Below, piece after piece: positions 1 to 64,000 of a DNA stretch of 64,000 nucleotides. This DNA is from Bacteroidales bacterium (GTDB lineage: Bacteria > Bacteroidota > Bacteroidia > Bacteroidales > UBA12077): the NCBI GenBank assembly GCA_030637515.1, contig DAOWGM010000095.1:8171-72170 (forward strand), in the 5' to 3' direction. The notes beneath the pieces were generated by a model that was not told where the DNA came from, made no database searches, and worked only from the letters and a program-made list of their open reading frames with translations. Position numbers and translations under genes: made by a program. How positions within the stretch are numbered: the stretch's first letter is position 1; every line of letters starts with the position of its first letter.

Positions 1-553
1 GGCTTCCAAAAAGTTTGTAGCTAACCCAATTTTGCACTTTTGCGATAAGTATTTCCCACCTTAAACAAATTTTTTTGGTGCTTCGTGGATTACCTTACAA
101 CTAACTTGACAAGGTCAGCAATTCTAAATGACCAACTTATAACAAGGCTTTTTACAGAGAGATACATTTAAAATTAAGGTAAGGCGTATTATGTGTGTGC
201 ATCTTATTAATAATTGAAGTTTGCAGAGATAAGCAGAAATCAACTAATGAAAGAGAGTCTAACTTAGCAGTTAGTAAATGGAAAGTAGAAAAACAATATC
301 CATTCAAATAATTAGCAATTTACTTCAATCCCTTGACATTGAGTTTGTAATTGCCTAAATTAGCTTTTCTAAATACTGAACTTTAAACTATTATTGATAC
401 GAAAGGGAGAACGTATTTTAAAGTTTAAAAATGGTTCAGAAAATACTAAATAATCAATCCTTATTCTTAGTAACTAAACTAAGATTAATTTTCAATTCCT
501 TAAATTCTCATAAATTAATTTCATTATTATTTTTTAAACTAAAACTAAAAAAT

Positions 554-1948
554 ATGAAATATGTTTTTAAAGAAATTCAGGTTCTTTTAATCTTGCTATG
601 TATCTTGTTATGTAATTTTCATTCTAAAGCAGATGTTAATGCGGATACAGTATTTGTTATTACTAACACAATGATTAAAAATGATAATGAGGGTTATTCT
701 ATAACTTCTCGATTTCCATTTATTACAATTAATGATACATTATATTTTACTTCAACAAATGTTTCCAATAAGATAAACTTTGTAGAAGATACAGTAGTAT
801 TGGTCTCCGATTCAACTTTAATTTATCAAGGTGAAATAATCAATTTCACAAATACATTATTCTCAATTGGATCAAGTGTTATTCTTCCAGCAGAGGGTAT
901 CTACAAAACATACAAAAAGATATTACAGACCAGAGAGAATACAATGAATTTCTTTAGAATGCAGCAAAAACTTTCTGAGCCTAGTACTATATCTCTTTTT
1001 GATCAAACCAATGTAAGACAGGGTGTACAAAAGAAACCATACATTTTAAATGCTAATATTCAGATCCCTATTGCATTAGGTGGATATAGATGGAATGTAA
1101 AAGGAGTACTTGCAACAGTTCATCTAATCCCGCAATTTAAAGTAAGGATATTCCAAGATGATACATCTGTTGGAGATATCTCAAGACCTGTAAGAACTCC
1201 GAGTTATATGCCTGGAGGTATTTTATTTTTAACACATGAAAAGATTTGGAATGAGCAAAGGAAGAATAATCATTACGTAGGTTTTAAAGTTTTTCATCAT
1301 AGTAATGGACAAGATGGTCCTGAATTCGTAGATAATGAGGTTAATGTATATAATGGTAACTTTGGTGAACAGGCTGTATTTGAATTTATTTACGGAGGGG
1401 TACATAAAACAAAACCTACCCCAAAGAAGGTTGATATTGATGATTATAGTAAACAATTTAAAATGTACTCTGAAACAAGTTATAATCATTTAATATCTTG
1501 GAGGGTTTCTTATGAATACCATCCTTATAATTTATCAACCGAATATTTCAGGGATTTAAATCTTTATGGAAGAAATCGCATAAATGCATCCTTAGACCTT
1601 ATGAAAATATCGAAGTATAATACCTATATATTTATTCCTGAAATTGGTCATTATAAAAAAATAAGATCAAATGATGAAAAAGAAAAATGGCGATTAAGCA
1701 TACATTTAAATTACATTATAGATCAAGAGTACAGCACAGGTAATAATATCGTACAGAAAGAGGTGGAATTCTTAGATAAAAGCAGGATAAACTTTTATCT
1801 AAGCGCATTTATGCCATTAAGGGGCTCTCCCTATACTGCACTTTTTTGTGAAGCAGGATATTACGGTAGCGATCCTTATAATATATATTTTCAATACAGA
1901 ATGTTGTATGCCAGATTCGGAGTTTCACTTAACTTTTTCGACCGTTAA
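554..1948 (+). CDS. Secreted/outer-membrane protein, possibly phospholipase A1 (OMPLA)-like
   Basis: ORF 431..1948. The likely true start is the internal ATG at 554 (MKYVFKEIQVLLILLCILLCNFHSKA, signal-peptide-like). FHHSNGQDG resembles the H-x-S-N-G catalytic motif of outer-membrane phospholipase A1. The protein is much longer than canonical OMPLA, so the call is tentative. Confidence 0.35.
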   Translation: MKYVFKEIQVLLILLCILLCNFHSKADVNADTVFVITNTMIKNDNEGYSITSRFPFITINDTLYFTSTNVSNKINFVEDTVVLVSDSTLIYQGEIINFTNTLFSIGSSVILPAEGIYKTYKKILQTRENTMNFFRMQQKLSEPSTISLFDQTNVRQGVQKKPYILNANIQIPIALGGYRWNVKGVLATVHLIPQFKVRIFQDDTSVGDISRPVRTPSYMPGGILFLTHEKIWNEQRKNNHYVGFKVFHHSNGQDGPEFVDNEVNVYNGNFGEQAVFEFIYGGVHKTKPTPKKVDIDDYSKQFKMYSETSYNHLISWRVSYEYHPYNLSTEYFRDLNLYGRNRINASLDLMKISKYNTYIFIPEIGHYKKIRSNDEKEKWRLSIHLNYIIDQEYSTGNNIVQKEVEFLDKSRINFYLSAFMPLRGSPYTALFCEAGYYGSDPYNIYFQYRMLYARFGVSLNFFDR

Positions 1949-1994
1949 AAATGAGAAAAGTAGTTTTAGTTAAATTCATTTAATACAAGCAGTT

Positions 1995-2939
1995 ATGGCA
2001 AAACAGATAATTTTAACAGCAGATGATTTCGGAGCTTGTGATTATATTAATGAAGGAATATACACAGCTATAGAAAAGAGAAAGATAAATACAGTATCAG
2101 TATTTGTAACTCATTTAATATCCAAATCATCAATTGAAAACCTAATTAAGTTTAGAGATGACAATAACTATGATTTTAATATTGGATTGCATTTCAGTAT
2201 TAATTCTGGACATTCCTTACTTAATAGAAAAAGTTCTTTAACTAATAAGTCGGGTGGTGGATACCATTATTTTAAAAAAGTAAAAAAATATAAATTTAAT
2301 AAGATCAAACTTAATGATATAGAAGAGGAGTTAATAGCGCAATTAAAAAAACTCGATGATATATTGGAAGATACTCCAATTGATCATATTTCAAATCATT
2401 GTGGTCTTGTTTATATTGACATAGATTTTTTTAATCGTTTCATAAAAACAATAAAGAATTATAACAATAATAATAAATACAATAAACCCATTCCAATTAG
2501 AAGTCCAATATCATGGTTAAAGAGCATGGGTAATGGTATAATTTCGACCCTTTCGGCACCAACAGTACGTCAAGGTATAAAACTTGGTATGAGCAAGAAA
2601 TTTTTTGCACTTACTCGAAAAAAACTTGAAGAACGAAAAGATGCAGCACAAAAATTAAATATTAAATTTCCTGATTATCTAGTAGATATAATTTACGGAC
2701 AAGCAACAACGAATATCTTAGAAGGAATTGTTAAAGATTTTAAGAATAATGAGATATCTGCTGAACTAATGTTTCATCTTGGAAAGGGTAATGACGATCC
2801 TGATCTTATCCCACACGGTATTAATAGAACATATTATTCAAAAAGGGAAAAAGAACTGGATGTACTGCTCTCTTGGGATTTACAGGCTGACTTCCAAAAA
2901 TATGGGATTAGTAAAGTAGGATTTAATCAATTATCATAA
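1995..2939 (+). CDS. YdjC/ChbG-family carbohydrate deacetylase
   Basis: The N-terminus QIILTADDFGACDYINEGIYTAIEKRKINTVSVFV matches the ADDFG...N.gI...G.i.s.s.m signature of the YdjC family. Confidence 0.65.
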   Translation: MAKQIILTADDFGACDYINEGIYTAIEKRKINTVSVFVTHLISKSSIENLIKFRDDNNYDFNIGLHFSINSGHSLLNRKSSLTNKSGGGYHYFKKVKKYKFNKIKLNDIEEELIAQLKKLDDILEDTPIDHISNHCGLVYIDIDFFNRFIKTIKNYNNNNKYNKPIPIRSPISWLKSMGNGIISTLSAPTVRQGIKLGMSKKFFALTRKKLEERKDAAQKLNIKFPDYLVDIIYGQATTNILEGIVKDFKNNEISAELMFHLGKGNDDPDLIPHGINRTYYSKREKELDVLLSWDLQADFQKYGISKVGFNQLS

Positions 2940-2970
2940 ACATTATTAATTAAAATAAAAACATAGAATT

Positions 2971-3363
2971 ATGGATCCAAATTATTTTTTTATCGATTGG
3001 GAAAGATTAGGCGAAGTACTAATCACCATTATTGTTTTTTCATTCTTTCTTGAAAGAGCATTAGCACCCCTTTTTGAATCAAATTTTTTCATAAAACGTT
3101 TTAAAGGTAAAAGCTTAAAGGAGCTTATTGCAGTTATTTGCGGATTAATTATTTGTTGGATATGGAAATTTGATGCCCTCAGTTTTGTTTTTCCAATGGA
3201 AAAAACTACAATTATCGGTTATGTTATAACTGGTGCTATAATTGCAGGTGGAAGCAAAGCTTCAATTGCTCTATTTTTGAATTTAATGAATGTCAAAAGT
3301 GCAGCTCAGAAATTAAAAGATGCAGAAAAAGAAGCAGAACTAAAGAAATTGGCTGGCAAGTAA
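2971..3363 (+). CDS. Small membrane protein, unknown function
   Basis: 130-aa ORF with about 3 hydrophobic helices and a Lys/Glu-rich C-terminal tail. No recognisable motif. Confidence 0.4.
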   Translation: MDPNYFFIDWERLGEVLITIIVFSFFLERALAPLFESNFFIKRFKGKSLKELIAVICGLIICWIWKFDALSFVFPMEKTTIIGYVITGAIIAGGSKASIALFLNLMNVKSAAQKLKDAEKEAELKKLAGK

Positions 3364-3379
3364 CCTACACTATTTAACT

Positions 3380-4441
3380 ATGAAAAAGATTTTATTAATT
3401 ATTGTAATACTCTTACTAAAAATAAATCTTTATGCAGATTATTTAGAGGTAAGAGTAAATGTTGGCATTAAAAATGAGCCGACAAGTAATTCTGAAGTAA
3501 TTTACAAAGCAACAGCAGGAGACCTGTTTCTCTTGCTTGATAGCGCTCAACAAACTAATGGTTATTATCATATTCAAATAGATGGAATTTTAAATGGTTG
3601 GGTTTATCGTACAATGGTTAGATTAAATAAAGGCGATTTACCTGAAATTGAAAACGAAAAACCTATTCCAGCATCTGTCTATGGAATTGGTCAAATTCCT
3701 AACGATTATTACCAAGGTATTGAATCTCTTTCAGGAGAGAATCTCAAAAAGCAACTTCATCTGATTATTCGTAATCATACAGTTTTTTCTTATGATAAAG
3801 TTTGGGACATACTCTCTGAAACAGATAAAGATCCATATAATCCTGAAAATGTAATTATATTGTATAATAAACGTTCACAAAAGGCTATTCACCGTGATAG
3901 AGGAACTTCATTCGATTATACTGCGCATGGATATAATCTAAATGATTCTTGGAATAGAGAGCATGTGTGGCCTAAATCTCATGGCTTTCCAAATCCTAAA
4001 GATACAGCATACACTGATCTTCATCATTTGCGCCCTGCTGATCGATCAACAAACTCAGCACGCAATACGCGTTCATTTGATGAGTGCATGAATATCTATT
4101 TTGATAATGCAAAAACAATCGAAACAGAATGTCATACTTCTAGTTCAAATTGGGCTTGGGAACCACCAAAAGAAATTAAAGGAGATGTTGCTCGAATGAT
4201 TTTTTATATGTCTGTTCGTTACGAAGGAACTGATTATAATCTCGAAATTCTGGATCAAGTATTACTAAAAGGTTCAAAAGAACCTACAATTGGGAAATTA
4301 TCAACTCTTATACGTTGGCATAAAGAGGATCCTGTCGATAATTGGGAACGTCAACGTAATCACGTTATTTATACAAAATATCAAAAGAACAGAAATCCTT
4401 TTATCGATCATCCCGAATGGGTCAGTCTAATTTGGAATTAA
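3380..4441 (+). CDS. Secreted endonuclease I family nuclease with N-terminal SH3b-like domain
   Basis: Signal peptide MKKILLIIVILLLKINLYA. REHVWPKSHGF, DLHHLRPADRSTNSARN and NRNPFIDHPEW match conserved endonuclease I (EndA/Vvn, PF04231) blocks. The N-terminal about 80 aa (GWVYRTMV) looks SH3b-like. Confidence 0.7.
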   Translation: MKKILLIIVILLLKINLYADYLEVRVNVGIKNEPTSNSEVIYKATAGDLFLLLDSAQQTNGYYHIQIDGILNGWVYRTMVRLNKGDLPEIENEKPIPASVYGIGQIPNDYYQGIESLSGENLKKQLHLIIRNHTVFSYDKVWDILSETDKDPYNPENVIILYNKRSQKAIHRDRGTSFDYTAHGYNLNDSWNREHVWPKSHGFPNPKDTAYTDLHHLRPADRSTNSARNTRSFDECMNIYFDNAKTIETECHTSSSNWAWEPPKEIKGDVARMIFYMSVRYEGTDYNLEILDQVLLKGSKEPTIGKLSTLIRWHKEDPVDNWERQRNHVIYTKYQKNRNPFIDHPEWVSLIWN

Positions 4442-4471
4442 AACATCTATTTCCAACTAAGTATTTAAAAA

Positions 4472-5011
4472 ATGGTAAAATATAAAGAAATAATTAAAAG
4501 ATTTAAACAGTACAAAATCACAGGTATTAGCTCAGCGGTTTTTGGAATATCTTGGGAAACAAAAAAATCGGATAAGAATAAAATAAAAAAAATTCTTCTT
4601 TATTTGGAAGATAGAAGAGTGCTGTATTTACAGTATGAGCCACATATGAAGAAAGCTAATTGTGTCCAGTCTGTATTAAATATTAGAGAATATTTATCGA
4701 CAGAAATAGCAAAACTCTCTGATGAATCTGATTTAATACCAGTTTTAAGATATCTAAGAGCATCATGTCGTAAATTTCTTTTAAGAATAGAACCATACCA
4801 ATATGAACTTAATAACTTACCGAAAGATGTTCCAATTGAAGCAAAATTTATTTTTTCAACTGCATTAGGAGAACTAAGATCCAGTTTTGGAGATATTATT
4901 GCGCTTTTTTGCGTAAAATATGAGTTAGATATTAGCGATGAGCTAGGATCAATTCTACCAATTGAAGATGATGATAAACTGCTTAATGATACAAAAACTG
5001 CATTATCATGA
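4472..5011 (+). CDS. Hypothetical protein, first gene of a 3-gene cassette
   Basis: 179-aa ORF with no recognised motif. Its stop overlaps the next ATG (ATGA, 5008-5011), implying translational coupling to the EEP nuclease gene. Confidence 0.4.
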   Translation: MVKYKEIIKRFKQYKITGISSAVFGISWETKKSDKNKIKKILLYLEDRRVLYLQYEPHMKKANCVQSVLNIREYLSTEIAKLSDESDLIPVLRYLRASCRKFLLRIEPYQYELNNLPKDVPIEAKFIFSTALGELRSSFGDIIALFCVKYELDISDELGSILPIEDDDKLLNDTKTALS

Positions 5012-5712
5012 AAATTATCACTTGGAATTGCAGAATGAAATATCGTGAAAAAGCAGATGAAATTCTGACTTTACAACCTGATATTGTAGTGGTTCCTGAA
5101 TGCGAAAATAAAGAAAGACTAAAATTTGGTATGTCTACTAAAAAGCCATGTGATTCTCTTTGGTTTGGTGAAAACGTAAATAAAGGAATTGGAATCTTCT
5201 CATATTCAAATTTTAAATTTAAACTTCATAGTTCGTATAATAAAAACTTTAAATATTTTATTCCTATTGAAGTTTATTCTAAAAAAAACACTTTTAACTT
5301 ACTGATTGTATGGAACAATCCTGGCAATAAGGATTCTAATTATATTCGTCAAGCCACGAATGCATTAAAATTTTATGTACCTAAGTTAGACAACAAAAGA
5401 TTAATAATCATTGGAGATTTCAATTCTAATAATTTTTGGGATAAACCGCAGGGTGAGTTTAAACATAATGATTTAGTCTCTTATTTAGAGAAAGATTTTA
5501 AAATATTTAGTCTATATCATAAATATTATAAAGAAGATCAAGGAAATGAATCTATACCAACAAGTTATTGGAATAATAAGCCTTATCATGTAGATTATTG
5601 TTTTGCTTCATCTGATTTCAGCAAAAATGCAGAAAGTGTTGAGATTGGAGATTATAAACGTTGGAGAAAATTTAGTGATCATATGCCAATGATAATTAAT
5701 ATAAACGATTAG
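5008..5712 (+). CDS. Endonuclease/exonuclease/phosphatase (EEP) family protein
   Basis: MKIITWNC..., DIVVVPE, IIIGDFNSNN and FSDHMPMI match the ordered N/E/D/H catalytic motifs of the EEP fold. It is a minimal single-domain protein. Confidence 0.7.
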   Translation: MKIITWNCRMKYREKADEILTLQPDIVVVPECENKERLKFGMSTKKPCDSLWFGENVNKGIGIFSYSNFKFKLHSSYNKNFKYFIPIEVYSKKNTFNLLIVWNNPGNKDSNYIRQATNALKFYVPKLDNKRLIIIGDFNSNNFWDKPQGEFKHNDLVSYLEKDFKIFSLYHKYYKEDQGNESIPTSYWNNKPYHVDYCFASSDFSKNAESVEIGDYKRWRKFSDHMPMIININD

Positions 5713-5730
5713 TCAATAAAACACATTATC

Positions 5731-6363
5731 ATGGAAGAAAGTAAAACTTTTTTAGACTACTTAATTATTCTATCACCTGTTGCAATAAGTATATTCGCCT
5801 TAGCCTTGTCTTACCTTGCTAATCTTAAGTTATCAAAACAAAAGGATAAGGAATTACAAAAAGACTATAAGCTTAAAGAGACTGATTTGCTTGAAAAGAT
5901 TAAAGAATATGAGCGTAAAGAAATTTATAAAAAACTTAACGAATTTTATAGTCCATTATTGATATTGAGAAGTACAAGCAAAGCATTGCACGACACATTT
6001 AAAAATGGAAGAAAATTTAGAACATTAACTGAATTACTTGGTGGTTCATCATATGATGGAAATGACCTTGTTGTATTAAATGAAATATTGGTTATAGGAA
6101 ATAAGTGTAAGGAAATTATTTTTAATAATTCAGGTTTAATTGATGATGTAAGACTTAGGGATACGCATATTCCAAGTTTATTAAATCATTTTTTGATAAT
6201 TCAAAAAGCTTTTGATGGCAAAATAAAAGATGATGTCCAAAGATTTGAAAATTATGTCTTTCCAAATGAAATTGATGATATTTTAAAGGAAAAAGTTGAA
6301 GAATTACAACAAAGGCTTATAACATTAAATAGAGTAGACAGAGAATCTTTCGATGAAAGCTAA
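5731..6363 (+). CDS. N-terminally membrane-anchored hypothetical protein
   Basis: 210 aa with one N-terminal TM helix (LIILSPVAISIFALALSYLANL), then a coiled-coil-like Lys/Glu-rich segment. It starts 19 nt after the EEP gene. Confidence 0.4.
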   Translation: MEESKTFLDYLIILSPVAISIFALALSYLANLKLSKQKDKELQKDYKLKETDLLEKIKEYERKEIYKKLNEFYSPLLILRSTSKALHDTFKNGRKFRTLTELLGGSSYDGNDLVVLNEILVIGNKCKEIIFNNSGLIDDVRLRDTHIPSLLNHFLIIQKAFDGKIKDDVQRFENYVFPNEIDDILKEKVEELQQRLITLNRVDRESFDES

Positions 6364-6726
6364 ACCATCTTTTAAGTTATTAAAGACAACATTTGATGAT
6401 TCTCTAACAATTTTGAATCGGTTTGCAAAACTCGTGTCTATTGCAGATCTTTCATCAATAAGAATTATTGTTTTATTTAAAGCTTTTGCATATCCAACTT
6501 CTAAGGTCAGACCATATCCAGATGGATTGTCCTTTTCCATATATACTAAGATAATGTCTGCTTTTTTAACATAATGCAAATCCCATGTTGTATACTGCTC
6601 AGGTATACTCAGATGATGATCCCTTGGATTTAAAAAAATAAATTTATCCTCAAATTGTTGGATAACTTTATCTTGCCATCCAGATTTCATTCCGCCTGCT
6701 AAATAAACTTTTTCTTTAAGATTCAT
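6325..6726 (-). CDS. Nucleoside 2-deoxyribosyltransferase-like (NDT/Rcl/YtoQ-fold) protein
   Basis: KVYLAGGMKSGWQ at the N-terminus and GYGLTLEVGYAKAL (conserved Glu in the ...E.G.A motif) are typical of PF05014-like proteins. It overlaps the upstream membrane-protein gene by 11 nt. Confidence 0.6.
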   Translation of the reverse strand: MNLKEKVYLAGGMKSGWQDKVIQQFEDKFIFLNPRDHHLSIPEQYTTWDLHYVKKADIILVYMEKDNPSGYGLTLEVGYAKALNKTIILIDERSAIDTSFANRFKIVRESSNVVFNNLKDGLAFIERFSVYSI

Positions 6727-7378
6727 TGCCTTTTGTTTTTGTTTTAGAAAGATAAATTGAAAAAGGGATATTCATTGATATTGCATAAAATCTCTTCCAG
6801 CCAATCCTAAGTGTAAATGCTAAAATAAAAAATACTATTAGTATTGCCCAGTTCACAAAATAGTCGTTAAAAAATTCGATACAATAAGAAGATAAGTTAA
6901 AAACAATTCCTATTACTAAAGAAATAAGTACTATTGTATGCAATTGATTAAATACTTCTGCTCTAAACATAAAAATATAAACCTTTTTATCAGCTTCTGG
7001 CACAACCGACATAGCATAATTTCTAAATGACTTGAAATGACTTAATTTTTGATCATCTTCCTTTGTTTCTTCTTCAATAATTTTAGAAACTAATTTATAA
7101 TTATCCTTACTTGAAAGATCATCAAGTACTGTGTCTACAGAAGAAATTGGAAGTTTTTTTGATAGTGTATTAAACCAGTTGTCTTTTAACAATGTAAAAG
7201 AATGAATTACATAACCAATAACATATGACATAATAATCATAATATAAACTTCCGATAAAAAACCAGTAGAAACACCAAACATTTTTTCAATAATTATTAT
7301 TGCTATAAAGCCTGGTACAAAAAAACCTATTATATCAAAGAAAAACTCTTTTAACGATGCAACAATATCAAATTTCAT
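6716..7378 (-). CDS. Polytopic membrane protein, unknown function
   Basis: 220 aa. There are about 2 N-terminal and 2 C-terminal hydrophobic helices flanking a charged soluble loop. It is translationally coupled to the NDT-like gene. Confidence 0.5.
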   Translation of the reverse strand: MKFDIVASLKEFFFDIIGFFVPGFIAIIIIEKMFGVSTGFLSEVYIMIIMSYVIGYVIHSFTLLKDNWFNTLSKKLPISSVDTVLDDLSSKDNYKLVSKIIEEETKEDDQKLSHFKSFRNYAMSVVPEADKKVYIFMFRAEVFNQLHTIVLISLVIGIVFNLSSYCIEFFNDYFVNWAILIVFFILAFTLRIGWKRFYAISMNIPFSIYLSKTKTKGNES

Positions 7379-7472
7379 GTTTTTACACTTTTAGTTCAAT
7401 ATTTATGTTGTTATTTAATCAATTTACTTTTTAGATTTATCTCTCAGTCTATTTAAATTGTATATTAATGTT

Positions 7473-8411
7473 TTAAATATATAGTTCTTTTGCAATATGA
7501 TCAATATAATATTCAATATCTGGAGTTGTTGCTCTGATTGACTTGGAATAGCATAACATTTGAGATATTAAATCAAATAACATAGAACTGTTGCTAAACT
7601 CCGTTTTAAAATCACTTTCTTTAATTAAACCAATAGGAGCATTTAAATTGAAAATAAACCAGAATAGTTTACCGAGCATAAAAATATCTGACTGATTGTC
7701 AATACAACAATCAAAGTTAAGACTTGATTCTTCAGTTAAAAACTTATTCATAGCCTCAGGAGATAGCCAACCATAAGGACCTATTTTCTCGCCTATATCA
7801 TCATAATCTGTATCTCGATATTGAATTAAACCCAAATCTCCAATTTTCCATTTAAAAGTTTCATCATTTAGAAATAATAAAACATTATCAGGCTTTATAT
7901 CTCTATGGTATATTTCTTCTTTATGAAGATTCTTTATTGCATGAAATATATCTCTACAAAGCCTAAAACGCTCTTGTAAATCCAAATCTTGATGTTCATG
8001 TAAATATTCCTTTAAATCTGTATCTGCTTTTTCCATAACATAATATGGAAACTCTTTATTATTAATCTCTATTATCCCGTCGAAATCAATTTGTATTATA
8101 TTTTCATATTTATCCTTAACCTCATACAATGCTTTTATTTCACTTAAAAACCTATTATATCTTTTACCTAGTCTTTTTGATTCTTTTTTAGTCTTAGGTC
8201 TGAAATAATTTGAAAATTTAATAGCTTTTTCAATATTCGTCTTATTATCAATTAATTTAAATACATTTGAATTACCACCTTTTGAGTTTAGAAATTCTTC
8301 TTTCAATGGATAAATAAATAGCTTTTCATCGTCAACAGTTATGAAATTTTTTTCATTTTCAAGGTCGTCTCCATTTATTGATAAAGTTATCTTGTTATAC
8401 TTATATTCCAT
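7473..8411 (-). CDS. Hanks-type (eukaryotic-like) Ser/Thr protein kinase
   Basis: All core subdomains are visible: SKGGNSNVFK (Gly loop), KAIKF (VAIK Lys), LSEIKAL (Glu), YHRDIKPDNVLL (catalytic loop), IGDLGL (DFG-like), GWLSPEAM (APE-like) and SDIFMLGKLFW. The start lies 2 nt after the DUF262 stop. Confidence 0.8.
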   Translation of the reverse strand: MEYKYNKITLSINGDDLENEKNFITVDDEKLFIYPLKEEFLNSKGGNSNVFKLIDNKTNIEKAIKFSNYFRPKTKKESKRLGKRYNRFLSEIKALYEVKDKYENIIQIDFDGIIEINNKEFPYYVMEKADTDLKEYLHEHQDLDLQERFRLCRDIFHAIKNLHKEEIYHRDIKPDNVLLFLNDETFKWKIGDLGLIQYRDTDYDDIGEKIGPYGWLSPEAMNKFLTEESSLNFDCCIDNQSDIFMLGKLFWFIFNLNAPIGLIKESDFKTEFSNSSMLFDLISQMLCYSKSIRATTPDIEYYIDHIAKELYI

Positions 8412-8413
8412 CT

Positions 8414-9511
8414 TTATAACTTTTCTATTGGTAAAAGATAATAACCATTTAATGTTACTAATTCTTCATTTTTAATGTTAAAATAAATCATAATTTCTTC
8501 AAAATCATTCACATATTCTTCTTCTTCTAAAATGTAATCATTCTTTTGATTAAACATGATGGTTTCAAGTAGGCTTAACCTTAAATCTCTTGCTTTTTTA
8601 GAATTTGATTGAGAAACACAGGTGAATGCATAATTTTGGAATGCAAAACAATCTTCATTTGATGGTACTATCTTAGAATCAACTTTTACTAAAATATTAT
8701 AAAATAACTCAAATAATTTCTCACTTAGTTTTATGTATTTATGACAAAATGAAAATAAAGTGTAAAAATCATTTTTCTGTTTATATCGAGTCTGTTTAAG
8801 AGGGTAGAAATTATTAAATACTCTAATAATTTCTATTGTACTCCAAAACTTCTCAGTTAAACTATTTAGACTTTCAGGCTCATCTTTTAAATCTATAAAT
8901 AAGGTATCAACATGCTTTTTTTTATCTGTTATTCCATAATTAATGATTGAAAGTAATTCACCAATAAAATCTTGGTCCATTAATCTATCTTGACTTGCGC
9001 CTGAGAATAATTCAAGTTCCTTGAACTTTTCATCTTCACTTATTTCTTCGATTAAATTTTGAACGGGATTTTCAAAATGTTCCGATCTCAATATCTCAGG
9101 TCGATTTAATTTTGCACCAAATTTATTAACATCATGATAAAAATTTACAACTAATTTCTGATCACTAACTTCAGAAAGAATTACAATTATTAATTTGTAT
9201 TCATTCAAAAAATAATTCTCATCTGAATCCTTTATATAGTCTTTATTTGTGTCTGGATAAAGTCCTGCCTTATATCCTAAAAAAGTTCTAGTCCTTTGTT
9301 GCCCATCCACCATTTCATAATTCCCATCTGTATTTAAATATAAGAAAAAGTTAGGTAAAGGAAATTTCTTTTTAATTGTATCAATTAATCTTTTCTTTGC
9401 TGGTAATGACCATATGTCATTTCTTTGATAAGGTGGATTAAGGTTTAGTTTGTTTTCATCATAGAGTTTAATTAAACTCGATATTGACCAGCTTTCTACA
9501 GTATATTTCAT
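8414..9511 (-). CDS. DUF262 (ParB-like/GmrSD N-terminal type) domain protein lacking a DUF1524/HNH nuclease half
   Basis: PPYQRNDIWS...KKRLIDTIKKKFPLPNFFL...VDGQQRTRT is the DUF262 signature, including the DGQQR motif. The remaining about 200 aa are helical with no His-Me/HNH-like motif seen. Confidence 0.75.
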   Translation of the reverse strand: MKYTVESWSISSLIKLYDENKLNLNPPYQRNDIWSLPAKKRLIDTIKKKFPLPNFFLYLNTDGNYEMVDGQQRTRTFLGYKAGLYPDTNKDYIKDSDENYFLNEYKLIIVILSEVSDQKLVVNFYHDVNKFGAKLNRPEILRSEHFENPVQNLIEEISEDEKFKELELFSGASQDRLMDQDFIGELLSIINYGITDKKKHVDTLFIDLKDEPESLNSLTEKFWSTIEIIRVFNNFYPLKQTRYKQKNDFYTLFSFCHKYIKLSEKLFELFYNILVKVDSKIVPSNEDCFAFQNYAFTCVSQSNSKKARDLRLSLLETIMFNQKNDYILEEEEYVNDFEEIMIYFNIKNEELVTLNGYYLLPIEKL

Positions 9512-9515
9512 TTTT

Positions 9516-10622
9516 TTATATAAAACAGTTTACACAATCGACAGAGTCTTCTTCTAAAATATCGATTAGTTTATTTGATTTTGGCTTATTCAGTTTATTT
9601 TTAATTTTTGCTAAATGCTCTCTTTTAATTTGTTTTACTCGATCTGGTTTAATTATATCTTTTAAACTTTCACTATCCATCCACGTATATCCATCTTTCT
9701 CATACTTCATTGCAAGATAAAATAAATCTCTGTGACGTTCATAAAGCCATATCCATTCTATTTTTCTTTGATAAAAGCAAAAGTAACAACCCGATCTACT
9801 CCTATTATATGTGCCTACCTCTCCATCTATTTCATATTCCACAGGAGTATAATAATCGGGAACCTTTACACCATTTTCTTTAAACAAATTATACACATCA
9901 TCTATAACAACAACGTCCTCATTATTTAATAATGGATAACCATCTATTAAAGCAATAGGTAATTCAGATTCTTTAAAGAAAGCAAATAAGACTTTATTAA
10001 ATACTGATATACTTATATTAAGTAAATCATTCATTTTCTGACTAAATAAATATTTTTTAGACTGTGGCTGTTCTAATATCTCAACTAATCTATCTATGTC
10101 CTGTTTGTCAGCAAACTTTTTATACAAATTAGTGACCTTAGAAATATTTGAATTATGAAGAACTTTATTTGTTACTTCAATACTCCACATTTGTTTTCTG
10201 AAAGGAAATATTGATTGAATATTTGATTTAGTTGAAACATATCCTTCTCGGTCTTCATCCCCACGAATAGCAACATATGATATAACAGGATCATTCCCTA
10301 CCCATTTCTCAAAAGGTTCCAGTTTTAATTTTTTTGTACACCATCTAGCCATAGAAGATGGTAAAAATCCATTGAAAATATCCATATAATGATCAAAAGG
10401 ATTCTTGTGACTAGCATTTTCCAATCTTGCTACTTTCTTACCTAAAAACACCTCTAATTCATTAATTAGGTCGTAAGTTTCATCTAATTCTTTCCCTGTG
10501 TCTGTAAAATAATACTCTAACTCAATTTCAGGATAATGAAGTTTCATATAGATAGCTAATGCTGCACTATCTTTACCTCCTGAAATACCCATTACATGTC
10601 TCACTTTTTTACTCATCATCAA
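9516..10622 (-). CDS. sspD: PAPS-reductase/PP-loop ATP pyrophosphatase family protein, SspD-like
   Basis: PP-loop GISGGKDSAALAI near the N-terminus and a C-terminal Cys cluster (RSGCYFCFYQ, DCVNC). It sits in a gene context with DUF4007 and a large ATPase. Confidence 0.65.
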   Translation of the reverse strand: MMMSKKVRHVMGISGGKDSAALAIYMKLHYPEIELEYYFTDTGKELDETYDLINELEVFLGKKVARLENASHKNPFDHYMDIFNGFLPSSMARWCTKKLKLEPFEKWVGNDPVISYVAIRGDEDREGYVSTKSNIQSIFPFRKQMWSIEVTNKVLHNSNISKVTNLYKKFADKQDIDRLVEILEQPQSKKYLFSQKMNDLLNISISVFNKVLFAFFKESELPIALIDGYPLLNNEDVVVIDDVYNLFKENGVKVPDYYTPVEYEIDGEVGTYNRSRSGCYFCFYQRKIEWIWLYERHRDLFYLAMKYEKDGYTWMDSESLKDIIKPDRVKQIKREHLAKIKNKLNKPKSNKLIDILEEDSVDCVNCFI

Positions 10623-13600
10623 TCTGATCTTGCAATAATTTTGTTAATAGGTAAATATTTATTTTCTTATCTTCTTTTAGTAATTCTTTAATTTGAATTT
10701 CTAAGGTAACAATTTCTTTTGTTTTATTTTTAGGTAATCGAATTAACTTTTCCTGAACTCCTTTTACAAAAGTTGTAATTTCTAATTTTAAATATTCTTC
10801 CTTGTTTTGATCAATATCTTTTTGTTTACTTATATCTGTTAAATTATCCAATTCATGAATAATAGCCTTTAAACGATCTAATAAGATTTTTTCTTCTGTA
10901 TCATTAATTGTTTCTAAAGATTTATTCATTAAAGCCATGCCTAATGAATTAATCCAAGACTTACGATCATCAAGAGAAGTTGAAATTCTTTGATAGAATA
11001 CTTTTTGTTTTGTATTTAACGAATGAATTTTTAGTTTTTTATATCTTTTTTGTAATAACAGTTTATTATCTGGGAAATTTAAATCTTGTCCTAGGATTTC
11101 TCTATTTAAGTATTCTTCAATCCTATTAATTAAATTATCGAATGTAGAGCTTAACTCTCTTACAGCGTTCTTAAGCGAGATTGTAAACTCCTCTAAAACA
11201 TTATTGTCTTTATCAAAATCGTTAATACTATAACCCAGAGCTCTTGGGATTTCATCAAAGAACATTTTTTTCGGATCGGTTGAATCAATGATGGCTTCTC
11301 TTAAATTTTTTGCCTCTTTTGAAATATTTTCTGTGTTTTTAGTATATTGAACTAAACCTCTATAAAAAGTCAAGAACGGTTTTACAGTTTCAATAAAACT
11401 CTCGGTTGTTGGCTTTTCTTCTTCAATTTGATTTAAAAAGTACCTGTAATTATTAAAAATCTTGAGTTTTTCTTTTGTAAGGTAGAAACTTTGAATTCTA
11501 TATTTTTGGGGTTGTCTTAATGCAACGTCAAGTGTTTCTTCATTTAAATATGGAATAAAGTCAGTTCCTTCATAAATTGCAAATTCGTTTCTTTTTGCAA
11601 TTAAATAAATTTGAATCCAAAATTCAATAAATCCATCTTTTAATCTTAAGGGCTTATTCTTTAATCGTTCTATTAATTCAATTAAAGACCTTTTATCATC
11701 ATTACAATCTTTTAAAAATTGATCGCATTCATTCCATAAATATTTAAAAGAATCATCTATTGGCTCGCTTAAAACGAATTTCCCTTTTTTATTCTTATGA
11801 ATTCCTGTGTTTTTCAATAATGCTAGATATATTGTTTTTTCAGGGGGATAAGTATTTGAATCAAAACCAAGATCCTTTTTGCTCTCATTTTCGAGAAGTT
11901 GTTTAATTAACTTCTTCCTAGCGGTTGAAATAGCGGCAGAAACTTTCGTTTTATTTACCATTTCGTTTCTAAAAATAGGAGTTCCACTATATATATCTTC
12001 ACAAATATTAGATAAAAACTTATTCATTGCTTTTTGCGAACCTATCTTAATAACCGATCCATTATAATACCAGCTGATATAATTTGAATTATATAATTCG
12101 TTAATAAAAACACTATTTAATTCATCAACATGATGTTTAAACATGTCTGCTAATTCACGTTGAACAATCTTATCATCAGGATATTTTTCCTTTACAAATC
12201 GAATTTTTTCAATCTCCCAAATTAATGATTGTAGCTTTTTTGTCTCGTGGAAATAACCAAATAAAATAGCATTTTTACATTTAGATGAAATTTTCTTGAT
12301 TTCATCTTCATCAATATTCGAATTGAGTATTATATTAATAACACCATCACTAATTCCTTCAATATCCTCAATTTGAATAGCTTGTTCTGTAAGTTCGAAT
12401 GTAAAATACCGTGGTGTCCCTAATTTGTAATATGCAGCTTTGGCAAGTACAATTGGAAAAGTAAAATACTTTTGCAGATAATTAATTACAACTGTATCAC
12501 GTTTAGTTTCTTTCTCTGCATCAATTAATTCTGCATCAATTTTAACATCAGTACCTTCAAATAAAATATATCTTTCATTATATGCTCTATATCTTATAAT
12601 ACTCTTTTTACTAAGATCATCTATTATCTTTTCAGGCTTACTAATTCCTAACGCATATTTTGAATAAGTTGTTAGAAATTCGTAATTAATTTTTACACCA
12701 GCTTTATGAAAGATATTTAATAATCCTATCGTTTTAATTATTTTCAAATAATTCTCTATATCTTCTGTAAATTCAGTTTCAGCTCTTTCAATTGCTATTT
12801 TTATACTACTCCATTGTGTAAATTCAGAATTGTATTGAGAGTTTAGATAATTGTAATAATTATGAATTAAATAGTCATATACACATGATGCATTAAAATA
12901 TGGATTCTTTTTGTCGAAATCTCTTAATCCCAAATAATCATGGCTTTCAATAAAAGTAAATAAAGACCTTTCATTTTGTCCATATTTCTGCAATGCTTGA
13001 GTAAGTATGGCTGCGGCAAGGATATCAAAAGGATAAAGGTTTTGAGCATTTTCGTAAGAAAAGTAATCTTTCAATGGAAATGCACCCGAAGATTCAATTG
13101 CATTATACAATTCCTTTTGTTCTTTAGGGCTAATAGTATTGTTAAAATCTTCTTGACCTAACCTTTCAGATGAAAGATAAAGTAACTGCTCAACAGGTTC
13201 ATTAAAATTTATTTCAATTAATCTGCCCTTTACCTTATCCCATTCATTCCTTTGGGTTTTGCTTAATCCAAAGGCATATGTACTGAACGATTGGTGCAAA
13301 GATGTAATTAGAATTATATTCTTGTCTTTATCATTTACATATTCAGCCAGTTGTTGTATAAAATACATCTCTTCATCAGGCGAGTTCTTAGCAGCATATT
13401 CCAAAAATTTCCCAAATTCATCGATTACTATTACCCAAGCTGTATTAGATTTTTTAAGCTTAGAATAATAGTTGTCAAGTTTTTTCCATAAATCATCTGA
13501 TTTACTTGCAGTATTATTAATTTCATCAGAAATCGTTTCTCGCAATGATGCGTATTCACCGACAATATTTGTAAAATCAAAATTTTTAATATTTGAGAAT

Positions 13601-13839
13601 ATACCATTCTCATTTATAAAATAATCAGCATTCCCGTACATTACCTTTTGCAATGCTAAAATAAATGCAGATTTACCTGTACCATAAGAACCAATTAAAG
13701 TAAATGACCTAGTCCCTTGACTAAATCCATTTACTATTTTGTTAAATGCTTCTTGACCATTGTTAGTGGGGATGTAATCTAATTCAGTTCCTTTATCTCT
13801 AACAATATTTACAGATGGAGAAAAATGTTTAATTTGCAT
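10609..13839 (-). CDS. sspC: Large P-loop ATPase, SspC-like
   Basis: Walker A is IGSYGTGKSAF and Walker B-like is AWVIVIDEFGKF, followed by a long helical C-terminal region. It overlaps both neighbours (11 nt and 14 nt). Confidence 0.55.
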   Translation of the reverse strand: MQIKHFSPSVNIVRDKGTELDYIPTNNGQEAFNKIVNGFSQGTRSFTLIGSYGTGKSAFILALQKVMYGNADYFINENGIFSNIKNFDFTNIVGEYASLRETISDEINNTASKSDDLWKKLDNYYSKLKKSNTAWVIVIDEFGKFLEYAAKNSPDEEMYFIQQLAEYVNDKDKNIILITSLHQSFSTYAFGLSKTQRNEWDKVKGRLIEINFNEPVEQLLYLSSERLGQEDFNNTISPKEQKELYNAIESSGAFPLKDYFSYENAQNLYPFDILAAAILTQALQKYGQNERSLFTFIESHDYLGLRDFDKKNPYFNASCVYDYLIHNYYNYLNSQYNSEFTQWSSIKIAIERAETEFTEDIENYLKIIKTIGLLNIFHKAGVKINYEFLTTYSKYALGISKPEKIIDDLSKKSIIRYRAYNERYILFEGTDVKIDAELIDAEKETKRDTVVINYLQKYFTFPIVLAKAAYYKLGTPRYFTFELTEQAIQIEDIEGISDGVINIILNSNIDEDEIKKISSKCKNAILFGYFHETKKLQSLIWEIEKIRFVKEKYPDDKIVQRELADMFKHHVDELNSVFINELYNSNYISWYYNGSVIKIGSQKAMNKFLSNICEDIYSGTPIFRNEMVNKTKVSAAISTARKKLIKQLLENESKKDLGFDSNTYPPEKTIYLALLKNTGIHKNKKGKFVLSEPIDDSFKYLWNECDQFLKDCNDDKRSLIELIERLKNKPLRLKDGFIEFWIQIYLIAKRNEFAIYEGTDFIPYLNEETLDVALRQPQKYRIQSFYLTKEKLKIFNNYRYFLNQIEEEKPTTESFIETVKPFLTFYRGLVQYTKNTENISKEAKNLREAIIDSTDPKKMFFDEIPRALGYSINDFDKDNNVLEEFTISLKNAVRELSSTFDNLINRIEEYLNREILGQDLNFPDNKLLLQKRYKKLKIHSLNTKQKVFYQRISTSLDDRKSWINSLGMALMNKSLETINDTEEKILLDRLKAIIHELDNLTDISKQKDIDQNKEEYLKLEITTFVKGVQEKLIRLPKNKTKEIVTLEIQIKELLKEDKKINIYLLTKLLQDQIDDE

Positions 13840-14719
13840 AATAATCTCTTAAAACGTCCCACTTATCAATTTTACTCTTAAAACTAAGTATATTCTTACC
13901 AGCATCTTCTTTATACACAATACCGTCATATAATTGTTCTATTTCCAATATTTTATTATGTAATCCATTTGGATTAAGCGCAAAAACTAATTCTGGGGAA
14001 TCAACACCCTTTTCTAAATCATTTAATATAATACTAGTCGATTTAGGATTTTGGTCAAGAATAGTAAATAGAACTATATGTGCTGGTAAATCATTTCTCG
14101 ATGAACTTTCAATACTATAATATTCTTTAGTTTTTTTATCTTGATTTTTAACAATGGATTTGTCTAGTAATTTAAGTTCTTTAAATAATCCAGACATTTC
14201 TTCTTCAAATTCACCCTTAGAAATCTTATAATCAGGCTTTATATAATTACGTATTAAAACACTAATATCTCTACTGATAGTGTTCTCATTATATAAATTC
14301 TTATTTACTTGTAAACATTTTCTTTTAAGGAAGTTATCCAGTTGTTCAAGAGTAAATTCTGTTCTCTCTTTCCGAAACTCATTAAAGAATAATGAATAAA
14401 TAGAAGCGTATTTACTTTTTATCAATTGATAATGTAATAACCAGATTGTTCCAATATCTTCAATATATTGGTCATATCCAGTTTCCCTGTTAAAGAGTTC
14501 TCCACCTAAACGACTAGGAACATTGTTTTTTTCAACCAATCCAAGTGCTTTTAACCAAAAAGAAATAGATGTAACCATGTTTTTACCTACACCAAGTTCA
14601 ATTACAGCTTCTTCTTTACTAAACTCATTCCCATTAGCAATAAAATCATATCCCTTTTTCGACCAGAACGTACGACAAATAAACGACTCATGTCCTGAAA
14701 ACTTCAAACTATGTTCCAT
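13829..14719 (-). CDS. sspB: DUF4007-family protein, SspB-like
   Basis: The N-terminus KFSGHESFICRTFWSKKGYDF...GKNMVTSISFWLKALGL matches my recollection of the DUF4007 signature (F.GHE.F..R..W..K). It is the first gene of the coupled operon. Confidence 0.55.
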   Translation of the reverse strand: MEHSLKFSGHESFICRTFWSKKGYDFIANGNEFSKEEAVIELGVGKNMVTSISFWLKALGLVEKNNVPSRLGGELFNRETGYDQYIEDIGTIWLLHYQLIKSKYASIYSLFFNEFRKERTEFTLEQLDNFLKRKCLQVNKNLYNENTISRDISVLIRNYIKPDYKISKGEFEEEMSGLFKELKLLDKSIVKNQDKKTKEYYSIESSSRNDLPAHIVLFTILDQNPKSTSIILNDLEKGVDSPELVFALNPNGLHNKILEIEQLYDGIVYKEDAGKNILSFKSKIDKWDVLRDYYAN

Positions 14720-15295
14720 AAAACAAAAGTATAATTAATCTAAAATGTATACTAATAATCTAACATTAAATAATTAACTATAATTAAATGGATTGTTAAT
14801 AAGCCAAATTATATTATAAAATAAAAAAGTTATATTATAATATAAACTTTGCTTATAACTAAATAAGTTTATTTCCAAATATAATTCTGCAAAATTATTC
14901 AATGTAAAACAGTCTTAGATTTTTTGATTTTAATTGGAATTTCAATAAAATTTAATACAAATATGAAAATGTTAAGTGAGCATTATTGAATATTAAATTA
15001 TTGTTTTATAGTAAAATTACAGCGACCCCAAGTCGGATATTTATTTGTATTCATTTATTAACTATTATCAATATATAAACTCTAATAAAATGTAGTTAAA
15101 AAATATTCTCTTTCCTTACTATAGATTTCCTATGAAACAATAAGGTTTTCCAATATAAAATACGTACATATTATAACTTTTAAGTATTTAGTAAATAAAA
15201 CCCATACATCAATAACTTTTCATTCAAAATAGAAGGTATTTGTATATAAATAATGAATAAATGCTATTATAGGAATATAATACATTTATTAAAAT

Positions 15296-15343
15296 AGAAT
15301 TTCATGAAATTCTTTATTAAAGCATAGCTATTTGCTATGCTTT
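15296..15343. repeat. Two adjacent perfect palindromes in a gene-free AT-rich region
   Basis: There is an 18-nt perfect palindrome agaatttcatgaaattct (15296-15313). There is also a hairpin aaagcatagc-tattt-gctatgcttt (15319-15343). Confidence 0.6.
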
Positions 15344-15996
15344 ATTATTCTTTCTTAAATTTAATCGCCAGGTCCTTTTTTTACCTAATCCAACAATTAT
15401 TGCATCAAACTCCTTTATCTCTTTCTTGTATTTATATGCTTCATCTAATACTGTATTAGCAATCTTGCTTTTATTACTAATAAAACAACTATAAAGAGAT
15501 TAACTAATACTTCAATCCTTAAAATACTATGATTTTTATATGTTTTCATATAGAAGTTAATAATGAAAAATGAGTGTAAAACCTAACTTTTTGAATCTCT
15601 GGTCCTGGTAATCCATAGACGCAAACTAAAACAGTCCATGTCGTATAATGGATGATACACTTATTTCACTAACAGTCATTTGAAATTTACCATATTTCAG
15701 GTACGAGAATAAGCTTACACCTTATAAAATCTTATCTAAAACAAATAGTATAATTTATATTCCTTAATCAAATAAAAACTTACATTTAAATATAAGTGAA
15801 TTCAATTTGGAGATAATTGTAGAAGTTAAAATATCCATACAAACACTTCTTTTAATCTTACATTATAAGATAAAAATTTTAAAATAAACAATTCTACACC
15901 CCTGTTAACTGCAACTTGATCATTCAGATTATAGAGCACAGCAGAATAAAAACTAATTAAAAAAGTTCAGTGATCAATTAAGCAATTTTTATCCAT

Positions 15997-17142
15997 TTAA
16001 TACATCGAAGTTCCAAGTTGGAACATTGGCATGTACATGGCAATAAGGATAACTCCAACAAGCAAACCAACAAAAATAATCATGATGGGTTCAAGCACAC
16101 TGCTTAGCATTCCAATTCGGTGCTCCAATTCTGTGGAATATTGATCGTTTAAATTGTTAAATACTGTATCGAGCTGATTAATTTCTTCTGCTACTTTTGT
16201 AAGTGAAACTGTTCGTTTGTCAAATATAGGAAATTGCTCCATGCTCTTATGCAATGGTTTCCCATGCAGAACATCCTTTTCGATAGTTGTAAGTGCTTCC
16301 TGATACGGATAGAATGTAATCATATTTTTCACAAGCTGAATTGCCCTTAACATAGGCGTTTTTGAACTAATAAGCAATGCCATAGATTGGCAAAAGCGTG
16401 CCAGATATATTTTCTGAACCAAAACTCCTGCTACAGGAATTCGTAATAATAGTTTGGATGAAAAATTCCGATACCAGTTCTTCTTACGAACCAGAAATAA
16501 AACAATTGTTATGGTTATAATTATTAGGAATACCAATCCCAGGTATTCTGAAAAAACATTCGACAGCTTTACAACAGCCTTTGTAAGTGCCGGCAAATCG
16601 CCCTTGAATCTTTTAAATACATCGACAAACATAGGTACAATAAAGTTCATCATAAAAATTACTGCACCTATTGCTGTTACCAATACCAACAAAGGATAGG
16701 TTAATGCACTTGAGAATTGTTTTTTTTGCTTAATCTTTTTAGAGAAAAATATGGTAAGGTCTTTTAAAACATTGTTTAGTTTTCCGCTTTCTTCACCAAT
16801 TTTAATACTAAAATATTCGTATGGAGTAAACATCCCTGATTGTTCCATTGCATCTGAAAGACTTACACCTTCTAAAATATGATTCATCAGGTTTTCAAAA
16901 ATCTCTTTCTCTTTCTTTTTAGTTTGCTCGGCAACTACAATATCCATTGCTGTGCGCACATCTGTTCCAGATGATAACAGGATACTTAATTCGGAATAAA
17001 ACTGCTCCTTTTTCTGGTCTTTTAAGCCTTTCTTGCCAAAAGATATATCCTTATTCAGAAATTCGAAGACTTGCTTTAAATCGCTGCCTTTTGATTGCTG
17101 CGAAGCATTCTTCTTTTTTATATCTTTTAAATCGAGGCTCAT
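15997..17142 (-). CDS. Type II secretion / type IV pilus platform protein (GspF/PilC family)
   Basis: 381 aa with two repeated T2SS-F-type halves, each a soluble helical segment followed by TM helices. It ends in the typical ...AMYMPMFQLGTSM. Confidence 0.85.
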   Translation of the reverse strand: MSLDLKDIKKKNASQQSKGSDLKQVFEFLNKDISFGKKGLKDQKKEQFYSELSILLSSGTDVRTAMDIVVAEQTKKKEKEIFENLMNHILEGVSLSDAMEQSGMFTPYEYFSIKIGEESGKLNNVLKDLTIFFSKKIKQKKQFSSALTYPLLVLVTAIGAVIFMMNFIVPMFVDVFKRFKGDLPALTKAVVKLSNVFSEYLGLVFLIIITITIVLFLVRKKNWYRNFSSKLLLRIPVAGVLVQKIYLARFCQSMALLISSKTPMLRAIQLVKNMITFYPYQEALTTIEKDVLHGKPLHKSMEQFPIFDKRTVSLTKVAEEINQLDTVFNNLNDQYSTELEHRIGMLSSVLEPIMIIFVGLLVGVILIAMYMPMFQLGTSMY

Positions 17143-17621
17143 TATTTAAAAACCTGTTTGTTAATGTTGCTTTCGTTTTGGTAATCTTTATAAAATGCAA
17201 ACGGAAGTATTTCCTTATGATACTTTACATTAAATGATAAATGTGTAAGCATTCCGGTATTACCGTTTTGCAATTTATATTCCAAATTGGAATATTCCAG
17301 TGCAAAGGTATCGGTTTTTTCCTGATATTTTCTAAGAATTCCAACATCACTAAATTCGTAAATACATTCACTTGTTTTGTTTTTAAAACGTAATTCGTAA
17401 ATGGAATATTCAATATTATCATATCGTTCAAAATCGGTGTTTAAAACCGATCTGAGCTGAATTAATTCTGCATTGGTATCGTAATCTTTTAATATTCGCT
17501 GGTTGGTTTGTGTAAGCTGAAAATACAGATTTAAAGCCATAACAATAATAATACTTGTAATGGCAAGAGCCACAAGTATTTCAACAAAAGTATATGCGCT
17601 TATCTTTCTCATGTATTTCAA
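17142..17621 (-). CDS. Pseudopilin/minor pilin with prepilin-type N-terminal motif
   Basis: KISA/YTFVEILVALAITSIIIV is a class III signal peptide-like motif with Glu at +5, followed by a hydrophobic helix. Confidence 0.65.
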   Translation of the reverse strand: MKYMRKISAYTFVEILVALAITSIIIVMALNLYFQLTQTNQRILKDYDTNAELIQLRSVLNTDFERYDNIEYSIYELRFKNKTSECIYEFSDVGILRKYQEKTDTFALEYSNLEYKLQNGNTGMLTHLSFNVKYHKEILPFAFYKDYQNESNINKQVFK

Positions 17622-17695
17622 TTGGCCTTCTCGTTATGATTTTTTGTTTTACCCCAACCCAATTGGGAACCAAAAAATCAAAACTATATTATTTT

Positions 17696-18064
17696 CTACT
17701 TACTTTTCTCAATAATAATGAGCTCGTTTTGCTCAAATAATTTTTGGTTACGTGAATTATACGCACTGTAATTTATCTGAAACAATTCATCGTATTTTTC
17801 ATATTCAGAAACGATACGTTTAACCGTAATATTACCAAATGTAAAATCCTGATCGTAATATTCTTTTTCCGAAACAGTTTGTACCATAACATTGCTCGTT
17901 GCAAAGTAAGCTTTTGTTCTTAGACTGTTATTGCTGTTCTTACTAATATTCAGAATGATTAAAAAAGCCATTGAAAAAGTAATGGTAATTATAAGCATAG
18001 CAACAATGGTTTCAACCAAAGTTGATGCTTGTATTTTATGACTTAGCCTTAGTTTAAACTGCAT
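17696..18064 (-). CDS. Pseudopilin/minor pilin-like protein
   Basis: KIQA/STLVETIVAMLIITITF is a prepilin-like N-terminus with Glu at +5. Confidence 0.55.
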   Translation of the reverse strand: MQFKLRLSHKIQASTLVETIVAMLIITITFSMAFLIILNISKNSNNSLRTKAYFATSNVMVQTVSEKEYYDQDFTFGNITVKRIVSEYEKYDELFQINYSAYNSRNQKLFEQNELIIIEKSK

Positions 18065-18106
18065 CTAATAATAGAATTAAAGAATCAAAATTACTCTAAT
18101 TTAAAG

Positions 18107-18117
18107 AAAAAAAAAAA
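18107..18117. repeat. A11 homopolymer (T11 on the coding strand of the pseudopilin operon)
   Basis: A run of 11 A at 18107-18117, about 43 nt upstream of the pseudopilin start codon (18064). Confidence 0.9.
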
Positions 18118-18129
18118 CCGATAGAATTG

Positions 18130-18156
18130 GTCATGCTGAGCTTGTCGAAGTATGAC
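18130..18156 (+). repeat. REP-like palindromic element (GTCATGCTGAG...TCGAAGTATGAC type)
   Basis: The sequence is gtcatgctgagcttgtcgaagtatgac. Related copies lie at 19540-19565, 19590-19614, 29728-29751, 29787-29833 and 37417-37467. Confidence 0.7.
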
Positions 18157-19539
18157 AATGCATGTAATTTTCAATATTTCTTTTTAATGATAAAGCTATC
18201 ATTTACAAAAGGATTTTTATCTTCGCAACTTTTTAATTTAATATAAAAATTGTGAAACGTACTTATCATCCTTATATTCCTATTCTTTATAATTTAGGAG
18301 TTCTCGAAAAAGGTTTTGTACAGGAAATATCTTCGAGCACTTTATACGAATGGAAAATCAAAGACTTTGATTCTCTCTATGGAATCGATCAGGTTACGAA
18401 GCATGTTCCTCAATTTGATTTGTTAAATGACTACATTACAAAAAAGAGTTTATCCAAAATAATAAATGCTACTTACAGAATTTATCATGTATATTCTAAA
18501 ATCTATTCTGAAATTAGATTTAAACGAACTAGTATTGAAAAATACCAGAAACAGATTGTTTGTACCATTGAAAATATTAAAGGAACAATTGGTTTTGATA
18601 AGGCTCTTAAAGCATTTCATATTACTTACCAACAATTTTACAGGTGGAAAAATAAAGTAAACTGTAGTCTGAACGAAAAATTTCTTTGCCGAAAAAGGCA
18701 TCCATTACAACTTTCAGTAAAAGAACTGAGAATAGTTAAATCTTATTTATTTAATCCTGAATATACATTCTGGCCAATAGCATCGATATATTATATGATG
18801 TTACGTAACAAACATGCCTTTATGAGTTTGACAACCTTTTATAAGTACGCCAGATTATTTAGTTTTAAACGACAAAAGCCTGATTGTAGAAATAAAAAAT
18901 ACTCTACAGGTATACGAGCAAGTAAACCTTTTGAAATTTTACATGCTGATGTCACAATTTTTAAACCCTTAGATAATACTAAAGTTTATATTTACTTTAT
19001 TGTTGATAATTTCTCAAGAAACATACTTGGATGGAAAGCTTCTTTAAAGCTAAGTGCCAAAACCTCATTCGAAAACTTACAGGAAGTTTACAATAAATAT
19101 AATATAAAAAGCAAAACTGGCGCAGTTCTAATGACCGATGATGGTAGTGAAAATAAAGCCGAAGTGGATGAGTATATTCAAAGCATTCATATGAAAAGAT
19201 TAATTGCTCAAAAAGATATTATTTATTCGAACAGTATGGTTGAATCTGCTTTTTACAGATTAAAATATCAATTTCTATTCACAAAAAATCTATCTGACTT
19301 TCCTGAAACATACAAGTATCTTGAAATTGCAATTCCTGAATACAAAAACAGACCACTTTCTGCTTTATTTGGGTTAACTCCCAACGAAGTTTGTGAAGGT
19401 GCAATTCCTGATATGAATGGTTTTAAACCACAAAAACAATATTCTAAAACCATTCGGATTATAGAAAACCAGCAATGTAAAGAATGTGAATAAACACATT
19501 CAAATTGAATTCCTTCCTATTCCCATAAGTTAAAAATTT
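18157..19539 (+). mobile_element. IS element (boundaries approximate)
   Basis: A single DDE transposase gene of opposite orientation interrupts an otherwise co-directional locus. I could not define clear terminal inverted repeats. The coordinates are simply the interval between flanking REP-like copies. Confidence 0.4.
18252..19493 (+). CDS. DDE transposase with integrase-core (rve) domain, IS3/IS481 superfamily
   Basis: LHADVTIFK (D), DNFSRNILGWK, MTDDGSEN (D) and NSMVESAFYRLK (E) fit the rve DDE triad order. It has a GTG start and an N-terminal HTH-like region. Confidence 0.8.
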   Translation: MKRTYHPYIPILYNLGVLEKGFVQEISSSTLYEWKIKDFDSLYGIDQVTKHVPQFDLLNDYITKKSLSKIINATYRIYHVYSKIYSEIRFKRTSIEKYQKQIVCTIENIKGTIGFDKALKAFHITYQQFYRWKNKVNCSLNEKFLCRKRHPLQLSVKELRIVKSYLFNPEYTFWPIASIYYMMLRNKHAFMSLTTFYKYARLFSFKRQKPDCRNKKYSTGIRASKPFEILHADVTIFKPLDNTKVYIYFIVDNFSRNILGWKASLKLSAKTSFENLQEVYNKYNIKSKTGAVLMTDDGSENKAEVDEYIQSIHMKRLIAQKDIIYSNSMVESAFYRLKYQFLFTKNLSDFPETYKYLEIAIPEYKNRPLSALFGLTPNEVCEGAIPDMNGFKPQKQYSKTIRIIENQQCKECE

Positions 19540-19614
19540 GTCATGCTGAGTTAATCGAAGCATAGGCAAATTCCCTAATTTTAAAAGCTCATCCTTCGAC
19601 ATGCTCAGGATGAC
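19540..19614. repeat. Pair of inverted REP-like elements
   Basis: gtcatgctgagttaatcgaagcatag (19540-19565) and its inverted relative catccttcgacatgctcaggatgac (19590-19614). Confidence 0.7.
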
Positions 19615-19683
19615 AAAATCCAAAACAACATGAATTGATTTCTTGCAAATCTTTTCTAATAAGCTATAAATACTTATTTTTGT

Positions 19684-19709
19684 AATGTTTCCGGATATCC
19701 GGAAACATT
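19684..19709. repeat. 26-nt perfect palindrome
   Basis: aatgtttccggatatccggaaacatt is its own reverse complement. Confidence 0.8.
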
Positions 19710-19857
19710 ATTTCGATTATAAACGTTATGGGCTGGGTACTTTTTATAACAAAAAAGGTCCAAGCAAAATGCTTGAACCAATTCTTTGTTTATATATTTT
19801 TTATCTAATCGCTTGCGCCAGTTGGGGGCTTCTTATATCTTGCTGTATATTCCTATT

Positions 19858-20502
19858 TTACCAAATTATAACCCAATAAATCATTTCATTACTTTTATCA
19901 CTTAATGCTGCACCTTTAGAGTAACCATGTTTCCAATTTTCAGGCATATATTCACCCTTCGTTAATTGTTTTTCCTCTAAAAATATTCCTGACTTAGAAT
20001 CTAAAACGTAAATAGTAAAATCTTCTGGAAGTTTACAAACTGTATTATTAGTTTGATGAGTCGAAAAGTTAGAAAAGTTAGGAATCGGCATAAAATCATC
20101 AAAATGTTCTTGTTCAATTAATTCAATTTTAATCTCACTATTATCTGGATATCCATAATTTTCAATTGTAGAAAACCTGTTTAAAACAAGAAGAGAATCA
20201 TTATTGGCTAAATACTTTGCAATGGCAAGATTCTCCAATCTTTTCTTTTCTTCTTCAAATGACACATCATCATAAGCAAATACTACTTTCAAATTATACT
20301 CTACATCTGGATTTAAACTCCATGTACAATTTAATCGTTTAGAATTACCCTTTTCTGGAAAAAAACTCACATATTTTGCAAAAACATTTTTCACTCGGTT
20401 ATAATCAATATCCTTTTCAAGAAACCAGAATTGGTCTTGATTTCTATTAGTACAAGAAAAACCTATAATTAAAGTAATAATTAATACAGTAATACTTTTC
20501 AT
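19858..20502 (-). CDS. Lipoprotein, candidate immunity protein for the upstream RHS toxin
   Basis: Lipobox-like MKSITVLIITLIIGFSC. It lies immediately downstream (33 nt) of the RHS gene, the canonical position for a cognate immunity gene. No recognisable family. Confidence 0.4.
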   Translation of the reverse strand: MKSITVLIITLIIGFSCTNRNQDQFWFLEKDIDYNRVKNVFAKYVSFFPEKGNSKRLNCTWSLNPDVEYNLKVVFAYDDVSFEEEKKRLENLAIAKYLANNDSLLVLNRFSTIENYGYPDNSEIKIELIEQEHFDDFMPIPNFSNFSTHQTNNTVCKLPEDFTIYVLDSKSGIFLEEKQLTKGEYMPENWKHGYSKGAALSDKSNEMIYWVIIW

Positions 20503-20535
20503 TTTTTTGTTTTCGTTATGCTTTAAAATTTATTT

Positions 20536-23500
20536 TTACTTTCCGTCAAAAAACAAATCTTCAGCCATTTTAATTATTTTCAAACCAGTATTGACAGCAC
20601 CTTGGGAACCTTCTTTCTTTTTCTTACCATAAGAGTAAGTCTTTTTCCTAATGTATTGTCTTGTCTGAACCCCAGGTGATAAAGCTTGTTTCATAATTTT
20701 TCCAAAGAGAGTCTTAGGTTGATCATCAACTCGAGCCAAATTCATTGACTCCACATCTGTCACTTGATTATCTTTTTTAGTATACATTGTCTTAACCTCA
20801 AGGGTTTTATCTCTAGAGGTAATTGTGTTAATATCTGGGGCTCCTTCTCCTTCACCGTAAACCGTTGTTACATCGGTCTCAACAACTTTCTCTTCTTTAG
20901 TTACTTTCTTATAACCATTATCATTCATCTTCTCTCCAATCTCTTCATCTGACATTTCCACTTTGTCTACATCTATCATTCCGTCCCCTTCATCTCTAAA
21001 GATGTAAACGTTATCTGGCTCATCAGTTTCTTCATATAGTAATAAATTACCTTCTTCTGTAAAATAAAAATCATCAGCATTCATTCCCATGAAATCAATA
21101 AATCTTATAGGATTATTATCAGCATAAACAAATGGTGATTGTTGAGAGAAATTTTCCGCAAGCGGGTCAAGTGTGTGGAATCTGCCTAAAGCAGCATCGT
21201 AGAATCTCGCCCCGTAATCGTACCAATCGAGCTTAGTACCATTAATTGCGTCGTCTTGCAACTCTTTACCATTGTATTTATATTTATTATCGGTTTGCGA
21301 ACTAAAAGCATATGCTGCAATAGACATTCCGAAAGGATAATAATGATTAACCTGCGATTTAGCTGCTATATTACTTGAATCGTAAAATGCAACACGTGTA
21401 TTTCCTAAATGATCTTTTAAGAAATATTCGTATGTAAATGTATTTGCATTTGCCACTTTAACCATTCCTTCCGATGTTAAAATATAATCCAACGAATCTT
21501 CATCGTAAACCAGATTTCCAATGTACTGTTTTATAATTCGGTTTGCATTAACCTTTGCAATTTTTGTGCCGTTGGCTGTATAAAAATATGAAATTGTATC
21601 GGTTCCTCCAATAATCTGTTCCGGTAAATTCAGGTAATTATAAATTACTGTATCAATTCCTTTGTTTCGGTCTTTTATCATATTGCCATTGGCATCGTAC
21701 TCGTAATCTACTGTATTTATTAAATCCTTAAAACCAACTGTATCTTCACCTATATCGCTTACGGTGTATAATTGGTTGGAATTATTGCTATTGTAATATG
21801 CATATGTCATATCGTCCATTACGGTCTCGCCTTCGCTATAACGTTTCAATTGCTTTATGTTACCGTTTTTGTCGTAATCAACTAATGCTAAATCAAAACT
21901 AAGGGTATTACACCATCCTGAATTAAATGTTTGGTGATCTGCCTCCTGTAAACGATTTACATTATCGTATTGAAATACATATGCCTGTGTTTCGTTGTAT
22001 TTATCATCAATCCAGCGCATAGCAGAAATATTACCGTTATACTGAGCTGTTCCGTTTTCTCCAATACTTGCGTTATCATAAGCTAATTCCATAGCAAACA
22101 GGTCTTTTGCCTGTCCTTCTTGCTGAAGATCATCCATTTTGTTAATTTGGGTTAACCAACCACGAATGTTGTATTCAAAATTTACATTCTGCAAATAGGT
22201 TGTATCCGAAGTTCCATGAATATCTTTTTGAATTAATTGCCCTAACTCATTGTATTCGTTATGGCTTATTAAAACTTTTGGATTACTGCCCACTTTATGA
22301 TACTCGTGAGTTAATCGCATGGCATGATCATATTCAAACCATTGTTTAATACTTATAGTATCGTTAAATGGAATTGATGTATTAAAAGCTTTTTCATGTA
22401 TTTGCCATGTTTCAAGAACATTACCCACAAAATCATATTTTGAAAGTACCAGATCAGATTTATTCAATAGAGGATTTTCTGAATAGGAACGCAATGGTCT
22501 GTACTTTTTATCGTAAAAAATAATACTTGTTATAAGACTATCGGTTCCCAAGATGCGGATTTTGCTTCCTGTTACCTGCCCTTTTACAGCTAAGTTAATT
22601 TCTGATATGGGATAATCGATATTATCGATGCTTTTGCAGTAAGTCTGCAAGGCTCCGTTATCATCGAAATTATAATTATCGTAATAGGTAGCCGTAAGAA
22701 TTATATCGTTAATACCTAATATAGGGAAACACTGATTGGTATATCCAAGATATGTTCCAGTATAATTATTATCAATACTTTCGGTAAATATGCTTGTCAT
22801 TTCAGAATTTAGATAATTCTGCATGTTTTCCTGTCCCGTATAAGTAATATCGTAATAAATACCTGTTATAACAGGACGATTAAAACGATCATATTTGGTA
22901 AACATCCATTCGCTGTTTCCCCGAAGGTTTCCATCCTGAGTTAATACCAAACGATCGCGACTATCGTAAACCATATAAACAGGATCGGCTCCCGGAATCT
23001 TTTTTGTGATCATTCGATTACGATAGTCGTATTTGTATGAATAACACAAATTACTGAGAATATCTGAATTTACTATTCCTGTGGTGATAATTAGATTTAC
23101 CGCCTTGGGAGGTATTACATAACGCAATAATCCAAAATCGTCGTACACATAACAGGTTTTAAGCTTTAAATCAGTGGTGTCTGATACTTTTAAAACAACT
23201 TGACCTAATTGATCTTTGTATTCGGCGCTCCATACTCCATTTTCGTCACGGGTTGCATTTTTATAGGTTGTAGCTCTTTCGTAATAACCTGAGTTTGTAA
23301 GATTGCCATTGGCATCTACTTCAAACAGAATAACTTCATCTGTATTGTTAGTTTCGTAGGCAAAATGAACAGATTTGTCTGAATCATATCCTCTTTGCGC
23401 TTGCCATGTTGTTCCCGGTGCTCCTTGTTGTAATACCCTATTTAACGGAGATTCCTCAAACTCAATGGTTGACCATGGCTTTGTATCCGATGCTCTGTCA

Positions 23501-23880
23501 GGTACTGAAGATGAATAAAACGATAATTGTTCACCTTCTGCATTTTCTCTGAAATAACCTCCTGCATAACCTGCAGCATAAGACAAAAACCTTTTCGACT
23601 CACGGCCATAACCATCATACGCAATATGCTGAACAATATCGTTCCCATCTGCACTTGCACCAACCTGAACACTCTGCACTGGGCGACCCAAACCATCGAA
23701 ATACTGAATTGATATTTGTTTTTCTGCTGATGTAGCTTCTGATTCTTCAACAGCTTCGGTGTAAACTCTGGTTATAATACTGTTATTCTGGCTGAATGCT
23801 GTTCCTGAGAATAAGGCAACTAAAACAAATGCTGTTGTGAATAAACGTACTTTTTTTGATAATATATCTCTCATAATCAT
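20536..23880 (-). CDS. RHS/YD-repeat toxin protein with Sec signal peptide and variable C-terminal domain
   Basis: Signal peptide ...VLVALFSGTAFSQ. It has many YD repeats (YDGYGRE, YDDFGLLRYV, YDSRDRL, YQYDNVNRL, YDKNGNI, YEYDANGNM). The RHS core end is DHLGNTRV...YYPFGM...YDYGARFYDAALGRFHTLDPLAE...NNPIRFIDFMGM. An unrelated Lys/Glu-rich tail of about 180 aa follows. Confidence 0.9.
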   Translation of the reverse strand: MIMRDILSKKVRLFTTAFVLVALFSGTAFSQNNSIITRVYTEAVEESEATSAEKQISIQYFDGLGRPVQSVQVGASADGNDIVQHIAYDGYGRESKRFLSYAAGYAGGYFRENAEGEQLSFYSSSVPDRASDTKPWSTIEFEESPLNRVLQQGAPGTTWQAQRGYDSDKSVHFAYETNNTDEVILFEVDANGNLTNSGYYERATTYKNATRDENGVWSAEYKDQLGQVVLKVSDTTDLKLKTCYVYDDFGLLRYVIPPKAVNLIITTGIVNSDILSNLCYSYKYDYRNRMITKKIPGADPVYMVYDSRDRLVLTQDGNLRGNSEWMFTKYDRFNRPVITGIYYDITYTGQENMQNYLNSEMTSIFTESIDNNYTGTYLGYTNQCFPILGINDIILTATYYDNYNFDDNGALQTYCKSIDNIDYPISEINLAVKGQVTGSKIRILGTDSLITSIIFYDKKYRPLRSYSENPLLNKSDLVLSKYDFVGNVLETWQIHEKAFNTSIPFNDTISIKQWFEYDHAMRLTHEYHKVGSNPKVLISHNEYNELGQLIQKDIHGTSDTTYLQNVNFEYNIRGWLTQINKMDDLQQEGQAKDLFAMELAYDNASIGENGTAQYNGNISAMRWIDDKYNETQAYVFQYDNVNRLQEADHQTFNSGWCNTLSFDLALVDYDKNGNIKQLKRYSEGETVMDDMTYAYYNSNNSNQLYTVSDIGEDTVGFKDLINTVDYEYDANGNMIKDRNKGIDTVIYNYLNLPEQIIGGTDTISYFYTANGTKIAKVNANRIIKQYIGNLVYDEDSLDYILTSEGMVKVANANTFTYEYFLKDHLGNTRVAFYDSSNIAAKSQVNHYYPFGMSIAAYAFSSQTDNKYKYNGKELQDDAINGTKLDWYDYGARFYDAALGRFHTLDPLAENFSQQSPFVYADNNPIRFIDFMGMNADDFYFTEEGNLLLYEETDEPDNVYIFRDEGDGMIDVDKVEMSDEEIGEKMNDNGYKKVTKEEKVVETDVTTVYGEGEGAPDINTITSRDKTLEVKTMYTKKDNQVTDVESMNLARVDDQPKTLFGKIMKQALSPGVQTRQYIRKKTYSYGKKKKEGSQGAVNTGLKIIKMAEDLFFDGK

Positions 23881-23885
23881 ATTTT

Positions 23886-26800
23886 TTATTGGTTACCCAA
23901 ATCAACAAGGTTAATTGATTTAATAATGGTATTGGAACCTCCATCTTTTGTTACAGTAAGCTTAATTTGATGTGATCCTAAAGTGAGTGTCGTAAGCGGA
24001 TCAGGTAATGTTGAATTAATAGTTCCATCATTTTTAAAATCCCAGGCCCAAGAATCGGGATCACCAGTTGAAAGATCCCAGAACTGTATAAAAGCTTTAC
24101 TTCTTATCACATTATAAGTAAATTCAAAATCAGCAATTATATCTGGTCGTCCATCCTGATAAATCAAGAATTCTTCCTCTACACCTCCTTTAATTATCTT
24201 AAAACTACCAGTTCTTGAATATGAATCATTATTATTAAGTAAGCGAATTTGAACATCTCCTGTAGATGAATCGAAACTTAGAATTCTTATCCACAGTTCG
24301 TCAGAATCAAGAGTCCAGTCACAAACATTACTAATAATATTGAATGTGTAATCTCCCCCATCGGACGATACATCACCAATGGTTGGATTTCCCTCACCTA
24401 AGTCGAAATCAGGCGCAAGCACCTCAATGGCTGTTGAAACACAATCGGTAATATTTGCATCCCCTTCTGCTCTTACGTAATAGGATTCATTTCCTGTTGG
24501 GTTAACTATAATAGAATTACCACTGCCAATTGAATCTGTTCCGCATCCTGATGTATACCACACCCATATTGCGCCAGTTCCTAAAGAGCCTCCGTTAACC
24601 GTAAGTGTAACCGGACAACTACTACCAACTATTAAATGACTTGCAGTAACAGAAGTTGGACCAACTGAGTTTATTTTAACATATTTACTCTTACTTCTTG
24701 AGAAGCATAAGTTAGATGCGGTTACTTTTACATATCCTGCTGCAGTTCCTGTTCTTATGCTAATAGCAGTATCCTGATCAGACTGAATTTCGGTTCCCGA
24801 AGGAACTGTCCAGCTATAATCAGTAGCTCCTTCCAGATTAGAAATAGAATAGGTTTTTATAACAGTAGGATCTATTTCTGTTGGTCCTGCAATTGAATCT
24901 ATATTTGCAATCTGCGATGTTACTGTCAGGGTTGCCACATTACTGTACACTGAACCACATTCTGTTACTTTACATCTATATTTGTTACCATTGTTTTCTC
25001 CAGCAGGATTTGAAATTGTGTAAAGACGAGATTCTGCACCAGAAATGTCAGAAAAGTTAAGTCCGTTATCGTTACTTAATTGCCACTGGTAAAAATAACT
25101 TAAAGTATCTCTTATAGCAGCTGAAACACCAAATGTTACAGATTCTCCTTCACAAACAGTATGATTTTCCGGATGTGAAAGTAAAAAAAGTAAGGTGTCC
25201 TTAGAAACGGATAAATGTTTATAAATACTTGAATCCCCACAAATAGTAGATACATTTACTGAAATATTACCTGCTGTTGAACCAAATTCAACTTCTATTG
25301 AGTCGGTTCCCTTTCCGTATATGATTTCTGAACCATACGGTACGATCCAGTTAAATGTAACATCATCTGATAAATAACGGGATGTATAAGTGTAAACCGA
25401 GCCCGGACATACTATACTATTTCCTTCCGGTTCATTAACCTTATAATCTAATATATCCGGTATTGTATGGTAATCTAATACTTTGGTTTCACTTTTTTCC
25501 CCACATTCATTAATTGAAAATACAGAAATTTCACCAGAAGTATCCCAATCACTATTTTCATAATTAAACTGAACTGTAATACTCGTATCATTTCTATCTA
25601 TAATTAATGCATCTCCTGTTACAATCCAGACATATTCAATTGCCCCTATAACCGAATCAATAGTAAAAGTTTCAATACTTTGCTTACAAAATGTTGAGTT
25701 TCCTGTGATGTTCTCAACAGGCAAAGGTGGAGTACAAACCGATTTGTCTAATCTTTCTGATATTAGATCATTGGTATAATAACAAACCTGGTAATTATAA
25801 ATGCTATTTGGTTGTACAACTGTATCAGTATATGTATTACTAGTTAAACCATGAGCTACCAGAATATAATTTCCATTATTATCTAATTTGTAAACATTGA
25901 AATTAACATCAGGAATATTATCCCAAGTCAGAATAATTTTATCGAAACTTGATTCGGCATCTAAATCAGTTATATCAGGTATTATCTCTTTCCATATATT
26001 ATACTCAAAAGATTTTAAAAGATTATACTCATTATCTTTAATTGTATTTAATCTTCCAAAACCATCATAATCGTAATAAGTAGTATTTCCGTTTGCATCG
26101 GTTTGAGTTTTGATACCGACCAAAGGTTTATGAGTATAAGTATTAACTAATGTACCAGATAGACTTTGGCGTATCGAATCATTTTTATTTTTAAAATCAG
26201 TTGGATAATCAGGATTTAATAATTGAATTTGATTAATAGTAGAAACTGGAATATCATTATATTCCAATCCTGTAATTTGAGCTTTAGGATAAATACTTTT
26301 AGAATCCCAAACATATGAAATCAGGTTCCCATTATATTGTTTAATGGTTAATGGTTTACCTTTACTATTATAATCTAAAAATTCAGCTTTGGTCTCAAGT
26401 GATTCATTATAATTAGCTTGCAATATCTTCGATGGCTTTATTAAATTGCCAAAATCATAATACTCTGTTCGTGATCTTTGCACACCAACACCATTTATTA
26501 AGCTTTGGGTTTCAATGGGAATATAAACATTTTTATTCCTAAGCTCTTCATGAAAATCATTTTGAGTTTCATCAAAATCTACTAAATTCTCCTTGTCTTC
26601 TAAATAAATATATTTTTTTTCTATGGTGTCATTCTCTACTAATTGCATTTCTTCTTTTAAAACCGTTGACATTGGATTTTCTAGGGTGTCTACGTAGTAA
26701 TACCTCGTTTCTGATATTATGGTATCTGACGGAGTCACTTTAATTGGATTCACAGGAGTTTTAGTTGAATCATAAAAATAATTATAAGTTTTTGATGTAA

Positions 26801-29324
26801 TTGGTAAAAGATAACCAGTCCCTATTAAATACCTTTTTGAAAAATATGTTGTTGATGAATAACTTCCGCCAGTACGCATAATGCTGTATCCCAATCCTTT
26901 AGCTTGATCGTCATTTATTGCTAACAGATTTTTTTGGCTTTCATTAAAATAATGATATTCATTTTTAGTTTCTCTGATTTTTTTATAAGCTTCGCCCTCC
27001 ATTTTATAAGTTACTTCAGAGATTAATTGCCCACGAGCAAAATCAAATTCTGAGAATGGAACTAAAGGAGGATGAATAGCTGTAATACCATCGGCTGTAG
27101 TCCAAATATCATCACCTGGTGATGTAAATGATCCGTATTGCTCATCAGGATAATTCTGAGATGTTACATATGATTTATTTTGGCGAGTTTTATCTCCTGT
27201 TTTGGTATTTGTGCTATAAATTTCAACATAACTATAACCTACAACATTTCCTTTTGTATATATTAAAGGCCTGGTCGAATTAACGGTTCTAATATACCCT
27301 CCAAGAATCTTAGAAGCATAACTGTCATATGAATTATAAAAAAAATAAGAGTAACCATAATTTGGATAATGAACCAAAGATCCGTTACTATAATTAAATT
27401 CTTTGATAGAAGCAATAGATGCATTGAGATCATTCTTTGTGTCTAAATTGCCATCCCTTGAGGTTATTTTTTTTATTCTAACCCCACCTACAATTCCATC
27501 CGATTGAATATACTCATTATCCCATGAAACTTTTACCATTACTAATCCAGGCTCATCACAACCTGAAGGATCTCTAGGATCAATCGAAATAGTATAAGTT
27601 CCTGGTGGTACCTCAACACTTGTTGTAAAATTGTCCTCTTTTAATTCCATTGAATAATACGCACCATCGTCATTAATGAATTTAATTCTAACAGTACAGT
27701 CTCCTTTTAAATATTGAACAGTGGTAATATCTACGGTAATTGAAGGTGAACAAAATGAGTTTATTTCTGTCGTTGTATCAGTTCCAATACCTGTGAGTGT
27801 ATATGATTGTCGGTCGTTAGCAATACCAAAGAACTGATTATCTTCGGTGTTTCGAGCAGTATTTTGCTCATATTCAAAAAACGCACTAGCTTTGGTTGGA
27901 TATAAAATCCGCCTAAGTATATTCGCTTGTGTAAATAACGTATCAGGATCTCTGTCTGCATCACCAAATACACTATAATTAAAACTACCCTCTGCACTAC
28001 TAGCGGTTCTCCATTTTACTTTATATTCAGGTTCCAAGGATGTATTTTCATCTTTCCCATTGTAATAACCCCAATGGTCCTTCCCAAGAGATAGTCTGTT
28101 TGGTAATCGAGTAGAGCTATAAGAAAACTCATATGGTTCCATTTCTGTTCCATCACTTCCAATTTCTGTTATGCTCTTTAATTTTAATCTCCATCCATAG
28201 TTTCCATAATCATAATTTAGAGGATCTATTTCTGAAGTAAGAGGGTCTGGATGCTCTGCTTCTGTATTTATGAATGCGTTACTAGTTTCAGTAAAATACT
28301 CATACTCAAATTTGAACTTCTTTATAATTATTTCTTCAGAGTTACTTTTATCATATATATTTATTTGGGTTAAATAAACGTCCCCTGATTTATCTTCACG
28401 TCCACCCGCATAAATAAATTCTACCCGTTCTTTAGTTGTTGTTATTTCTTCTATTCTTTTTGGTTGTTCTATATATGTTCGAGAATAATCTAATTGCATT
28501 GTCCCAACAGCATCACCCATAGTATAGCTTTTGGGAGATTGATTAAATGTAATAAGATCTGGCATATTTTCTTTGTATGAAAATGAAATCCCTTCGGTAT
28601 TATTAAGATTTTTCATAGATGTGATATACCAGCTCGAATTATTTACCACACGGTTGTTATTTATTTGTGCTCCAATGAATTCAGAAGAAACTTTTTCTAC
28701 AACACCAAACTTGTATCTGTTTCCTCTTGGATCAATAATTTCAAAGCTTGTAATTTCTTTCGATGAATTATCAATAGTTGTGATTATGCTATCATTATTA
28801 ATAGGTATTTTAGTAGCAGATTGATCTCTGTTTAAAATAAAAGATCCATTAAGATTATTGCAATTATAAAAGAATTTATCTGGTTTCGGATCTTTATCTC
28901 CATTAAAACATTCAAGAAAAAAATCATATGATTCTTCAGAGCTAATTGATAGTGGTAAAGGATAATTTAAATATCCGTTTACTTGATCATCTGCAATTCC
29001 ATTTATCGTTCGTGAAACAACACCACCATAATTTAAGGTCCATCCTAAACCAACAACGGATGCAAAGTCTTCAACTAAAACTCCGTTCACCGCATTATAT
29101 TTTAAATAGATAGGTAAACTTATTTCATCTCCTTCAATGGTGTAAATTGGAATGGTAATATCAACAGCACCAGTATAATAATTTACATTATTATTTCCGT
29201 ATACCTGCATTGAACTTGCATTTGGTGAAGGAGGAATAATGTCAGGCAATTCCTGTGATTTTACTAATTGGGTTGTGCCAATTAATAAAATGATAATAAT
29301 TGTAATTAACTTTTTCATAAACAT
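23886..29324 (-). CDS. Giant secreted protein with SpvB/TcB-N-like N-terminus and C-terminal Ig/PKD/BACON-like domains
   Basis: It has a signal peptide. YYTGAVDITIPIY...SLPIYLKYN...VGLGWTLNYGGVVSRTINGIADD resembles the SpvB/TcaC N-terminal pattern (..G..s.siPi...lsLsYnS...G.GWsl..sI.R). There is an isolated YD repeat, YYDYDGFGRLNTIKD. The C-terminal third has PKD-like, Ig-like (YQWQLSNDNG...YRCKV) and BACON-like repeats and a terminal PKD domain (WDFKNDG). It ends 5 nt before the RHS gene. Confidence 0.6.
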   Translation of the reverse strand: MFMKKLITIIIILLIGTTQLVKSQELPDIIPPSPNASSMQVYGNNNVNYYTGAVDITIPIYTIEGDEISLPIYLKYNAVNGVLVEDFASVVGLGWTLNYGGVVSRTINGIADDQVNGYLNYPLPLSISSEESYDFFLECFNGDKDPKPDKFFYNCNNLNGSFILNRDQSATKIPINNDSIITTIDNSSKEITSFEIIDPRGNRYKFGVVEKVSSEFIGAQINNNRVVNNSSWYITSMKNLNNTEGISFSYKENMPDLITFNQSPKSYTMGDAVGTMQLDYSRTYIEQPKRIEEITTTKERVEFIYAGGREDKSGDVYLTQINIYDKSNSEEIIIKKFKFEYEYFTETSNAFINTEAEHPDPLTSEIDPLNYDYGNYGWRLKLKSITEIGSDGTEMEPYEFSYSSTRLPNRLSLGKDHWGYYNGKDENTSLEPEYKVKWRTASSAEGSFNYSVFGDADRDPDTLFTQANILRRILYPTKASAFFEYEQNTARNTEDNQFFGIANDRQSYTLTGIGTDTTTEINSFCSPSITVDITTVQYLKGDCTVRIKFINDDGAYYSMELKEDNFTTSVEVPPGTYTISIDPRDPSGCDEPGLVMVKVSWDNEYIQSDGIVGGVRIKKITSRDGNLDTKNDLNASIASIKEFNYSNGSLVHYPNYGYSYFFYNSYDSYASKILGGYIRTVNSTRPLIYTKGNVVGYSYVEIYSTNTKTGDKTRQNKSYVTSQNYPDEQYGSFTSPGDDIWTTADGITAIHPPLVPFSEFDFARGQLISEVTYKMEGEAYKKIRETKNEYHYFNESQKNLLAINDDQAKGLGYSIMRTGGSYSSTTYFSKRYLIGTGYLLPITSKTYNYFYDSTKTPVNPIKVTPSDTIISETRYYYVDTLENPMSTVLKEEMQLVENDTIEKKYIYLEDKENLVDFDETQNDFHEELRNKNVYIPIETQSLINGVGVQRSRTEYYDFGNLIKPSKILQANYNESLETKAEFLDYNSKGKPLTIKQYNGNLISYVWDSKSIYPKAQITGLEYNDIPVSTINQIQLLNPDYPTDFKNKNDSIRQSLSGTLVNTYTHKPLVGIKTQTDANGNTTYYDYDGFGRLNTIKDNEYNLLKSFEYNIWKEIIPDITDLDAESSFDKIILTWDNIPDVNFNVYKLDNNGNYILVAHGLTSNTYTDTVVQPNSIYNYQVCYYTNDLISERLDKSVCTPPLPVENITGNSTFCKQSIETFTIDSVIGAIEYVWIVTGDALIIDRNDTSITVQFNYENSDWDTSGEISVFSINECGEKSETKVLDYHTIPDILDYKVNEPEGNSIVCPGSVYTYTSRYLSDDVTFNWIVPYGSEIIYGKGTDSIEVEFGSTAGNISVNVSTICGDSSIYKHLSVSKDTLLFLLSHPENHTVCEGESVTFGVSAAIRDTLSYFYQWQLSNDNGLNFSDISGAESRLYTISNPAGENNGNKYRCKVTECGSVYSNVATLTVTSQIANIDSIAGPTEIDPTVIKTYSISNLEGATDYSWTVPSGTEIQSDQDTAISIRTGTAAGYVKVTASNLCFSRSKSKYVKINSVGPTSVTASHLIVGSSCPVTLTVNGGSLGTGAIWVWYTSGCGTDSIGSGNSIIVNPTGNESYYVRAEGDANITDCVSTAIEVLAPDFDLGEGNPTIGDVSSDGGDYTFNIISNVCDWTLDSDELWIRILSFDSSTGDVQIRLLNNNDSYSRTGSFKIIKGGVEEEFLIYQDGRPDIIADFEFTYNVIRSKAFIQFWDLSTGDPDSWAWDFKNDGTINSTLPDPLTTLTLGSHQIKLTVTKDGGSNTIIKSINLVDLGNQ

Positions 29325-29380
29325 TTTTATATTAATATTTTAATGTATTCTTAAATGAATCTTTTGTATAAAAAGTGATC

Positions 29381-29658
29381 GAAAGTAGTTATTAATGGCG
29401 AGCTAAGAAATGTGTTTTATAACACATTCGTGTTATTGTAAAAAAGATAAGCGTATGGATTTTATATATAAACGCAAAATAGATTTAAGCTTCTGGAATT
29501 TTATTAACAAAACCATTTTCTTAAAACTTAGTGTTGACCTTTGTCTTATAAGTTGTGAACAAAATCCGTGATTGAGTAAATCTAAAAATATGAAATTAAA
29601 CGTAATTCAGACCCAAGGGTCTCTTTTTAAGAAATTTATATTAATTCTAAATAAAAAA
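29381..29658 (-). promoter_or_regulatory. Conserved leader/promoter region, copy B (upstream of the 1812-aa gene)
   Basis: It is collinear and of equal length with 50129-50406. Identical blocks are attaacaaaaccattttcttaa (29503-29524) and cgtatggattttata (29452-29466). Palindromes lie at 29409-29428 and 29609-29622. Confidence 0.55.
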
Positions 29659-29727
29659 TAAGAATACAAGCCAATTTTATTTTAACAAATTTTTTTAAGG
29701 ATTAAAATAGTTGTCAACCTTTCGACT

Positions 29728-29833
29728 ATCCTTCGACAGGCTCAGGATGACATTGCTCAAGATGACAACTGCCTTAAAATTAACATGTCACACTGAGTCT
29801 TGCCTGTCGGCAGACAGGTTTATCGAAGTGTGA
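29728..29833. repeat. Composite REP-like palindromic elements
   Basis: atccttcgacaggctcaggatgac (29728-29751) and gtcacactgagtcttgcctgtcggcagacaggtttatcgaagtgtga (29787-29833, with inner palindrome cctgtcggcagacagg). The reverse complement of the second is nearly identical to 37417-37467. Confidence 0.7.
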
Positions 29834-29876
29834 TTATAAGTTTAAAAGAAAAAACAATTCTTACCCCGATCCTAAA

Positions 29877-29895
29877 GGGAAAATTGATTTTTCCC
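29877..29895 (-). terminator. Possible intrinsic terminator after the 432-aa gene
   Basis: Hairpin gggaaaa-ttgat-ttttccc. On the minus strand it is followed by only a short TTT, so it is weak. Confidence 0.3.
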
Positions 29896-29916
29896 GATGT
29901 TTTTGAAATAACAGAA

Positions 29917-31215
29917 TTATTCGAGCCATTTAATATGTTTCAAATTAATTGGTTTTTCAATCAGGTTAATTCCTGCAAAATCGGATGGTAATTTTGAATA
30001 ATCTACAGTAGCATTTAAAAGGTGATTTTCGTACAAAGAGGATGCTGTTTTTAAAGTAAAACCCTCGCAAAACAAGCTACCATAAATTGCACCTTTGTGC
30101 TGAATAAATCCATTGCAATAAACTATACCATAAACCTCTGCAGTTTCTTTAATGTGCATTTTTAAAGGAGTTTTAGAGACTGAAGCTGAAGAATATAATA
30201 AAACACCCCCTGCAAGTACTGTATTTTTACCAAGTGTAATTGAAACTCCAGATTCGGGTATTGATTTTAAAACTCCTATAAAAGATGGATATTTGAATTT
30301 ACATGCATTTCCTATTTTTATTTTTTCGGTTGCAAGAACCTGAACCTGCCCTGAAAAATCATTTTCAAAAATAACTGAAGGAGCAATAATGATCACATCT
30401 TTTAATATGCAGTTTGCTGAAATAGTAATTTCATTATCAAATTTGAAAATAACATTCCCGCTTGCATTAATTCCTTGAAGTTTTGTTATTTCATCAGAAT
30501 ACACAATTAATGAATTATTATTGAATGAATTTGCTATTTCATTTTTTGCTAATTGTGCTGTTAATTCAATAATACTATCTGACTTATCAATAGTTCCATT
30601 AATTAAATTTTCTAAATATTTTAATTTTTCAGGAATTAAGGTAGGTAGCTCATTGTTGCTTTGCTGAGCTATACCATTTACTAATTCACGATTTTGGTAT
30701 CCTTGTCCTTCTATGTATGCTCTTTTTATACCTAGTTTGGGTAAATAGCAAGTTCCTTTTAACAAGGTATTTCCACTTATAGATAAATACTTTTTTTTGT
30801 CAGCAAGATATAAAGCAATATCTTCCTTTTTGCCTGAATGATCACCTAAAAGAGCAATTTTCCTGGCTTTGTAATTGTGCCTATTGGATTCGGAATAAAT
30901 TAAATCATAAACGCCCCAATGTCTTTTTTCCAAAATAACTGAATCGTAATTATTCCCATATAAATTTATTTCTGTGTGAGTGTCATAATTTAAAAGTTCA
31001 GGATTTTTACATACGAGATTAAAACCTGATTTAACATTAGATACAACCTGTTCCTGCAATACCTGTCTGTCAATATATGAATTATGGATGTATGTATACA
31101 AAATAAGCATTCCACTCAATACAGCCACAATTAATGATATGAGTAAAGCATAATATAATGCTCCACCATTGACCTTAAGAAAAATACTATTCCGGATTCT
31201 TGATTTCAGGTTCAT
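29917..31215 (-). CDS. Membrane-anchored protein, possibly PilX/GspK-like minor component with beta-helix-like C-terminus
   Basis: The N-terminal NGGALYYALLISLIVAVLSGMLILY resembles PilX-N-type anchors and lacks Glu+5. The C-terminal half has a repetitive beta-strand pattern (GNVIFKFDNEITISANCILKDVIIIAPSVIF...). Tentative. Confidence 0.3.
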   Translation of the reverse strand: MNLKSRIRNSIFLKVNGGALYYALLISLIVAVLSGMLILYTYIHNSYIDRQVLQEQVVSNVKSGFNLVCKNPELLNYDTHTEINLYGNNYDSVILEKRHWGVYDLIYSESNRHNYKARKIALLGDHSGKKEDIALYLADKKKYLSISGNTLLKGTCYLPKLGIKRAYIEGQGYQNRELVNGIAQQSNNELPTLIPEKLKYLENLINGTIDKSDSIIELTAQLAKNEIANSFNNNSLIVYSDEITKLQGINASGNVIFKFDNEITISANCILKDVIIIAPSVIFENDFSGQVQVLATEKIKIGNACKFKYPSFIGVLKSIPESGVSITLGKNTVLAGGVLLYSSASVSKTPLKMHIKETAEVYGIVYCNGFIQHKGAIYGSLFCEGFTLKTASSLYENHLLNATVDYSKLPSDFAGINLIEKPINLKHIKWLE

Positions 31216-31747
31216 TTTGGATAGTGTCCTTTTCTACTGTTTTTTCTTTGTTAAAAATCTTACTAAGAAATGATTTATCTTCAGAAAAAACTTCAGAACC
31301 ATTTTTATAATAGACCGTTTCTATAATATTTCCGCTTTCTGAATACAATTTCTTTTCTCCATTCAAAACACCTTTGTCCCAAGGTTCCGTTTGTTTTAAC
31401 TCTCCTGAAACATACCAGTATTTCCATTTGCCGATTTTTAATCCGTTTTCGAAATTTCCTTGAATAAGTAATAATCCTTCAAGGCTATACACAGAATATA
31501 AGCCATGTAATGGTTTGCCATTAATTCCTCCACGATTATATCCTATTTTATTATTGTTATACCAAAAATATTTTAGTTCATCATTAAACTTAATTTCTTC
31601 TTTTTGGGTGAGTATGTTCGCTTTTATTACTGAATCAGCACAGGTAATTACAATTGTTCGTGTATTTGTATTGTATGTATCTTTCTGGCTAAACGAGGAG
31701 TAATGTGAGGCTATAAGAATAGAAAGTATTGTTAGTATTTTTTTCAT
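31187..31747 (-). CDS. MORN-repeat (YwqK-family antitoxin-like) secreted protein
   Basis: It has a signal peptide. Repeated G.....G....Y...G motifs are present (GKPLHGLYSVYSLEGLLLIQGNFENGLKIGKWKYWYVSGELKQTEPWDKGVLNGEKKLYSESGNIIETVYYKNG). Confidence 0.55.
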   Translation of the reverse strand: MKKILTILSILIASHYSSFSQKDTYNTNTRTIVITCADSVIKANILTQKEEIKFNDELKYFWYNNNKIGYNRGGINGKPLHGLYSVYSLEGLLLIQGNFENGLKIGKWKYWYVSGELKQTEPWDKGVLNGEKKLYSESGNIIETVYYKNGSEVFSEDKSFLSKIFNKEKTVEKDTIQNEPEIKNPE

Positions 31748-31953
31748 CTGTATATATTTTTAATATATTGATTTTTGCGAATTACATATATGCCTTTACA
31801 ACTAATAATCTTTTTTTAGTTACTCGCTCCCCACAAGCCACAAACACAACCCGCTCGTGAACCTTCATGATTTTTTTCTTCGTTGCAATGATAACAAGGC
31901 ATAGCTACTATTATCATTATCGTATGTGTCAAAACTAAATTGTCATGAAGGTT

Positions 31954-32445
31954 TCATTTTAATAATGTTTTTTCTTCGTTGCTGTAAATTACAATAAGTG
32001 AATCACCATAAAACTCCTTAACAATAACTTGTTCTATAGTATCACCTTTATAAGCTAAATAATCCCGTTTGTTTATTTTTATTAATATAGTCTGTTTTGC
32101 TTTGTTGCCTTCAACAAAACCACCATATTCTATCTCAGGCCATCGCACACGCGAAACACTAGTTCGTCTTCTCCTGAGATTTGTATTAGATTCGGTCTGT
32201 TTATTCTGTTTTTCTCCAGACTCAATATTACCGCTTGCCGTTTTATCTAAAAAAGGATCACGATAATTGGCAATAAGTTTGTAAGTCTTATTTTTAGTTT
32301 GTGTTTGTTCTTTTACAATAGGCTTAATAATCTGTGTCAGATTATCAGGTTTGGTTCTTCCTTCAAAAAACATACGATAAACCACAAGTCCCCATACGAT
32401 GATAACCAATGGCAATAAAATATATGTTAACTTTTTATTTTTCAT
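31954..32445 (-). CDS. Membrane-anchored hypothetical protein in the pilus/secretion operon
   Basis: 163 aa with one N-terminal TM helix. It overlaps the upstream gene by 11 nt. No family recognised. Confidence 0.35.
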   Translation of the reverse strand: MKNKKLTYILLPLVIIVWGLVVYRMFFEGRTKPDNLTQIIKPIVKEQTQTKNKTYKLIANYRDPFLDKTASGNIESGEKQNKQTESNTNLRRRRTSVSRVRWPEIEYGGFVEGNKAKQTILIKINKRDYLAYKGDTIEQVIVKEFYGDSLIVIYSNEEKTLLK

Positions 32446-33385
32446 TTTTTATGGTAACCCTTCTGAAATCAGTATAAGCACTTTCGTTTCTGGCTTTATC
32501 AATCGACTTAACTTTCCAGTAATATTTTCCTTCACTTAAACTTTTTGTATATGTTAAGTCTAAATCGCTTTTTTCTTCAAGAACACCCACTGTAAAAGTA
32601 GAATCCGTTCCAATTATTATTTCTTCCAACACTTCAGATCCTGAATCTGTTGGTCTTGTCCAAGTAAATGTTACAGAAGTTCCTGTTATGGTTTCTCCAT
32701 GAGCAGGACTTGTTTGGGCTGGTACATTTGGATCAGTACGATCAATAAAAAAGCTTCTGGTTGAATATAGAGACGTTGAGTTTTCATTCATAGCACGCAC
32801 TCCCCAGAAATATTCTCCTTCTTCTGTTATTTCTTTTGAATAATTTGTATTTTCAATATTATCAGAAGCAATTAAATCGCCACTACTCCAGCTGTCCTTT
32901 CTGATCTTTATATTGTATTCTGTTGCATTATATATCAATTCCCAGCTAAAGTCAATTTCAGTCTCACTTGTTGCTGTATTATTATTAGGTGAACTGAGTA
33001 TTACCTCTGTTCCTTCCACACTTAATGAACTGTCAACCACTAACGAATAAACAGTATAAGGTGTTTCTCCTGCACTATTATACGCTTTTACTCTCCACTG
33101 AAAATTTCCCGGATACAGCTGTGCTTCGAATTGATTACCGGCAATATTGGTATCTACAACAAGCTTTTCAATTGCCTCAAAATTTGGATTTACAATTTGC
33201 AGATTATATTTTGAGGCACCGTCAACTTCTTCCCACCAAAAAGTAAAAGAAGAGTTGCTTGTTTGTAATCCGTCTGTAGGAGCAACAAGGGTCACTATTT
33301 TTCCAGTTAAATCTTCTTCGAAAAAATCGTTACAAGCAGCTATGGCTACAACTACAATAAGAAGTATATAAAATAATTTATTCAT
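32435..33385 (-). CDS. Lipoprotein with three Fn3-like repeats
   Basis: Lipobox VAIAAC. There are three repeats of the type FTFWWEEVDGASKYNLQI / IDFSWELIYNATEYNIKI / VTFTWTRPTDSGSE. It overlaps its neighbours by 8-11 nt. Confidence 0.4.
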   Translation of the reverse strand: MNKLFYILLIVVVAIAACNDFFEEDLTGKIVTLVAPTDGLQTSNSSFTFWWEEVDGASKYNLQIVNPNFEAIEKLVVDTNIAGNQFEAQLYPGNFQWRVKAYNSAGETPYTVYSLVVDSSLSVEGTEVILSSPNNNTATSETEIDFSWELIYNATEYNIKIRKDSWSSGDLIASDNIENTNYSKEITEEGEYFWGVRAMNENSTSLYSTRSFFIDRTDPNVPAQTSPAHGETITGTSVTFTWTRPTDSGSEVLEEIIIGTDSTFTVGVLEEKSDLDLTYTKSLSEGKYYWKVKSIDKARNESAYTDFRRVTIKNEK

Positions 33386-33917
33386 TGTTTAGTATTTTAA
33401 TGTTTTGAACATAGATTTCAAGCAACAACTCGGTATTTTTTGTTCTAAAATTCTTTTCAGTATAAAAGTTTATGGATGATACTTTTCCGTACGAAAAGTT
33501 GTTTTCTATTCCATATGCCAGTCTGAGTAATTTAATAAAACTACCTTCGACTGTAATTTTACATGTTTCGGTTATGTAATCCTGTTGAGAAAACTTGTGT
33601 ATTCCGGGATAATCTTTCAATACCAGATTATTGTTTTTACAGTAATTACTTACATGCTCAATAATCAACTCTTCGAAATTGATCTGATCAATATTCTTAA
33701 CTCCAACTCTTTGATCAATTTCATTTAGTTTTGATTTAATAACAGCCATTTGTTGCGGTGCATTTTTCAACTGGCTCAATTGCATTTCGTAATTATTGCA
33801 TTGCTTTTTTAAATCAAAAGTTTTATTTATTGCAAGTTTAAACGAAAGAAATAGAAATACAATAAACCCTACACCAAGGTATATTAATTTTAAGCGATAT
33901 GTGAGATTTTTAAACAT
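33378..33917 (-). CDS. PilO/GspM-like bitopic assembly protein (tentative)
   Basis: 179 aa: one N-terminal TM helix, a coiled-coil segment (QLSQLKNAPQQMAVIKSKLNEIDQRV), then an alpha/beta domain. It sits after a PilM/N-like gene. Confidence 0.35.
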   Translation of the reverse strand: MFKNLTYRLKLIYLGVGFIVFLFLSFKLAINKTFDLKKQCNNYEMQLSQLKNAPQQMAVIKSKLNEIDQRVGVKNIDQINFEELIIEHVSNYCKNNNLVLKDYPGIHKFSQQDYITETCKITVEGSFIKLLRLAYGIENNFSYGKVSSINFYTEKNFRTKNTELLLEIYVQNIKILNNE

Positions 33918-35121
33918 TCTGTTTCAGGTCTATTTCAAGTTTAAAATCAGCAGGAATGTTCGCTACGTCCTGATTATATTCCAATATATTTACATTATTA
34001 ACCCAATCAAGTTTTTTTAGTTTTTTCACCCAGTTGTTAAGAATAATACTCTGACTAACAGTGCCCGAAATGGTAATTTGATTCATTGAAAATCCTAATG
34101 GCTTTTCTTCCTTAATTTTGGTATTCAAAGGATTTATATTCATTACCGAGAGTTTTATTTCTGACGGTAAAGAATAAGATATTCGATCGGCATAATAAGA
34201 AAGTTTCGATGCATCCAGAAACCCGCTATTTACAAAGTACTGTTCCTTTATTAAATACTCGTTTTTCAGAGTATCGAGTTTTTTTATCAGTTCTCTGTTC
34301 TGGTTAAATGAAAAAGTAAGTTTGTTTAGGTTTTGATTGTTATTATTGTAGAAAAAGTAATTTACCATTAATAAGATAAAGAAGAATGCAAGTGTAAACC
34401 AACCTGCCATAGTAAACAAACGTTTAAAAGTATACTCCTTTGCCAATTCTGTTACAAAATCTAAACCTGAATTTTCTGTATCTGAAAGATAAAAACTTAG
34501 TGCAGTTGCATAAGACAGAACCTCATTGGAATATATTTCTTCATCTCCAATACTTATACTTGCCTGATTTGGTTCAGGGAGTTTTACAATACTTTTTATC
34601 AGCTCCGAATCTTTATTTACTTCATATCGATTTGTAAATATTTTTTCATCCTCAATAATGCCTAAAAAATTTTCAATGGATAGAGCTGAAATATAGAAGT
34701 TTACAATCTGAAATCCAGCCTGTTTGAAATTTTCTACTATCTCATGTACTATCTCTTTTCGTATTGCAGAAATAATCATTTTATTATCTACTGCCGGAGT
34801 ACTTTGAATGTAGAAATCATCTTCGTTGGCATTCGGTAAAATATGATTAATCAGCTTCCTGTTTTTATCGTATTCAGTTACTTTAAGAATAACACCTTTA
34901 CCATCTACAGATATTGCAAGAGGTAATCCTTTTGTCTCATCATCACTTAACTGATCGACCGAATTTATTCCTGAAAATCTTTTTTCAATAAATATCTTTT
35001 CCTTTTTTTTATTCAGGATAATGCAATTTATCTCAGGCTGACCATTAGAACTAATAAAATAGTCAACACCAAGAACCCTTGATCCTTTAATAAAACTGCT
35101 ATTTAAGATATCCTGAAACAC
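33910..35121 (-). CDS. PilM/PilN-like fusion assembly protein (tentative)
   Basis: 403 aa: an N-terminal soluble domain of about 235 aa, a central TM helix (WFTLAFFFILLMVNYFFY) and a C-terminal periplasmic domain. The gene directly abuts the secretin gene. Confidence 0.4.
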   Translation of the reverse strand: MFQDILNSSFIKGSRVLGVDYFISSNGQPEINCIILNKKKEKIFIEKRFSGINSVDQLSDDETKGLPLAISVDGKGVILKVTEYDKNRKLINHILPNANEDDFYIQSTPAVDNKMIISAIRKEIVHEIVENFKQAGFQIVNFYISALSIENFLGIIEDEKIFTNRYEVNKDSELIKSIVKLPEPNQASISIGDEEIYSNEVLSYATALSFYLSDTENSGLDFVTELAKEYTFKRLFTMAGWFTLAFFFILLMVNYFFYNNNNQNLNKLTFSFNQNRELIKKLDTLKNEYLIKEQYFVNSGFLDASKLSYYADRISYSLPSEIKLSVMNINPLNTKIKEEKPLGFSMNQITISGTVSQSIILNNWVKKLKKLDWVNNVNILEYNQDVANIPADFKLEIDLKQNV

Positions 35122-37038
35122 TTAACCTATAATTGTTGGTTTGATTAAAACATTTAATTTGGCCTTGGAATTACTTTTTGTTTTTGAACTAAAAAGCCAT
35201 TTAATAATTGGGATTCTTGCTAAAAGAGGCAAGCCTGATCCTGATTCATTTATCTGTTGTTGCTCAAGTCCGCCAAGAAGAACAACATCTTCATTTTTAA
35301 CTCTGATTGTTGATTTAAACTCTTTATTTCGTTTTCCGGGAGGTGCTCCTTCACCTAATGAATTAGACAAATCAAAATCGGATTGTTTTACCGAAATTTC
35401 AAGTGTTATCTGATTATCACCAGAAACTACAGGTCTGATAATTATTTCTAAATCAGCATCAACGGATTTATATTCAGAATAACTATTTAATGATGGATTT
35501 TGAGTTCCGTAATACTGGCTTCGTTCTTCTTTATAATATTTTGTCTGACCAATTTTCAGGTTGGCTTTGTGGCCATTCATGGTAGAAAGCTTTGGAGTAC
35601 TCTTAATATCCAGAATTCCTTCGTCTTCCAGAGCTTTTAATGTCAGATAAAAATTAGGAGTTACATTACCTAAATTTACCCAACCAAAACCATCGAACTT
35701 ATTAATGATACTGTTTACCGATTCGGAACCCAGTGTCATATCAACCGAAGGGAAAACCTGACCTTTTGTTGTAGTTGGAGCTTCACCTAATCCTGCCGTA
35801 ATTCCAGTGGAAATAGTATGCGATTTAGTTACATCAATTATAATAATTTCAATTAAAATTACCGGAACAGGCTTATCGATAAGATTAATAAAATTTTCTA
35901 CCTGACGGATTTTATTAGAAGCTCCTGAAAGAAAAACACTGTTTAGCTCAACAAATTCTTTTATCTCCACATTTTTAACCATTTCTTTAGGTAGAATATG
36001 CATTATTGAATCAACAGTTCGGTGTTGTAACTGAACAACTTTGTATTCATTGATCTCATTAATACTTTTACCTCCAATCAGATAAATATCATTTAGGTTT
36101 TTATATGTATATTCTGAGCCGCTTAAGACATAATCCAGAAACTCTTCAAAAGTAACTCCTTCAACATTCAGTGAGATTTCTCCTTTTAGCTCCGAAGCAA
36201 TAAAATATCCAATTCCCAATTGACCTGCAATAACTTCAATCAAATCCAATTTTTGAGCCTTGTTAGCATAAATACTTATGCTATCAACACTTTCTGTAGA
36301 AATCTGAATTCCCTTTCGGCGAAAAGATTCCACATTTACTTGTTTACCACGATTGTAATTGCTTATAGATAAGTTCTGATTATCATCAGCTTCGGCTTTT
36401 TTAATAATGAAAATATTGTCACTGGATTTTTGTGCAATTAAGCCATTGGTAAACGCCAGTTTATCAATAGCTTTACTGAAAGGCATATTTTGAATGTAGC
36501 CTTTGATTTTTTGTGAATCCAGTCCGGGAGATAATATAATATTGTAACCCGTTACACGAATTATTTCTCGCATAGCAGCATTTATAGGCTCGTTATCGTA
36601 ATCAATAGTAATCAAATCGGTTTCCCGATTGTATAAAACTTTGGTAGTAGTTGATTGAACCTTTCCGGTTCCTTTAATGGTTATTATATTTCCTATAAAA
36701 TTAATATCTAAACCAAACTGATCGTTTAAAAACAAGAGTATGTCGGCAACTTTAACATCCGAAAAATTATTGGTAACCATTATTTGTAGTGTAGGATCCA
36801 CATCGATGTTTACTCCGGAATTGTTGGCTACACCACGCAAAAATTCCTGAATTTGAACATTACCAACAGAAATGTTCACTTTTTCGTTCAGTTTTGGAAT
36901 TTCTATGGTTTTTTGATCAAGTATCTGCCTAAACGTAAGGGTAGAGTCCTGAGCCATAAGATGAGTCGTAACAAACAAAACAATAAATAGAGCTGAAACA
37001 GACTTTTTAAGGTATGACATTTTTATATTTATTTTCAA
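35122..37038 (-). CDS. Secretin (GspD/PilQ family outer-membrane channel)
   Basis: It has a signal peptide and N-domain repeats. The C-terminal secretin signature is VVLLGGLEQQQINESGSGLPLLARIPIIKWLFSSK. Confidence 0.85.
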   Translation of the reverse strand: MKINIKMSYLKKSVSALFIVLFVTTHLMAQDSTLTFRQILDQKTIEIPKLNEKVNISVGNVQIQEFLRGVANNSGVNIDVDPTLQIMVTNNFSDVKVADILLFLNDQFGLDINFIGNIITIKGTGKVQSTTTKVLYNRETDLITIDYDNEPINAAMREIIRVTGYNIILSPGLDSQKIKGYIQNMPFSKAIDKLAFTNGLIAQKSSDNIFIIKKAEADDNQNLSISNYNRGKQVNVESFRRKGIQISTESVDSISIYANKAQKLDLIEVIAGQLGIGYFIASELKGEISLNVEGVTFEEFLDYVLSGSEYTYKNLNDIYLIGGKSINEINEYKVVQLQHRTVDSIMHILPKEMVKNVEIKEFVELNSVFLSGASNKIRQVENFINLIDKPVPVILIEIIIIDVTKSHTISTGITAGLGEAPTTTKGQVFPSVDMTLGSESVNSIINKFDGFGWVNLGNVTPNFYLTLKALEDEGILDIKSTPKLSTMNGHKANLKIGQTKYYKEERSQYYGTQNPSLNSYSEYKSVDADLEIIIRPVVSGDNQITLEISVKQSDFDLSNSLGEGAPPGKRNKEFKSTIRVKNEDVVLLGGLEQQQINESGSGLPLLARIPIIKWLFSSKTKSNSKAKLNVLIKPTIIG

Positions 37039-37203
37039 AACCTGAAATATTATTCGTTAATAACAATTTTTTACTCACAAAATGGGGATTCAAAATTATC
37101 ATTTTTATTGGAAATAGAAAACGTTTTGTAAGGCTAAGTATAAAAATATTAGTTATTTAGATTGGGAATAAGTAATTTTAAAATTCTAATTTAAATTAAC
37201 CTC

Positions 37204-37467
37204 ATTCCGATCTTTGTACCGGAATCGATTAAAACAAAAAAAGTGTAGTCCCAAAAACTTTCGGGAACGCTACGCTTAACATTTATAATATTTTTTATTT
37301 ATTTGTTCCTACTCTATTGCACGCGTTACAAACGCGTGCGAGCTGGATTATTGAAAAATTTAATTTAAATACTTTGTTACAAAAGCACGCGTAACATACG
37401 CGCGCGAGCTGGGGTACTTCGACACACTCGATAAACCTGTCTGCCGACAGGCAAAACTCAGTGTGAC
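37204..37467. repeat. Cluster of at least five small GC-rich palindromic (REP-like) elements
   Basis: The elements are attccg...cggaat (37204-37225), gtagtcccaaaaactttcgggaacgctac (about 37245-37273), gcacgcgttacaaacgcgtgcgagctgg (37319-37346), its relative gcacgcgtaacatacgcgcgcgagctgggg (37385-37414), and the 29787-type element in inverted orientation (37417-37467). Confidence 0.7.
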
Positions 37468-37511
37468 ATTGCTCAATATGACAGAACAGTTTTAAAGTAT
37501 ACATTTAAATG

Positions 37512-37545
37512 AAATAAAAAGGCACAAGTCATTCTGCCTTGTGCC
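37512..37545 (-). terminator. Rho-independent terminator after the 1720-aa gene
   Basis: On the minus strand, ggcacaag-gcagaatga-cttgtgcc forms an 8-bp GC-rich stem followed by TTTTTATTT, 30 nt past the stop codon. Confidence 0.65.
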
Positions 37546-37574
37546 AATTAATTACTATTTAATTTAGATGTAAG

Positions 37575-40500
37575 TTAATTTATAATAACTCCTCCTCCTG
37601 GAGGTCCTGTACCTCCACTGCCCCCAGAGCTTCCTGTACCAGAACCATCTAAATTAATCCAAAAATCACACCGTGTAATTCCATTAAGGTATATTAATTG
37701 TAATTGGCCTTCATGATTACCAACTTCCGCAGGATTATAACTTACATTTAAAGGTACAGAAGTCCCTGCACTAACATCCAGTAAGAATGGACCTCCTGCA
37801 CTAAAATAGCCTGTTTCAGAAGATACTACAAAAGGTCTCATTTCCAGAACGCCTGTTCCCGGATTATTTATGGTAATTACTTTACTCACAGTTGTTCCAA
37901 TCTCAGTTTCTCCAAGGTCCAATGAAACTCCATCATTTACTTTAACACCATCAATAAGAACTTCAAATTCAGGTTTGCCTTCAGGAATATTACACCCTTT
38001 ACTTCTGGTTTCTCCTTCATTTTCAAGGGTAGCAATAAACGTATGTGAACCTTCATAGCTATCCCATACACGAAGTTCCTGTTTAAAGGTAACAGTTGTT
38101 AAGGGAGGTATCATTTTTGTAAGGCTGGCTTGAGCATCCAGGACTCTGAAATTCACCCTACAGTTTGCAGGAACTCTTTTATCCTTGTTTTTTACATTAA
38201 TTGTCAGTGTTGCAATATTGGTTGTATTATTGAAACTTACAGAAAGGCCACTTGTAAATGTGCAATTCTCAATAGCCCTTGCATATCCATAATCATGGCT
38301 GCTAATCTTTTTAAAGCCATCAGGTGTTTCCTTATAAACAGCTATTAACTTTCCTCCAGCATCATAGGTATATTTGGTTGCAATATTGTTATTATCCAAA
38401 ATTGCAGTTACGGCTCCTGTATGCTGATCATATACATATGACTGCATAGAAGCATCGATAGGATGCACGCGAAAATCGTCAACCCATGCAAAATTAGCAC
38501 TGCCAATACAATCTACATAAACTTTTCTGCTTTCCCCTGCAGGTATTTCTCCAGTAATTGTAAATAAATACCATTGTCCAAATTTTAAACAATTATCTGG
38601 ATTAAAATGTTCTGTTTCTGAAGATACAATAACTAATTTGGCGTGTGAAGTATTCTCATGAACCCATACAGAAGCTTGAAATTTGCGTGAAACTGTAGAT
38701 TCATTTAGTATAATAACTTCAGGACCCCCAGTATTACCAGATGATTCTTCTGTTCCCTGTATTCTTACCAAGAAATTTCCTGTATGCGCATTTATCGACG
38801 ATTGAGGATAATTCATATATTCCATATAATCTGAGACTTCACTTGATAAATAAAGGGAGTTCTTAATTTCTTTACCAAAAATTTCTCCGCTAAAATCAAT
38901 TTTATCTTCTCTGGATACAGCTTCTTCAAAACCAGTATATGAATATTGTCTATAAGATGCATTTGAAATTGTTGCAATTGCTTTTTTATTATTTACATCC
39001 ATTTTAGTTGATGAATAATCTCCATTTATATCTCTAATTTCTAATGGTATTGAATTCTTATTATATTCTTTTATTTCTGTAACCAATTGCCACCCATCAA
39101 CATCAGAATCTATAACATTAAAGTTATCCTCAATTTCTTCCATTGTGTTATATTTTGAAAACTGAGAAGAGCTATATGTTCCATCAGGATTTAGATCTCC
39201 TTTCCATATAAACTTCTTATTTACTCTGTAGATATCACTAATGGTTCCATCTTCTATATATTCTTCAAAAGACTCATAGTAATTACGATATGTCCAGTCT
39301 TTTTCCCATTTTGTAATATTAGCATTAATAACTTTATAGTTTGAGCCATCCAATATCTTAGTCAGGTTGGCCACATTTTGAGAAATCATATTTTTATAAG
39401 ATGAATTTTCAGCCTTTATACCCATGTTAGAGTATACTTTATATGCTGGTAAATAATCAACTATAAATGTTTTTCCGGAGATATTTTCCCAAGGTAATGG
39501 ATCGTTCTTATACTTTTTACTTAAAACCCGCCCTGTTAAGAAGTCAAAATTTAAATTACTAACAGTAGTTTTCCTACCATTACTTTTATATTCTACAGAA
39601 CTAAGTATATTTGGATACATTATTTTTGTAGTTCTGAACAATCGATCTGTGGAATATGAAGCACCCCACAAACACCTTTCAAAATAAATTGAGCCTTCAG
39701 TAAATATACCCTGATCATCTGAAATAGCATTTGTATAATTATATTTTACAGATTGTACTAAATCATTATTATAATATTTTTTAATAGTTTTTAATGATCC
39801 AATACTATTGGTATTTACTTTTATTAAATAATTTCTAATTTTAACTAAAATACCTTCAACAAACCCGTCATGTATATTATTAGGAATACATGTTACCATG
39901 TCATAATGTGGCATTTCATATTCAAATTGAGATTTAGATAAATAATTCCCACTTTCATCATTATTGCTTAAGACAGTTACCTTTCCATACAATACAGGGG
40001 TATTAGGGTAGTTTAATAATGATTGTTTTTTATAAACATCATATAGGTCAATATCACTTCTATTATAACTTGGCTCAATAGAACATGCACCTGAACTTTG
40101 TCCATTAGCTGTTCCATCTTTTGTATAAATGTATTTTTTTGACATTTTTGTGCCAATTCCATCGTTAACAATTATTTCACTTACTCGGGCATTGCCTCCT
40201 TTAAGGTCTTGTGGTAGACTATACCCAGATACATTTGAATACTTATCTCTTTCCTGTTCTATTTCAATAACAGATCCAATTGGTGTAGTTATTTTGGTTA
40301 AGGCCCATTGCGTACCACTTCCTGTTGGAATCCTATTTGTATTTGATCCTCCAATCTTATACATACCCCAACCATCCCAATAATCTAGGTTATAATTAGG
40401 ATTTGCTCCATATTCAAAAACAAAATCAGGCAGTAATTTTGTGTCATTTATTCCTCTTGTACTAATACATTGAAGAGATAGCTTTCCATTTCCGTTAAAA

Positions 40501-42686
40501 TTCGTAGGATATCCATTACATAACTCATAATTATAATTAAATGATATTTTTTTAATTTGATTTATTTTTAGAAATGATTGAATATTGCTATCACTTTCAC
40601 CCATTTCAAATGCATCAATATTAGTTGAATGATTATCTATAAGTCTAGTATAATCTTTTCTGTTTAATAAATAAATATTATTCAATTTATGACTATTGTA
40701 TACATCTTGCAGAACAGGACTTCTTGACTTACCATCTTCTCTAACTGATTTTTGAAAGAATGCTGTATGCGTTGGCGTACCAATTGATTTCAAATAATAT
40801 GTCTCCCTCACTGATGCATTTACACTTTTCGTCATTTCGTCAGGTGAGTATATATATCCATCAAATGGTGTTCTTAAATATGCGTTTTCCCCTTTAGTAT
40901 AAGAAAAGTTAACCCAATAACCCCAATCACCTTCGTCCACAATATTATTATCGTTTCGATCAATATAATCAGGACCAGTTATTGCTGTTAATAACCAATG
41001 TATAGCAAACTTATTTAGGTTTTTATGAGTTGAAACAGTGTTGCCACTGATATCTTCATAATTTATATCTGTAACAATTACAGTAGCCAGGTTATAAACT
41101 GGTAATGCGTAATGATAAATTACACCATCTTCTCTTGTTATTGATATACCTCCAATACCATGTCCTCCAGTAAAATCATCTAAGTAATTAATGTTTTTAC
41201 ATTCATCTCTAAATGAAGCTCGTTCAGAAGGAGAAAGAAAGTCCAAAAAGTTTTTATTTGTAAATGCAGTTCCATTTAATATTTCGTCATTAGTAACCCA
41301 TTTTATATATCTACCTGAAGCTAACCTTTTTGAATATAAGCCTTCTCTATCTGTTTCAATTTGTTTATTAGAGTCATATAAAATATCATCGGATACTGTA
41401 TATACAGGCTTATTATTATTTGCAGCAACAGAAATACCAACTTGATTAACTAAATCACCTGCTGTCATATCTATTCCATAATTTTCACCAGTAAGATAAG
41501 TGTACTTGTTAGCAATATCACCTTTATATCTAAAATTTACTCTATGATTCTTAAAAGGGGTAGTACAAAGTTTTAGGAAATTCATATAATCTCCAAAATT
41601 ATTAGTTGATATTGAACCTGCATCTAGCCGGTAAGGTGTTATGGTTCCTGAAACTCCAGTACCTTGCACACTATAATAATCGTATGCAATATCAGTAGGA
41701 TTTAAACTCCACTGAAAACTCACATCATTATCAACATGCATATTGTAGTCATGCACATAATTATTACCCACATGTGGATAATTAACCAACTGGTTCCCAT
41801 TTTCGTCATAAACATTATCAGCAATCATTCCAGAGTTAGTTTCTCTTGTTATATTTTGCAAATAAAGTGTTCCATAACTAATCTCATCATTCCCAGTATT
41901 TATAAATTGTCTTTGTGTTGATTTTAATAAACAATCTGTATTAACCCATTGATTTTTAACTTCAGTTTTCCATAATCCATTAATATCTGAGAAATCGGAC
42001 ACTACTGAACCCAGCTGATCCATACCTTTAAGTTGAGTATATGTACCTATTCCTACATCCAATAACCCAATAACTGATGAAAGTGGCCCTGTAATTACTC
42101 CTGCACCGACAAGGTAAGATGCCGCAGCAGCCACATTTGTTACAAATTCCTCAGAATCAAATGTCATTCCTTTATCGTCGCCCTCAAAGTTATAACCTAT
42201 TCCAATTATAGAAATAGCATTATCATTTGCTTTACCCCAACTATAGTTTAAACCCTGTAATGTTAAAGAATAGCCATAACCTTTTTCAGAATGTTTTACA
42301 TCTGAAAAAACCACCCAGCTTCGTGTAACAGCTGTAATACCTTTATTACTTATATCACTTTCAATTGTTTCACCATTGAAATCATCAGGAAATTTACTTA
42401 TATTTCTGTTTATTGCTCCACAATTTAATGACCATCCTAAGCCTACCCATGATGCATCCTGATTTGGTAAAATTCCTCCATGATAACTTAAAGGTAAGTC
42501 GAAACCTTTTGCAGGTCCAGGAACATGGAGTAGTGGCATATTATAAACAAAATCGCCGGTTACTAAATTCACCATATCAGTAGTGTTAGGCGATTCATAA
42601 GATGTATATTCCGGTTGTAACTTTTGTGAATAAATAGTTGTTATAATACCCAAAAAAACAATGATTAAAACGAATAACTTTTTCAT
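37575..42686 (-). CDS. Giant secreted protein with SpvB/TcB-N-like N-terminus, paralogous at its N-terminus to 23886..29324
   Basis: The likely start is ATG 42686 (MKKLFVLIIVFLGIITTIYSQ). VNLVTGDFVYNMPLL...FDLPLSYHGG...VGLGWSLNCGAINRNISKFPDD is present. YD repeats occur late (YVYDQHTGAV..., YTYDAGGKLIAVY). The C-terminus has an Ig-like domain and a Gly-rich tail GSGTGSSGGSGGTGPPGGGVIIN. Confidence 0.6.
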   Translation of the reverse strand: MKKLFVLIIVFLGIITTIYSQKLQPEYTSYESPNTTDMVNLVTGDFVYNMPLLHVPGPAKGFDLPLSYHGGILPNQDASWVGLGWSLNCGAINRNISKFPDDFNGETIESDISNKGITAVTRSWVVFSDVKHSEKGYGYSLTLQGLNYSWGKANDNAISIIGIGYNFEGDDKGMTFDSEEFVTNVAAAASYLVGAGVITGPLSSVIGLLDVGIGTYTQLKGMDQLGSVVSDFSDINGLWKTEVKNQWVNTDCLLKSTQRQFINTGNDEISYGTLYLQNITRETNSGMIADNVYDENGNQLVNYPHVGNNYVHDYNMHVDNDVSFQWSLNPTDIAYDYYSVQGTGVSGTITPYRLDAGSISTNNFGDYMNFLKLCTTPFKNHRVNFRYKGDIANKYTYLTGENYGIDMTAGDLVNQVGISVAANNNKPVYTVSDDILYDSNKQIETDREGLYSKRLASGRYIKWVTNDEILNGTAFTNKNFLDFLSPSERASFRDECKNINYLDDFTGGHGIGGISITREDGVIYHYALPVYNLATVIVTDINYEDISGNTVSTHKNLNKFAIHWLLTAITGPDYIDRNDNNIVDEGDWGYWVNFSYTKGENAYLRTPFDGYIYSPDEMTKSVNASVRETYYLKSIGTPTHTAFFQKSVREDGKSRSPVLQDVYNSHKLNNIYLLNRKDYTRLIDNHSTNIDAFEMGESDSNIQSFLKINQIKKISFNYNYELCNGYPTNFNGNGKLSLQCISTRGINDTKLLPDFVFEYGANPNYNLDYWDGWGMYKIGGSNTNRIPTGSGTQWALTKITTPIGSVIEIEQERDKYSNVSGYSLPQDLKGGNARVSEIIVNDGIGTKMSKKYIYTKDGTANGQSSGACSIEPSYNRSDIDLYDVYKKQSLLNYPNTPVLYGKVTVLSNNDESGNYLSKSQFEYEMPHYDMVTCIPNNIHDGFVEGILVKIRNYLIKVNTNSIGSLKTIKKYYNNDLVQSVKYNYTNAISDDQGIFTEGSIYFERCLWGASYSTDRLFRTTKIMYPNILSSVEYKSNGRKTTVSNLNFDFLTGRVLSKKYKNDPLPWENISGKTFIVDYLPAYKVYSNMGIKAENSSYKNMISQNVANLTKILDGSNYKVINANITKWEKDWTYRNYYESFEEYIEDGTISDIYRVNKKFIWKGDLNPDGTYSSSQFSKYNTMEEIEDNFNVIDSDVDGWQLVTEIKEYNKNSIPLEIRDINGDYSSTKMDVNNKKAIATISNASYRQYSYTGFEEAVSREDKIDFSGEIFGKEIKNSLYLSSEVSDYMEYMNYPQSSINAHTGNFLVRIQGTEESSGNTGGPEVIILNESTVSRKFQASVWVHENTSHAKLVIVSSETEHFNPDNCLKFGQWYLFTITGEIPAGESRKVYVDCIGSANFAWVDDFRVHPIDASMQSYVYDQHTGAVTAILDNNNIATKYTYDAGGKLIAVYKETPDGFKKISSHDYGYARAIENCTFTSGLSVSFNNTTNIATLTINVKNKDKRVPANCRVNFRVLDAQASLTKMIPPLTTVTFKQELRVWDSYEGSHTFIATLENEGETRSKGCNIPEGKPEFEVLIDGVKVNDGVSLDLGETEIGTTVSKVITINNPGTGVLEMRPFVVSSETGYFSAGGPFLLDVSAGTSVPLNVSYNPAEVGNHEGQLQLIYLNGITRCDFWINLDGSGTGSSGGSGGTGPPGGGVIIN

Positions 42687-42705
42687 ATTTTGATTTATTT
42701 TATTC

Positions 42706-43326
42706 TTAATAAATGATAATTTCAGGAATAGTCTCAAGATCCTTTATATTAAAACTAAAAGAATGACTTCCTATATCTTTTCTTACACTATTAAACTGTA
42801 TAGTAAATTCCTTTTCGTTATTGATAACTTCTTTGTTAAAAACAACTAAAATATTATTTGTATTTGAAACTTCGTATGCACGGGTAAATATGCAATCGAT
42901 AGGATAATAAGAAGATTTGCCTGGTATAATTAATTTAAGATCAGTTTGAATACCATAATTTAAATAACTTACAACATTATTATATTCTGATAGATTGTTT
43001 ACATACTTTTGCAAGTAATCATACTCATTAACCGATAAACTGATAATAAAATACAGGTTTTTAGAATATAGTTGTCTAACGCTATCAACTGCTTCTTGGG
43101 ATTTCCCCTTTTCTTTTACAAGTTCTCCGTAAGCTATTATTTCAATTGGTCGATAAAAAACCGACACATTACAACCTTTGTGCTGATTACTTTTCATGCA
43201 CCCATTCTTTGGTTCATTAATATAATTGATCAGCTCTTCTCGTGATACTGGTTTATTACACGAAAAAATAATAAACAAATAAAATAAGCTTATAAAAAAT
43301 ATTGATATTTTACTTATTTTGTGCAT
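42706..43326 (-). CDS. Lipoprotein, unknown function
   Basis: Lipobox LFIIFSC. 206 aa. It overlaps the Skp-like gene by 17 nt. Confidence 0.4.
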   Translation of the reverse strand: MHKISKISIFFISLFYLFIIFSCNKPVSREELINYINEPKNGCMKSNQHKGCNVSVFYRPIEIIAYGELVKEKGKSQEAVDSVRQLYSKNLYFIISLSVNEYDYLQKYVNNLSEYNNVVSYLNYGIQTDLKLIIPGKSSYYPIDCIFTRAYEVSNTNNILVVFNKEVINNEKEFTIQFNSVRKDIGSHSFSFNIKDLETIPEIIIY

Positions 43327-43846
43327 ATTCTTTATTTAATTCTTCTGTAATATCAGCTGTTATATTAAGTGCATCTTTGGCATATAAAATATACCCCGGT
43401 TGCATAGCACCAAGTATTATTTTTAAGTTATGCTTCTTACCATAGTTTTTAATAATTTTGTCGGCTGGTATTAAAGCATGGTTGGTTATTTCCTGTTGTT
43501 CTTTTTGCATCATTTCCTGCACAACCTGATTGTAATTAGCCAGTTCTTGTTGCTTACTACGCAAATTTAGTTCTGTGTCCTGTTTTTGTTTTAAGCTCAT
43601 GCCAGCCATATTTTTCTCATAAACTTGCAAGCTTCTTTGCAATTCGGCCTGCAAAGTATCTGTTTTCGAAAGCCAAACAGTTTTTTTATTATTAAACTCA
43701 ATTTTAGCATCATTCATTCCATCGTAATTTGCCAACATCTTGTTAATCTCTATGTATGCAATTTTTTCTTTGCCTGTAAACTGGAAATACGCCAGTATCA
43801 ATATTGCAATTACTATTGCTATGTAAAAAATTGTATTCTTTTTCAT
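43310..43846 (-). CDS. OmpH/Skp-family periplasmic chaperone
   Basis: An N-terminal anchor/signal is followed by KIAYIEINKML... and a long Gln/Glu/Lys-rich coiled-coil arm, ending in ...LNITADITEELNKEY. This is the typical OmpH layout. Confidence 0.65.
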   Translation of the reverse strand: MKKNTIFYIAIVIAILILAYFQFTGKEKIAYIEINKMLANYDGMNDAKIEFNNKKTVWLSKTDTLQAELQRSLQVYEKNMAGMSLKQKQDTELNLRSKQQELANYNQVVQEMMQKEQQEITNHALIPADKIIKNYGKKHNLKIILGAMQPGYILYAKDALNITADITEELNKEYAQNK

Positions 43847-43908
43847 ATATAAGGTTTTTTATTCTTTTAATATCTAAATTTTCTATATTCATTTTACTTT
43901 TTATTTCC

Positions 43909-44394
43909 TTACTTTCTTTTTGTGGGACTTGGTTGCTTTTTTTTACAAGTAACCCAATTATATAGATAGTATATAGTTAAGAAGCTAAAGTTGAGAGATA
44001 TAAAAGATATTAGGATTTCTCCACAATCAATAGGTACTTCATTAATAGAAATAAAATCACATGGAATAGGGATGATATATAATAAGATCTGAAATATCCA
44101 ATAAAAAATAAAACAACATATAAATGAAATTATTATTACAAAAATTTTATATGTGATTTTATTATCTATTTTTTTTGTAAAAGTTGAAATAAAAATTATT
44201 ATCCCCAAATAAAAATATATTTTATACTTTATTTTCAAACTACATCCAAAAGAATCACATTTAATGTGTTTTATACTTTCAATCGAAGGCAATAATGAAA
44301 AATACTTTATTAGATATTTTTCTAAAAGAACATAGATAAAACAGAAAACAACAATATATAGAATATATTCAAAAGTTTTTTTCTTTTTTAACAT
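43909..44394 (-). CDS. Polytopic membrane protein, candidate immunity protein for the upstream RHS metallopeptidase toxin
   Basis: 161 aa with about 4 TM helices. It starts 19 nt downstream of the RHS stop. No family recognised. Confidence 0.35.
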   Translation of the reverse strand: MLKKKKTFEYILYIVVFCFIYVLLEKYLIKYFSLLPSIESIKHIKCDSFGCSLKIKYKIYFYLGIIIFISTFTKKIDNKITYKIFVIIISFICCFIFYWIFQILLYIIPIPCDFISINEVPIDCGEILISFISLNFSFLTIYYLYNWVTCKKKQPSPTKRK

Positions 44395-44412
44395 ACCATT
44401 TATATTTTAATA

Positions 44413-47400
44413 TTAGAAATGCCATATTTTTCTGCTTTTAAACCAAGTAATTTTTGAAAATCCAGTATTTACCGACCTAACAACATTAAAAATTGATGTC
44501 CCGAATGTTGAACCTAATTCTATGGGTTCTAAATAAACTCTTTCATTTAATGGATTAAAAGTTTCAGTAGTAGCACCTGCCCATATCCTACCTAATCCAC
44601 TATACCCATCTCTAATCTTTGTCCTTCCATATACTGAAGTTAAGTAGTTTTCAAATCCAACTGCTTCTTTCTCCAATTCCAATGTGGACATTTTACTAAA
44701 TTCATCAAATTGTGACTGAAATGCATGAAAAAGCTCATGTCCCAAAATACTATACGTATCCAAATTCATCCCAAACTTTTGATTTTCTAACAAACCTCTG
44801 ATACCAACTGTGCTCATAAAAACGGTTGTCCCTTCAAAATGTGGTTTATCAAATACACTTTTAGTTTGCCTTATTGTGTAAATTGTACCTGAGTTATCAA
44901 GTGCCTTGTAAACTTGGCTACCTAAGCTTGTGCGACGCATTAATTCGATCGATTGCCACATTTTGTGTTGAAAACTACTACTCCCTTTTATAATAATCTT
45001 TCTTCCATCAGGATCAATAGCCATGTTTGGTATATTTCCCATTCCTAAATAAGGAGAATAGAACTGCCCGGCTGGATCGGGAGATGTCCAACGTCCAATT
45101 CTGGAGTCCCATAAACGAGCCTCGAACTGGTTTGTCTTAGTTTCCTGGTCGTACTCGGCAAACTGCCCTTGGTAACCAAACCTGTAACTGCCCGGTGTTC
45201 CTTGCCTACCCGGAATAGCCATGCCATATGGGTAATAATCGGTATAACTATACAATTGTATATTGTTTGAAGCATCGTTTCCAAAAGTCGCACGAACATT
45301 ACCCAAATGATCACTTAATTCGTAAATACTTTGGCTATTTCCTGTGTAACTTTTATTATATAAACCCAACCGTTCGTCACCATAAATAGGTAGCTCGGTT
45401 TGGTCGGCTACAATATCAGGATTATTAATTTTTGTATACATACTTAATAATGTCCCACTTGCGTCACTAACATAAAATGTTATTAGTTCAGGATCACTTG
45501 TATAATCTATTTTCTTAACCCTGTAACCCATGTCATCATAAAAATACTCAGCTAATGGAATTGTATATGTTGAATCTTTGTAAACGCCTGTTACCATACC
45601 ATAAGCATCGTATTTATAATAACTGGCTAAACCATCAAATATCTTACTTTTAATTTGCCCAATAGGGTTATATGCAAAATTGTATGTGCCGTTTTCCATA
45701 TCGCCCAAATTTTCATCATCTATAACAATATCGGCAGCATTATCCTGTAAATAACTTAACTGGTTTTTTTGAATTAGTTCATCGTATGCATATTCAAAAT
45801 CATCCATTATTGCACCTGTATAACTGTATCTTTTTAATGTAAGTAAATTTCCGTTTGCATCATAGGTTAAGTTTCTGATACTTTGTGCATTTCCTGTATA
45901 ATTAAAATCAGTACTAATATTATATTTACCAAATAATGCTTCTTTTAAAAAATTTTGCGAATCATATGCGTATTTATACAACCACTGTTCAGTAGAAGTA
46001 GTACTCATTTGATCGTATATTGCATCACGCGTTTTCCAACGTTGAGCTTTAATCTTACCATCGTATAAATCATTATCAGGGCTTGATGTTATATTAATTC
46101 CTGATCGTAGATAATCGCCACTATAATAATCGAGGCTCATACCAAACATATCCTGTTCAAATGAATTAGCATAACCATCTTTACCGGGATCATTTTCATC
46201 AATTGAAGGATGATTAATGCTTTTTAACCAACCATTAATATTATACACGTAATCGATACCCTGCATGTTTTCTGCAATTTCGACTCGTTTCAGTGGCCCA
46301 TGAGCATAATACTCATACTTCGCTTGTAGTTGTTCATTTTTAATTGAACCATCTGCATTATATTCAATAGTCTTTACTTGCGATAATCTTAAATTAGCAT
46401 CATAAGTATATTTATGATCAAAACGTTCTGAATAATTACCTTTATCATATATAACTGAAGTTACGTTTCCATAAAAATCATATTCGTAATCAATGGTAAC
46501 TAATCCCAGATCTTTAATATCACGTGCAATCCATTCAATTTTACTATCATAAGTATAACTATACCATGTAATTGAGTTCTTGCTCCAAGTTTTAGAAACT
46601 TTACCTACTACAAATTTTTGAAATAGTCCAAAATCATTCAATGTCTCATCAGGATAATCGTATTCATATCCTGTAACATCCTCACAGAGATTTGGATCTA
46701 ATTCTGTATCCGGATCTAATAAAGCACTAAATATTATTGATGCAGTTTCATTATACTCTCCAATTTCAGTTACACGTCCACCGTTGTCATAATTGATAAA
46801 TGAAAATTTCGAACATCCTTGTTGTTTAGAATTTTGGGAAAATCGAATACTTCCATCTTTTCTATATATATATTCTATATATCCTTGATCCGGAGAATAT
46901 GAGCTAATTAACCATCCTAAAGAATTGTAGGTATATGTTGTTTTCAATTCAGGGTTTAATTCCATCGTTGCTTTTGGAGAATACGATTCTATTAGACGTC
47001 CCGCCTTATCATAAATGAAAAAGGCATGATGAGTATAAATAATATCGTAATAAAATAAAAAATCATCTGTGATATTTGATTTTATTCTGTAAAAACCTGC
47101 CGGCATAGGATTAGTATAATTTACAACCTCCCCTGTCTCAAGATTTGTAATTGACTCTATATATTCTATATATGTTGAAAAAGCACTGGGTATTGATAAA
47201 TGAATATCAACATATCCACAATCTGCAGGTGCAATTTGTCTTATACTATGTACATGTCCACCTCCATTTCCATTTCCTTTACAAGTTGCAATAATATTAC
47301 CCTTTTCATTTTTATAAATTACTGATATTTTATCTTCGGGATCAACGGTAATTGTTTTCGTCAGATTTCCCAGATCAAGATCTATTCCTAAATATCCTTC

Positions 47401-50067
47401 AAATGGTCTCAAGTCAGTTTGAGATGCAGGCATTGTAAAACTTTTTGTTTCGTGTCCGCTACCCATTTTATGATGCTCGCCTGCCATAGCACTTTTGCGT
47501 GCTTGTCCAGTGATTTTGCTGTACTCAACACGTGAATACGGGTATTCACTTTCAGGAACATAGGCTTCCATAGTGTTGTTATTACTATAATACCAACCTA
47601 CACTTCCCGGGAGATTGCTGCTTACAGGATCAGGATTATCCAGTTTATCTCCATCAAATTTTTCGTAAGAATAGGTATCGTTAGTGTTATCTGTTATAAA
47701 ACCAATCTGGTAGTTTAAATTAGGTTTATCTACTACAGCAGGTAAAGTTGAAATTGCAGCACGGCCCAACTCATCGTATACTGTTTGTGCAACAGTAACA
47801 GTACCATCAGTCATATTTTTACTTTGAGACTGCACTTGCTTGCCCATAAGGTCGTAATACGACTTTCCTTGAGCAATTACATTTTCGTTTTCGTCAAATG
47901 CATAACTTTCTGTCCAATTTTTATTTAGACCTGTTTCTCCTACACCAAACTGAAGTATTGTAACGGGTAATGATCCAACTTTTATACTTCCGTTTCTTGT
48001 CGAATTTGTAGTATTCTCGGCGCAAATAATTGTGAATTCCTCACTACCAGAACCTAACATTGGGGTAACTGTAATCCATTCTTCACTTATTTCAGATATT
48101 GTCCATATGCAATCTGCATTAACCTGTATAGAGTATGTTTCGTTGCCTCCACCAATAAACACATTATCCTCGCTAAGACTTTCTATATATTTAATAATTA
48201 TTTTTACTTCTTCAGCATTACTCCAGATAGACTGATCCTCCTTTAACTGAGCTCTTAAATAAAGGGTTGTATCTTCTGTAAATTCCGTTTCAAAAAGAAA
48301 TCTAGGAATAGGGACTTCAGGATATTCAGGATCTATTAACTCCTTTGTATTTTTTGTAAAAGTCCAATCTGTATTTGTCCCGTTTTGTTCTGTTTGCCAA
48401 TAATAAGTATATTCAAAATTCATTTCCGGAACATGAACAGTTGATTTGCTGTCAAAATAAATAATTGCTGGAAGTGTATTAAAAGGATCTTCGTAAACTT
48501 CTACATCAACTATTCGTGCATCGCTCCACAATCCACTTTCATTACTTTTCTGCCTTAAATATACACTTTCGGGTGAAGTCAAAATCTTTTCAGGAGAAAT
48601 ATCTGAAGTACTGGTTCCTATTTCCTTTGTTTGCCAATACATGGTGCATCCGCTGCTTGCATTTGGTTTACTAACTTTAGTACTTCCTATAATTTTTTCT
48701 ATGGAAGGTAATGCAGGTATTGATGGTTTTGAATATACATTTACGTCAATAGTTATATGATCACTCCACAAGCGACTAATATTATGCCATTGTCTTAGGT
48801 AGGTTTTTCCATTTGTTAGAAACTTTCTGTTAGGCTCAATATTGTGGTAGTTTGTTCCATCCTTTGTATCCTGAAAATGAACGGAGTATCCTTCGGAGGG
48901 TTCTGGTTTAATTACAATAGTAGAACCATCTGCATAATTTATTATTGGATTGGAAGAAATTGGTGGTTTTGAATAAATATTAACTATAACCGCCCTGGTA
49001 TCGCTCCATAATCCACTGTTATTGTGTTTTTGTCTTAAAAAAACGGTTGTGTCAGAATTAAACGTTCTGCTTAATTGGGTTTTCGTAGTATCAATTCCGT
49101 CAGAAGAAGACTGCCAGTACATTGTACAACTGTAATATTCTTCAGGTTGAGTGACCTGAGTTGTATCTTCTAAATAATTAATTACAGGTTCCTCTGGAGT
49201 AGGAGGCGTATGGTATATTTTTCCTATAAAAACCATCGTGGCATCACTCCAGAATCCACTGATATTATTCTTTTGTCTTAAATAGATTGTTTCCCGCGAA
49301 GTAAATGTTTTTTCTAATGAAACATCTGAAGTGCTGGTTCCATCAGAACTGGTTTGCCAATACATGGTGCAGTTTAGAATTGCTTCAGGTTTTTGGATCC
49401 GTATTAATCCATCTTCGTATATTTTTTCCGGGTTAGCAGGAGTTTCAGGGTTACTATATACAACCACATCAACCAAAGAACAAGTTTCACTCCAAACTCC
49501 TGATGCCGTATTTTTAGCTCTTAAATAATAAGTTCCTGTTGATATAGCGTCGTAGTAATTCAACTCTGATTTTGAAGTGCTTGTGCCACAAGATGTTCCC
49601 TGCCAATAGTATGTTACATACTTAGGAGTAGTCTCAAGAGGTTTGCTCAAAACAGTTTGTCCGTCGTTATATTTAATAATTCTTGGATTTCCAGGAGGAT
49701 TTGTAACAGGCGCCCCTTCCTGAGTAACAGGAATTTTAGCTTTTATTTCTCCTAGATGCACAAGGTTTATGAAACCTGTTCTTTCACTGGTTGTATTATT
49801 AGTAGCAATGGTATATGAAATAGTCCCATCAAAACTACCCGAACCACTTGCTGAAATCCAATATGCACTTCCTTCAGCTGTCCAAGAGCATTTAATTACG
49901 TCAACATCTACAGTTCCTTGACTTAATCCGTATTGTAAATTTAAAGTTGAAGGAGTTAATACAAATTCACACAGACGTAATAATATTTGTGCATTTGTTA
50001 TTGAGATAGTAAAAAAGAGTAAAATAAAAATTATACTGCTCTTTTTAAGACAGGCAATTCGTGTCAT
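44413..50067 (-). CDS. RHS/YD-repeat toxin with Sec signal peptide, BACON-like domains, six tandem 80-aa repeats and a C-terminal HExxH metallopeptidase domain
   Basis: Signal peptide ...LLFFTISITNAQ. Two BACON-like segments are present. Six repeats of the type CTMYWQTSSDGTSTSD...YLRQKNN.SGLWSD span about aa 119-625. The YD repeats include YDELGRA, YDKAGRL, YEYDFYGNV, YDANLRL and YDANGNL. The core end is DHLGNVRA...YYPYGM...EARLWDSRIGRWTSPDPAGQ...NMAIDPDGR. A tail of about 195 aa follows, carrying ILGHELFHAF and a downstream Glu (EKEAVGFEN). Confidence 0.9.
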   Translation of the reverse strand: MTRIACLKKSSIIFILLFFTISITNAQILLRLCEFVLTPSTLNLQYGLSQGTVDVDVIKCSWTAEGSAYWISASGSGSFDGTISYTIATNNTTSERTGFINLVHLGEIKAKIPVTQEGAPVTNPPGNPRIIKYNDGQTVLSKPLETTPKYVTYYWQGTSCGTSTSKSELNYYDAISTGTYYLRAKNTASGVWSETCSLVDVVVYSNPETPANPEKIYEDGLIRIQKPEAILNCTMYWQTSSDGTSTSDVSLEKTFTSRETIYLRQKNNISGFWSDATMVFIGKIYHTPPTPEEPVINYLEDTTQVTQPEEYYSCTMYWQSSSDGIDTTKTQLSRTFNSDTTVFLRQKHNNSGLWSDTRAVIVNIYSKPPISSNPIINYADGSTIVIKPEPSEGYSVHFQDTKDGTNYHNIEPNRKFLTNGKTYLRQWHNISRLWSDHITIDVNVYSKPSIPALPSIEKIIGSTKVSKPNASSGCTMYWQTKEIGTSTSDISPEKILTSPESVYLRQKSNESGLWSDARIVDVEVYEDPFNTLPAIIYFDSKSTVHVPEMNFEYTYYWQTEQNGTNTDWTFTKNTKELIDPEYPEVPIPRFLFETEFTEDTTLYLRAQLKEDQSIWSNAEEVKIIIKYIESLSEDNVFIGGGNETYSIQVNADCIWTISEISEEWITVTPMLGSGSEEFTIICAENTTNSTRNGSIKVGSLPVTILQFGVGETGLNKNWTESYAFDENENVIAQGKSYYDLMGKQVQSQSKNMTDGTVTVAQTVYDELGRAAISTLPAVVDKPNLNYQIGFITDNTNDTYSYEKFDGDKLDNPDPVSSNLPGSVGWYYSNNNTMEAYVPESEYPYSRVEYSKITGQARKSAMAGEHHKMGSGHETKSFTMPASQTDLRPFEGYLGIDLDLGNLTKTITVDPEDKISVIYKNEKGNIIATCKGNGNGGGHVHSIRQIAPADCGYVDIHLSIPSAFSTYIEYIESITNLETGEVVNYTNPMPAGFYRIKSNITDDFLFYYDIIYTHHAFFIYDKAGRLIESYSPKATMELNPELKTTYTYNSLGWLISSYSPDQGYIEYIYRKDGSIRFSQNSKQQGCSKFSFINYDNGGRVTEIGEYNETASIIFSALLDPDTELDPNLCEDVTGYEYDYPDETLNDFGLFQKFVVGKVSKTWSKNSITWYSYTYDSKIEWIARDIKDLGLVTIDYEYDFYGNVTSVIYDKGNYSERFDHKYTYDANLRLSQVKTIEYNADGSIKNEQLQAKYEYYAHGPLKRVEIAENMQGIDYVYNINGWLKSINHPSIDENDPGKDGYANSFEQDMFGMSLDYYSGDYLRSGINITSSPDNDLYDGKIKAQRWKTRDAIYDQMSTTSTEQWLYKYAYDSQNFLKEALFGKYNISTDFNYTGNAQSIRNLTYDANGNLLTLKRYSYTGAIMDDFEYAYDELIQKNQLSYLQDNAADIVIDDENLGDMENGTYNFAYNPIGQIKSKIFDGLASYYKYDAYGMVTGVYKDSTYTIPLAEYFYDDMGYRVKKIDYTSDPELITFYVSDASGTLLSMYTKINNPDIVADQTELPIYGDERLGLYNKSYTGNSQSIYELSDHLGNVRATFGNDASNNIQLYSYTDYYPYGMAIPGRQGTPGSYRFGYQGQFAEYDQETKTNQFEARLWDSRIGRWTSPDPAGQFYSPYLGMGNIPNMAIDPDGRKIIIKGSSSFQHKMWQSIELMRRTSLGSQVYKALDNSGTIYTIRQTKSVFDKPHFEGTTVFMSTVGIRGLLENQKFGMNLDTYSILGHELFHAFQSQFDEFSKMSTLELEKEAVGFENYLTSVYGRTKIRDGYSGLGRIWAGATTETFNPLNERVYLEPIELGSTFGTSIFNVVRSVNTGFSKITWFKSRKIWHF

Positions 50068-50128
50068 AGTATGTTATAATAGGTTAATAAACTAGTAAAT
50101 TCCCCCGTTTTGAAATAAACAAGTGTAC

Positions 50129-50406
50129 GAAAATAGTTATTTAAGCTTATGCCACAAATATGTTATAAAACATATTTGTGGTTTTTCAAAAAGATGAACG
50201 TATGGATTTTATAAATAAACGCATGAAATAATTAGTCTAATCAAAATCTAATTAACAAAACCATTTTCTTAATGCATTGCGTTCATTATTATCTTAGAAG
50301 TTATGAACAATATTATATTTTTGAGAGAATTTAAAAATCTAAATTAAACGCATTACAGACCTAAAGGTCTTAATTTTAGAAATTTGTATTGATTCTAAAT
50401 AGAAAA
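50129..50406 (-). promoter_or_regulatory. Conserved leader/promoter region, copy A (upstream of the 1884-aa RHS gene)
   Basis: It is homologous and collinear with 29381-29658. It has a 13-bp-stem hairpin ccacaaatatgtt-ataa-aacatatttgtgg (50152-50181) and the palindrome agacctaaaggtct (50357-50370). It fills the gap between the gspE-like stop (50415) and the RHS ATG (50067). Confidence 0.55.
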
Positions 50407-50414
50407 CAGGGATT

Positions 50415-51848
50415 TTAAGAATTTATTAAAATAGAATAAATTTCTTCGATGCTTGTATCACCTCTTTCGAATAACTCAAATGCAGAACCTGATAATGTTT
50501 TGAAATTGCTCATCTTTTCAATTTCATTCTCATCAATGTTTTGAGCTTTAATGTTATCTGCCAGTTCATGATCAATTGGAATTATTTCATAAACTGCTTT
50601 TCTTCCTTTGTAGCCTGTATAATAACAAGCCTCACAACCATTTGCTGTAAAATGCTCTTTCAGTTTTGATGGTGCTATATAATTGCGTGGGTATAATTCC
50701 GGATCAAATTCGTGTTTTTCTTTGCATTCAGGACAAAGCATCCTTACTAATCTTTGTGCTACCGATAAGTTCAATGTGCTTGCTACTAAAAATGGTGGTA
50801 CGCCCATATCTATCAATCGAGAAATAGTTCCCCAAGCAGAGTTTGTATGAATGGTAGATAAAACCAAATGACCTGTTAGTGCTGCACGAACAGCCATTTT
50901 GGCTGTTTCTCCGTCTCGAATCTCTCCCAGCATAATTACATCGGGATCTTGACGTAAAAAGGTTCTTAGTGCACTTGCAAAAGTCAATCCAATACTTTCT
51001 TTTAGTTGGACCTGATTAATTCCTTCAAGTGTATATTCAATGGGATCTTCAATGGTAACAATATTGGAGTATTCTTTATTTAGAATTTTTAACGTGGCGT
51101 ACAAAGTAGTCGTCTTTCCAGAACCTGTTGGTCCACTAATCAAAATTATTCCGTGTGGCTTTTTAATTCCTTCGGTATAATTTTTTAATTGATCGGGATT
51201 CATTCCCAGATACTCAATATTAATATCGGTTGCATCTTTACTTAATAAACGTAATACAACCTTTTCTCCATATAATGTAGGTAAAACTGAAACACGAATA
51301 TCAAATTTCTCATTGTCGGTATGAAAGAATATACGGCCATCTTGTGGCAATCGTTTTTCGGCAATATCGAGATTGGCTTTTATCTTTATCTTATTAATTA
51401 TAGCCGGGTAGTCTTCTTTCTTTAAAACGTAGCGTTCAATTAGTTTGCCATCAATTCGCATACGTACACGGCAACGTTCCTCGTATGATTCTATATGAAT
51501 ATCCGAGCTTCCTGTTTCGTTGGCTTCGGTAATCAGATTTATTAAGAAATCTTCTGATTTAGCAGTAAACTCTGTTGCTTTTGAACTACTTCCGGGTTTT
51601 TTCTTACGATAATATTTACCCAATGATTTTGATATAATTTCTGAATCTGTTTTTTCTAATTCAATGCTTTTACCAAACAATAACTCAAGTTCGTCTTTTA
51701 CTGTTTCAATTAATTCAGAATCTGAAATATAAAAGCTTAGTAAATTATTTTCTGCTTTTTGGGGAATTATATGATAATGCCAAGCCTGTTCGGCAGTAAT
51801 AGTCTGTTGTAATTCTGTTGAAATAAGTATATAGCCGTCCTGAATCAT
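50415..51848 (-). CDS. Type II secretion / type IV pilus assembly ATPase (GspE/PilB family)
   Basis: An N-terminal GSPII_E_N-like domain is present. Walker A is SGPTGSGKTTTLYA. Asp box and Walker B regions (DPDVIMLGEIRD), a His box (LVLSTIHTN) and a tetracysteine CPEC...CEAC are visible. Confidence 0.9.
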   Translation of the reverse strand: MIQDGYILISTELQQTITAEQAWHYHIIPQKAENNLLSFYISDSELIETVKDELELLFGKSIELEKTDSEIISKSLGKYYRKKKPGSSSKATEFTAKSEDFLINLITEANETGSSDIHIESYEERCRVRMRIDGKLIERYVLKKEDYPAIINKIKIKANLDIAEKRLPQDGRIFFHTDNEKFDIRVSVLPTLYGEKVVLRLLSKDATDINIEYLGMNPDQLKNYTEGIKKPHGIILISGPTGSGKTTTLYATLKILNKEYSNIVTIEDPIEYTLEGINQVQLKESIGLTFASALRTFLRQDPDVIMLGEIRDGETAKMAVRAALTGHLVLSTIHTNSAWGTISRLIDMGVPPFLVASTLNLSVAQRLVRMLCPECKEKHEFDPELYPRNYIAPSKLKEHFTANGCEACYYTGYKGRKAVYEIIPIDHELADNIKAQNIDENEIEKMSNFKTLSGSAFELFERGDTSIEEIYSILINS

Positions 51849-52366
51849 TAAAAAAGATTTAATTTATCTAAAATTAGATAATCGTTATAGAGATTAAACT
51901 TAATAAAAAATTGAGAAATCAGAACTATTATTAAAAAAAGAGACTGTAAACCAGCCAGAGGCACTCTTTCATTTTTATATATTTTAAACGCTTTAAGTAG
52001 AAAATAACCGATTAAACTAAAAATTACCGAGCATAAAAAGAAAACAATAAAATTTAGAGGTGAAAACAAAGGAATAATCATGATTAGAAAAAGTAAATCA
52101 CCGAAACCAAATACTGACTTAAAGATATTTTGTTTTTTTAATTTGAATCGTGAATAAAGATAGATAATGCCAAGCTGAAAAAATACAAGAATGGTATTTC
52201 CCGAAGCATTAATAAATAAGTTTAATAATGTATTTTCTGAAACAGAATTAAAGAGTATCAATCCAAATCCAGCAAGAAAAAGAATCCAGGAAACTGCTTG
52301 AAAACGAAAATCTTGATAAGAAATTAATAGGAGTACAATTAATAATAGTATAGTAATGTAAAGCAT
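51848..52366 (-). CDS. Prepilin peptidase-like (A24 family) membrane protein, short form
   Basis: 172-aa polytopic protein with the two Asp motifs expected for A24 peptidases (SYQDFRFQAVS and FGFGDLLFL). It has no N-terminal methyltransferase region. It overlaps the gspE-like gene by 1 nt. Confidence 0.5.
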   Translation of the reverse strand: MLYITILLLIVLLLISYQDFRFQAVSWILFLAGFGLILFNSVSENTLLNLFINASGNTILVFFQLGIIYLYSRFKLKKQNIFKSVFGFGDLLFLIMIIPLFSPLNFIVFFLCSVIFSLIGYFLLKAFKIYKNERVPLAGLQSLFLIIVLISQFFIKFNLYNDYLILDKLNLF

Positions 52367-52369
52367 ATA

Positions 52370-52765
52370 TTAATCTTTCACTACCTCACGAAGGTTTTTA
52401 TCCTGATCAATCTCCCATACATTGAAAGTACCATCGCCATCAAAATCGACAATAGAAGTTGCCTTTGCCCTAAATTCATTCACAGATGACTCTACAACTT
52501 CGATAATATAGTTGGCCGTACCACCTTCAGAAACCAGCTTTACATGCTCGTATCCGATTTCTTCAAAGTCGTCAGAATACCTGGAATACATATAAAAATA
52601 GCTTCTTTCAAGCATATGTATATGATCAAGCTGTAATTTAGCTTCTGTACTCCTTGCACGAGAGATAAGAGGCATTAGATTTGGTATAGCAAGTAACACC
52701 AATATTCCAATAATAATTAAAACAACCAACAGCTCCGTTAATGTAAATGCTTTTAACTTTTTCAT
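52370..52765 (-). CDS. Major pilin/pseudopilin with prepilin-type N-terminal cleavage/methylation motif
   Basis: The likely start is ATG 52765, giving MKKLKA/FTLTELLVVLIIIGILVLLAIPNL with Glu at +5. This is the first gene of the locus. Confidence 0.75.
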   Translation of the reverse strand: MKKLKAFTLTELLVVLIIIGILVLLAIPNLMPLISRARSTEAKLQLDHIHMLERSYFYMYSRYSDDFEEIGYEHVKLVSEGGTANYIIEVVESSVNEFRAKATSIVDFDGDGTFNVWEIDQDKNLREVVKD

Positions 52766-53124
52766 AACCATTAAGATTAAAAATCGATTCAAAATTAATC
52801 AAATCAATTCATTTTGAAAGAAATATAACTAAATATTTTTTATTTAATGATGACACCTTTTCGGACACCTATTACTAATGGAGATAATGTAAGTGATTGT
52901 ATTATATGTAATACTAAAATATCTTCGACTCCCGCCAGCTAAATCAATATAGATGATTATAGCCAATTTGATTTTAAAAAAATAAATAGAAATATTCAAT
53001 GTCAGAAGCTAACTATGTATTTGTATTATTTAGCTTAAATTAAAATAGGTTGACTAAATGTTGACTAAAAAGAAAAACGAACAATATTAAGTTGCTCGTT
53101 TTCTATGTATTATATTTTTCACTT

Positions 53125-53214
<90 letters not shown>

Positions 53215-53294
53215 AATAAGTTGTGCAAAAGTATAAAATTGATCTATATTACCAAATAAAACTTTGAAAAGTTTACTTCGATTTTTGCTTTTTT

Positions 53295-54062
53295 CTATTC
53301 TTTTGCTTCTATTTTCTGAATCATTTCTTCTGCATTGGTATTACCCGAATATAATTCCAACGATTTTCTATAACTTTCAACTGCTTTAGTATTTTCACCA
53401 AGAATCATATAAATCTCTCCCAAACTATCCCATACATTAAAATCATCTGGATGCATTTTAGCATTTAACTGCAATACAACTTTAGCTATATCCGGCTTCT
53501 TTTCATTTATTAATTTATAACCAAGTCCATTTAACTGATCAGCTCGAAAATTATATACGTCGTTTTCTTTTTCAAGCTCCAAATATAAATCCAATGCTTT
53601 ATCAACCCCTTCTTCTTCAATAGTTATGTGCAGAGTATCAATAATTGTCTTTTTAGGATTTGTAACATCCAATACTTCATAATCAAATATTAATGTTGAA
53701 TTTGGAGGAATTGGTCCTCGTTGCCTTTCGCCATAAGCTATTTCTGGTGGCAAAATAAAGATCCAACGGTCGCCAACACGCATCTTGCTAACTCCTTCTT
53801 CAACTCCTTTAATTACACTATTGGTGCCAGTTATAAAATAAAATGGAGAATTACTTTCGCGGGTTTCCCAAAAGACTTCTCCATTTTCTAAAGTACCTAT
53901 TCCATGCAATTTAACTTCTTTTCCTTCTTCAACTTTTTCACCTTCGCCCTTTTCAACTATATAATACTTTAAACCACTGTCAGTTTTAATAGTATCAGCT
54001 GACTGTGCGCTTACTGAAATTACATAAACCCAGAAACTGATAATGAAAAGAAGTTTTTTCAT
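53295..54062 (-). CDS. FKBP-type peptidyl-prolyl cis-trans isomerase with C-terminal TPR-like region
   Basis: It has a signal peptide. GLKYYIVEKGEG...VKLHGIGTLENGEVF...VIKGVEEGVSKMRVGDRWIFILPPEIAYG...PPNSTLIFDYEVLDV is a classic FKBP_C pattern. Confidence 0.8.
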   Translation of the reverse strand: MKKLLFIISFWVYVISVSAQSADTIKTDSGLKYYIVEKGEGEKVEEGKEVKLHGIGTLENGEVFWETRESNSPFYFITGTNSVIKGVEEGVSKMRVGDRWIFILPPEIAYGERQRGPIPPNSTLIFDYEVLDVTNPKKTIIDTLHITIEEEGVDKALDLYLELEKENDVYNFRADQLNGLGYKLINEKKPDIAKVVLQLNAKMHPDDFNVWDSLGEIYMILGENTKAVESYRKSLELYSGNTNAEEMIQKIEAKE

Positions 54063-54068
54063 GTTATC

Positions 54069-55043
54069 TTATTTCTTATCTTTTTTTCCTGGTTTAGCAA
54101 TTGAGTCTCTCATTTTGGTATCAGCCTCAATATTCTTAAATTTATAATAATCCATGATTCCAAGATTACCTGTTTTAAATGCATCTGCCATAGCTAAAGG
54201 AATCTGAGCCTCTGCTTCTATTACTTTAGCACGCGCTTCCTGTGCTTTTGCGATCATTTCTTGCTCTTCAGCCACAGCCATAGCTCTACGTTCTTCTGCT
54301 TTTGCCTGAGCAATATTCTTATCAGCATTAGCCTGGTCCATTTGTAATACAGCACCAATATTTTTTCCTATATCAATATCAGCAATATCAATTGAAAGAA
54401 TTTCAAATGCAGTTCCGGCATCCAGTCCTTTTTCCAATACTACTCTTGAAATCGAGTCTGGATTTTCTAATACGGCTTTATGTGATGGTGACGAACCAAT
54501 TGAAGAAACAATACCTTCACCAACACGAGCCAAAACAGTATCTTCTCCAGCACCACCAACTAATTGTTTAATATTGGCACGCACTGTTACTCTGGCTTTA
54601 CAAATTAACTGAATACCATCTTTAGCAACTGCAGTTACCGGAGGAGTATCAATCACTTTTGGGTTTACCGACATTTGAACTGCTTCTAAGACATTTCGTC
54701 CAGCCAAATCGATTGCTGTAGCCATATTAAATGGCAAACCAATATTCGCTTTCTCTGCTGAAACCAACGCATGTACTACATCTTGAACTTTACCACCTGC
54801 AAGATAATGAGCTTCAAGATCGTTTCGGTTTAATATTAAACCTGCCTTAGTTCCTTCAATCAAAGCACGAACAATAATTGATGGAGGCACTTTACGCCAT
54901 CTCATAAAGATTAATTGTAATAACGATATTCTAACACCCGAAACAAGTGCCTGAAACCATAATCCAATTGGGATTAAATATAAAAACAAATAGAGTAATA
55001 TAATTACTCCAACAATAATTCCTACTAAAGGCCACATTTCCAT
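54069..55043 (-). CDS. floA: Flotillin-like protein FloA (UPF0365/YqfA family)
   Basis: There is extended near-identity to remembered B. subtilis FloA blocks: [72 protein letters not shown] and [18 protein letters not shown]. Confidence 0.88.
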
Positions 55044-55049
55044 AATATT

Positions 55050-55517
55050 TTAATTTAAAGGTTTAACAATAAGATGTGATCCATCAATCTTTTTTACTTC
55101 AATTTTTGTTTTAGGATCAATATATGAATCTACTGATTTTGCTTCGTAGAACTTTTCTTTAATTATTACTTTCCCATAAGGATTTAAACGAGTAATTGTT
55201 TCTCCCATATCGCCAACATTAATCTCAGAATCTAATGATGAGCTTGATTTTCCTTCAATCTTTGCTTTAAGTGCCATTTTACTCCACGTACCTGATCGTA
55301 GCATTATAAATACTGATAAAATTGCAATAACTGCTGTAATTCCTAAAATATAATGCCCGGCTGGAGTTCCGTATTGCTTATATCCAAAGTATACTCCAAC
55401 AACAATTGAAATTGCACCTGCAATACCTGCAACTGTAAAACCTGGTATTATTAAAAATTCAACATAGAACAGAATAATTCCGAGAATAATTAAAAAGATA
55501 ATAGCTGTTAATGACAT
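55050..55517 (-). CDS. NfeD-family membrane protein
   Basis: 155 aa with N-terminal TM helices and a C-terminal OB-fold-like segment (GETITRLNPYGKVIIKEKFYEAKS). It is paired with floA, as is typical. Confidence 0.7.
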   Translation of the reverse strand: MSLTAIIFLIILGIILFYVEFLIIPGFTVAGIAGAISIVVGVYFGYKQYGTPAGHYILGITAVIAILSVFIMLRSGTWSKMALKAKIEGKSSSSLDSEINVGDMGETITRLNPYGKVIIKEKFYEAKSVDSYIDPKTKIEVKKIDGSHLIVKPLN

Positions 55518-55522
55518 AAAAT

Positions 55523-55846
55523 TTAATTTAATGAAACTGTGAGTCCTTTATCGATTAATCCATCGTACATTTCTTTTACAACAGTATACTTTCCCTGCTT
55601 CACATCGCATGATCCACGATAATGAACTAAATAAGTGCATTGTTCAGCCTGAACTATGTTGTGGTCACAAATTTCAATTAATGATTCAATTACAAAATTA
55701 AAATCATGAATATCATCATTATGTAAAATCAACAAATAATCCTTTCCTTCCTGCGGATTTTCTTTCAAATTTGGATTATCTTCTAAATTTCTCTTTCGAT
55801 TCATAATTTGATTAATCATTTTTGTTATGAAAGGCCTAATATACAA
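55523..55846 (-). CDS. clpS: ATP-dependent Clp protease adaptor ClpS (start uncertain; ATG 55819 also possible)
   Basis: YLLILHNDDIHDFNFVIESLIEICDHNIVQAEQCTYLVHYRGSCDV matches the ClpS core. Confidence 0.8.
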   Translation of the reverse strand: MYIRPFITKMINQIMNRKRNLEDNPNLKENPQEGKDYLLILHNDDIHDFNFVIESLIEICDHNIVQAEQCTYLVHYRGSCDVKQGKYTVVKEMYDGLIDKGLTVSLN

Positions 55847-55879
55847 TATAAATCAATATAAAAGTACTATTTTTTTATG

Positions 55880-58138
55880 TTATTTAGTGATTTTTCTGGC
55901 TTGCTCTAATGGCATTTTAATTTTAGCAAATAACGCCTGAATCTCAATATTATTATTTGTAATTACTTCGGTTTTCTTTTTTACTTTATCAGCATCTTCG
56001 AACCTTGTAAATGTTTTAATATAATAAACATTATTACTATCTTTCTCCTCAATTGTTATTTCCTTCTCCGTTGAAATTAATTTATTCAGCTTATCAAAAA
56101 ACAAAGTATCTGCTTTATTAATTTCAACTTTTACTATATAACTAATAGATAAATCTAACTCACCCGAAAATATTTTACTTTCAGTATTATTTACATCTGA
56201 TGTAATCAATTCTATTTTTTTCGACTCCATTTTCACAGCCTCTTTTACCGGAATTATTCTTCCTTTGAAAAACGCGACGATATATGCATCCTTAAAACCC
56301 AATCTTTTAACATCTAAGATTTTTCCTTCTGCATTACTTAATTTCAAAAAATGTCCAGCCAAATACTTTCTTATCGTGCTTCCTTCTTTATGAAGACAGT
56401 AAAGAGGCTCAAGTCCTTTAAATACTCTTGGAGGTTTTTCAGAACTAAATGCTCCTAATTGTATCATATAAATTACCCTGTCAGGCAGTACCTTATTTAC
56501 CGGAATCGGATTTTGTTCGTTATAAGCAGATGGTTGCTTCACTCTCAAACCAGTTTTATTACGAACTAATTTACTGCTATCAACAAAAACTTTAGCAGGT
56601 TTTAATATAGACTTTCTTATGCTTGTGTCAACAGGTTCAATGTAATTCTTTTCTTTTGGAATACTTTCTTTGGTCTTTTGCTTTGTTTTATGAGTATTTT
56701 CATAAATAGTCTTATTGTCAGCCAAATTTAATTGTTCAATCTGCCTTACATTGTTATAGCATTTATCTGCTTCTTTTTGTATTTGATATATTTCTTTTTC
56801 AAGATTTATTATTGAATTGGTCAAATCGTTTTTCTTTTGCTCATTTCCTACATTATCCAGTTCCGATCTCTTATCATCTAAAATCCATTGTAAGGAATCG
56901 GCACTAAACTGAAAACTTGCTGCCCTTTTTAACAAACTATCATATTCTGTTTTATGTAAAAGCTTTTCTTGTTCTTGCAATTTTACAATCTCAGATCCAC
57001 TGGATTTATATTCTTCTTTTTGTCTATTTTCAAAAGATTCAACATCAACTTCAGGATATGCATATTTTAAAATTGATTTATGATTTTCAACTTCAATAAA
57101 TGGTTTAGAATAGTTAAGTTTAATTTTATAAACGGTGTAACCTGAATTATTATAATCTCTATCTGTAGCAAAAAAAGCAGTTTTTTTATCAGGTGACGGA
57201 ACAAAAAGGATATCATAATAAGGTGAATTAATTGGGTAATCAAGATTTACGGGTTCGGTCCATTCCTGATACTCCCAACTCCACGTACTTTTATATAAAT
57301 CATAACCACCCATACTATAGTGCCCTTTTGAAGCAAAATATAATGTTGCTCCATCGGAATGTAAAAACGGGTAATTCTCATCAAAAGGGGTATTTATTAC
57401 ATTGCCGAGATTCTCCGGCTCACCGTATAAAGAATCGCTATACCGTACAATTCTGTATATATCATAATCTCCACGCTCATTATTTTTTGCTGAATAATAA
57501 AGCACTTCCTCTGAATCAGCACTTACAGGTATGAAAACAATTGTATTTTCAGTTATAGAATCATTAATATGAAAAGAAGTTTTTATGTTTTTAAATTTCC
57601 CACCTAAATCATGAGTGTCATATTCCTTATAAAATTTATCTTCTGTGGATTGAATTTTATCATAAACCGAAGGAATCCGAGCATATTTAACAAGATAAAT
57701 TCCATTTAGAGCTTTTGAAAGATAATTATCCAGCTCTAATTCATATTTTTGTTTTGGACTTGCATTTTCTTCAAATTCTTTAAAATTATCAAGAGCTTCA
57801 TCAAACTGATAATTTCTTAAATACGCAATACCAAGGTAAAAATAGACTTCATTAGTAATATCATTTTCGGCAGCATACTGCAAATGTTCTAATGCACTTT
57901 CTGGATTCTTTTCAATATTTAACAAACATACTCCAGTATAATAATTATACCCAGGATCTTTTGGATAAACATCCAGCATTTTTTTGTAATAAGAATATGC
58001 GTCTATGTAGTTTTTCTGCAAGAAATTATGATAAGCAGTTTTTAGTTCAATAAAATCATGATTTTCTGTCTGTGAATATAATTCACAAAAAAAAGTCAGG
58101 CTAAATAAAATCAATAAAACAAACTTATACTTTTGCAT
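55880..58138 (-). CDS. Secreted TPR + PD40/WD40-like + SPOR-like domain protein
   Basis: The likely start is ATG 58138 (MQKYKFVLLILFSLTFFCELYSQ). It has N-terminal TPR-like repeats and a central TolB/PD40-like segment (PFLHSDGATLYFAS...GGYDLY). IQLGAFSS...YLAGHF is SPOR-like. Confidence 0.5.
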   Translation of the reverse strand: MQKYKFVLLILFSLTFFCELYSQTENHDFIELKTAYHNFLQKNYIDAYSYYKKMLDVYPKDPGYNYYTGVCLLNIEKNPESALEHLQYAAENDITNEVYFYLGIAYLRNYQFDEALDNFKEFEENASPKQKYELELDNYLSKALNGIYLVKYARIPSVYDKIQSTEDKFYKEYDTHDLGGKFKNIKTSFHINDSITENTIVFIPVSADSEEVLYYSAKNNERGDYDIYRIVRYSDSLYGEPENLGNVINTPFDENYPFLHSDGATLYFASKGHYSMGGYDLYKSTWSWEYQEWTEPVNLDYPINSPYYDILFVPSPDKKTAFFATDRDYNNSGYTVYKIKLNYSKPFIEVENHKSILKYAYPEVDVESFENRQKEEYKSSGSEIVKLQEQEKLLHKTEYDSLLKRAASFQFSADSLQWILDDKRSELDNVGNEQKKNDLTNSIINLEKEIYQIQKEADKCYNNVRQIEQLNLADNKTIYENTHKTKQKTKESIPKEKNYIEPVDTSIRKSILKPAKVFVDSSKLVRNKTGLRVKQPSAYNEQNPIPVNKVLPDRVIYMIQLGAFSSEKPPRVFKGLEPLYCLHKEGSTIRKYLAGHFLKLSNAEGKILDVKRLGFKDAYIVAFFKGRIIPVKEAVKMESKKIELITSDVNNTESKIFSGELDLSISYIVKVEINKADTLFFDKLNKLISTEKEITIEEKDSNNVYYIKTFTRFEDADKVKKKTEVITNNNIEIQALFAKIKMPLEQARKITK

Positions 58139-58347
58139 ACTATAGTATTGCATTACGAATTGCATACACAAATTTAACATACCTTAAACAGAGGTAAAAG
58201 AAAATACCAAATATCTTTTGTATTTTTTTAATAATCTGTAAATTAAGTGTCTGTAATTTTGTTAATAAAGATTTATAAACATTTAATCTACAAATTCTGT
58301 CTTATCAATGATATTTTTTAAATTTATAAACTTAATTTAACTATACT

Positions 58348-58812
58348 ATGATAATTCTTAAAGAAGGTGATAAAGCTCCTGGCTTTAATGGAACTGACCA
58401 AAACGGCGATATTATTTCACTCGATAAATACAAAGGTAAAAAAGTTATTCTGTTTTTTTATCCAAAAGATAATACTCCAGGATGTACTGCAGAAGCTTGT
58501 AATTTAAGAGATAATTATTCTGATATTTTAGGAAAAGGATTAGATGTAATTGGAGTTAGCCCTGACAAGGAAGCTTCTCACATGAAATTTATTGGAAAAT
58601 ATGATTTGCCTTTCAAACTTATTTCTGATCCCGAAAAAGAAATTTTAAAGCTATACAATGCCTGGGGTGAAAAGAAGTTGTATGGCAGAACTTATGATGG
58701 TGTATTACGAAAAACCTTCATAATTAATGAAAATCAAGAAATTGAAAAGATTATTGAAAAAGTAAAAACAAAAGATCATACGAATCAGATATTTCAAGAA
58801 CTAAAATTCTAA
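58348..58812 (+). CDS. bcp: Thioredoxin-dependent peroxiredoxin Bcp
   Basis: [22 protein letters not shown] is the peroxidatic Cys motif. The size is 154 aa. Confidence 0.85.
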
Positions 58813-58831
58813 AAAAGATAAAATAAAAACC

Positions 58832-59860
58832 ATGGATAAAGAAAAGAAAGATAATTCGAACAATGAAAACATCAATAAAGAAAAGTTAAAGGCACTGCAG
58901 CTTACACTTGATCAAATTGATAAAAATTACGGCAAAGGTGCTATAATGAAAATGGGCGACAAAGCTATAATTGATGTACCTTCAATTTCTTCAGGCTCTA
59001 TTTCAATAGATATGGCGCTTGGAATTGGTGGTTTTCCCCGTGGTAGAGTTATTGAAATATATGGTCCTGAATCTTCAGGAAAAACAACATTAGCAATACA
59101 TGCAATTGCTGAAGCTCAGAAAAAAGGAGGAATTGCAGCTATTATTGATGCTGAACATGCTTTCGACAGGTTTTATGCCGAAAAATTAGGTGTCGATGTG
59201 GAAAACCTTTTGATATCACAACCCGATAACGGAGAACAAGCACTTGAAATTGCTGATCATCTTATTCGCTCAGGAGCAATAGATATAGTAGTTATTGACT
59301 CAGTTGCTGCACTTACTCCTAAAGCTGAAATTGAAGGTGAAATGGGCGATTCACGAATGGGTTTACAAGCTCGTCTTATGTCTCAGGCACTAAGAAAACT
59401 GACTGCAAATATTAGCAAAACTAATACCTGTATTATTTTTATTAATCAGTTACGCGAGAAAATTGGTGTTATGTTCGGAAATCCAGAAACAACTACTGGT
59501 GGAAATGCACTAAAATTTTATGCTTCAGTACGAATTGATATAAGAAGAATTGGACAAATTAAAGATGGTGAAGATATTAATGGAAATAGAACTAGAGTTA
59601 AAATAGTTAAGAACAAACTTGCTCCACCATTTAAAAAAGCAGAATTTGATATTATGTATGGTCTGGGAATATCAAAAGTTGGTGAAATAGTAGACTTAGG
59701 TGTTGACAGAGAGGTTGTTAAGAAGAGCGGATCATGGTTTAGTTATGGTGAAACAAAACTTGGTCAGGGACGCGAAGCCGTAAAACAATTGCTAAAAGAT
59801 AATCCAGAGTTAGCTGAAGAGCTTGAAATGAAAATTATGGAATCATTTAAAAATAATTAA
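58832..59860 (+). CDS. recA: Recombinase RecA
   Basis: The signatures are [45 protein letters not shown] and [32 protein letters not shown]. Confidence 0.97.
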
Positions 59861-59870
59861 TCATTATACT

Positions 59871-61958
59871 ATGAAAAAATTACAATTATTAACGGGAGCA
59901 TTCCTAATTCTAACTGTTCTTTCATGTACTAGTGAAAAAGGGAAAGTTGTAAAAGAAAATCCTGTTGATGAAATAATACTCACATCTGACATAATGACTC
60001 CCGAAGTCTTGTGGGCATTTGGAAGAGTTAGTGCAGTAGAAGTTTCTCCAGATAACAAAACTGTTTTATTTGGAGTTTCATTTTACAATATTGAAGAAAA
60101 CAGAGGTAATCGTGAGTTATTTATCATACCTTCAGATGGAGGAGAAGCTGTAAACATAACAAAAACGGAATCGGGTGAATATTCAGCTCAGTGGAGACCT
60201 GACGGTAAAAAAATCGGATTTTTAAGTGCAGAGTCTGGAAGCCTACAGTTATGGGAAATGAATCCTGATGGTAGTAACAGAACACAAATTTCGGATATCG
60301 AAGACGGAATTAATGGGTTTAAATACTCTCCTGATCAAACTAAACTTGTTTTTATTAAGGATGTAAAACTTGATGAAACACCTAATGAACTGCATCCTGA
60401 TCTTCCTAAAGCAGAAGCCAGAATAGAAACGGATCTTATGCACAGACATTGGGACAGATGGCATGATTATGCTTACAGTCATATTTTTATTGCTAATTAT
60501 GATGGGAAATCTCTCGGCAATAATTATGATATAATGGAAACTGAAAAGTTTGATAGCCCAATGAATCCTTTTGGAGGAATGGAACACATCAACTGGAGTC
60601 CTGACGGTAAAAAAATTGCTTATACATGCAAGAAGATGTCAGGAAGAGATTATACACTTTCTACTAATTCTGCAATTTACATTTACAATATTGATTCAAA
60701 AGAAACAGAGAATATTACTGAAGGACTAAATGGTTATGATGTAAGCCCTGTTTTTTCACCAGATGGTAATATGATTGCATGGGAAAGTATGGAGCGTGAT
60801 GGTTACGAGTCGGATCAAAACAGGTTATTCATAATGAATTTTGAGACAGGCGAAAAGAAAGATTATACAGCTAATTTTGATCAAGATGTGCATGGTTTAG
60901 TATGGACTCCTGAAAGTAACTCGATCTATTTTACCAGTGATTATCATGCAAGATTTCAAATTTACAATCTAAATATTGAAACCGAAGAAGTAAAACAAAT
61001 TACTGATGGTGTGCATAACTACCGTTCGGTTCAGCCATGTGGAAATAAACTTATCGGATCGAAACAAAGCATGACATATCCAACAGAAGTTTTTGCCATA
61101 AATTCTGAGAATGGTGAAGAAACTCAGTTATCTTTTATAAATGAAAATCTTCATGATCAGTTAACGTATGGTAAAGTTGAAGAAAGATGGGTAAAAACTA
61201 CCGATAATAAAGATATGTTGGTTTGGGTAATTTATCCACCAAACTTTAATCCTGAGAAAAAATATCCTGCCCTACTTTATTGTCAGGGTGGTCCTCATGG
61301 TTCTGTAAGTCAGTTTTACTCGTTCCGTTGGAATTTCCAAATGATGGCTGCAAATGATTATATTATTGTTGCTCCAAACAGACGCGGTCTTCCTTCTTTC
61401 GGGAAAGAATGGAACGATCAGATTTCTGGTGATTATGGTGGCCAGAATATGAAAGATTATTTTAGTGCAATTGATGCTGTTTCCAAAGAGCCATTTGTTG
61501 ACGAGAATAATCTTGGAGCTGTTGGTGCCAGTTACGGAGGATTTTCTGTTTTCTGGATTGCAGGAAATCACGAAGGTCGATTCGATGCATTTATTTCTCA
61601 TGACGGAATCTTCAATTTTGAATCTATGTATCTTGAAACCGAAGAAATGTTTTTTATAAACTGGGATATTGGTGGTCCATACTGGGATAAAGAAAATAAA
61701 AAGTCGTATGATAATTCACCACATAAATTTGTAAAAAATTGGGATACTCCAATAATGGTTGTTCATGGTGAAAAAGATTATCGCATTGTTTATACGCAAG
61801 GCATGAGCGCTTTCAATGCTGCACGTCTTCGTAATATTCCAGCAAAATATTTGCATTTTCCTTATGAAAACCACTGGGTACTAAAACCACAAAATGGAAT
61901 CCTTTGGCAAAGAGAATTCTATAGCTGGCTTGATCAATGGCTTAAAGATGAAAATTAA
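59871..61958 (+). CDS. S9-family serine peptidase (prolyl oligopeptidase/dipeptidyl aminopeptidase-like) with N-terminal beta-propeller
   Basis: It has a lipoprotein-like signal (LTVLSC) and PD40-like repeats (WSPDGKKI x2). The catalytic motifs are GASYGG (Ser), VVHGEKDYRIV (Asp) and ENHWV (His). Confidence 0.85.
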   Translation: MKKLQLLTGAFLILTVLSCTSEKGKVVKENPVDEIILTSDIMTPEVLWAFGRVSAVEVSPDNKTVLFGVSFYNIEENRGNRELFIIPSDGGEAVNITKTESGEYSAQWRPDGKKIGFLSAESGSLQLWEMNPDGSNRTQISDIEDGINGFKYSPDQTKLVFIKDVKLDETPNELHPDLPKAEARIETDLMHRHWDRWHDYAYSHIFIANYDGKSLGNNYDIMETEKFDSPMNPFGGMEHINWSPDGKKIAYTCKKMSGRDYTLSTNSAIYIYNIDSKETENITEGLNGYDVSPVFSPDGNMIAWESMERDGYESDQNRLFIMNFETGEKKDYTANFDQDVHGLVWTPESNSIYFTSDYHARFQIYNLNIETEEVKQITDGVHNYRSVQPCGNKLIGSKQSMTYPTEVFAINSENGEETQLSFINENLHDQLTYGKVEERWVKTTDNKDMLVWVIYPPNFNPEKKYPALLYCQGGPHGSVSQFYSFRWNFQMMAANDYIIVAPNRRGLPSFGKEWNDQISGDYGGQNMKDYFSAIDAVSKEPFVDENNLGAVGASYGGFSVFWIAGNHEGRFDAFISHDGIFNFESMYLETEEMFFINWDIGGPYWDKENKKSYDNSPHKFVKNWDTPIMVVHGEKDYRIVYTQGMSAFNAARLRNIPAKYLHFPYENHWVLKPQNGILWQREFYSWLDQWLKDEN

Positions 61959-61974
61959 TACTAACTCAATAATA

Positions 61975-62012
61975 AAAAGGCCGTTATCAGTTGATAACGG
62001 CCTTTTGTTTTT
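61975..62012 (+). terminator. Rho-independent terminator after the S9 peptidase gene
   Basis: aaaa-ggccgttatc-agtt-gataacggcc-ttttgttttt has a perfect 10-bp stem and a T-tract, 17 nt after the stop codon. Confidence 0.8.
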
Positions 62013-62069
62013 ACAATTTAAATCATGTAAATTTAAAGCAGAATAGGTTTATTTAATTAATCTGTAATT

Positions 62070-62459
62070 ATGGAAACTGTTTTTCACTTTATATTAATGG
62101 TCGTTTTTCTGATTATTTATGTTTTGGCATTTATAATCGTTAAACCATTTCTTTTAAATTATAAAAGGCTCATTTCAACCATAAGTTTAAAGATTTCGTA
62201 TTTAATTTACTTAGCAACACTTCTTATTTGTGTTTACCTTTTTATGTTTTATGGCCCTAATGATATTGAAAATAAACTGAGTGAGATCTTCTTTTTTGTG
62301 CTATTAGTGTGTTTATTCATACCGAACCTTGGAATTCTGTTTCGCAGAAATATTAAAGTACACAGAGTAATTTACAATTACCTTTTCTCGGCAATCAATC
62401 TTTCAATTACAATATTTATTATATATAAGCTTGATCAGTTTGACTGGTTTATTTTTTAG
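62070..62459 (+). CDS. Small polytopic membrane protein, unknown function
   Basis: 129 aa with about 4 hydrophobic helices. Confidence 0.4.
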   Translation: METVFHFILMVVFLIIYVLAFIIVKPFLLNYKRLISTISLKISYLIYLATLLICVYLFMFYGPNDIENKLSEIFFFVLLVCLFIPNLGILFRRNIKVHRVIYNYLFSAINLSITIFIIYKLDQFDWFIF

Positions 62460-62463
62460 CCTA

Positions 62464-63384
62464 TCAGGAGTTTAACAAGTCCAGAATTCTATCTGTTTTT
62501 TCTTTCATCGAGGCATATCCATCCAACCAGTATATTTTGAATCCTTTTTTTTCCATTCCTCGAAACCAAGTCATTTGCCTTTTAGCAAATTGATGAATTG
62601 CTGTTTCAAGCAGTTTAAACATTTCATCATGAGAGATTTCGCCAATAATATACTTTGTTATAAACTTATATTCTAAACCATAATACATAAGAGTTTCAGC
62701 AGAAACACCATTATCAAGAATACGCTTAACCTCATCAACCATTCCTTCATCAAGACGTTGCTTTAATCGCTCAGTAATACGCTTTCTTCGTGAGTTTCGG
62801 TCATATTTCACCCCTACAATCAAAGACTTAATTTCAGGAAAATAATCGTCAATTTCACTTGATTCAATGTAAAATGTTTCAATTTCAATTGCTCTTATCA
62901 ATCTTTTCTTAGAACTTGTATCGGAAGTGTTATGTGGCTTCTTAAACGAATTAAAGATTTCTATTAATTCTTCAGTTGATTTAGCTTCAAGATTAGCTCG
63001 TAGTTCTTCATTAGATGGAACTTTTATAAGTTTATACCCTTTTAAAACTGCATCTAAATACATTCCGGAACCACCACAAAAAACAGGAAATACATTTCTA
63101 TTTTTTAAATCTGAGTATACCTTCAGAAAATCCTGCTGATATTCAAATACATTATACTTATATCCAGCATCAACAATATCAATAAGATGATATGGAATCT
63201 CCTTATCATCAACACAGTAATCCTCCAAGTCTTTACCAGTTCCTAAATCCATTCCCCGATAAACCTGTCTTGAATCGGCACTAATAATTTCACCATTTAA
63301 AATATGCGCCATTCTTGCTGCTACTGATGTTTTTCCACCTGCAGTTGGCCCTAAAATAGTAAGCATATCATATTTAAAACTCAT
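62464..63384 (-). CDS. miaA: tRNA dimethylallyltransferase MiaA
   Basis: ILGPTAGGKTSVA (P-loop), ISADSRQVYRGMDLGTGK, PYHLIDI, GGSGMYL and FAKRQMTWFR are all present. Confidence 0.9.
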   Translation of the reverse strand: MSFKYDMLTILGPTAGGKTSVAARMAHILNGEIISADSRQVYRGMDLGTGKDLEDYCVDDKEIPYHLIDIVDAGYKYNVFEYQQDFLKVYSDLKNRNVFPVFCGGSGMYLDAVLKGYKLIKVPSNEELRANLEAKSTEELIEIFNSFKKPHNTSDTSSKKRLIRAIEIETFYIESSEIDDYFPEIKSLIVGVKYDRNSRRKRITERLKQRLDEGMVDEVKRILDNGVSAETLMYYGLEYKFITKYIIGEISHDEMFKLLETAIHQFAKRQMTWFRGMEKKGFKIYWLDGYASMKEKTDRILDLLNS

Positions 63385-63450
63385 AAAACTTAGAATTAAT
63401 AACCAAAGTTAAAGTAAATAAATAACTTTGCATCTGGTAAAAAATATTAC

Positions 63451-63897
63451 ATGCAAAATATTAATATAAGAAATAAGAAAGCCGGATTTAATTTTACATT
63501 AATTGAAAAGTACATTGCAGGAATTAAACTTACAGGTACTGAAATTAAATCTATCAGGTTGGGTAAAGCGAATATGGGTGATGCTTATTGCATTTTCTAC
63601 AATAATGAGCTTTTTATTCGTGGACTTTCAATTTCTGAATACAGTTTCGGCACACATAGCAATCATGAACCGAGTCAGGACAGAAAACTTCTTCTGAATA
63701 AGAAGGAATTAAAGAAGCTTGAAAGAAAGTCAACAGTCAAAGGACTCACAATAGTAGCAATTCGTCTATTTATTAATGACAGAGGATGGGCTAAAGTTGA
63801 AATTGCGCTTGCAAAAGGAAAACAAGAATTTGATAAGCGTGAAACCATTAAACAAAAAGATCTTAATCGAGATATGGATCGAATACGAAAGTATTAA
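63451..63897 (+). CDS. smpB: SsrA-binding protein SmpB
   Basis: NKKAGFNFTLIEKYIAGIKLTGTEIKSIR..., HEPSQDRKLLLNKKELKKL and KVEIALAKGKQEFDKRE match SmpB. Confidence 0.92.
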   Translation: MQNINIRNKKAGFNFTLIEKYIAGIKLTGTEIKSIRLGKANMGDAYCIFYNNELFIRGLSISEYSFGTHSNHEPSQDRKLLLNKKELKKLERKSTVKGLTIVAIRLFINDRGWAKVEIALAKGKQEFDKRETIKQKDLNRDMDRIRKY

Positions 63898-64000
63898 ACC
63901 GATTACGGCTCTTTTTTGCTTTTTTAAATTAACAAATTAAAAAACCAAGTACTTTTTGACTCAGCTTTTAGCTTTTCTAATATCGCTAACAACTTCGCCA

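Follow-up and report, generated by a model that had tools for sequence, protein, structure and literature searches.

A conserved SspBCD phosphorothioation array carrying a nuclease-less DUF262 protein and a Hanks-type kinase as candidate sensor and effector

Within the 64-kb stretch of Bacteroidales DNA analyzed here (the window), five genes follow one another on the minus strand. The first three are sspB (13829..14719), encoding the DUF4007 DNA-binding (triple wHTH-type) subunit of a phosphorothioation (PT) module; sspC (10609..13839), encoding a 1076-aa ORC/Cdc6-type, BrxC-like P-loop ATPase; and sspD (9516..10622), encoding a PAPS-reductase-like PP-loop enzyme with C-terminal cysteine clusters. 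There follow a gene for a 365-aa DUF262-only protein (8414..9511), in which a ParB-DUF262 NTPase domain precedes a helical region and for which we propose a role as PT or DNA sensor, and a gene for a 312-aa stand-alone Hanks-type Ser/Thr kinase (7473..8411), the proposed output or effector. The open reading frames lie exactly where the original prediction had placed them, and recomputing the spacing from the coordinates returns the tight packing that it described: sspB and sspC overlap by 11 nt, sspC and sspD by 14 nt if sspD is read from its TTG start (two ATG codons come directly after, and the overlap may instead be 11 or 8 nt), and gaps of only 4 nt and 2 nt separate sspD from the DUF262 gene and the latter from the kinase gene. 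Such packing is not a matter of chance, because the order sspB-C-D-DUF262-kinase, co-directional and with neighboring genes overlapping or set only a few bases apart, returns in 23 of the 26 complete loci of other species.

The three modification proteins, first assigned as DUF4007-like, P-loop ATPase and PAPS-reductase-like, are placed by Pfam and PADLOC profile searches as bona fide members of the SspB, SspC and SspD families. SspB is matched over its full length by Pfam DUF4007 (7.6e-71, profile positions 1-288 of 288) and by PADLOC SspB (1.9e-98). For SspC the PADLOC match is essentially end to end (E=0, 1257 bits, residues 14-1051 on profile positions 2-1038 of 1039), a Walker A motif, GSYGTGKS, is visible in the sequence, and the PADLOC BrxC-PglY profile is also hit at 1e-66. 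SspD, a protein with more than 7900 homologs at E<=1e-20, matches PADLOC SspD (3.5e-91) and, above its cut-off, Pfam PAPS_reduct (3.2e-6), and carries both the SGGKDS PP-loop and the C-terminal clusters CYFCF and CVNCF. The adjacent, co-directional order B-C-D expected of SspBCD is present here.

As had been noted at the outset, the window contains no sspA-like gene: tblastn with an SspA query from a related locus finds no cysteine desulfurase in the 64 kb (best E 0.12). Of the orthologous loci, 7 have an SspA-like gene no more than 10 kb away. A housekeeping IscS commonly replaces sspA (PMC13251355, PMC12914056). The missing sspA, together with the fact that most sspBCD clusters have no recognized restriction partner (PMC8092258), might suggest an orphan or decaying SspBCD whose neighbors are functionally unrelated to it. 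We regard this as very improbable: all five reading frames are intact with their catalytic motifs kept, IscS can stand in for sspA, and conservation of the array over many species in several phyla largely refutes it. In favor of other partners, Wang et al. (2021) reported that 83.9% of sspBCD clusters are without sspE or sspFGH and predicted that more partners exist. The SspABCD-SspFGH system (PMC8092258) does offer a precedent for an alternative partner module on the same SspBCD core, but the partner proteins here are unrelated to it, and PADLOC scans of all neighbors from position 431 to 18064 give no SspF, SspG or SspH match.

The closer comparison is with SspABCD-SspE, a PT-sensing defense system (Xiong, 2020; Gao, 2022; PMC9646914, PMC13251355). 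The two share the SspB, SspC and SspD genes and their order, the possible absence of sspA with IscS in its place, and, as the next gene, one for a DUF262 ParB-like NTPase with a DGQQR motif and a Tyr-Gln(-Arg) patch that corresponds, by motif, to the one with which SspE reads PT. Unlike SspE, which runs to roughly 560-820 aa, the 365-aa protein of the window has no DUF1524/HNH nickase. Pfam GmrSD_N (1.1e-15) covers residues 15-146 only, with no Pfam match beyond residue 146, and the domain layout is a ParB-DUF262 NTPase at about residues 1-135 followed by an all-helical region at about 137-365. With an AF2 model of the whole protein (pLDDT 90.8), Foldseek retrieves only ParB/Noc/KorB, sulfiredoxin, BrxU and, weakly and far down the ranking (E 0.23), SspE, and no nuclease fold; residues 137-365 modeled separately are likewise all-helical (pLDDT 88), their best PDB match reaching only E=1.2. 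No histidine is invariant across the family alignment. A cryptic DUF1524/HNH nickase is ruled out by the lack of an invariant His, the all-helical C-terminal part and the absence of any nuclease-fold match. The nuclease domain is absent from this protein, and the early reading of it as a DUF262 protein without a nuclease half stands by Pfam, family alignment and models alike.

What the protein does retain is the apparatus of a DUF262 NTPase. In the family alignment the DGQQR motif (residues 69-73, D69-GQQR-73) is invariant in 24 members, and so are P26, Y28, Q29 and R30, which form a P-x-Y-Q-R patch. These four match the published PT-reading residues of SspE (Y30/Q31 in StSspE, with R32 lining the patch, and P61/Y63/Q64 in EcSspE; PMC9646914, PMC13251355) by motif, not by residue-level alignment. 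P-x-Y-Q-R resembles, and partly coincides with, motif I (QRxxxW) of DUF262 proteins in general, so its presence is no proof of PT reading, and PT sensing here is putative. Further departures from SspE are a family-specific C-terminal stretch of about 130 residues, a separate Hanks kinase as the next gene, and a profile closer to NsnA. In PADLOC, NsnA scores best (2.7e-27; residues 5-289 against profile positions 48-340 of 385), and every SspE model lies farther from the protein than NsnA and PD-T4-2_A do.

The kinase matches Pfam Pkinase at 3.9e-23 (82.6 bits against a cut-off of 31.7) and is predicted from its sequence to be catalytically competent. An alignment of 20 family members shows no variation at its catalytic residues, K65 (AIK), E91, H169-RDIKPDN-176, D192-LG, S217-PE, D242 and R293, which bears out most of the original description of a protein with every Hanks subdomain intact; that description was slightly generous, given an unusual glycine loop (SKGGNSNVF) and the reading of DFG and APE as DLG and SPE. 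The closest PADLOC profiles, mad6 (4e-31), PDC-M71A, PD-T4-6, MkoA, Stk2 and PglW, match over the kinase domain only. Membership in a named PglW, MAD6 or Stk1-type family is rejected: the protein is 312 aa, lacks an accessory domain, and scores far under the NCBIfam family cut-offs (PglW 33.9 vs 990, MAD6 44.7 vs 460, PknB_PASTA 67.2 vs 450). There is thus a likeness to Stk2, PD-T4-6 and MAD6 of MADS, Ser/Thr kinases that serve as anti-phage effectors or signal transducers and are the best kinase-domain profile matches, but it goes no further than the generic kinase domain, and those kinases have no DUF262 or Ssp partner. A second parallel lies in the placing of the gene. As in BREX type 2/Pgl (PglW kinase with the PglY/BrxC ATPase) and in DndF variants with S/T/Y kinase domains, a Hanks-type kinase accompanies an ATPase of BrxC/SspC type and an enzyme that modifies DNA; the Pgl and DndF-variant kinases have been proposed either to serve as a hub for sensing or to act as a suicidal effector held in reserve (PMC12839542, PMC10853773). 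Unlike BREX type 2, the system in the window would use PT and not methylation, and PglZ is absent; unlike PglW, a multidomain protein of 1400-1600 aa (NERD, pseudokinase, kinase, three wHTH, iSTAND), the kinase stands alone.

The five-gene arrangement is no isolated case; it recurs in dozens of other bacteria. Our survey sample comprised 37 orthologous DUF262 loci from species-representative genomes, distributed over Bacteroidota, Ignavibacteriota, Aminicenantes and others. The kinase gene lies directly downstream of the DUF262 gene in all 34 loci readable in that direction, and in four of four metagenome loci as well; of the 35 assessable loci, 33 have sspD or the whole of sspBCD, and sspB orthologs head the array in 26. 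The reciprocal scan, starting from the kinase, finds the DUF262 gene upstream of four of four orthologs and sspD with three of them. No DUF262-kinase fusion occurs among the best 150 family representatives. Association of the pair with ssp genes elsewhere, which the original prediction had set as a check, is strong by these counts; like the placing of the three modification proteins and the lack of a DUF1524/HNH domain, this outcome supports that prediction. A description of such a pairing beside ssp genes could not be found in the searchable literature, in keeping with the first impression that none was known.

The same survey supplies evidence for reading the pair as an autonomous two-gene defense system that senses something other than PT (modified phage DNA, for example, as with GmrSD, Dazbog and Menshen) and merely happens often to lodge beside SspBCD, given the habit of defense genes to cluster or to nest within each other. 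Two loci (L016 and L039) carry the pair without SspB or SspC within 10 kb; in another (L002) it is convergent with sspDCB and not co-transcribed; in three more (L014, L027 and L059) unrelated inserted genes part sspD from the DUF262 gene. Across the modules co-divergence is weak, with a non-significant 0.12 for both sspD-kinase and sspB-kinase; the values for DUF262-kinase (rho 0.55, p<=0.001), SspC-DUF262 (0.36, p 0.003) and SspC-kinase (0.32, p 0.01) speak instead for an Ssp-linked variant. The nearness of the DUF262 profile to NsnA and PD-T4-2_A favors an autonomous pair, and recognition of modified DNA by DUF262 proteins is well documented (PMC12065111). Like NsnA of Menshen, a two-domain ParB-DUF262+ParBDB sensor (PMC12065111), and like PD-T4-2 and Dazbog, the protein joins a ParB-DUF262 domain to a helical domain of DNA-binding type without a nuclease, and Menshen too sets a sensor gene before a swappable effector gene. 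On the other hand, the window has neither an adjacent NsnB ABC ATPase nor an NsnC effector, the genes downstream being those for the kinase, a transmembrane (TM) protein and a nucleoside 2-deoxyribosyltransferase (NDT)-like protein, and the neighbor of the pair, unlike that of Menshen, is a PT-modification module. The counts for ssp genes and for tight co-directional order are far closer than an ordinary defense-island neighborhood would give, other cassettes fill the same position after sspD in sister loci, which suggests that this slot is functionally tied to SspBCD, and even in L016 the pair directly follows a BrxP-like PAPS reductase. We consider an autonomous pair unlikely, if the most serious of the alternatives.

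The contents of that slot among close SspBCD relatives are varied: DUF262 with SIR2, a membrane protein with an NDT-like protein, GIY-YIG with a DndB-like protein, or an exonuclease (DEDDh). In three sister loci (L141, L143 and L146) sspD is followed by DUF262+SIR2_2, and the SIR2 proteins of these loci match ThsA (5e-36), LmuA and Dsr1. To judge from gene content, effectors are swapped at the position that follows sspD, and the placing of the kinase in the effector position, proposed at first from the window alone, gains independent support from sister loci that hold DUF262 and a SIR2 NADase-type effector there. By hhalign, kinase-linked and SIR2-linked DUF262 proteins align over residues 1-234 only, which fits an effector-specific C-terminus.

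Just downstream of the kinase gene lies a second probable Ssp-associated cassette (6325-7378), overlooked in the original prediction. Its first gene (6716..7378, minus strand) encodes a protein of 220 aa in which four segments are hydrophobic and which shares 46% identity (E 7e-52) with the product of the gene right after sspD in L139; a similar gene follows sspD in L144, and in L014 a homolog sits between sspD and the DUF262 gene. The second (6325..6726, minus strand) encodes a 133-aa NDT-like protein (Nuc_deoxyri_tr2, Pfam PF15891, 3.5e-10), whose counterpart in L139, 66% identical (E 2e-68), is encoded next after sspD and the TM gene; L140 and L144 also have homologs behind sspD, as does L014 within its array, and the family keeps an invariant NPSGxGLxLExG with E76. 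The window probably holds two cassettes of the sspD-slot kind, DUF262-kinase and TM-NDT.

The slot also bears on a regulatory reading, in which a DndB-like DUF262 protein would limit PT modification and the kinase, through phosphorylation, would adjust how active SspBCD is or how strongly it is expressed; PglW has been suggested to act in this way on PglX in the Pgl system. The DUF262 protein does resemble DndB in its ParB superfamily, similar length, helical C-terminal domain of ParBDB type (PMC12065111) and adjacency to PT-modification genes; a DndB-family protein (DndB match 7.8e-18) occupies the same slot in one sister locus (L145); and SspC is BrxC/PglY-like, an ATPase of the kind that Pgl/BREX type 2 joins with a Ser/Thr kinase (PMC12839542). 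Unlike DndB, however, the protein reads DGQQR where DndB has DGQHR, has a kinase for partner, and finds no DndB match in PADLOC or NCBIfam. In sister loci the DUF262 protein has a ThsA/LmuA/Dsr-type SIR2 as its partner, or else the slot holds nuclease-type genes; these are effectors and not regulators, and the profiles nearest to the kinase without exception describe kinases of defense systems. A purely regulatory pair seems to us doubtful, and slightly less probable than an autonomous one.

The reading we favor, at a probability of roughly 0.55, is that the array is a conserved Ssp variant in which SspE has in effect been split into a PT-reading ParB-like NTPase and a toxic or signaling kinase under its control, an effector-swapped analog. 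SspBCD would mark host DNA with PT, aided by a housekeeping desulfurase of IscS type whose gene would lie elsewhere. The DUF262 protein would bind DNA and, in the manner of the N-terminal domain of SspE, link the binding and hydrolysis of NTP to PT status, and its family-specific C-terminal residues may serve to dock the kinase. On meeting a non-self trigger, either DNA without PT at Ssp sites or some phage-induced disturbance, the sensor would release or activate the kinase, which would then phosphorylate host or phage proteins and bring phage replication to a halt, an output of the abortive-infection type that would probably harm the cell. A difficulty for such an output is how phage DNA would be told from unmodified host sites. 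If this reading is true, the array would represent an undescribed route from a sulfur mark on DNA to an anti-virus response, one that dispenses with the usual DNA-cutting partner.

The five minus-strand open reading frames lie precisely where the original prediction had placed them, with the spacing it described: sspB (13829–14719) overlaps sspC (10609–13839) by 11 nt; sspC overlaps sspD (9516–10622) by 14 nt, a figure that presumes a TTG start and may be 11 or 8 nt given the two ATG codons directly after it; and gaps of 4 and 2 nt then set off a DUF262-only gene (8414–9511; 365 aa) and a Hanks-type kinase gene (7473–8411; 312 aa; Pkinase, 3.9e-23). Pfam and PADLOC profiles place the three modification genes firmly in the SspB, SspC, and SspD families. 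SspB matches Pfam DUF4007 at 7.6e-71 and its PADLOC profile at 1.9e-98; SspC matches over its whole length (PADLOC, 1257 bits), with a secondary match to BrxC/PglY; and SspD (PADLOC, 3.5e-91; Pfam PAPS_reduct) carries an SGGKDS PP-loop and C-terminal cysteine clusters. The window had also been said to have no sspA-like gene, and a tblastn search of its 64 kb for an SspA-type cysteine desulfurase, with SspA from a related locus as the query, indeed gave nothing better than E = 0.12.

The array region has a GC content of 24–28%, as against about 30–35% for the rest of the window. Upstream of sspB is a 1.27-kb AT-rich spacer (14720–15996; 24% GC) without an ORF of at least 80 aa; nothing in Rfam matches it, and promoter and terminator patterns occur in it at a frequency not above that in shuffled sequence, leaving no significant signal. 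A search for island boundaries in the form of flanking repeats or a tRNA target returned nothing convincing. The minus-strand genes directly upstream (15997–18064), for a PilC/GspF-like platform protein and two prepilin-type (N_methyl) proteins, are unrelated to the Ssp locus. Beyond them, separating the pilus genes from the large ORFs downstream, lies a possible insertion sequence (18125–19563): an rve-type integrase ORF (18252–19493, plus strand) with imperfect 29-nt direct repeats on either side (18125–18153 and 19535–19563; 83% identical).

That the DUF262 protein has no nuclease half is upheld by alignment, by two structural models, and by Foldseek. Its match to the GmrSD N-terminal (DUF262) domain is confined to residues 15–146, with DGQQR at 69–73. 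Across 24 family members (41–69% identity) the C-terminal half is well conserved, and no histidine is invariant anywhere, as a His-Me/HNH (DUF1524) active site would require. When the full-length protein is modelled with AlphaFold (pLDDT 90.8), its N-domain is of ParB/sulfiredoxin type, and all that comes after it is helical apart from a short hairpin at the end; Foldseek matches this model in the PDB to ParB, Noc, KorB, sulfiredoxin, and BrxU, weakly to SspE, and to no nuclease fold. Because the ParB domain could have dominated this fold search, residues 137–365 were modelled apart; the result is all-helical (pLDDT 88; pTM 0.87), with no PDB match better than E = 1.2. A cryptic nuclease is ruled out by the lack of an invariant histidine, the helical models, and the absence of a nuclease fold.

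What remains is a ParB–DUF262 protein with NTPase and Tyr-Gln-Arg motifs. Its best profile likeness is to NsnA of Menshen (PADLOC, 2.7e-27, residues 5–289), which bioinformatics describes as a ParB–DUF262 domain joined to a helical “ParBDB” DNA-binding domain, an arrangement common to NsnA, DndB, GmrSD, and SspE (PMC12065111). P26, Y28, Q29, and R30 are invariant in the family. By mutagenesis, the PT-reading hydrophobic patch of SspE comprises Y30/Q31, lined by R32, in Streptomyces (PMC9646914) and P61/Y63/Q64 in E. coli (PMC13251355); the correspondence with Y28/Q29/R30 is one of motif only, and that motif overlaps the general DUF262 motif I. In a search for solved SspE chains, no residue-level alignment to the DUF262 protein was obtained, the profile search matching the BrxU N-terminus alone (E = 0.046), and the N-terminal domain by itself as query gave no relevant match. 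An exact-sequence look-up of the window protein gave no record; the nearest named relative, from an uncultured Draconibacterium, is 64% identical. A second group of 420–460-aa proteins (representatives P0409, P0415–P0418, and others) matches positions 1–340 of the family profile and has about 100 extra C-terminal residues.

The kinase comprises a kinase domain and nothing more, save for some 40 conserved residues that extend it at the N-terminus. Judged by its sequence, it looks active, with intact catalytic residues: across 20 family members (44–78% identity) the catalytic lysine K65, the αC glutamate E91, HRDIKPDN (169–176), DLG (192–194), SPE (217–219), D242, and R293 are all invariant. In PADLOC it best matches the kinase domains of MAD6, PDC-M71A, PD-T4-6, MkoA, Stk2, and PglW, and its scores fall far under the NCBIfam cut-offs for these defence kinases, which puts it outside their families. 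The PDC-M71 system of PADLOC was considered and rejected, as the kinase alone matches (PDC-M71A) and the DUF262 protein matches no PDC-M71 partner.

The original prediction can be judged most directly by whether the pair accompanies ssp genes elsewhere. A DUF262-profile scan covering a single genome for each GTDB species gave 58 loci, onto which the window proteins were mapped by tblastn; 37 of the 58 hold an ortholog at a threshold of at least 35% identity to the window DUF262 protein. A kinase gene is immediately downstream in all 34 loci with downstream DNA, and the expected association is found, with sspD or the whole of sspBCD present in 33 of the 35 loci whose surroundings can be assessed. 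All five ORFs are complete in 26 loci, and in 23 of these the order is sspB–sspC–sspD–DUF262–kinase, co-directional and with a few bases of overlap or gap between neighbours. The hosts are chiefly Bacteroidota (Sphingobacteriales, Cytophagales, Chitinophagales, Flavobacteriales, Bacteroidales), along with Ignavibacteriota and Aminicenantes; some short MAG contigs among the loci are labelled WOR-3, Paceibacterota, Brocadia, and Rhodospirillaceae, labels that we take with caution. The reciprocal, kinase-first scan of metagenome contigs is swamped by the generic HRDIKPDN pattern, orthologs making up 4 of 80 loci; these four all have a DUF262 gene upstream, and three have sspD. Such conservation counters the view that the genes beside sspBCD are decaying or unrelated neighbours, and we regard that explanation as largely excluded. 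No orthologs occur on viral contigs, so that the pair is not a phage-borne module, and the 150 best family representatives include no DUF262–kinase Rosetta-stone fusion.

Pairwise-divergence correlations (Mantel, 27 taxa) resolve two sub-modules, SspB/C/D and DUF262–kinase. Correlations are 0.65 for SspB–SspC, 0.52 for SspC–SspD, and 0.55 for DUF262–kinase (all p ≤ 0.001); cross-module links run through SspC and are weaker (0.36 and 0.32; p ≤ 0.01), and neither SspD nor SspB co-diverges with the kinase. This pattern argues for a DUF262–kinase unit inherited usually, not rigidly, with the modification unit, to which it would relate much as R modules do to M modules. A handful of other organisms' loci depart from the array. 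In L002 the pair is convergent with sspDCB, and sspA adjoins sspB; in L014, L027, and L059 other genes are inserted between sspD and DUF262; and in L016 and L039 the pair has no SspB/C within 10 kb. These exceptions keep alive a rival in which the pair is an autonomous defence system merely neighbouring Ssp. In L016 (9094–12048), a WOR-3 MAG, the pair lies directly downstream of a 293-aa BrxP-like PAPS reductase whose PAPS_reduct domain is complete; this enzyme may be a sulfur-modification partner of a minimal or another kind.

The predicted placement of a kinase in the effector position draws its strongest indirect support from what else occupies the slot directly after sspD. Ten loci of close SspD homologs (60–70% identity) were surveyed on long contigs absent from the DUF262 match list, a choice biased against the kinase type. 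Three hold co-directional DUF262 and SIR2_2 genes (L141, 10120–12022; L143, 10112–12008; L146, 8127–10026). Also co-directional with sspD are a membrane protein plus Nuc_deoxyri_tr2 (L139, L144), Nuc_deoxyri_tr2 alone (L140), GIY-YIG plus a DndB-family protein (L145, 8117–9878), a 253-aa uncharacterised protein plus a DEDDh (RNase_T) exonuclease (L142, 10117–11438), and, in L148, picked blind, the DUF262–kinase pair; L147 has no co-directional gene there. None of the ten carries a DUF1524-bearing SspE in the slot. By profile search the slot SIR2 matches the defence-system components ThsA (5e-36), LmuA, and Dsr1, SIR2 proteins of a type that deplete NAD. The SIR2-linked DUF262 proteins (346–350 aa) align with the kinase-linked ones over residues 1–234 (hhalign probability 98.3%), both keep P-x-Y-Q-R, and the two diverge in their last ~130 residues; the simplest reading of these sequences is a common sensor core with an effector-specific C-terminal adaptor.

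A convergent cluster of PbeA-like (2.8e-279) and PbeC-like (2.9e-25) genes, absent from the window, recurs beside sspBCD (L142, 11559–18416; L143, 14951–19107; L144, 11142–17015; L145, 9881–15107; L147, 8122–13869), which suggests an Ssp–Pbe pairing. It was in archaea, alongside Dnd, that Pbe was described.

Just downstream of the kinase gene, on the minus strand, are genes for a 220-aa membrane protein with four hydrophobic segments (6716–7378) and a 133-aa Nuc_deoxyri_tr2 (nucleoside 2-deoxyribosyltransferase-like) protein (6325–6726) with an invariant NPSGxGLxLExG that includes E76. Their counterparts in L139, 46% and 66% identical, follow sspD directly, and homologs of both lie between sspD and DUF262 in L014; the window thus probably carries two Ssp-associated cassettes, 6325–7378 being a probable second effector cassette and the functional locus probably spanning 6325 to 14719. 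Converging on this locus are three tightly packed plus-strand genes (4472–6363) for DUF6650, an Exo_endo_phos-family protein, and a 210-aa uncharacterised protein; none has a PADLOC match, and the DUF6650 gene matches a phage protein family annotated without function (phrog_29952, 3.5e-21).

We propose that SspBCD, with a housekeeping IscS, would install PT, that the DUF262 protein would use an NTP-dependent switch, like that of the SspE N-domain, to sense PT and the state of the DNA, and that the output of this switch would be activation of the kinase, which would then phosphorylate host or phage proteins and block phage growth, probably by abortive infection. GTP hydrolysis by SspE leads to its dissociation from PT-DNA (PMC13251355). 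More speculatively, PT might mark self and make the sensor keep cycling off DNA, with unmodified invading DNA retaining the sensor and turning the kinase on. On a rival account, the DUF262 protein and kinase would tune modification as a regulatory pair of the DndB/PglW sort. A bolder reading, to which we give a probability of roughly 40%, is that a stand-alone ParB-like NTPase reads PT and, as a switch, answers with protein phosphorylation, not DNA cleavage. It would belong to a “split SspE” family in which a single PT-reading sensor scaffold connects, by way of a C-terminal adaptor that can be exchanged, to different toxic effectors (Hanks kinase, SIR2 NADase, and perhaps more).

In line with the original prediction, searchable full text, with the main comparative papers on Ssp, Dnd, BREX, Menshen, and GmrSD among it, yielded no account of SspBCD joined to a DUF262-only protein and a kinase, or of the variant with SIR2; an earlier passing mention may exist in subscription journals or supplementary figures beyond that text. 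The components are familiar; what appears to be new is how they are combined, together with the modular slot. Wang et al. 2021 (PMC8092258) reported that 83.9% of sspBCD clusters lack sspE and sspFGH, and explicitly left the partners of these “orphan” clusters as a question. The present locus and its relatives supply concrete candidates, namely a nuclease-less DUF262 protein with a kinase or SIR2, and the other slot cassettes. As PADLOC and DefenseFinder expect SspE or SspFGH, they would miss or mislabel sspBCD–DUF262–effector loci. If the proposal is true, part of the large orphan pool would be accounted for, and Ssp would be a modular, abortive-infection-capable epigenetic immune system, with SspE as a fused instance of a broader sensor-plus-effector design. 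A DNA-backbone modification would also be seen for the first time to be read out via protein phosphorylation, and the pair would offer a clean system of two proteins in which to study the activation of partner enzymes by ParB-type NTPase switches.

Follow-up and report, generated by a model that had tools for sequence, protein, structure and literature searches.

The secretion genes considered here most closely resemble the putative type II secretion system (T2SS) of Bacteroidetes, exemplified by CHU_3191-3201 of Cytophaga hutchinsonii and Fjoh_0611-0622 of Flavobacterium johnsoniae (Wang et al. 2017, PMC5553014), a publication in which the term "Rhs" has zero occurrences. A later re-classification (Denise et al. 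2019, PMC6668835) grouped this system with type IVa pili and regarded it as possibly a new secretion system. In the passages of Zhang et al. 2012 (PMC3482391) on RHS toxins and their export, RHS toxins, those of Bacteroidetes included, have an N-terminal module of signal peptide, SpvB and integrin-like β-propeller, and both a "TcdB/TcaC export pathway" and a "T2SS (general secretory pathway)" are polymorphic-toxin classes; signal-peptide toxins are termed "T2SS"-exported there, with "T2SS" denoting the general secretory pathway. Here we describe a locus from a 64,000-nucleotide stretch of Bacteroidales DNA (the window) that combines genes of these two kinds.

A Bacteroidota filament operon split by two toxin cassettes

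Re-mapping the open reading frames of positions 15997-52792 reproduced the coordinates, order and strand of the initial annotation, confirming its gene map. The region holds the 13-gene operon known in the literature as the "putative T2SS of Bacteroidetes," a type-IV-filament operon specific to Bacteroidota. Inserted into it are two polymorphic-toxin cassettes, both of a single conserved type that is largely unannotated. The operon runs from pilin, A24 peptidase, GspE, secretin, GspL/PilMN-like, PilO-like and Fn3 lipoprotein genes to those of a 163-aa protein, a MORN protein, a large GspK/PilX-like pilin, two small pseudopilins and GspF. In relatives, as compared over 80 species-level loci, it forms one contiguous stretch of ~12 kb, and in the window it is cut at two places by the cassettes. 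The genes are listed below with their conservation in 80 related loci, defined as species-level loci around orthologous secretins; a slash marks the predicted prepilin cleavage site.

52370-52792, minus: major pilin/pseudopilin-like protein (Pfam N_methyl, E 8.8e-6); first gene of the operon in 69/80 loci
51848-52366, minus: short A24-like prepilin peptidase, multi-TM, GFGD motif; position kept in 69/80 loci
50415-51848, minus: GspE/PilB-type assembly ATPase (Pfam T2SSE, E 9.9e-129)
35122-37020 (ORF to 37038), minus: secretin, 632 aa (P0121), with N0/STN and N domains (Pfam Secretin, E 6.6e-38; STN, E 1.3e-15; Secretin_N)
33910-35121, minus: 403-aa bitopic protein in the GspL or PilM-PilN-fusion position; adjoins the secretin in 79/80 loci
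33378-33917, minus: 179-aa N-terminally anchored protein, PilO/GspM positional analogue; present in 68/80 loci
32435-33385, minus: 316-aa lipoprotein with Fn3/Ig-like domains (Pfam Ig_Rha78A_N; fn3 and Big_13 weak); kept in 72/80 loci
31954-32445, minus: 163-aa N-terminally anchored operon protein; kept in 72/80 loci
31187-31747, minus: 186-aa secreted MORN-repeat operon protein (Pfam MORN_2, weak); kept in 52/80 loci
29917-31215, minus: 432-aa protein X432, GspK/PilX positional analogue; kept in 55/80 loci, ahead of two small pseudopilin genes
18252-19493, plus: IS transposase (rve/DDE, rve integrase core; Pfam rve, E 4.5e-9)
17696-18064, minus: minor pseudopilin-like protein, 122 aa, QA/STLVE (Pfam N_methyl, E 0.0026, under cut-off); position kept in 40/80 loci
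17142-17621, minus: minor pseudopilin-like protein, ~156 aa, SA/YTFVE (Pfam N_methyl, E 4.5e-5)
15997-17142, minus: GspF/PilC-type inner-membrane platform protein (Pfam T2SSF, E 2.9e-45, matched in two stretches); the gene that closes the ancestral operon

Relatives of the window secretin are found in at least 580 species-level loci across Bacteroidota (GTDB genomes) with the same gene order. All three pilin-like proteins carry the Glu+5 ascribed to them, with Ala rather than Gly at position -1; the major pilin probably starts near 52765 and is cleaved at KA/FTLTE. The Peptidase_A24 match of the prepilin peptidase falls under the Pfam cut-off (E 1.1e-4; 23.1 bits versus 26.5). The PilM/N-like, PilO-like and PilX-like labels fit in position and topology but find no HMM support: the 403-aa protein (cytoplasmic N-domain, single TM at 234-258, periplasmic C-domain) has no match in Pfam, NCBIfam or PDB-profile searches, the 179-aa protein has none in family searches, and X432, which has a pilin-like hydrophobic N-terminus without Glu+5 (family consensus MLKAG/ALxYA), has none in a PDB-profile search. 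Family searches with the 163-aa protein were likewise negative. Profile searches reveal no PilT-type retraction ATPase in the operon or window. Nor is the machine a canonical T2SS; the published phylogeny groups it with type IVa pili (PMC6668835).

The split of the core genes into three pieces is real, since the GspE-secretin and X432-pseudopilin orders are unbroken in most related loci, and it is a derived, clade-specific state; insertion of the cassettes, offered earlier as the alternative to a dedicated export machine, is thus literally true as well. The locus had been described as lying wholly on the minus strand, which holds for every gene but the IS. On the gspF side the locus borders directly on an Ssp defence island, and beside the pilin gene there is a tRNA-Ser gene. 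No window ORF of ≥100 aa matches Hcp, VgrG, PAAR or other T6SS families, as previously noted, and profile searches of the window for TcA and for the T9SS C-terminal domain were negative.

Cassette composition and predicted folds

Each cassette comprises a TcB-like giant, a TcC-like DUF6443-RHS protein and a small downstream candidate immunity gene, to which the G1720-type cassette (module A, listed first) adds a Skp-like chaperone and a lipoprotein.

50068-50406, minus: leader copy 1, non-coding, ~335 nt, upstream of RHS1884; ~78% identical to 29326-29659 (nhmmer E 2e-89)
44413-50067, minus: RHS toxin RHS1884, 1884 aa (BACON, E 6e-14; TIGR03696, E 8e-11; PDB match to the SGS1 RHS region)
43909-44394, minus: 161-aa multi-TM protein; lying immediately 3' of the RHS1884 gene and having hydrophobic segments, it is a candidate immunity protein for that toxin
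43310-43846, minus: Skp/OmpH-like periplasmic chaperone (Pfam OmpH, E 4.5e-22)
42706-43326, minus: 206-aa cassette lipoprotein, lipobox ...IIFSC
37575-42686, minus: G1720, TcB-like giant, 1703 aa (P0001), by AlphaFold2 and Foldseek; >514 homologues
37385-37405, minus: terminator-like hairpin after G1720, 9-bp stem with 6 G-C pairs, then a T run; consensus match only
29326-29659, minus: leader copy 2, ~335 nt, upstream of G1812
23886-29324, minus: G1812, TcB-like giant, 1812 aa, by AlphaFold2 and Foldseek (Pfam PKD_6 three times, RHS_repeat, Ig_7)
20536-23880, minus: RHS toxin RHS1114, 1114 aa (Pfam DUF6443, E 3e-39; TIGR03696, E 1.2e-13)
19858-20502, minus: 214-aa lipoprotein, lipobox ...IIGFSC; its sequence and its place immediately 3' of the RHS1114 gene make it a candidate immunity protein for that toxin
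19757-19779, minus: terminator-like hairpin after module B, 10-bp stem, then a T run; consensus match only

RHS1884 consists of a signal peptide, a BACON/Ig-like region, a DUF6443-like segment (weak DUF6443 match), an RHS shell, an Rhs core ending ...NMAIDPDGR and a 196-aa C-terminal HExxH domain (weak Peptidase_M91 match). RHS1114, which starts 5 nt past the end of G1812, consists of a signal peptide, DUF6443, an RHS shell, an Rhs core at 847-933 ending ...NNPIRFIDFMGM and a ~180-aa C-terminal domain to which profile searches assign no family. Both harbor Rhs_assc_core (Pfam/NCBIfam) followed by variable C-terminal domains. G1720 begins with a signal peptide and ends with a choice-of-anchor-D/ASH Ig-like domain; it had been given 1720 aa, and a start most likely at 42686 shortens it to 1703. 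In G1812, whose family comprises 19,285 50%-identity clusters at E≤1e-30, a signal peptide is followed by a ~1100-aa core and a ~700-aa PKD/Ig-like C-terminal array. Assessed by eye as a hydrophobic N-terminal stretch followed by A/S-Q, the Sec-type signal peptides reported for all four giant proteins appear to be present, and the Gln of this site is nearly invariant across both giant families.

Alignment with hhalign shows both giant families to be homologous (probability 100%, E 3e-39), and their likeness to TcB rests on predicted fold. The AlphaFold2 model of G1720 residues 1-1200 (pLDDT 81, pTM 0.83) finds TcdB2-TccC3 and YenB as best Foldseek matches (E 4e-12, prob 1.0, TMq 0.21-0.23), and that of G1812 residues 1-1130 (pLDDT 82, pTM 0.83) has only TcB-class proteins among its top 10 PDB matches (YenB, E 3e-21, and TcdB2; TMq 0.38-0.40), far ahead of T6SS Rhs proteins (TMq 0.10-0.14), teneurins and TcC chains. 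These best matches of confident models uphold the designation TcB/TcC-like by fold, together with an RHS partner built of shell, Rhs core and variable C-terminal toxin, although TM-scores to TcB stay below 0.5 and neither a TcdB_mid nor a β-propeller domain is detected in the giants by sequence. The narrower label "SpvB-N-like" survives only by fold and through 2 of 42 giant-family members with a Pfam SpvB match; neither window giant matches Pfam SpvB or TcdB_toxin_mid.

Giant and RHS gene form a conserved unit, with the giant first 39 times versus 4 in the reverse order; a search for natural giant-RHS fusions found none. OmpH, lipoprotein, giant and RHS genes recur as a group. The Skp-like gene precedes a G1720-type giant in 45 of 80 metagenomic loci, and also in loci L003 and L004, where the next gene after the RHS gene encodes ~216 aa. 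A homologue of the 206-aa lipoprotein lies between OmpH and giant in 48 of the 80 metagenomic loci, so that both are cassette members; family searches with this lipoprotein and with the 161-aa protein returned no match. The ~335-nt leader is common to both modules, one copy ahead of each, and its 22-nt core occurs twice versus 0.02 times expected by chance. The terminator scan reports no minus-strand terminator-like site in the gspE-RHS1884 and X432-G1812 gaps, and the hairpins after G1720 and module B suggest that the modules end their own transcripts.

Linkage of the cassettes to the operon and a possible export route

We scored linkage in 80 species-level loci, by strict criteria, as an RHS or giant gene within 10 kb of the secretin. 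Such cargo is found in 27 of 80 species, and in 15 of the 28 whose operon has both flanks ≥3 kb, the other 13 having none nearby; the loci share ancestry and are not independent events. Recurrence at orthologous loci, whose absence was to have counted against the initial annotation, extends over at least four orders (Bacteroidales, Flavobacteriales, Cytophagales and Sphingobacteriales), with at least five positions relative to the operon, two different giant subfamilies and 32 of 37 cargo ORFs in the operon's strand sense. The giant gene begins 108-337 nt past gspF in L031, L035, L036 and L043, and lies directly upstream of the secretin gene in Marinifilum fragile. Most cassettes lie elsewhere: among the 26 G1720 cassettes whose upstream flank is complete, 9 adjoin the operon and 17 are away from any secretion gene, as are 4 of 5 cassettes whose genomic context was looked up, the fifth being that of M. 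fragile, and one stand-alone cassette adjoins a Tn7-like transposon. Adjacency in many species, set against this stand-alone majority, makes functional coupling of cassettes and machine plausible, a proposition we judge about as apt to be right as wrong. The literature searched yielded no paper describing RHS/TcB-like genes recurrently beside this operon, and the recurrent pairing suggests, without proving, a new export route for such toxins.

In such a route, to which as a whole we give even weight, Sec would carry all four giants over the inner membrane, and the Skp paralogue would hold them assembly-competent in the periplasm. Giant and RHS partner may then enclose the cleaved toxin in a Tc-BC-like cocoon, and the filament machine would either export this complex or display it on the surface, in either case through or at the secretin, with the PKD, Ig and BACON arrays as putative target binders. 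Cassettes lie inside the operon in the window's clade and at operon ends in other clades, and on one reading their co-expression and co-inheritance with the machine is selected. A BC cocoon is ~9-11 nm wide and secretin lumens are ~5.5-8 nm; with the cocoon about as wide as the lumen or wider, it is doubtful that the complex could be exported once assembled.

That operon and cassettes merely hitch-hike, with no mechanistic link, is possible but on the unlikely side. RHS cassettes, toxin-antitoxin genes, IS and defence islands would gather at borders and junctions where insertions are tolerated, the orientation shared with a long operon would spare transcriptional conflict, and the toxins would leave by another route such as outer-membrane vesicles or lysis. 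In close relatives the gaps contain toxin-antitoxin genes as well (ParE, HigB), along with HTH genes, and these, with the defence island at gspF, make the neighborhood behave like a variable region; the IS, the tRNA-Ser gene beside the pilin gene, the clade-specific split and the majority of cassettes elsewhere, one of them beside Tn7-like genes, fit as well. A site-specific hotspot nevertheless leaves the many positions, orders and giant subfamilies unexplained, and with them the co-orientation and the tight spacing after gspF. Furthermore, adjacency of 34-54% compares with a chance level that we roughly estimate at ~6% or less, assuming at most ~10 cassettes, 10 kb each, in a 5-Mb genome.

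We consider it improbable that the coupling is only indirect, in which case the machine would build a true pilus, or a pseudopilus, that serves adhesion or cell contact, or would secrete unrelated enzymes, as suggested for cellulose use by Cytophaga, and the cocoon would not be a secretin substrate; cassettes and machine might then be merely co-regulated because both serve contact-dependent competition. The Cytophaga mutants, defective in adhesion and cellulose utilisation with no RHS substrate reported (PMC5553014), and the grouping with type IVa pili (PMC6668835) favor this reading, as do cocoon size and the hairpins after each module. It sits poorly with the lack of a retraction ATPase and of a terminator-like site ahead of either module, and co-orientation and tight spacing count against it too.

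Comparison with known systems

Compared through the publications, the putative T2SS of Bacteroidetes shares with the window the secretin, GspE, GspF, major pilin, A24-like peptidase, small pseudopilins and phylum-specific "hypothetical" partners, whereas toxin cassettes interrupt the operon in the window and its closest relatives. The polymorphic-toxin classes differ in that the cited passages of PMC3482391 mention neither linkage to a specific type-IV-filament operon nor OmpH/lipoprotein partners, and in that the TcB-like part in the window is separate from the RHS toxin and matches neither Pfam SpvB nor TcdB_mid. T6SS Rhs effectors (RhsA, Tse5, RhsP) and Gram-positive WapA are built alike, with an RHS shell, an Rhs-associated core that carries an autoproteolysis motif and a polymorphic C-terminal toxin, and their immunity gene, like the candidates in the window, lies downstream. 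Unlike both, the window proteins are predicted to be Sec-exported in a diderm; unlike the T6SS effectors, they have no PAAR, VgrG or Hcp gene nearby, and the giants are far less similar to T6SS Rhs (TMq 0.07-0.14 for both models) than to TcB.

Finally, the Tc toxins (TcdB2-TccC3, PDB 4o9x; YenB-YenC2, PDB 4igl) share the adjacent gene order, TcB-like then RHS/TcC-like, the TcB chains that the window giants match best by structure, and an RHS partner with Rhs core and hypervariable C-terminal toxin. The window RHS shell of ~700-800 aa (DUF6443 to core) also appears TcC-sized rather than ~1000 aa as in self-closing T6SS Rhs. The differences are the lack of TcA in the window and of SpvB or TcdB_mid matches in its giants, and the Sec signal peptides recognized by eye on all components. 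Canonical Tc subunits are not known to carry Sec signal peptides and are released by lysis-type systems. The window proteins further bear extra PKD/Ig/BACON arrays, and the cassettes include a dedicated Skp-like chaperone and lipoprotein as well as candidate immunity genes, which would suggest bacterial targets.

The filament operon in the window and across Bacteroidota

With the sole exception of an IS transposase gene on the plus strand (18252-19493), the ORF list places every gene between 15997 and 52792 on the minus strand, and it bore out the gene map of the initial annotation in order, strand and coordinates. Pfam profile-HMM searches of the ORFs confirmed the T2SSE, T2SSF, Secretin, N_methyl and RHS-core assignments made there, and all members of the canonical T2SS core trio (a GspD-type secretin, GspE and GspF) were matched by Pfam in the window.

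Minus strand: GspF (Pfam T2SSF, E 3e-45)
Minus strand: two small pseudopilin-like proteins (N_methyl, one below cut-off)
Minus strand: secretin with an STN/N0 domain (Pfam Secretin, E 7e-38; STN; Secretin_N)
Minus strand: GspE ATPase (Pfam T2SSE, E 1e-128)
Minus strand: A24 peptidase (weak Pfam match and a GFGD motif)
Minus strand: pilin (N_methyl)
Minus strand: OmpH/Skp-like protein (Pfam OmpH, E 5e-22)

The pilin-type set consists of three N_methyl proteins, in all of which the Glu+5 originally read was confirmed by sequence, and one large pilin-like protein that lacks Glu+5, a set in which H, I, J and K are not assignable. At the predicted cleavage site, Ala takes the place of the usual Gly at position -1 in KA↓FTLTE (52370-52792), SA↓YTFVE (17142-17621) and QA↓STLVE (17696-18064); their cognate peptidase, A24-like and just 172 aa long, matches the A24 peptidase model alone, with no methyltransferase match. 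The pilin gene has a tRNA-Ser(GCT) gene (53125-53214, minus strand) as its immediate upstream neighbor, with a long hairpin (53073-53103) in between.

The 403-, 179-, 163- and 316-aa proteins gave no Pfam or NCBIfam match to T2SSC/L/M or PilM/N/O, their analogy to these components being positional. Profiles of the 403-aa and 432-aa families (34 homologues each) match nothing meaningful in the PDB and gave no classification of these two proteins; the PilM/N-like, PilO-like and PilX-like labels first attached to operon proteins find no HMM or PDB-profile support. The retraction ATPase and PilMNOP alignment complex of a type IVa pilus were not found in the window, where no ORF matched PilM/N/O/P and the single T2SSE-family ATPase leaves no PilT/PilU, a gene for which is possible elsewhere in the genome.

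Close relatives of the secretin (75-81% identity) are found in Bacteroidales and Bacteroidetes MAGs, and a search through GTDB genomes, one for each species, yielded at least 580 loci that encode a secretin relative. In the best 80 of these, with ORFs labeled by BLASTP against window proteins only, one contiguous 13-gene order recurs: pilin, A24, GspE, secretin, 403-aa, 179-aa, Fn3 lipoprotein, 163-aa, MORN, 432-aa, two small pseudopilins and GspF. These 80 loci span Bacteroidales, Flavobacteriales (Flavobacterium included), Cytophagales (Hymenobacter), Sphingobacteriales (Pedobacter, Sphingobacterium) and Marinifilum. Judged by its component list, the operon matches the "putative T2SS" of Bacteroidetes of the type described by Wang et al. 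in Cytophaga hutchinsonii (PMC5553014). Mutants of this system in C. hutchinsonii show defects in adhesion and in the utilization of cellulose, with no substrate identified (Wang et al., PMC5553014). Denise et al. (2019, PMC6668835) found that the Cytophaga system always groups with type IVa pili and apart from T2SS, and suggested that it may have been derived independently as a secretion system.

Toxin cassettes and their giant proteins

Two cassettes interrupt the operon in the window. Module A comprises RHS1884, a small gene, OmpH, a lipoprotein and the giant G1720; module B comprises the giant G1812, RHS1114 and a lipoprotein.

37575-42686, minus strand: G1720, giant protein of module A
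44413-50067, minus strand: RHS1884, RHS partner of G1720
23886-29324, minus strand: G1812, giant protein of module B
20536-23880, minus strand: RHS1114, RHS partner of G1812

The giant first read as a 1720-aa ORF is present but probably shorter, a start at 42686 giving 1703 aa. More than 514 homologues of G1720, 1500-1900 aa long, were retrieved, almost all annotated "hypothetical," and those with named hosts are all from Bacteroidota. G1812 shares a core of ~1100 aa with more than 1088 proteins annotated "RHS/YD repeat," and when 1.84 billion representatives were searched with a profile of this core, 19,285 clusters (50% identity) matched at E ≤1e-30. Direct Pfam scans of 42 family members found RHS_repeat in 39 and SpvB in two (best E 1e-5). 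The core has no Pfam model of its own, and most members appear in precomputed listings without any Pfam domain. By BLASTP, an N-terminal motif of ~80 residues is the sole part shared by G1720 and G1812; by hhalign, the two families are homologous across ~775 columns (probability 100%, E 3e-39).

AlphaFold2 models built on family alignments reached a pLDDT of 81 (G1720) and 82 (G1812), with a pTM of 0.83 for both, and were compared with the PDB by fold.

G1812, ten best matches: all TcB-class, YenB (4igl, 5kis) and TcdB2-TccC3 (4o9x, 6sup, 6h6e); best E 3e-21; TMq 0.38-0.40
G1812, other classes: T6SS Rhs, TMq 0.10-0.14; teneurins, TMq 0.07-0.16; TcC chains, E about 1e-5
G1720: TcB-class again on top; best E 4e-12; TMq 0.21-0.23; T6SS Rhs, TMq 0.07

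In Foldseek, TcB chains, whose fold is an RHS half-shell bearing an inserted β-propeller, lead for both giants at probability 1.0, the TM-scores nonetheless remaining below 0.5. Neither window giant has a Pfam match to SpvB (PF03534) or TcdB_toxin_midN/midC, and phmmer and sequence-profile searches against the PDB found no TcB; membership of the TcB family at the sequence level was therefore rejected, since Pfam, NCBIfam and the PDB sequence searches all came back without SpvB, TcdB_mid or TcB and the fold search alone makes the link. Given the TcB fold matches and the marginal sequence support, the "SpvB-N-like" description first given to these proteins is favored by predicted fold, for which the models suggest the term TcB-like, but does not hold for Pfam family. 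Two candidates for natural giant-RHS fusions, the 2488-aa ORF of the related loci L005/L008 and the 2290-aa protein P0391, proved to be Ig/BACON extensions. At the N terminus of all four giant proteins of the window, A/S-Q comes after a hydrophobic segment, the Gln being nearly invariant in both giant families, which fits the putative Sec-type signal peptides originally read from these sequences.

The RHS partners have the makeup of TcC/RHS polymorphic toxins, namely a YD shell, a core with an autoproteolysis motif, a variable C terminus and a small downstream gene. The Rhs-associated core (TIGR03696) is matched at E 1.2e-13 in RHS1114 and 8.2e-11 in RHS1884, and DUF6443 is found in both, weakly in RHS1884. 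RHS1114 runs from signal peptide through DUF6443 and shell to a core ending NNPIRFIDFMGM and a 180-aa C-terminal domain without assignment, and RHS1884 from signal peptide through a BACON/Ig region, a DUF6443-like segment and shell to a core ending NMAIDPDGR and a 196-aa C-terminal domain that contains HELFH and weakly matches Peptidase_M91. The two C-terminal domains are unrelated to each other. Since a small gene lies directly 3' of each toxin gene, encoding a lipoprotein after RHS1114 and a multi-TM protein after RHS1884, these two are plausible candidate immunity genes by position.

To survey the cassettes, genomic look-ups of giant homologues were combined with a scan of metagenome contigs using the G1720 alignment. 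The recurrent unit is OmpH, a ~200-aa lipoprotein, giant and RHS, in that order; among 80 G1720-type metagenomic loci, many on incomplete contigs, 45 have OmpH, 48 the lipoprotein and 49 RHS, and the order giant to RHS outnumbers its reverse by 39 to 4. The order seen in module A also occurs in six related loci (L088, L091, L092, L098, L102 and L110), and a DUF6443-RHS gene comes straight after G1812-type giants. From this recurrence of OmpH and lipoprotein in cassettes, it follows that the Skp paralogue and the lipoprotein travel with the toxin and not with the secretin.

Unbiased clustering of G1720-locus neighbors revealed, beyond cassette and operon genes, a LamG/PA14 family and two families of no known kind, which may represent an alternative accessory set. 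The LamG/PA14/DUF2341 family occurs in 13 loci (L116, L123 and L131 among them), with up to nine tandem copies in L123. In a subgroup of G1720-type giants of ~2000 aa (L109, L111, L112, L114, L118, L120, L122, L149 and L165), the lipoprotein is mostly absent and OmpH often so, and upstream of the giant gene lie members of two families without annotation (~1000 aa; ~380-1400 aa). In a Cyclobacteriaceae locus (L003/L004, 1-7812), an OmpH/lipoprotein/giant/RHS cassette adjoins a complete Tn7-like set (TnsA, TnsB, TniB and two TniQ/TnsD) and may be transposon cargo.

Recurrent adjacency of cassette and operon

We scored as cargo any RHS or giant ORF of ≥250 aa and ≥80 bits inside the ±10-kb loci of the best 80 species. 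The initial annotation had made recurrence in orthologous loci the measure of its proposal, and in part it is found: cargo lies in 27 of the 80 species loci, where flanks are short, above all 3' of gspF, and in 15 of the 28 with ≥3 kb on both sides of the operon; looser criteria give some RHS or giant match in about 36 of the 80. Cargo sits upstream of the pilin gene (Flavobacterium coralii, Sphingobacterium, Hymenobacter, Pedobacter), 108-337 nt directly 3' of gspF (L031, L035, L036, L043), after the 163-aa gene (L049, L062, L075), after the 403-aa gene (Pedobacter, L079 and L081) or between gspE and the secretin gene (the window, L005-L008, L055 and L168 from Marinifilum fragile). It is mostly co-oriented with the operon (32 of 37 cargo ORFs; 24 loci versus 3), although these species-level counts are not independent events, because the loci share ancestry. 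By a rough estimate, chance adjacency would be expected at the level of a few percent.

Relative to the ancestral order, the window operon is broken between GspE and secretin (module A) and between the 432-aa gene and the pseudopilins (module B and the IS). Its closest relatives (77% secretin identity) are broken at the same two places by different RHS and giant genes, so that the two gaps behave as hypervariable cargo bays inherited within the clade. Those relatives also carry ParE/HigB-type toxin-antitoxin and HTH genes in the gaps, between toxin and secretin genes (L006, 7854-9688; L005, 8030-8833). In the window, a non-coding leader of ~335 nt precedes the first gene of each module, the two copies being ~78% identical.

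50068-50406, minus strand: leader before module A
29326-29659, minus strand: leader before module B

Conserved in the leader are the hairpin AGACC-N4-GGTCT and a stem of 10-13 bp, where an A:T pair in one copy is apparently compensated by G:C in the other. The leader is absent from the 166 related loci fetched, the window's own contig (L167) excepted, and has no Rfam family match; we do not claim it as an RNA element, as the folding z-scores of the two copies disagree (-4.6 and -0.5). Terminator-like hairpins come after G1720 and after module B. A terminator scan of the gaps that precede the modules returned no minus-strand terminator-like site, and a promoter scan confined to the sigma-70 type scored at best equal to shuffled sequence.

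A 42-nt inverted repeat (29785-29826 and 37428-37469, 98% complementary, with a partial copy at 19604-19630) lies just 3' of the 432-aa gene and of G1720, holds its own hairpin, CCTGTC-GGCA-GACAGG, and is conceivably either an element of REP- or MITE-like type or a scar left by recombination. Directly 3' of gspF is a DNA phosphorothioation defense island (7473-14719, minus strand), in which no SspA or SspE was noted. The 1.3-kb gap between sspB and gspF (14720-15996) holds no ORF ≥100 aa and is spanned by the 2-kb composition window of lowest GC (24%, 14001-16000).

13829-14719, minus strand: SspB (DUF4007)
10609-13839, minus strand: SspC
9516-10622, minus strand: SspD
8414-9511, minus strand: NsnA-like protein (GmrSD_N/DUF262)
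7473-8411, minus strand: Ser/Thr protein kinase

Possible coupling of toxin and machine

The preferred reading of this co-oriented adjacency is direct functional coupling, in which the machine exports or displays the toxin, and we consider the case for it evenly balanced. Giants and RHS proteins would be exported by Sec, handled in the periplasm with the help of the Skp paralogue and assembled into a joint TcB-like/TcC-like cocoon around the cleaved toxin, which the filament machine would then export or display on the surface, the PKD/Ig/BACON arrays perhaps serving as binding modules. That the complex actually passes through the secretin is rather unlikely, because a BC cocoon roughly equals or exceeds a secretin lumen in width.

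Seen from the toxin side, among the 26 G1720 cassettes whose upstream flank is complete, 9 have operon genes within 10 kb, usually in the order 432-aa, pseudopilins, GspF, OmpH, lipoprotein, giant and RHS, but the other 17 stand alone, as do cassettes in Tenacibaculum, Wocania, Flavivirga and the Cyclobacteriaceae MAG with Tn7-like genes; about half of the well-flanked operons have no cargo seen nearby. Stand-alone cassettes and cargo-free operons count against an obligatory link between toxin and machine, and would fit pure hitch-hiking of cassettes in a variable region; set beside the shared orientation and the rarity expected of chance adjacency, this explanation strikes us as possible, if on the unlikely side. 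Indirect coregulation with an adhesion or contact pilus would accommodate the adhesion phenotype of the Cytophaga mutants while requiring no export by the machine; the shared orientation counts against it, and we hold it to be decidedly improbable.

An extension of the coupling reading, in our judgment improbable, gives the filament machine of Bacteroidota the role of the "A component" that a TcA-less Tc-like toxin is missing. A Sec-exported TcB-like/TcC-like cocoon would assemble in the periplasm and dock on the secretin or pseudopilus tip, after which it would either be pushed outward for display at the secretin or thread its unfolded C-terminal toxin through it.

To our knowledge, the delivery routes of RHS toxins are T6SS, Tc complexes and the Gram-positive cell wall. 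Mutants of the Bacteroidetes "T2SS" have phenotypes, but we know of no substrate ever named. Were the machine indeed such an A component, this would constitute a new phylum-wide, contact-dependent route of RHS-toxin delivery and provide the first natural substrates for this enigmatic system, an orphan machine found in at least 580 species. A link between toxin and machine would give the machine its substrates and the toxins a route, and both questions would be testable in culturable soil and marine Bacteroidota; the TcB-like giants belong to a very large family (about 19,000 clusters, 50% identity) that carries almost no informative annotation. Without it, the OmpH/lipoprotein/TcB-like giant/DUF6443-RHS cassette is still a defined Sec-dependent, TcA-less Tc-like system worth study.

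The operon itself is already known (PMC5553014, PMC6668835). In PMC3482391, signal-peptide SpvB/β-propeller RHS toxins, Bacteroidetes included, are cataloged under a "TcdB/TcaC export pathway," and Sec-signal toxins are generically labeled "T2SS." The searchable literature yielded no report of recurrent cassette linkage to the Bacteroidota filament operon and no description of OmpH/lipoprotein partners of the giants.

Pfam and NCBIfam scans found no T9SS sorting domain (type A, TIGR04183/PF18962; type B, TIGR04131) in the four giant proteins and, among window ORFs ≥100 aa, no T6SS family match (PAAR, VgrG, Hcp, Tss), in agreement with the initial reading; T6SS Rhs effectors have a PAAR/VgrG-linked N terminus, whereas the window RHS proteins start with putative signal peptides. 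No TcA-type translocator was matched among window ORFs ≥100 aa or listed in the gene tables of the related loci looked up, whereas a Tc complex encodes a TcA pentamer beside TcB and TcC. The system amounts to a TcA-less, probably Sec-dependent Tc-like toxin, perhaps served by a type IVa pilus-derived machine.

Follow-up and report, generated by a model that had tools for sequence, protein, structure and literature searches.

The secretion operon and its two toxin cassettes

The window, i.e. the whole stretch of 64,000 nucleotides analyzed here, holds a complete type II secretion/type IV pilus-like operon on the minus strand (15997-52792). Its conserved genes, all on this strand, encode a prepilin-like protein (52370-52792), a prepilin peptidase (51848-52366), a GspE/PilB-type secretion ATPase (50415-51848; Pfam T2SSE, E = 1e-128) and a secretin (35122-37038). 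The secretin gene is followed by six conserved genes, the last of which encodes a 432-aa protein (29917-31215), and further on by two pseudopilin-like genes (17696-18064 and 17142-17621) and a T2SSF gene (15997-17142). The closest public record to the window is the Bacteroidales metagenome assembly GCA_023136955.1.

The operon is split at two sites. Cassette A (37039-50414) lies behind the ATPase gene (site A) and cassette B (18065-29916) behind the 432-aa gene (site B), and each of them starts with one copy of a non-coding element. The first gene after copy A encodes a BACON/RHS toxin of 1884 aa that has an HExxH region at its C-terminus (44413-50067, minus strand). Copy B is followed by a giant gene for an 1812-aa protein with PKD_6, RHS repeat and SpvB-like domains (23886-29324, minus strand) and then by the gene of a 1114-aa DUF6443/RHS toxin (20536-23880). 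All genes around the element are located on the minus strand. In most Bacteroidota relatives, including L049, the secretin gene begins within ~10-60 nt after the ATPase gene, and in L053 to L057 the 432-aa gene is directly followed by the pseudopilin and T2SSF genes. In close relatives (ATPase identity 70-83%), one or both of these junctions are likewise interrupted by giant genes, the cargo being a different one. The presence of such differing giant genes at these two sites suggests that the giant RHS-type proteins may be cargo of the secretion machine. Our literature searches on this association of operon and toxins and on DUF6443 returned nothing relevant.

In the 1884-aa RHS protein, the HExxH motif (LGHELFHAF) is located after the RHS core. 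Its gene is followed by a 161-aa ORF (43909-44394) with no Pfam match, and the C-terminus of the protein and this ORF likely represent a toxin tip/immunity pair. An equally sized 161-aa ORF is found behind the related cargo gene of L050. In L048, the position of the giant first cargo gene is taken by a mere 44-aa ORF (11837-11971) resembling the N-terminus of the L005 giant protein, which indicates either a truncated gene or an assembly frameshift; the upstream element is still kept there. The edges of both cassettes carry REP-like GC-rich short repeats in otherwise AT-rich DNA, e.g. TGCCTGTCGGCAGACAGGTTTATCGA and GCTCAGGATGACA (29728-29832, 37423-37483, 19591-19615 and 18129-18141), one of which gave a sub-threshold match to the Rfam RT-6 RNA (21 bits vs 46.7). 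Between such repeats, the distal end of cassette B carries a plus-strand gene (18252-19493) whose 413-aa product has an rve integrase core domain, and in L055 a similar rve gene is located just before the secretin gene. Elsewhere in the window, a defence-island-like gene run on the minus strand (7473-14719) encodes a protein kinase, GmrSD_N-domain and PAPS-reductase-domain proteins, a 1076-aa AAA ATPase and a DUF4007 protein.

Two collinear copies of a non-coding element

Copy A (50124-50410, minus strand) was delimited by MAFFT alignment and occupies nearly all of the 347-nt gap between the ATPase gene and the 1884-aa RHS/BACON toxin gene; the nhmmer match spans this whole intergenic region (50068-50414). 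Copy B (29376-29662, minus strand), delimited by alignment and nhmmer, is located directly upstream of the 1812-aa SpvB-like/RHS/PKD giant gene. The copies are collinear and identical in 219 of 306 MAFFT columns (72%), with z = 30.7 for the global alignment over shuffles. Between the end of the element and the ATG codons (29324 and 50067, both minus strand) lie 51-56 nt, and here identity falls to 25/58 (43%), which is background for such AT-rich DNA. The giant proteins behind copies A and B share no N-terminal homology and show only scattered weak domain matches (best E = 6e-4). Conservation is therefore specific to the non-coding region. A sequence-only reading of this DNA had described collinear homologous regions before both toxin operons, followed by coding regions that are non-homologous at their 5'-ends, and had restricted the conservation to the non-coding part; our alignments agree with it in these respects. 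Copy B is preceded by ~255 nt that have no counterpart at copy A (29663-29916) and contain GC-rich REP-like repeats recurring at other cassette edges.

Two blocks are perfectly conserved between the copies, as the sequence-only reading had reported (22/22 and 15/15). The 22-nt block TTAAGAAAATGGTTTTGTTAAT is found on the minus strand at 50251-50272 (A) and 29503-29524 (B) and nowhere else (0.02 occurrences expected). It forms a near-dyad, TTAAGAAAA-TGG-TTTTGTTAA, of which TGTTWAT alone is kept in other genomes. The 15-nt block TATAAAATCCATACG (A 50199-50213, B 29452-29466, minus strand) is preceded by TGCGTTTAT, the counterpart of TACGGTTAT in L003, L005 and L048. No conserved small ORF or leader peptide was found, and the short ORFs differ between copies A and B.

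Each copy contains two palindromes. Hairpin 1 of copy A, AGACCTAAAGGTCT (AGACC-N4-GGTCT), is located 45 nt past the ATPase stop codon (50357-50370) and corresponds to AGACCCAAGGGTCT in copy B (29609-29622). In both copies it scores as terminator-like on the plus strand only. It is not conserved in L003, L005 or L048, and at the corresponding position of L058 a clear terminator is located on the sense strand. Most simply, hairpin 1 belongs to the upstream gene, as its terminator or as a hairpin at its 3'-end. The symmetric substitutions described for it do exist, but they carry little weight because they fall on loop-closing positions of a 5-bp stem, and the hairpin is not conserved in related genomes. 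The ~190 nt between hairpin 1 and the second palindrome contain the conserved blocks TTTTGTTnAnAAC, TGTTWAT and TRCGKTTAT, which could be further binding sites. This second palindrome, hairpin 2, is a dyad found at the same offset in both copies, with A:T in copy A where copy B has G:C, as the sequence-only reading had stated. In copy A (50152-50181; -16.6 kcal/mol as RNA), arms of 13 nt (50152-50164 and 50169-50181) extend the core ATGTT-TTAT-AACAT (minus strand, 50160-50173). In copy B (29409-29428; -7.8 kcal/mol as RNA), the core is GTGTT-ATAA-AACAC (minus strand, 29412-29425).

A core module shared by cassette heads of related genomes

Seven more intergenic regions from related metagenome assemblies head giant-gene cassettes at the same two sites and carry a common core module. 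An nhmmer profile built from the two copies gave no convincing match outside the window. Manual and MAFFT alignment, partly hand-anchored in this very AT-rich DNA, identified the regions after the ATPase gene in L003 (= L006), L005 and L048 as homologous to the element, and a profile built without L048 detects L048 with E = 3e-18. The regions of L062 and L050 (site A) and of L052 and L058 (site B) are unmatched by the profile, and in these a short core was seen on inspection.

The core consists of a 14-bp dyad, RTGYT-N4-AACAY, in which ATG-N8-CAT is almost invariant, directly followed by ATTTG, ATTTC or (A/G)TTTT, and of a box, (A)ATA(A)C-TAnnTTC(G/A). The 5-N4-5 geometry of the dyad is present in nine of nine cassette-heading regions, which represent about seven lineages, several of them not independent. 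The distance from dyad to box is 24 nt in five regions (copies A and B, L052, L058 and L062; in L062 this holds if the box is read as TAAGTTTC, TTTCG being 1 nt farther from the dyad than in copy A), 34 nt in L005 and L048, 38 nt in L003, and 37 nt in L050. In the window and ~1.1 Mb of fetched loci, a core profile finds these nine cassette-head sites only, and the dyad has no other occurrence in the window. A wider regulon was rejected, since neither the pilin and secretin genes nor any others in the window and these loci are preceded by dyad or core. A generic dispersed repeat was rejected as well: there are two copies in the window, and in the fetched loci the element was found at cassette heads only. 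In JGI metagenome contigs, neither the exact 22-mer nor a degenerate three-anchor pattern fitting all five A-type copies had any match. Plasmids and phages gave nothing by blastn in distant mode. In viral contigs, a degenerate core pattern had 26 matches, which we attribute to chance because none of them has the dyad.

In the neighbouring ATPase gene, four-fold degenerate sites have reached saturation (28-50% identity). Since the intergenic regions nevertheless align, with z of 8-15 among L003, L005 and L048 and of about 4 for copy A against these, the element evolves under constraint. This constraint, together with the core before cassettes in other genomes, supports the general idea of the sequence-only reading that a shared cis-regulatory element heads both toxin modules.

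A predicted promoter with an operator-like dyad

The consensus of Bacteroidetes sigma-A promoters is TTTG at -33 and TAnnTTTG at -7, with the box at -12 to -5 (PMC9723704). A promoter of this type is predicted on the minus strand in both copies. In copy A (50158-50128), TTTG (50158-50155) and TATTTTCG (50135-50128) are separated by a 19-nt spacer, and in copy B (29410-29380) a spacer of the same length separates TTTC (29410-29407) from TACTTTCG (29387-29380). Each of these boxes fits the consensus in 5 of 6 positions, and C occupies position 7 in all copies. The related regions have the boxes TAATTTCA, TAATTTCG and TAAATTCG. The -33-like element 19 nt before the box is TTTG in copy A and L062, TTTC in copy B, and TTTT in L052 and L058. 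Matches of 5/6 to the consensus are not enriched in the window; the weight of the promoter assignment comes from conservation across genomes. The shared C at position 7 may point to a different sigma factor or to a non-promoter function. A perfect TTTG-N19-TACTTTTG at 53226-53256 (minus strand), directly upstream of a tRNA gene (53126-53214), provides an internal calibration, showing that the Bacteroidetes promoter type is in use in this organism. Two other promoter types were rejected: matches in a scan for E. coli-type sigma-70 promoters were no more frequent than in shuffles, and no GG-N10-GC arrangement fitting a sigma-54 promoter was seen by eye.

With the box placed at -12 to -5, transcription is predicted to start ~5 nt past it, near 50123 (A) and 29375 (B). 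The homology between the copies runs to CACTT and stops no more than about 3 nt from the predicted start. Thus, the duplicated or conserved part would lie entirely upstream of the start, and the 51-56 nt UTR would belong to each cargo. Reported 5' UTR lengths have medians of 24-32 nt and means of 52-65 nt (PMC9723704). Relative to the predicted start, the dyad is centred at about -43.5 in five sequences and 10-14 nt farther in the other four, and its 3' half touches the -33 element. By analogy, such a geometry would be that of a class II activator or of an occluding repressor.

We therefore propose the following arrangement along the minus strand. A short hairpin after the upstream gene is likely a weak or bidirectional terminator. 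Beyond the next ~190 nt with their conserved blocks, the 14-bp dyad would serve as operator abutting the TTTG-like -33 element, and 19 nt past this element would follow the TAnnTTCG box, which is one base off the sigma-A -7 consensus. The start would be located ~5 nt past the box, leaving an untranslated region that is private to each cargo gene. A dimeric DNA-binding regulator presumably binds the dyad. With the dyad centre near -43.5 and in contact with the -33 element, a single protein could then control both cassettes jointly. No gene for a regulator turned up in the window. Among the relatives, L004 has a gene for a cNMP-binding (Crp/Fnr-like) protein near the operon (5368-5946), and LytTR-type regulator genes are located near the operon in L048 (171-2021) and L049 (7788-8945). 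These regulators are candidates for recognizing the dyad or the recurring TGTT motifs. That the element is a duplicated promoter-plus-operator module which heads and co-regulates both cassettes has, in our judgement of the sequence comparisons, about an even chance of being correct. Most likely, it is an uncatalogued example of a familiar and fairly ordinary kind of regulatory element in an unusual setting.

Alternative explanations

We consider it unlikely that the element is transcribed as a long structured leader or attenuator, starting at a more distant upstream promoter or reached by transcripts that read through from the ATPase or 432-aa gene, in which hairpin 2 and the following U-rich tract would act as a terminator/antiterminator or as the site of an RNA-binding protein. 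Over the nine sequences, 86% of the cells of a 9-bp helix are paired and 5 cells show symmetric double changes, a number reached by 1 of 500 shuffles. The change that had been called compensatory is thus part of a real tendency to keep the symmetry. As RNA, hairpin 2 of copy A is very stable (z = -7.6), TTT follows hairpin 2 in seven of nine sequences, the whole of copy A folds better than its shuffles (z = -3.8), and the co-oriented upstream genes make read-through plausible. However, five of the nine sequences give hairpin 2 a marginal RNA stability (-2.7 to -5 kcal/mol), and the whole fold of copy B is not unusual (z = -1.5). For five homologues, RNAalifold returned three local hairpins with a total of only -10 kcal/mol over 461 columns and a positive covariation term (+0.48). 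A conserved multi-helix structure with compensatory changes was not recovered in this way, the symmetric changes being confined to hairpin 2. The uncompensated mismatches favour neither strand: G.T in L003 can wobble on the gene-sense strand only and C.A in L048 and L058 on the opposite strand only, so that the RNA of neither strand is consistently paired. The 3' flank ATTTGTGG is identical in copy A and L062 though their 5' arms differ, which indicates conservation for something besides pairing and fits the -33 element. In the comparison with Rfam that the sequence-only reading had suggested, no family reached its gathering threshold (best permissive scores 21-28 bits vs thresholds of 47-115). 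Furthermore, a leader should extend to the vicinity of the start codon, but the homology stops ~55 nt short of the ATG. Hairpin 2 was rejected as an intrinsic terminator on account of its AT-rich stems and its marginal energy in five of nine sequences, and it was not called by the terminator scan. Another transcript, which we regard as quite improbable, would be a small RNA of ~225 nt encoded on the plus strand antisense to the toxin genes, starting near CGAAARTAGTTATT, with hairpin 2 first, and ending at the T-run of hairpin 1. This would agree with the strand on which hairpin 1 is terminator-like in both copies, with a homology spanning nearly exactly the region from the CGAAARTAGTTATT block to just beyond the T-run, and with a plus-strand TTTG 19-21 nt upstream of TAGTTATT in both copies. 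TAGTTATT, however, fits the consensus in 4 of 6 positions and is without the terminal G, and the relatives have no terminator equivalent on the plus strand (none in L048 and L062, a sense-strand one in L058). On the plus strand, copy B does not fold better than its shuffled versions (z = -0.4), and the weak plus-strand Rfam score (GibS, 28 bits vs a threshold of 115) is noise. A plus-strand small RNA fits the two copies of the window, but not the relatives. Of the two mechanisms put forward by the sequence-only reading, a promoter with a dyad operator fits better than a structured 5' UTR or riboregulator, because the homology stops at the predicted start, the spacing is fixed at 24 nt in five sequences, the RNA hairpin is weak in most relatives, the fold of copy B is unremarkable and no Rfam family matches. 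The term leader, under which the element had been introduced, is therefore probably wrong. On balance, a DNA-level dyad bound by a dimeric regulator seems favoured over an RNA hairpin.

The similarity of the copies might also be mainly historical, a cassette with its upstream region having been duplicated or moved, or homogenized by gene conversion, and then subjected to neutral decay, which would imply no co-regulation other than by an ordinary promoter. The two copies resemble each other far more (z = 30.7) than either resembles its counterparts at the same site elsewhere (z at most about 5), and in the genome represented by L005 and L052 the regions at the two sites are dissimilar and have the core alone in common. 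The cargo of copy B (SpvB-like N-terminus, then DUF6443/RHS toxin) is homologous to the site-A cargo of L003, L005 and L062, which suggests that a whole cassette moved to site B with its head; the cargo of copy A is homologous to that of L050. In the simplest history, a canonical cassette would have reached site B of this lineage together with its head, by being copied or moved. At site A, the resident head would then have received new cargo, the breakpoint lying close to the transcription start. The REP-like repeats and the rve integrase gene at the edges of cassette B would agree with such events, and a 22-nt perfect run at 72% identity is no worse than mildly unlikely (p about 0.07, an estimate). 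As the main explanation we nevertheless give history a low probability, as the same blocks are constrained between genomes with saturated synonymous sites, the core of dyad and box is kept at both sites in other genomes, and the homology ends at a functional-looking boundary and not at a random point. Moreover, it accounts for the origin of the copies and not for their function, and it is compatible with the promoter-operator explanation. Very improbable in our view is that the element represents the conserved terminus of a cassette that is mobile or recombines site-specifically, resembling an integron site or a transposon end, or an invertible promoter. It does lie at the upstream border of the insertions, which occupy two hot spots of a single operon, the cargo downstream differs between genomes, and cassette B contains an integrase-family gene. 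Yet the best flanking inverted repeats have 31-34 nt with 71-74% complementarity in AT-rich DNA, no matching element is present at the other cassette ends, plasmid, phage and viral collections gave no copies, no recombinase gene is consistently adjacent, and the cassette-free operons give no target-site duplication to compare. An inverton was rejected because near-perfect flanking inverted repeats are lacking. In L001 and L002, other assemblies of the same species, the element has the same orientation. The suggestion that the element is the 5' handle of a recombining cassette is supported in part by its position at the insertion edge and by the exchanged cargo; no recombination site or mobile-element end was found.

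Implications

If the promoter-operator explanation is correct, one regulator controls two unrelated giant toxin cassettes via a shared operator-promoter, and the element gives a concrete handle on when these uncultured bacteria deploy their toxins. More speculatively, the dyad-promoter module may be the dedicated switch and exchange point of a cargo system, in which a Bacteroidales clade would export giant RHS-type toxins via a type II secretion/type IV pilus-like machine, insert their genes as cassettes at two fixed positions of the operon encoding this machine, both behind one kind of regulator-controlled head, and thereby exchange cargo by recombination while the regulation stays as it is; we hold this to be unlikely. 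The genomic setting matters more than the element itself: in several related genomes, RHS-type toxin cassettes recur at two sites within the operon of a secretion machine. The machine may be the export route of these toxins, and in that case Bacteroidota would have a new way of secreting polymorphic toxins. Furthermore, the element can be used as a sequence tag for finding such cassette heads.

Comparison with known systems

With Bacteroidetes sigma-A promoters the element shares the TTTG-like motif, the 19-nt spacer and the TAnn-TT-G box, and the implied 5' UTR of 51-56 nt is within the reported range (PMC9723704). It differs from them in the C at position 7 of the box (TAnnTTCG/A), found in every copy, and in a conserved stretch that is longer than the -7 box (AATAACTAnTTTCG). 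Like intrinsic terminators, hairpin 1 has a short GC-containing stem beside a T-run directly after the upstream gene; in contrast to these, its stem has 5 bp, the T-run is on the strand opposite to the genes, and the structure is not conserved in L003, L005 and L048.

Class II activator sites of the Crp/Fnr family in E. coli are exemplified by the FNR box, TTGAT-N4-ATCAA centred at -41.5. The dyad of the element has the same 5-N4-5 form and is likewise located just upstream of, and touching, the -35-equivalent element, and the L050 variant ATGAT-N4-ATCAT fits the FNR half-sites in 4 of 5 positions each. In contrast, the half-site of the element is ATGTT, its centre is about two bases off as judged from the predicted start, and no Crp/Fnr gene is linked here except for the cNMP-binding protein near the L004 operon.

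Similar to the cis-regulatory leaders and small RNAs in Rfam, the element is conserved, intergenic, upstream of an operon and equipped with local hairpins, but it scores below all thresholds and has a weak consensus fold. Integron Pc promoters and RHS polymorphic-toxin loci resemble it as conserved non-coding heads before variable cargo, the head being kept in close relatives. Unlike integron Pc arrays, the cassettes described here come without an integron integrase or attC-like sites, and whereas RHS and other polymorphic-toxin loci exchange C-terminal toxin tips, here whole giant genes are exchanged.
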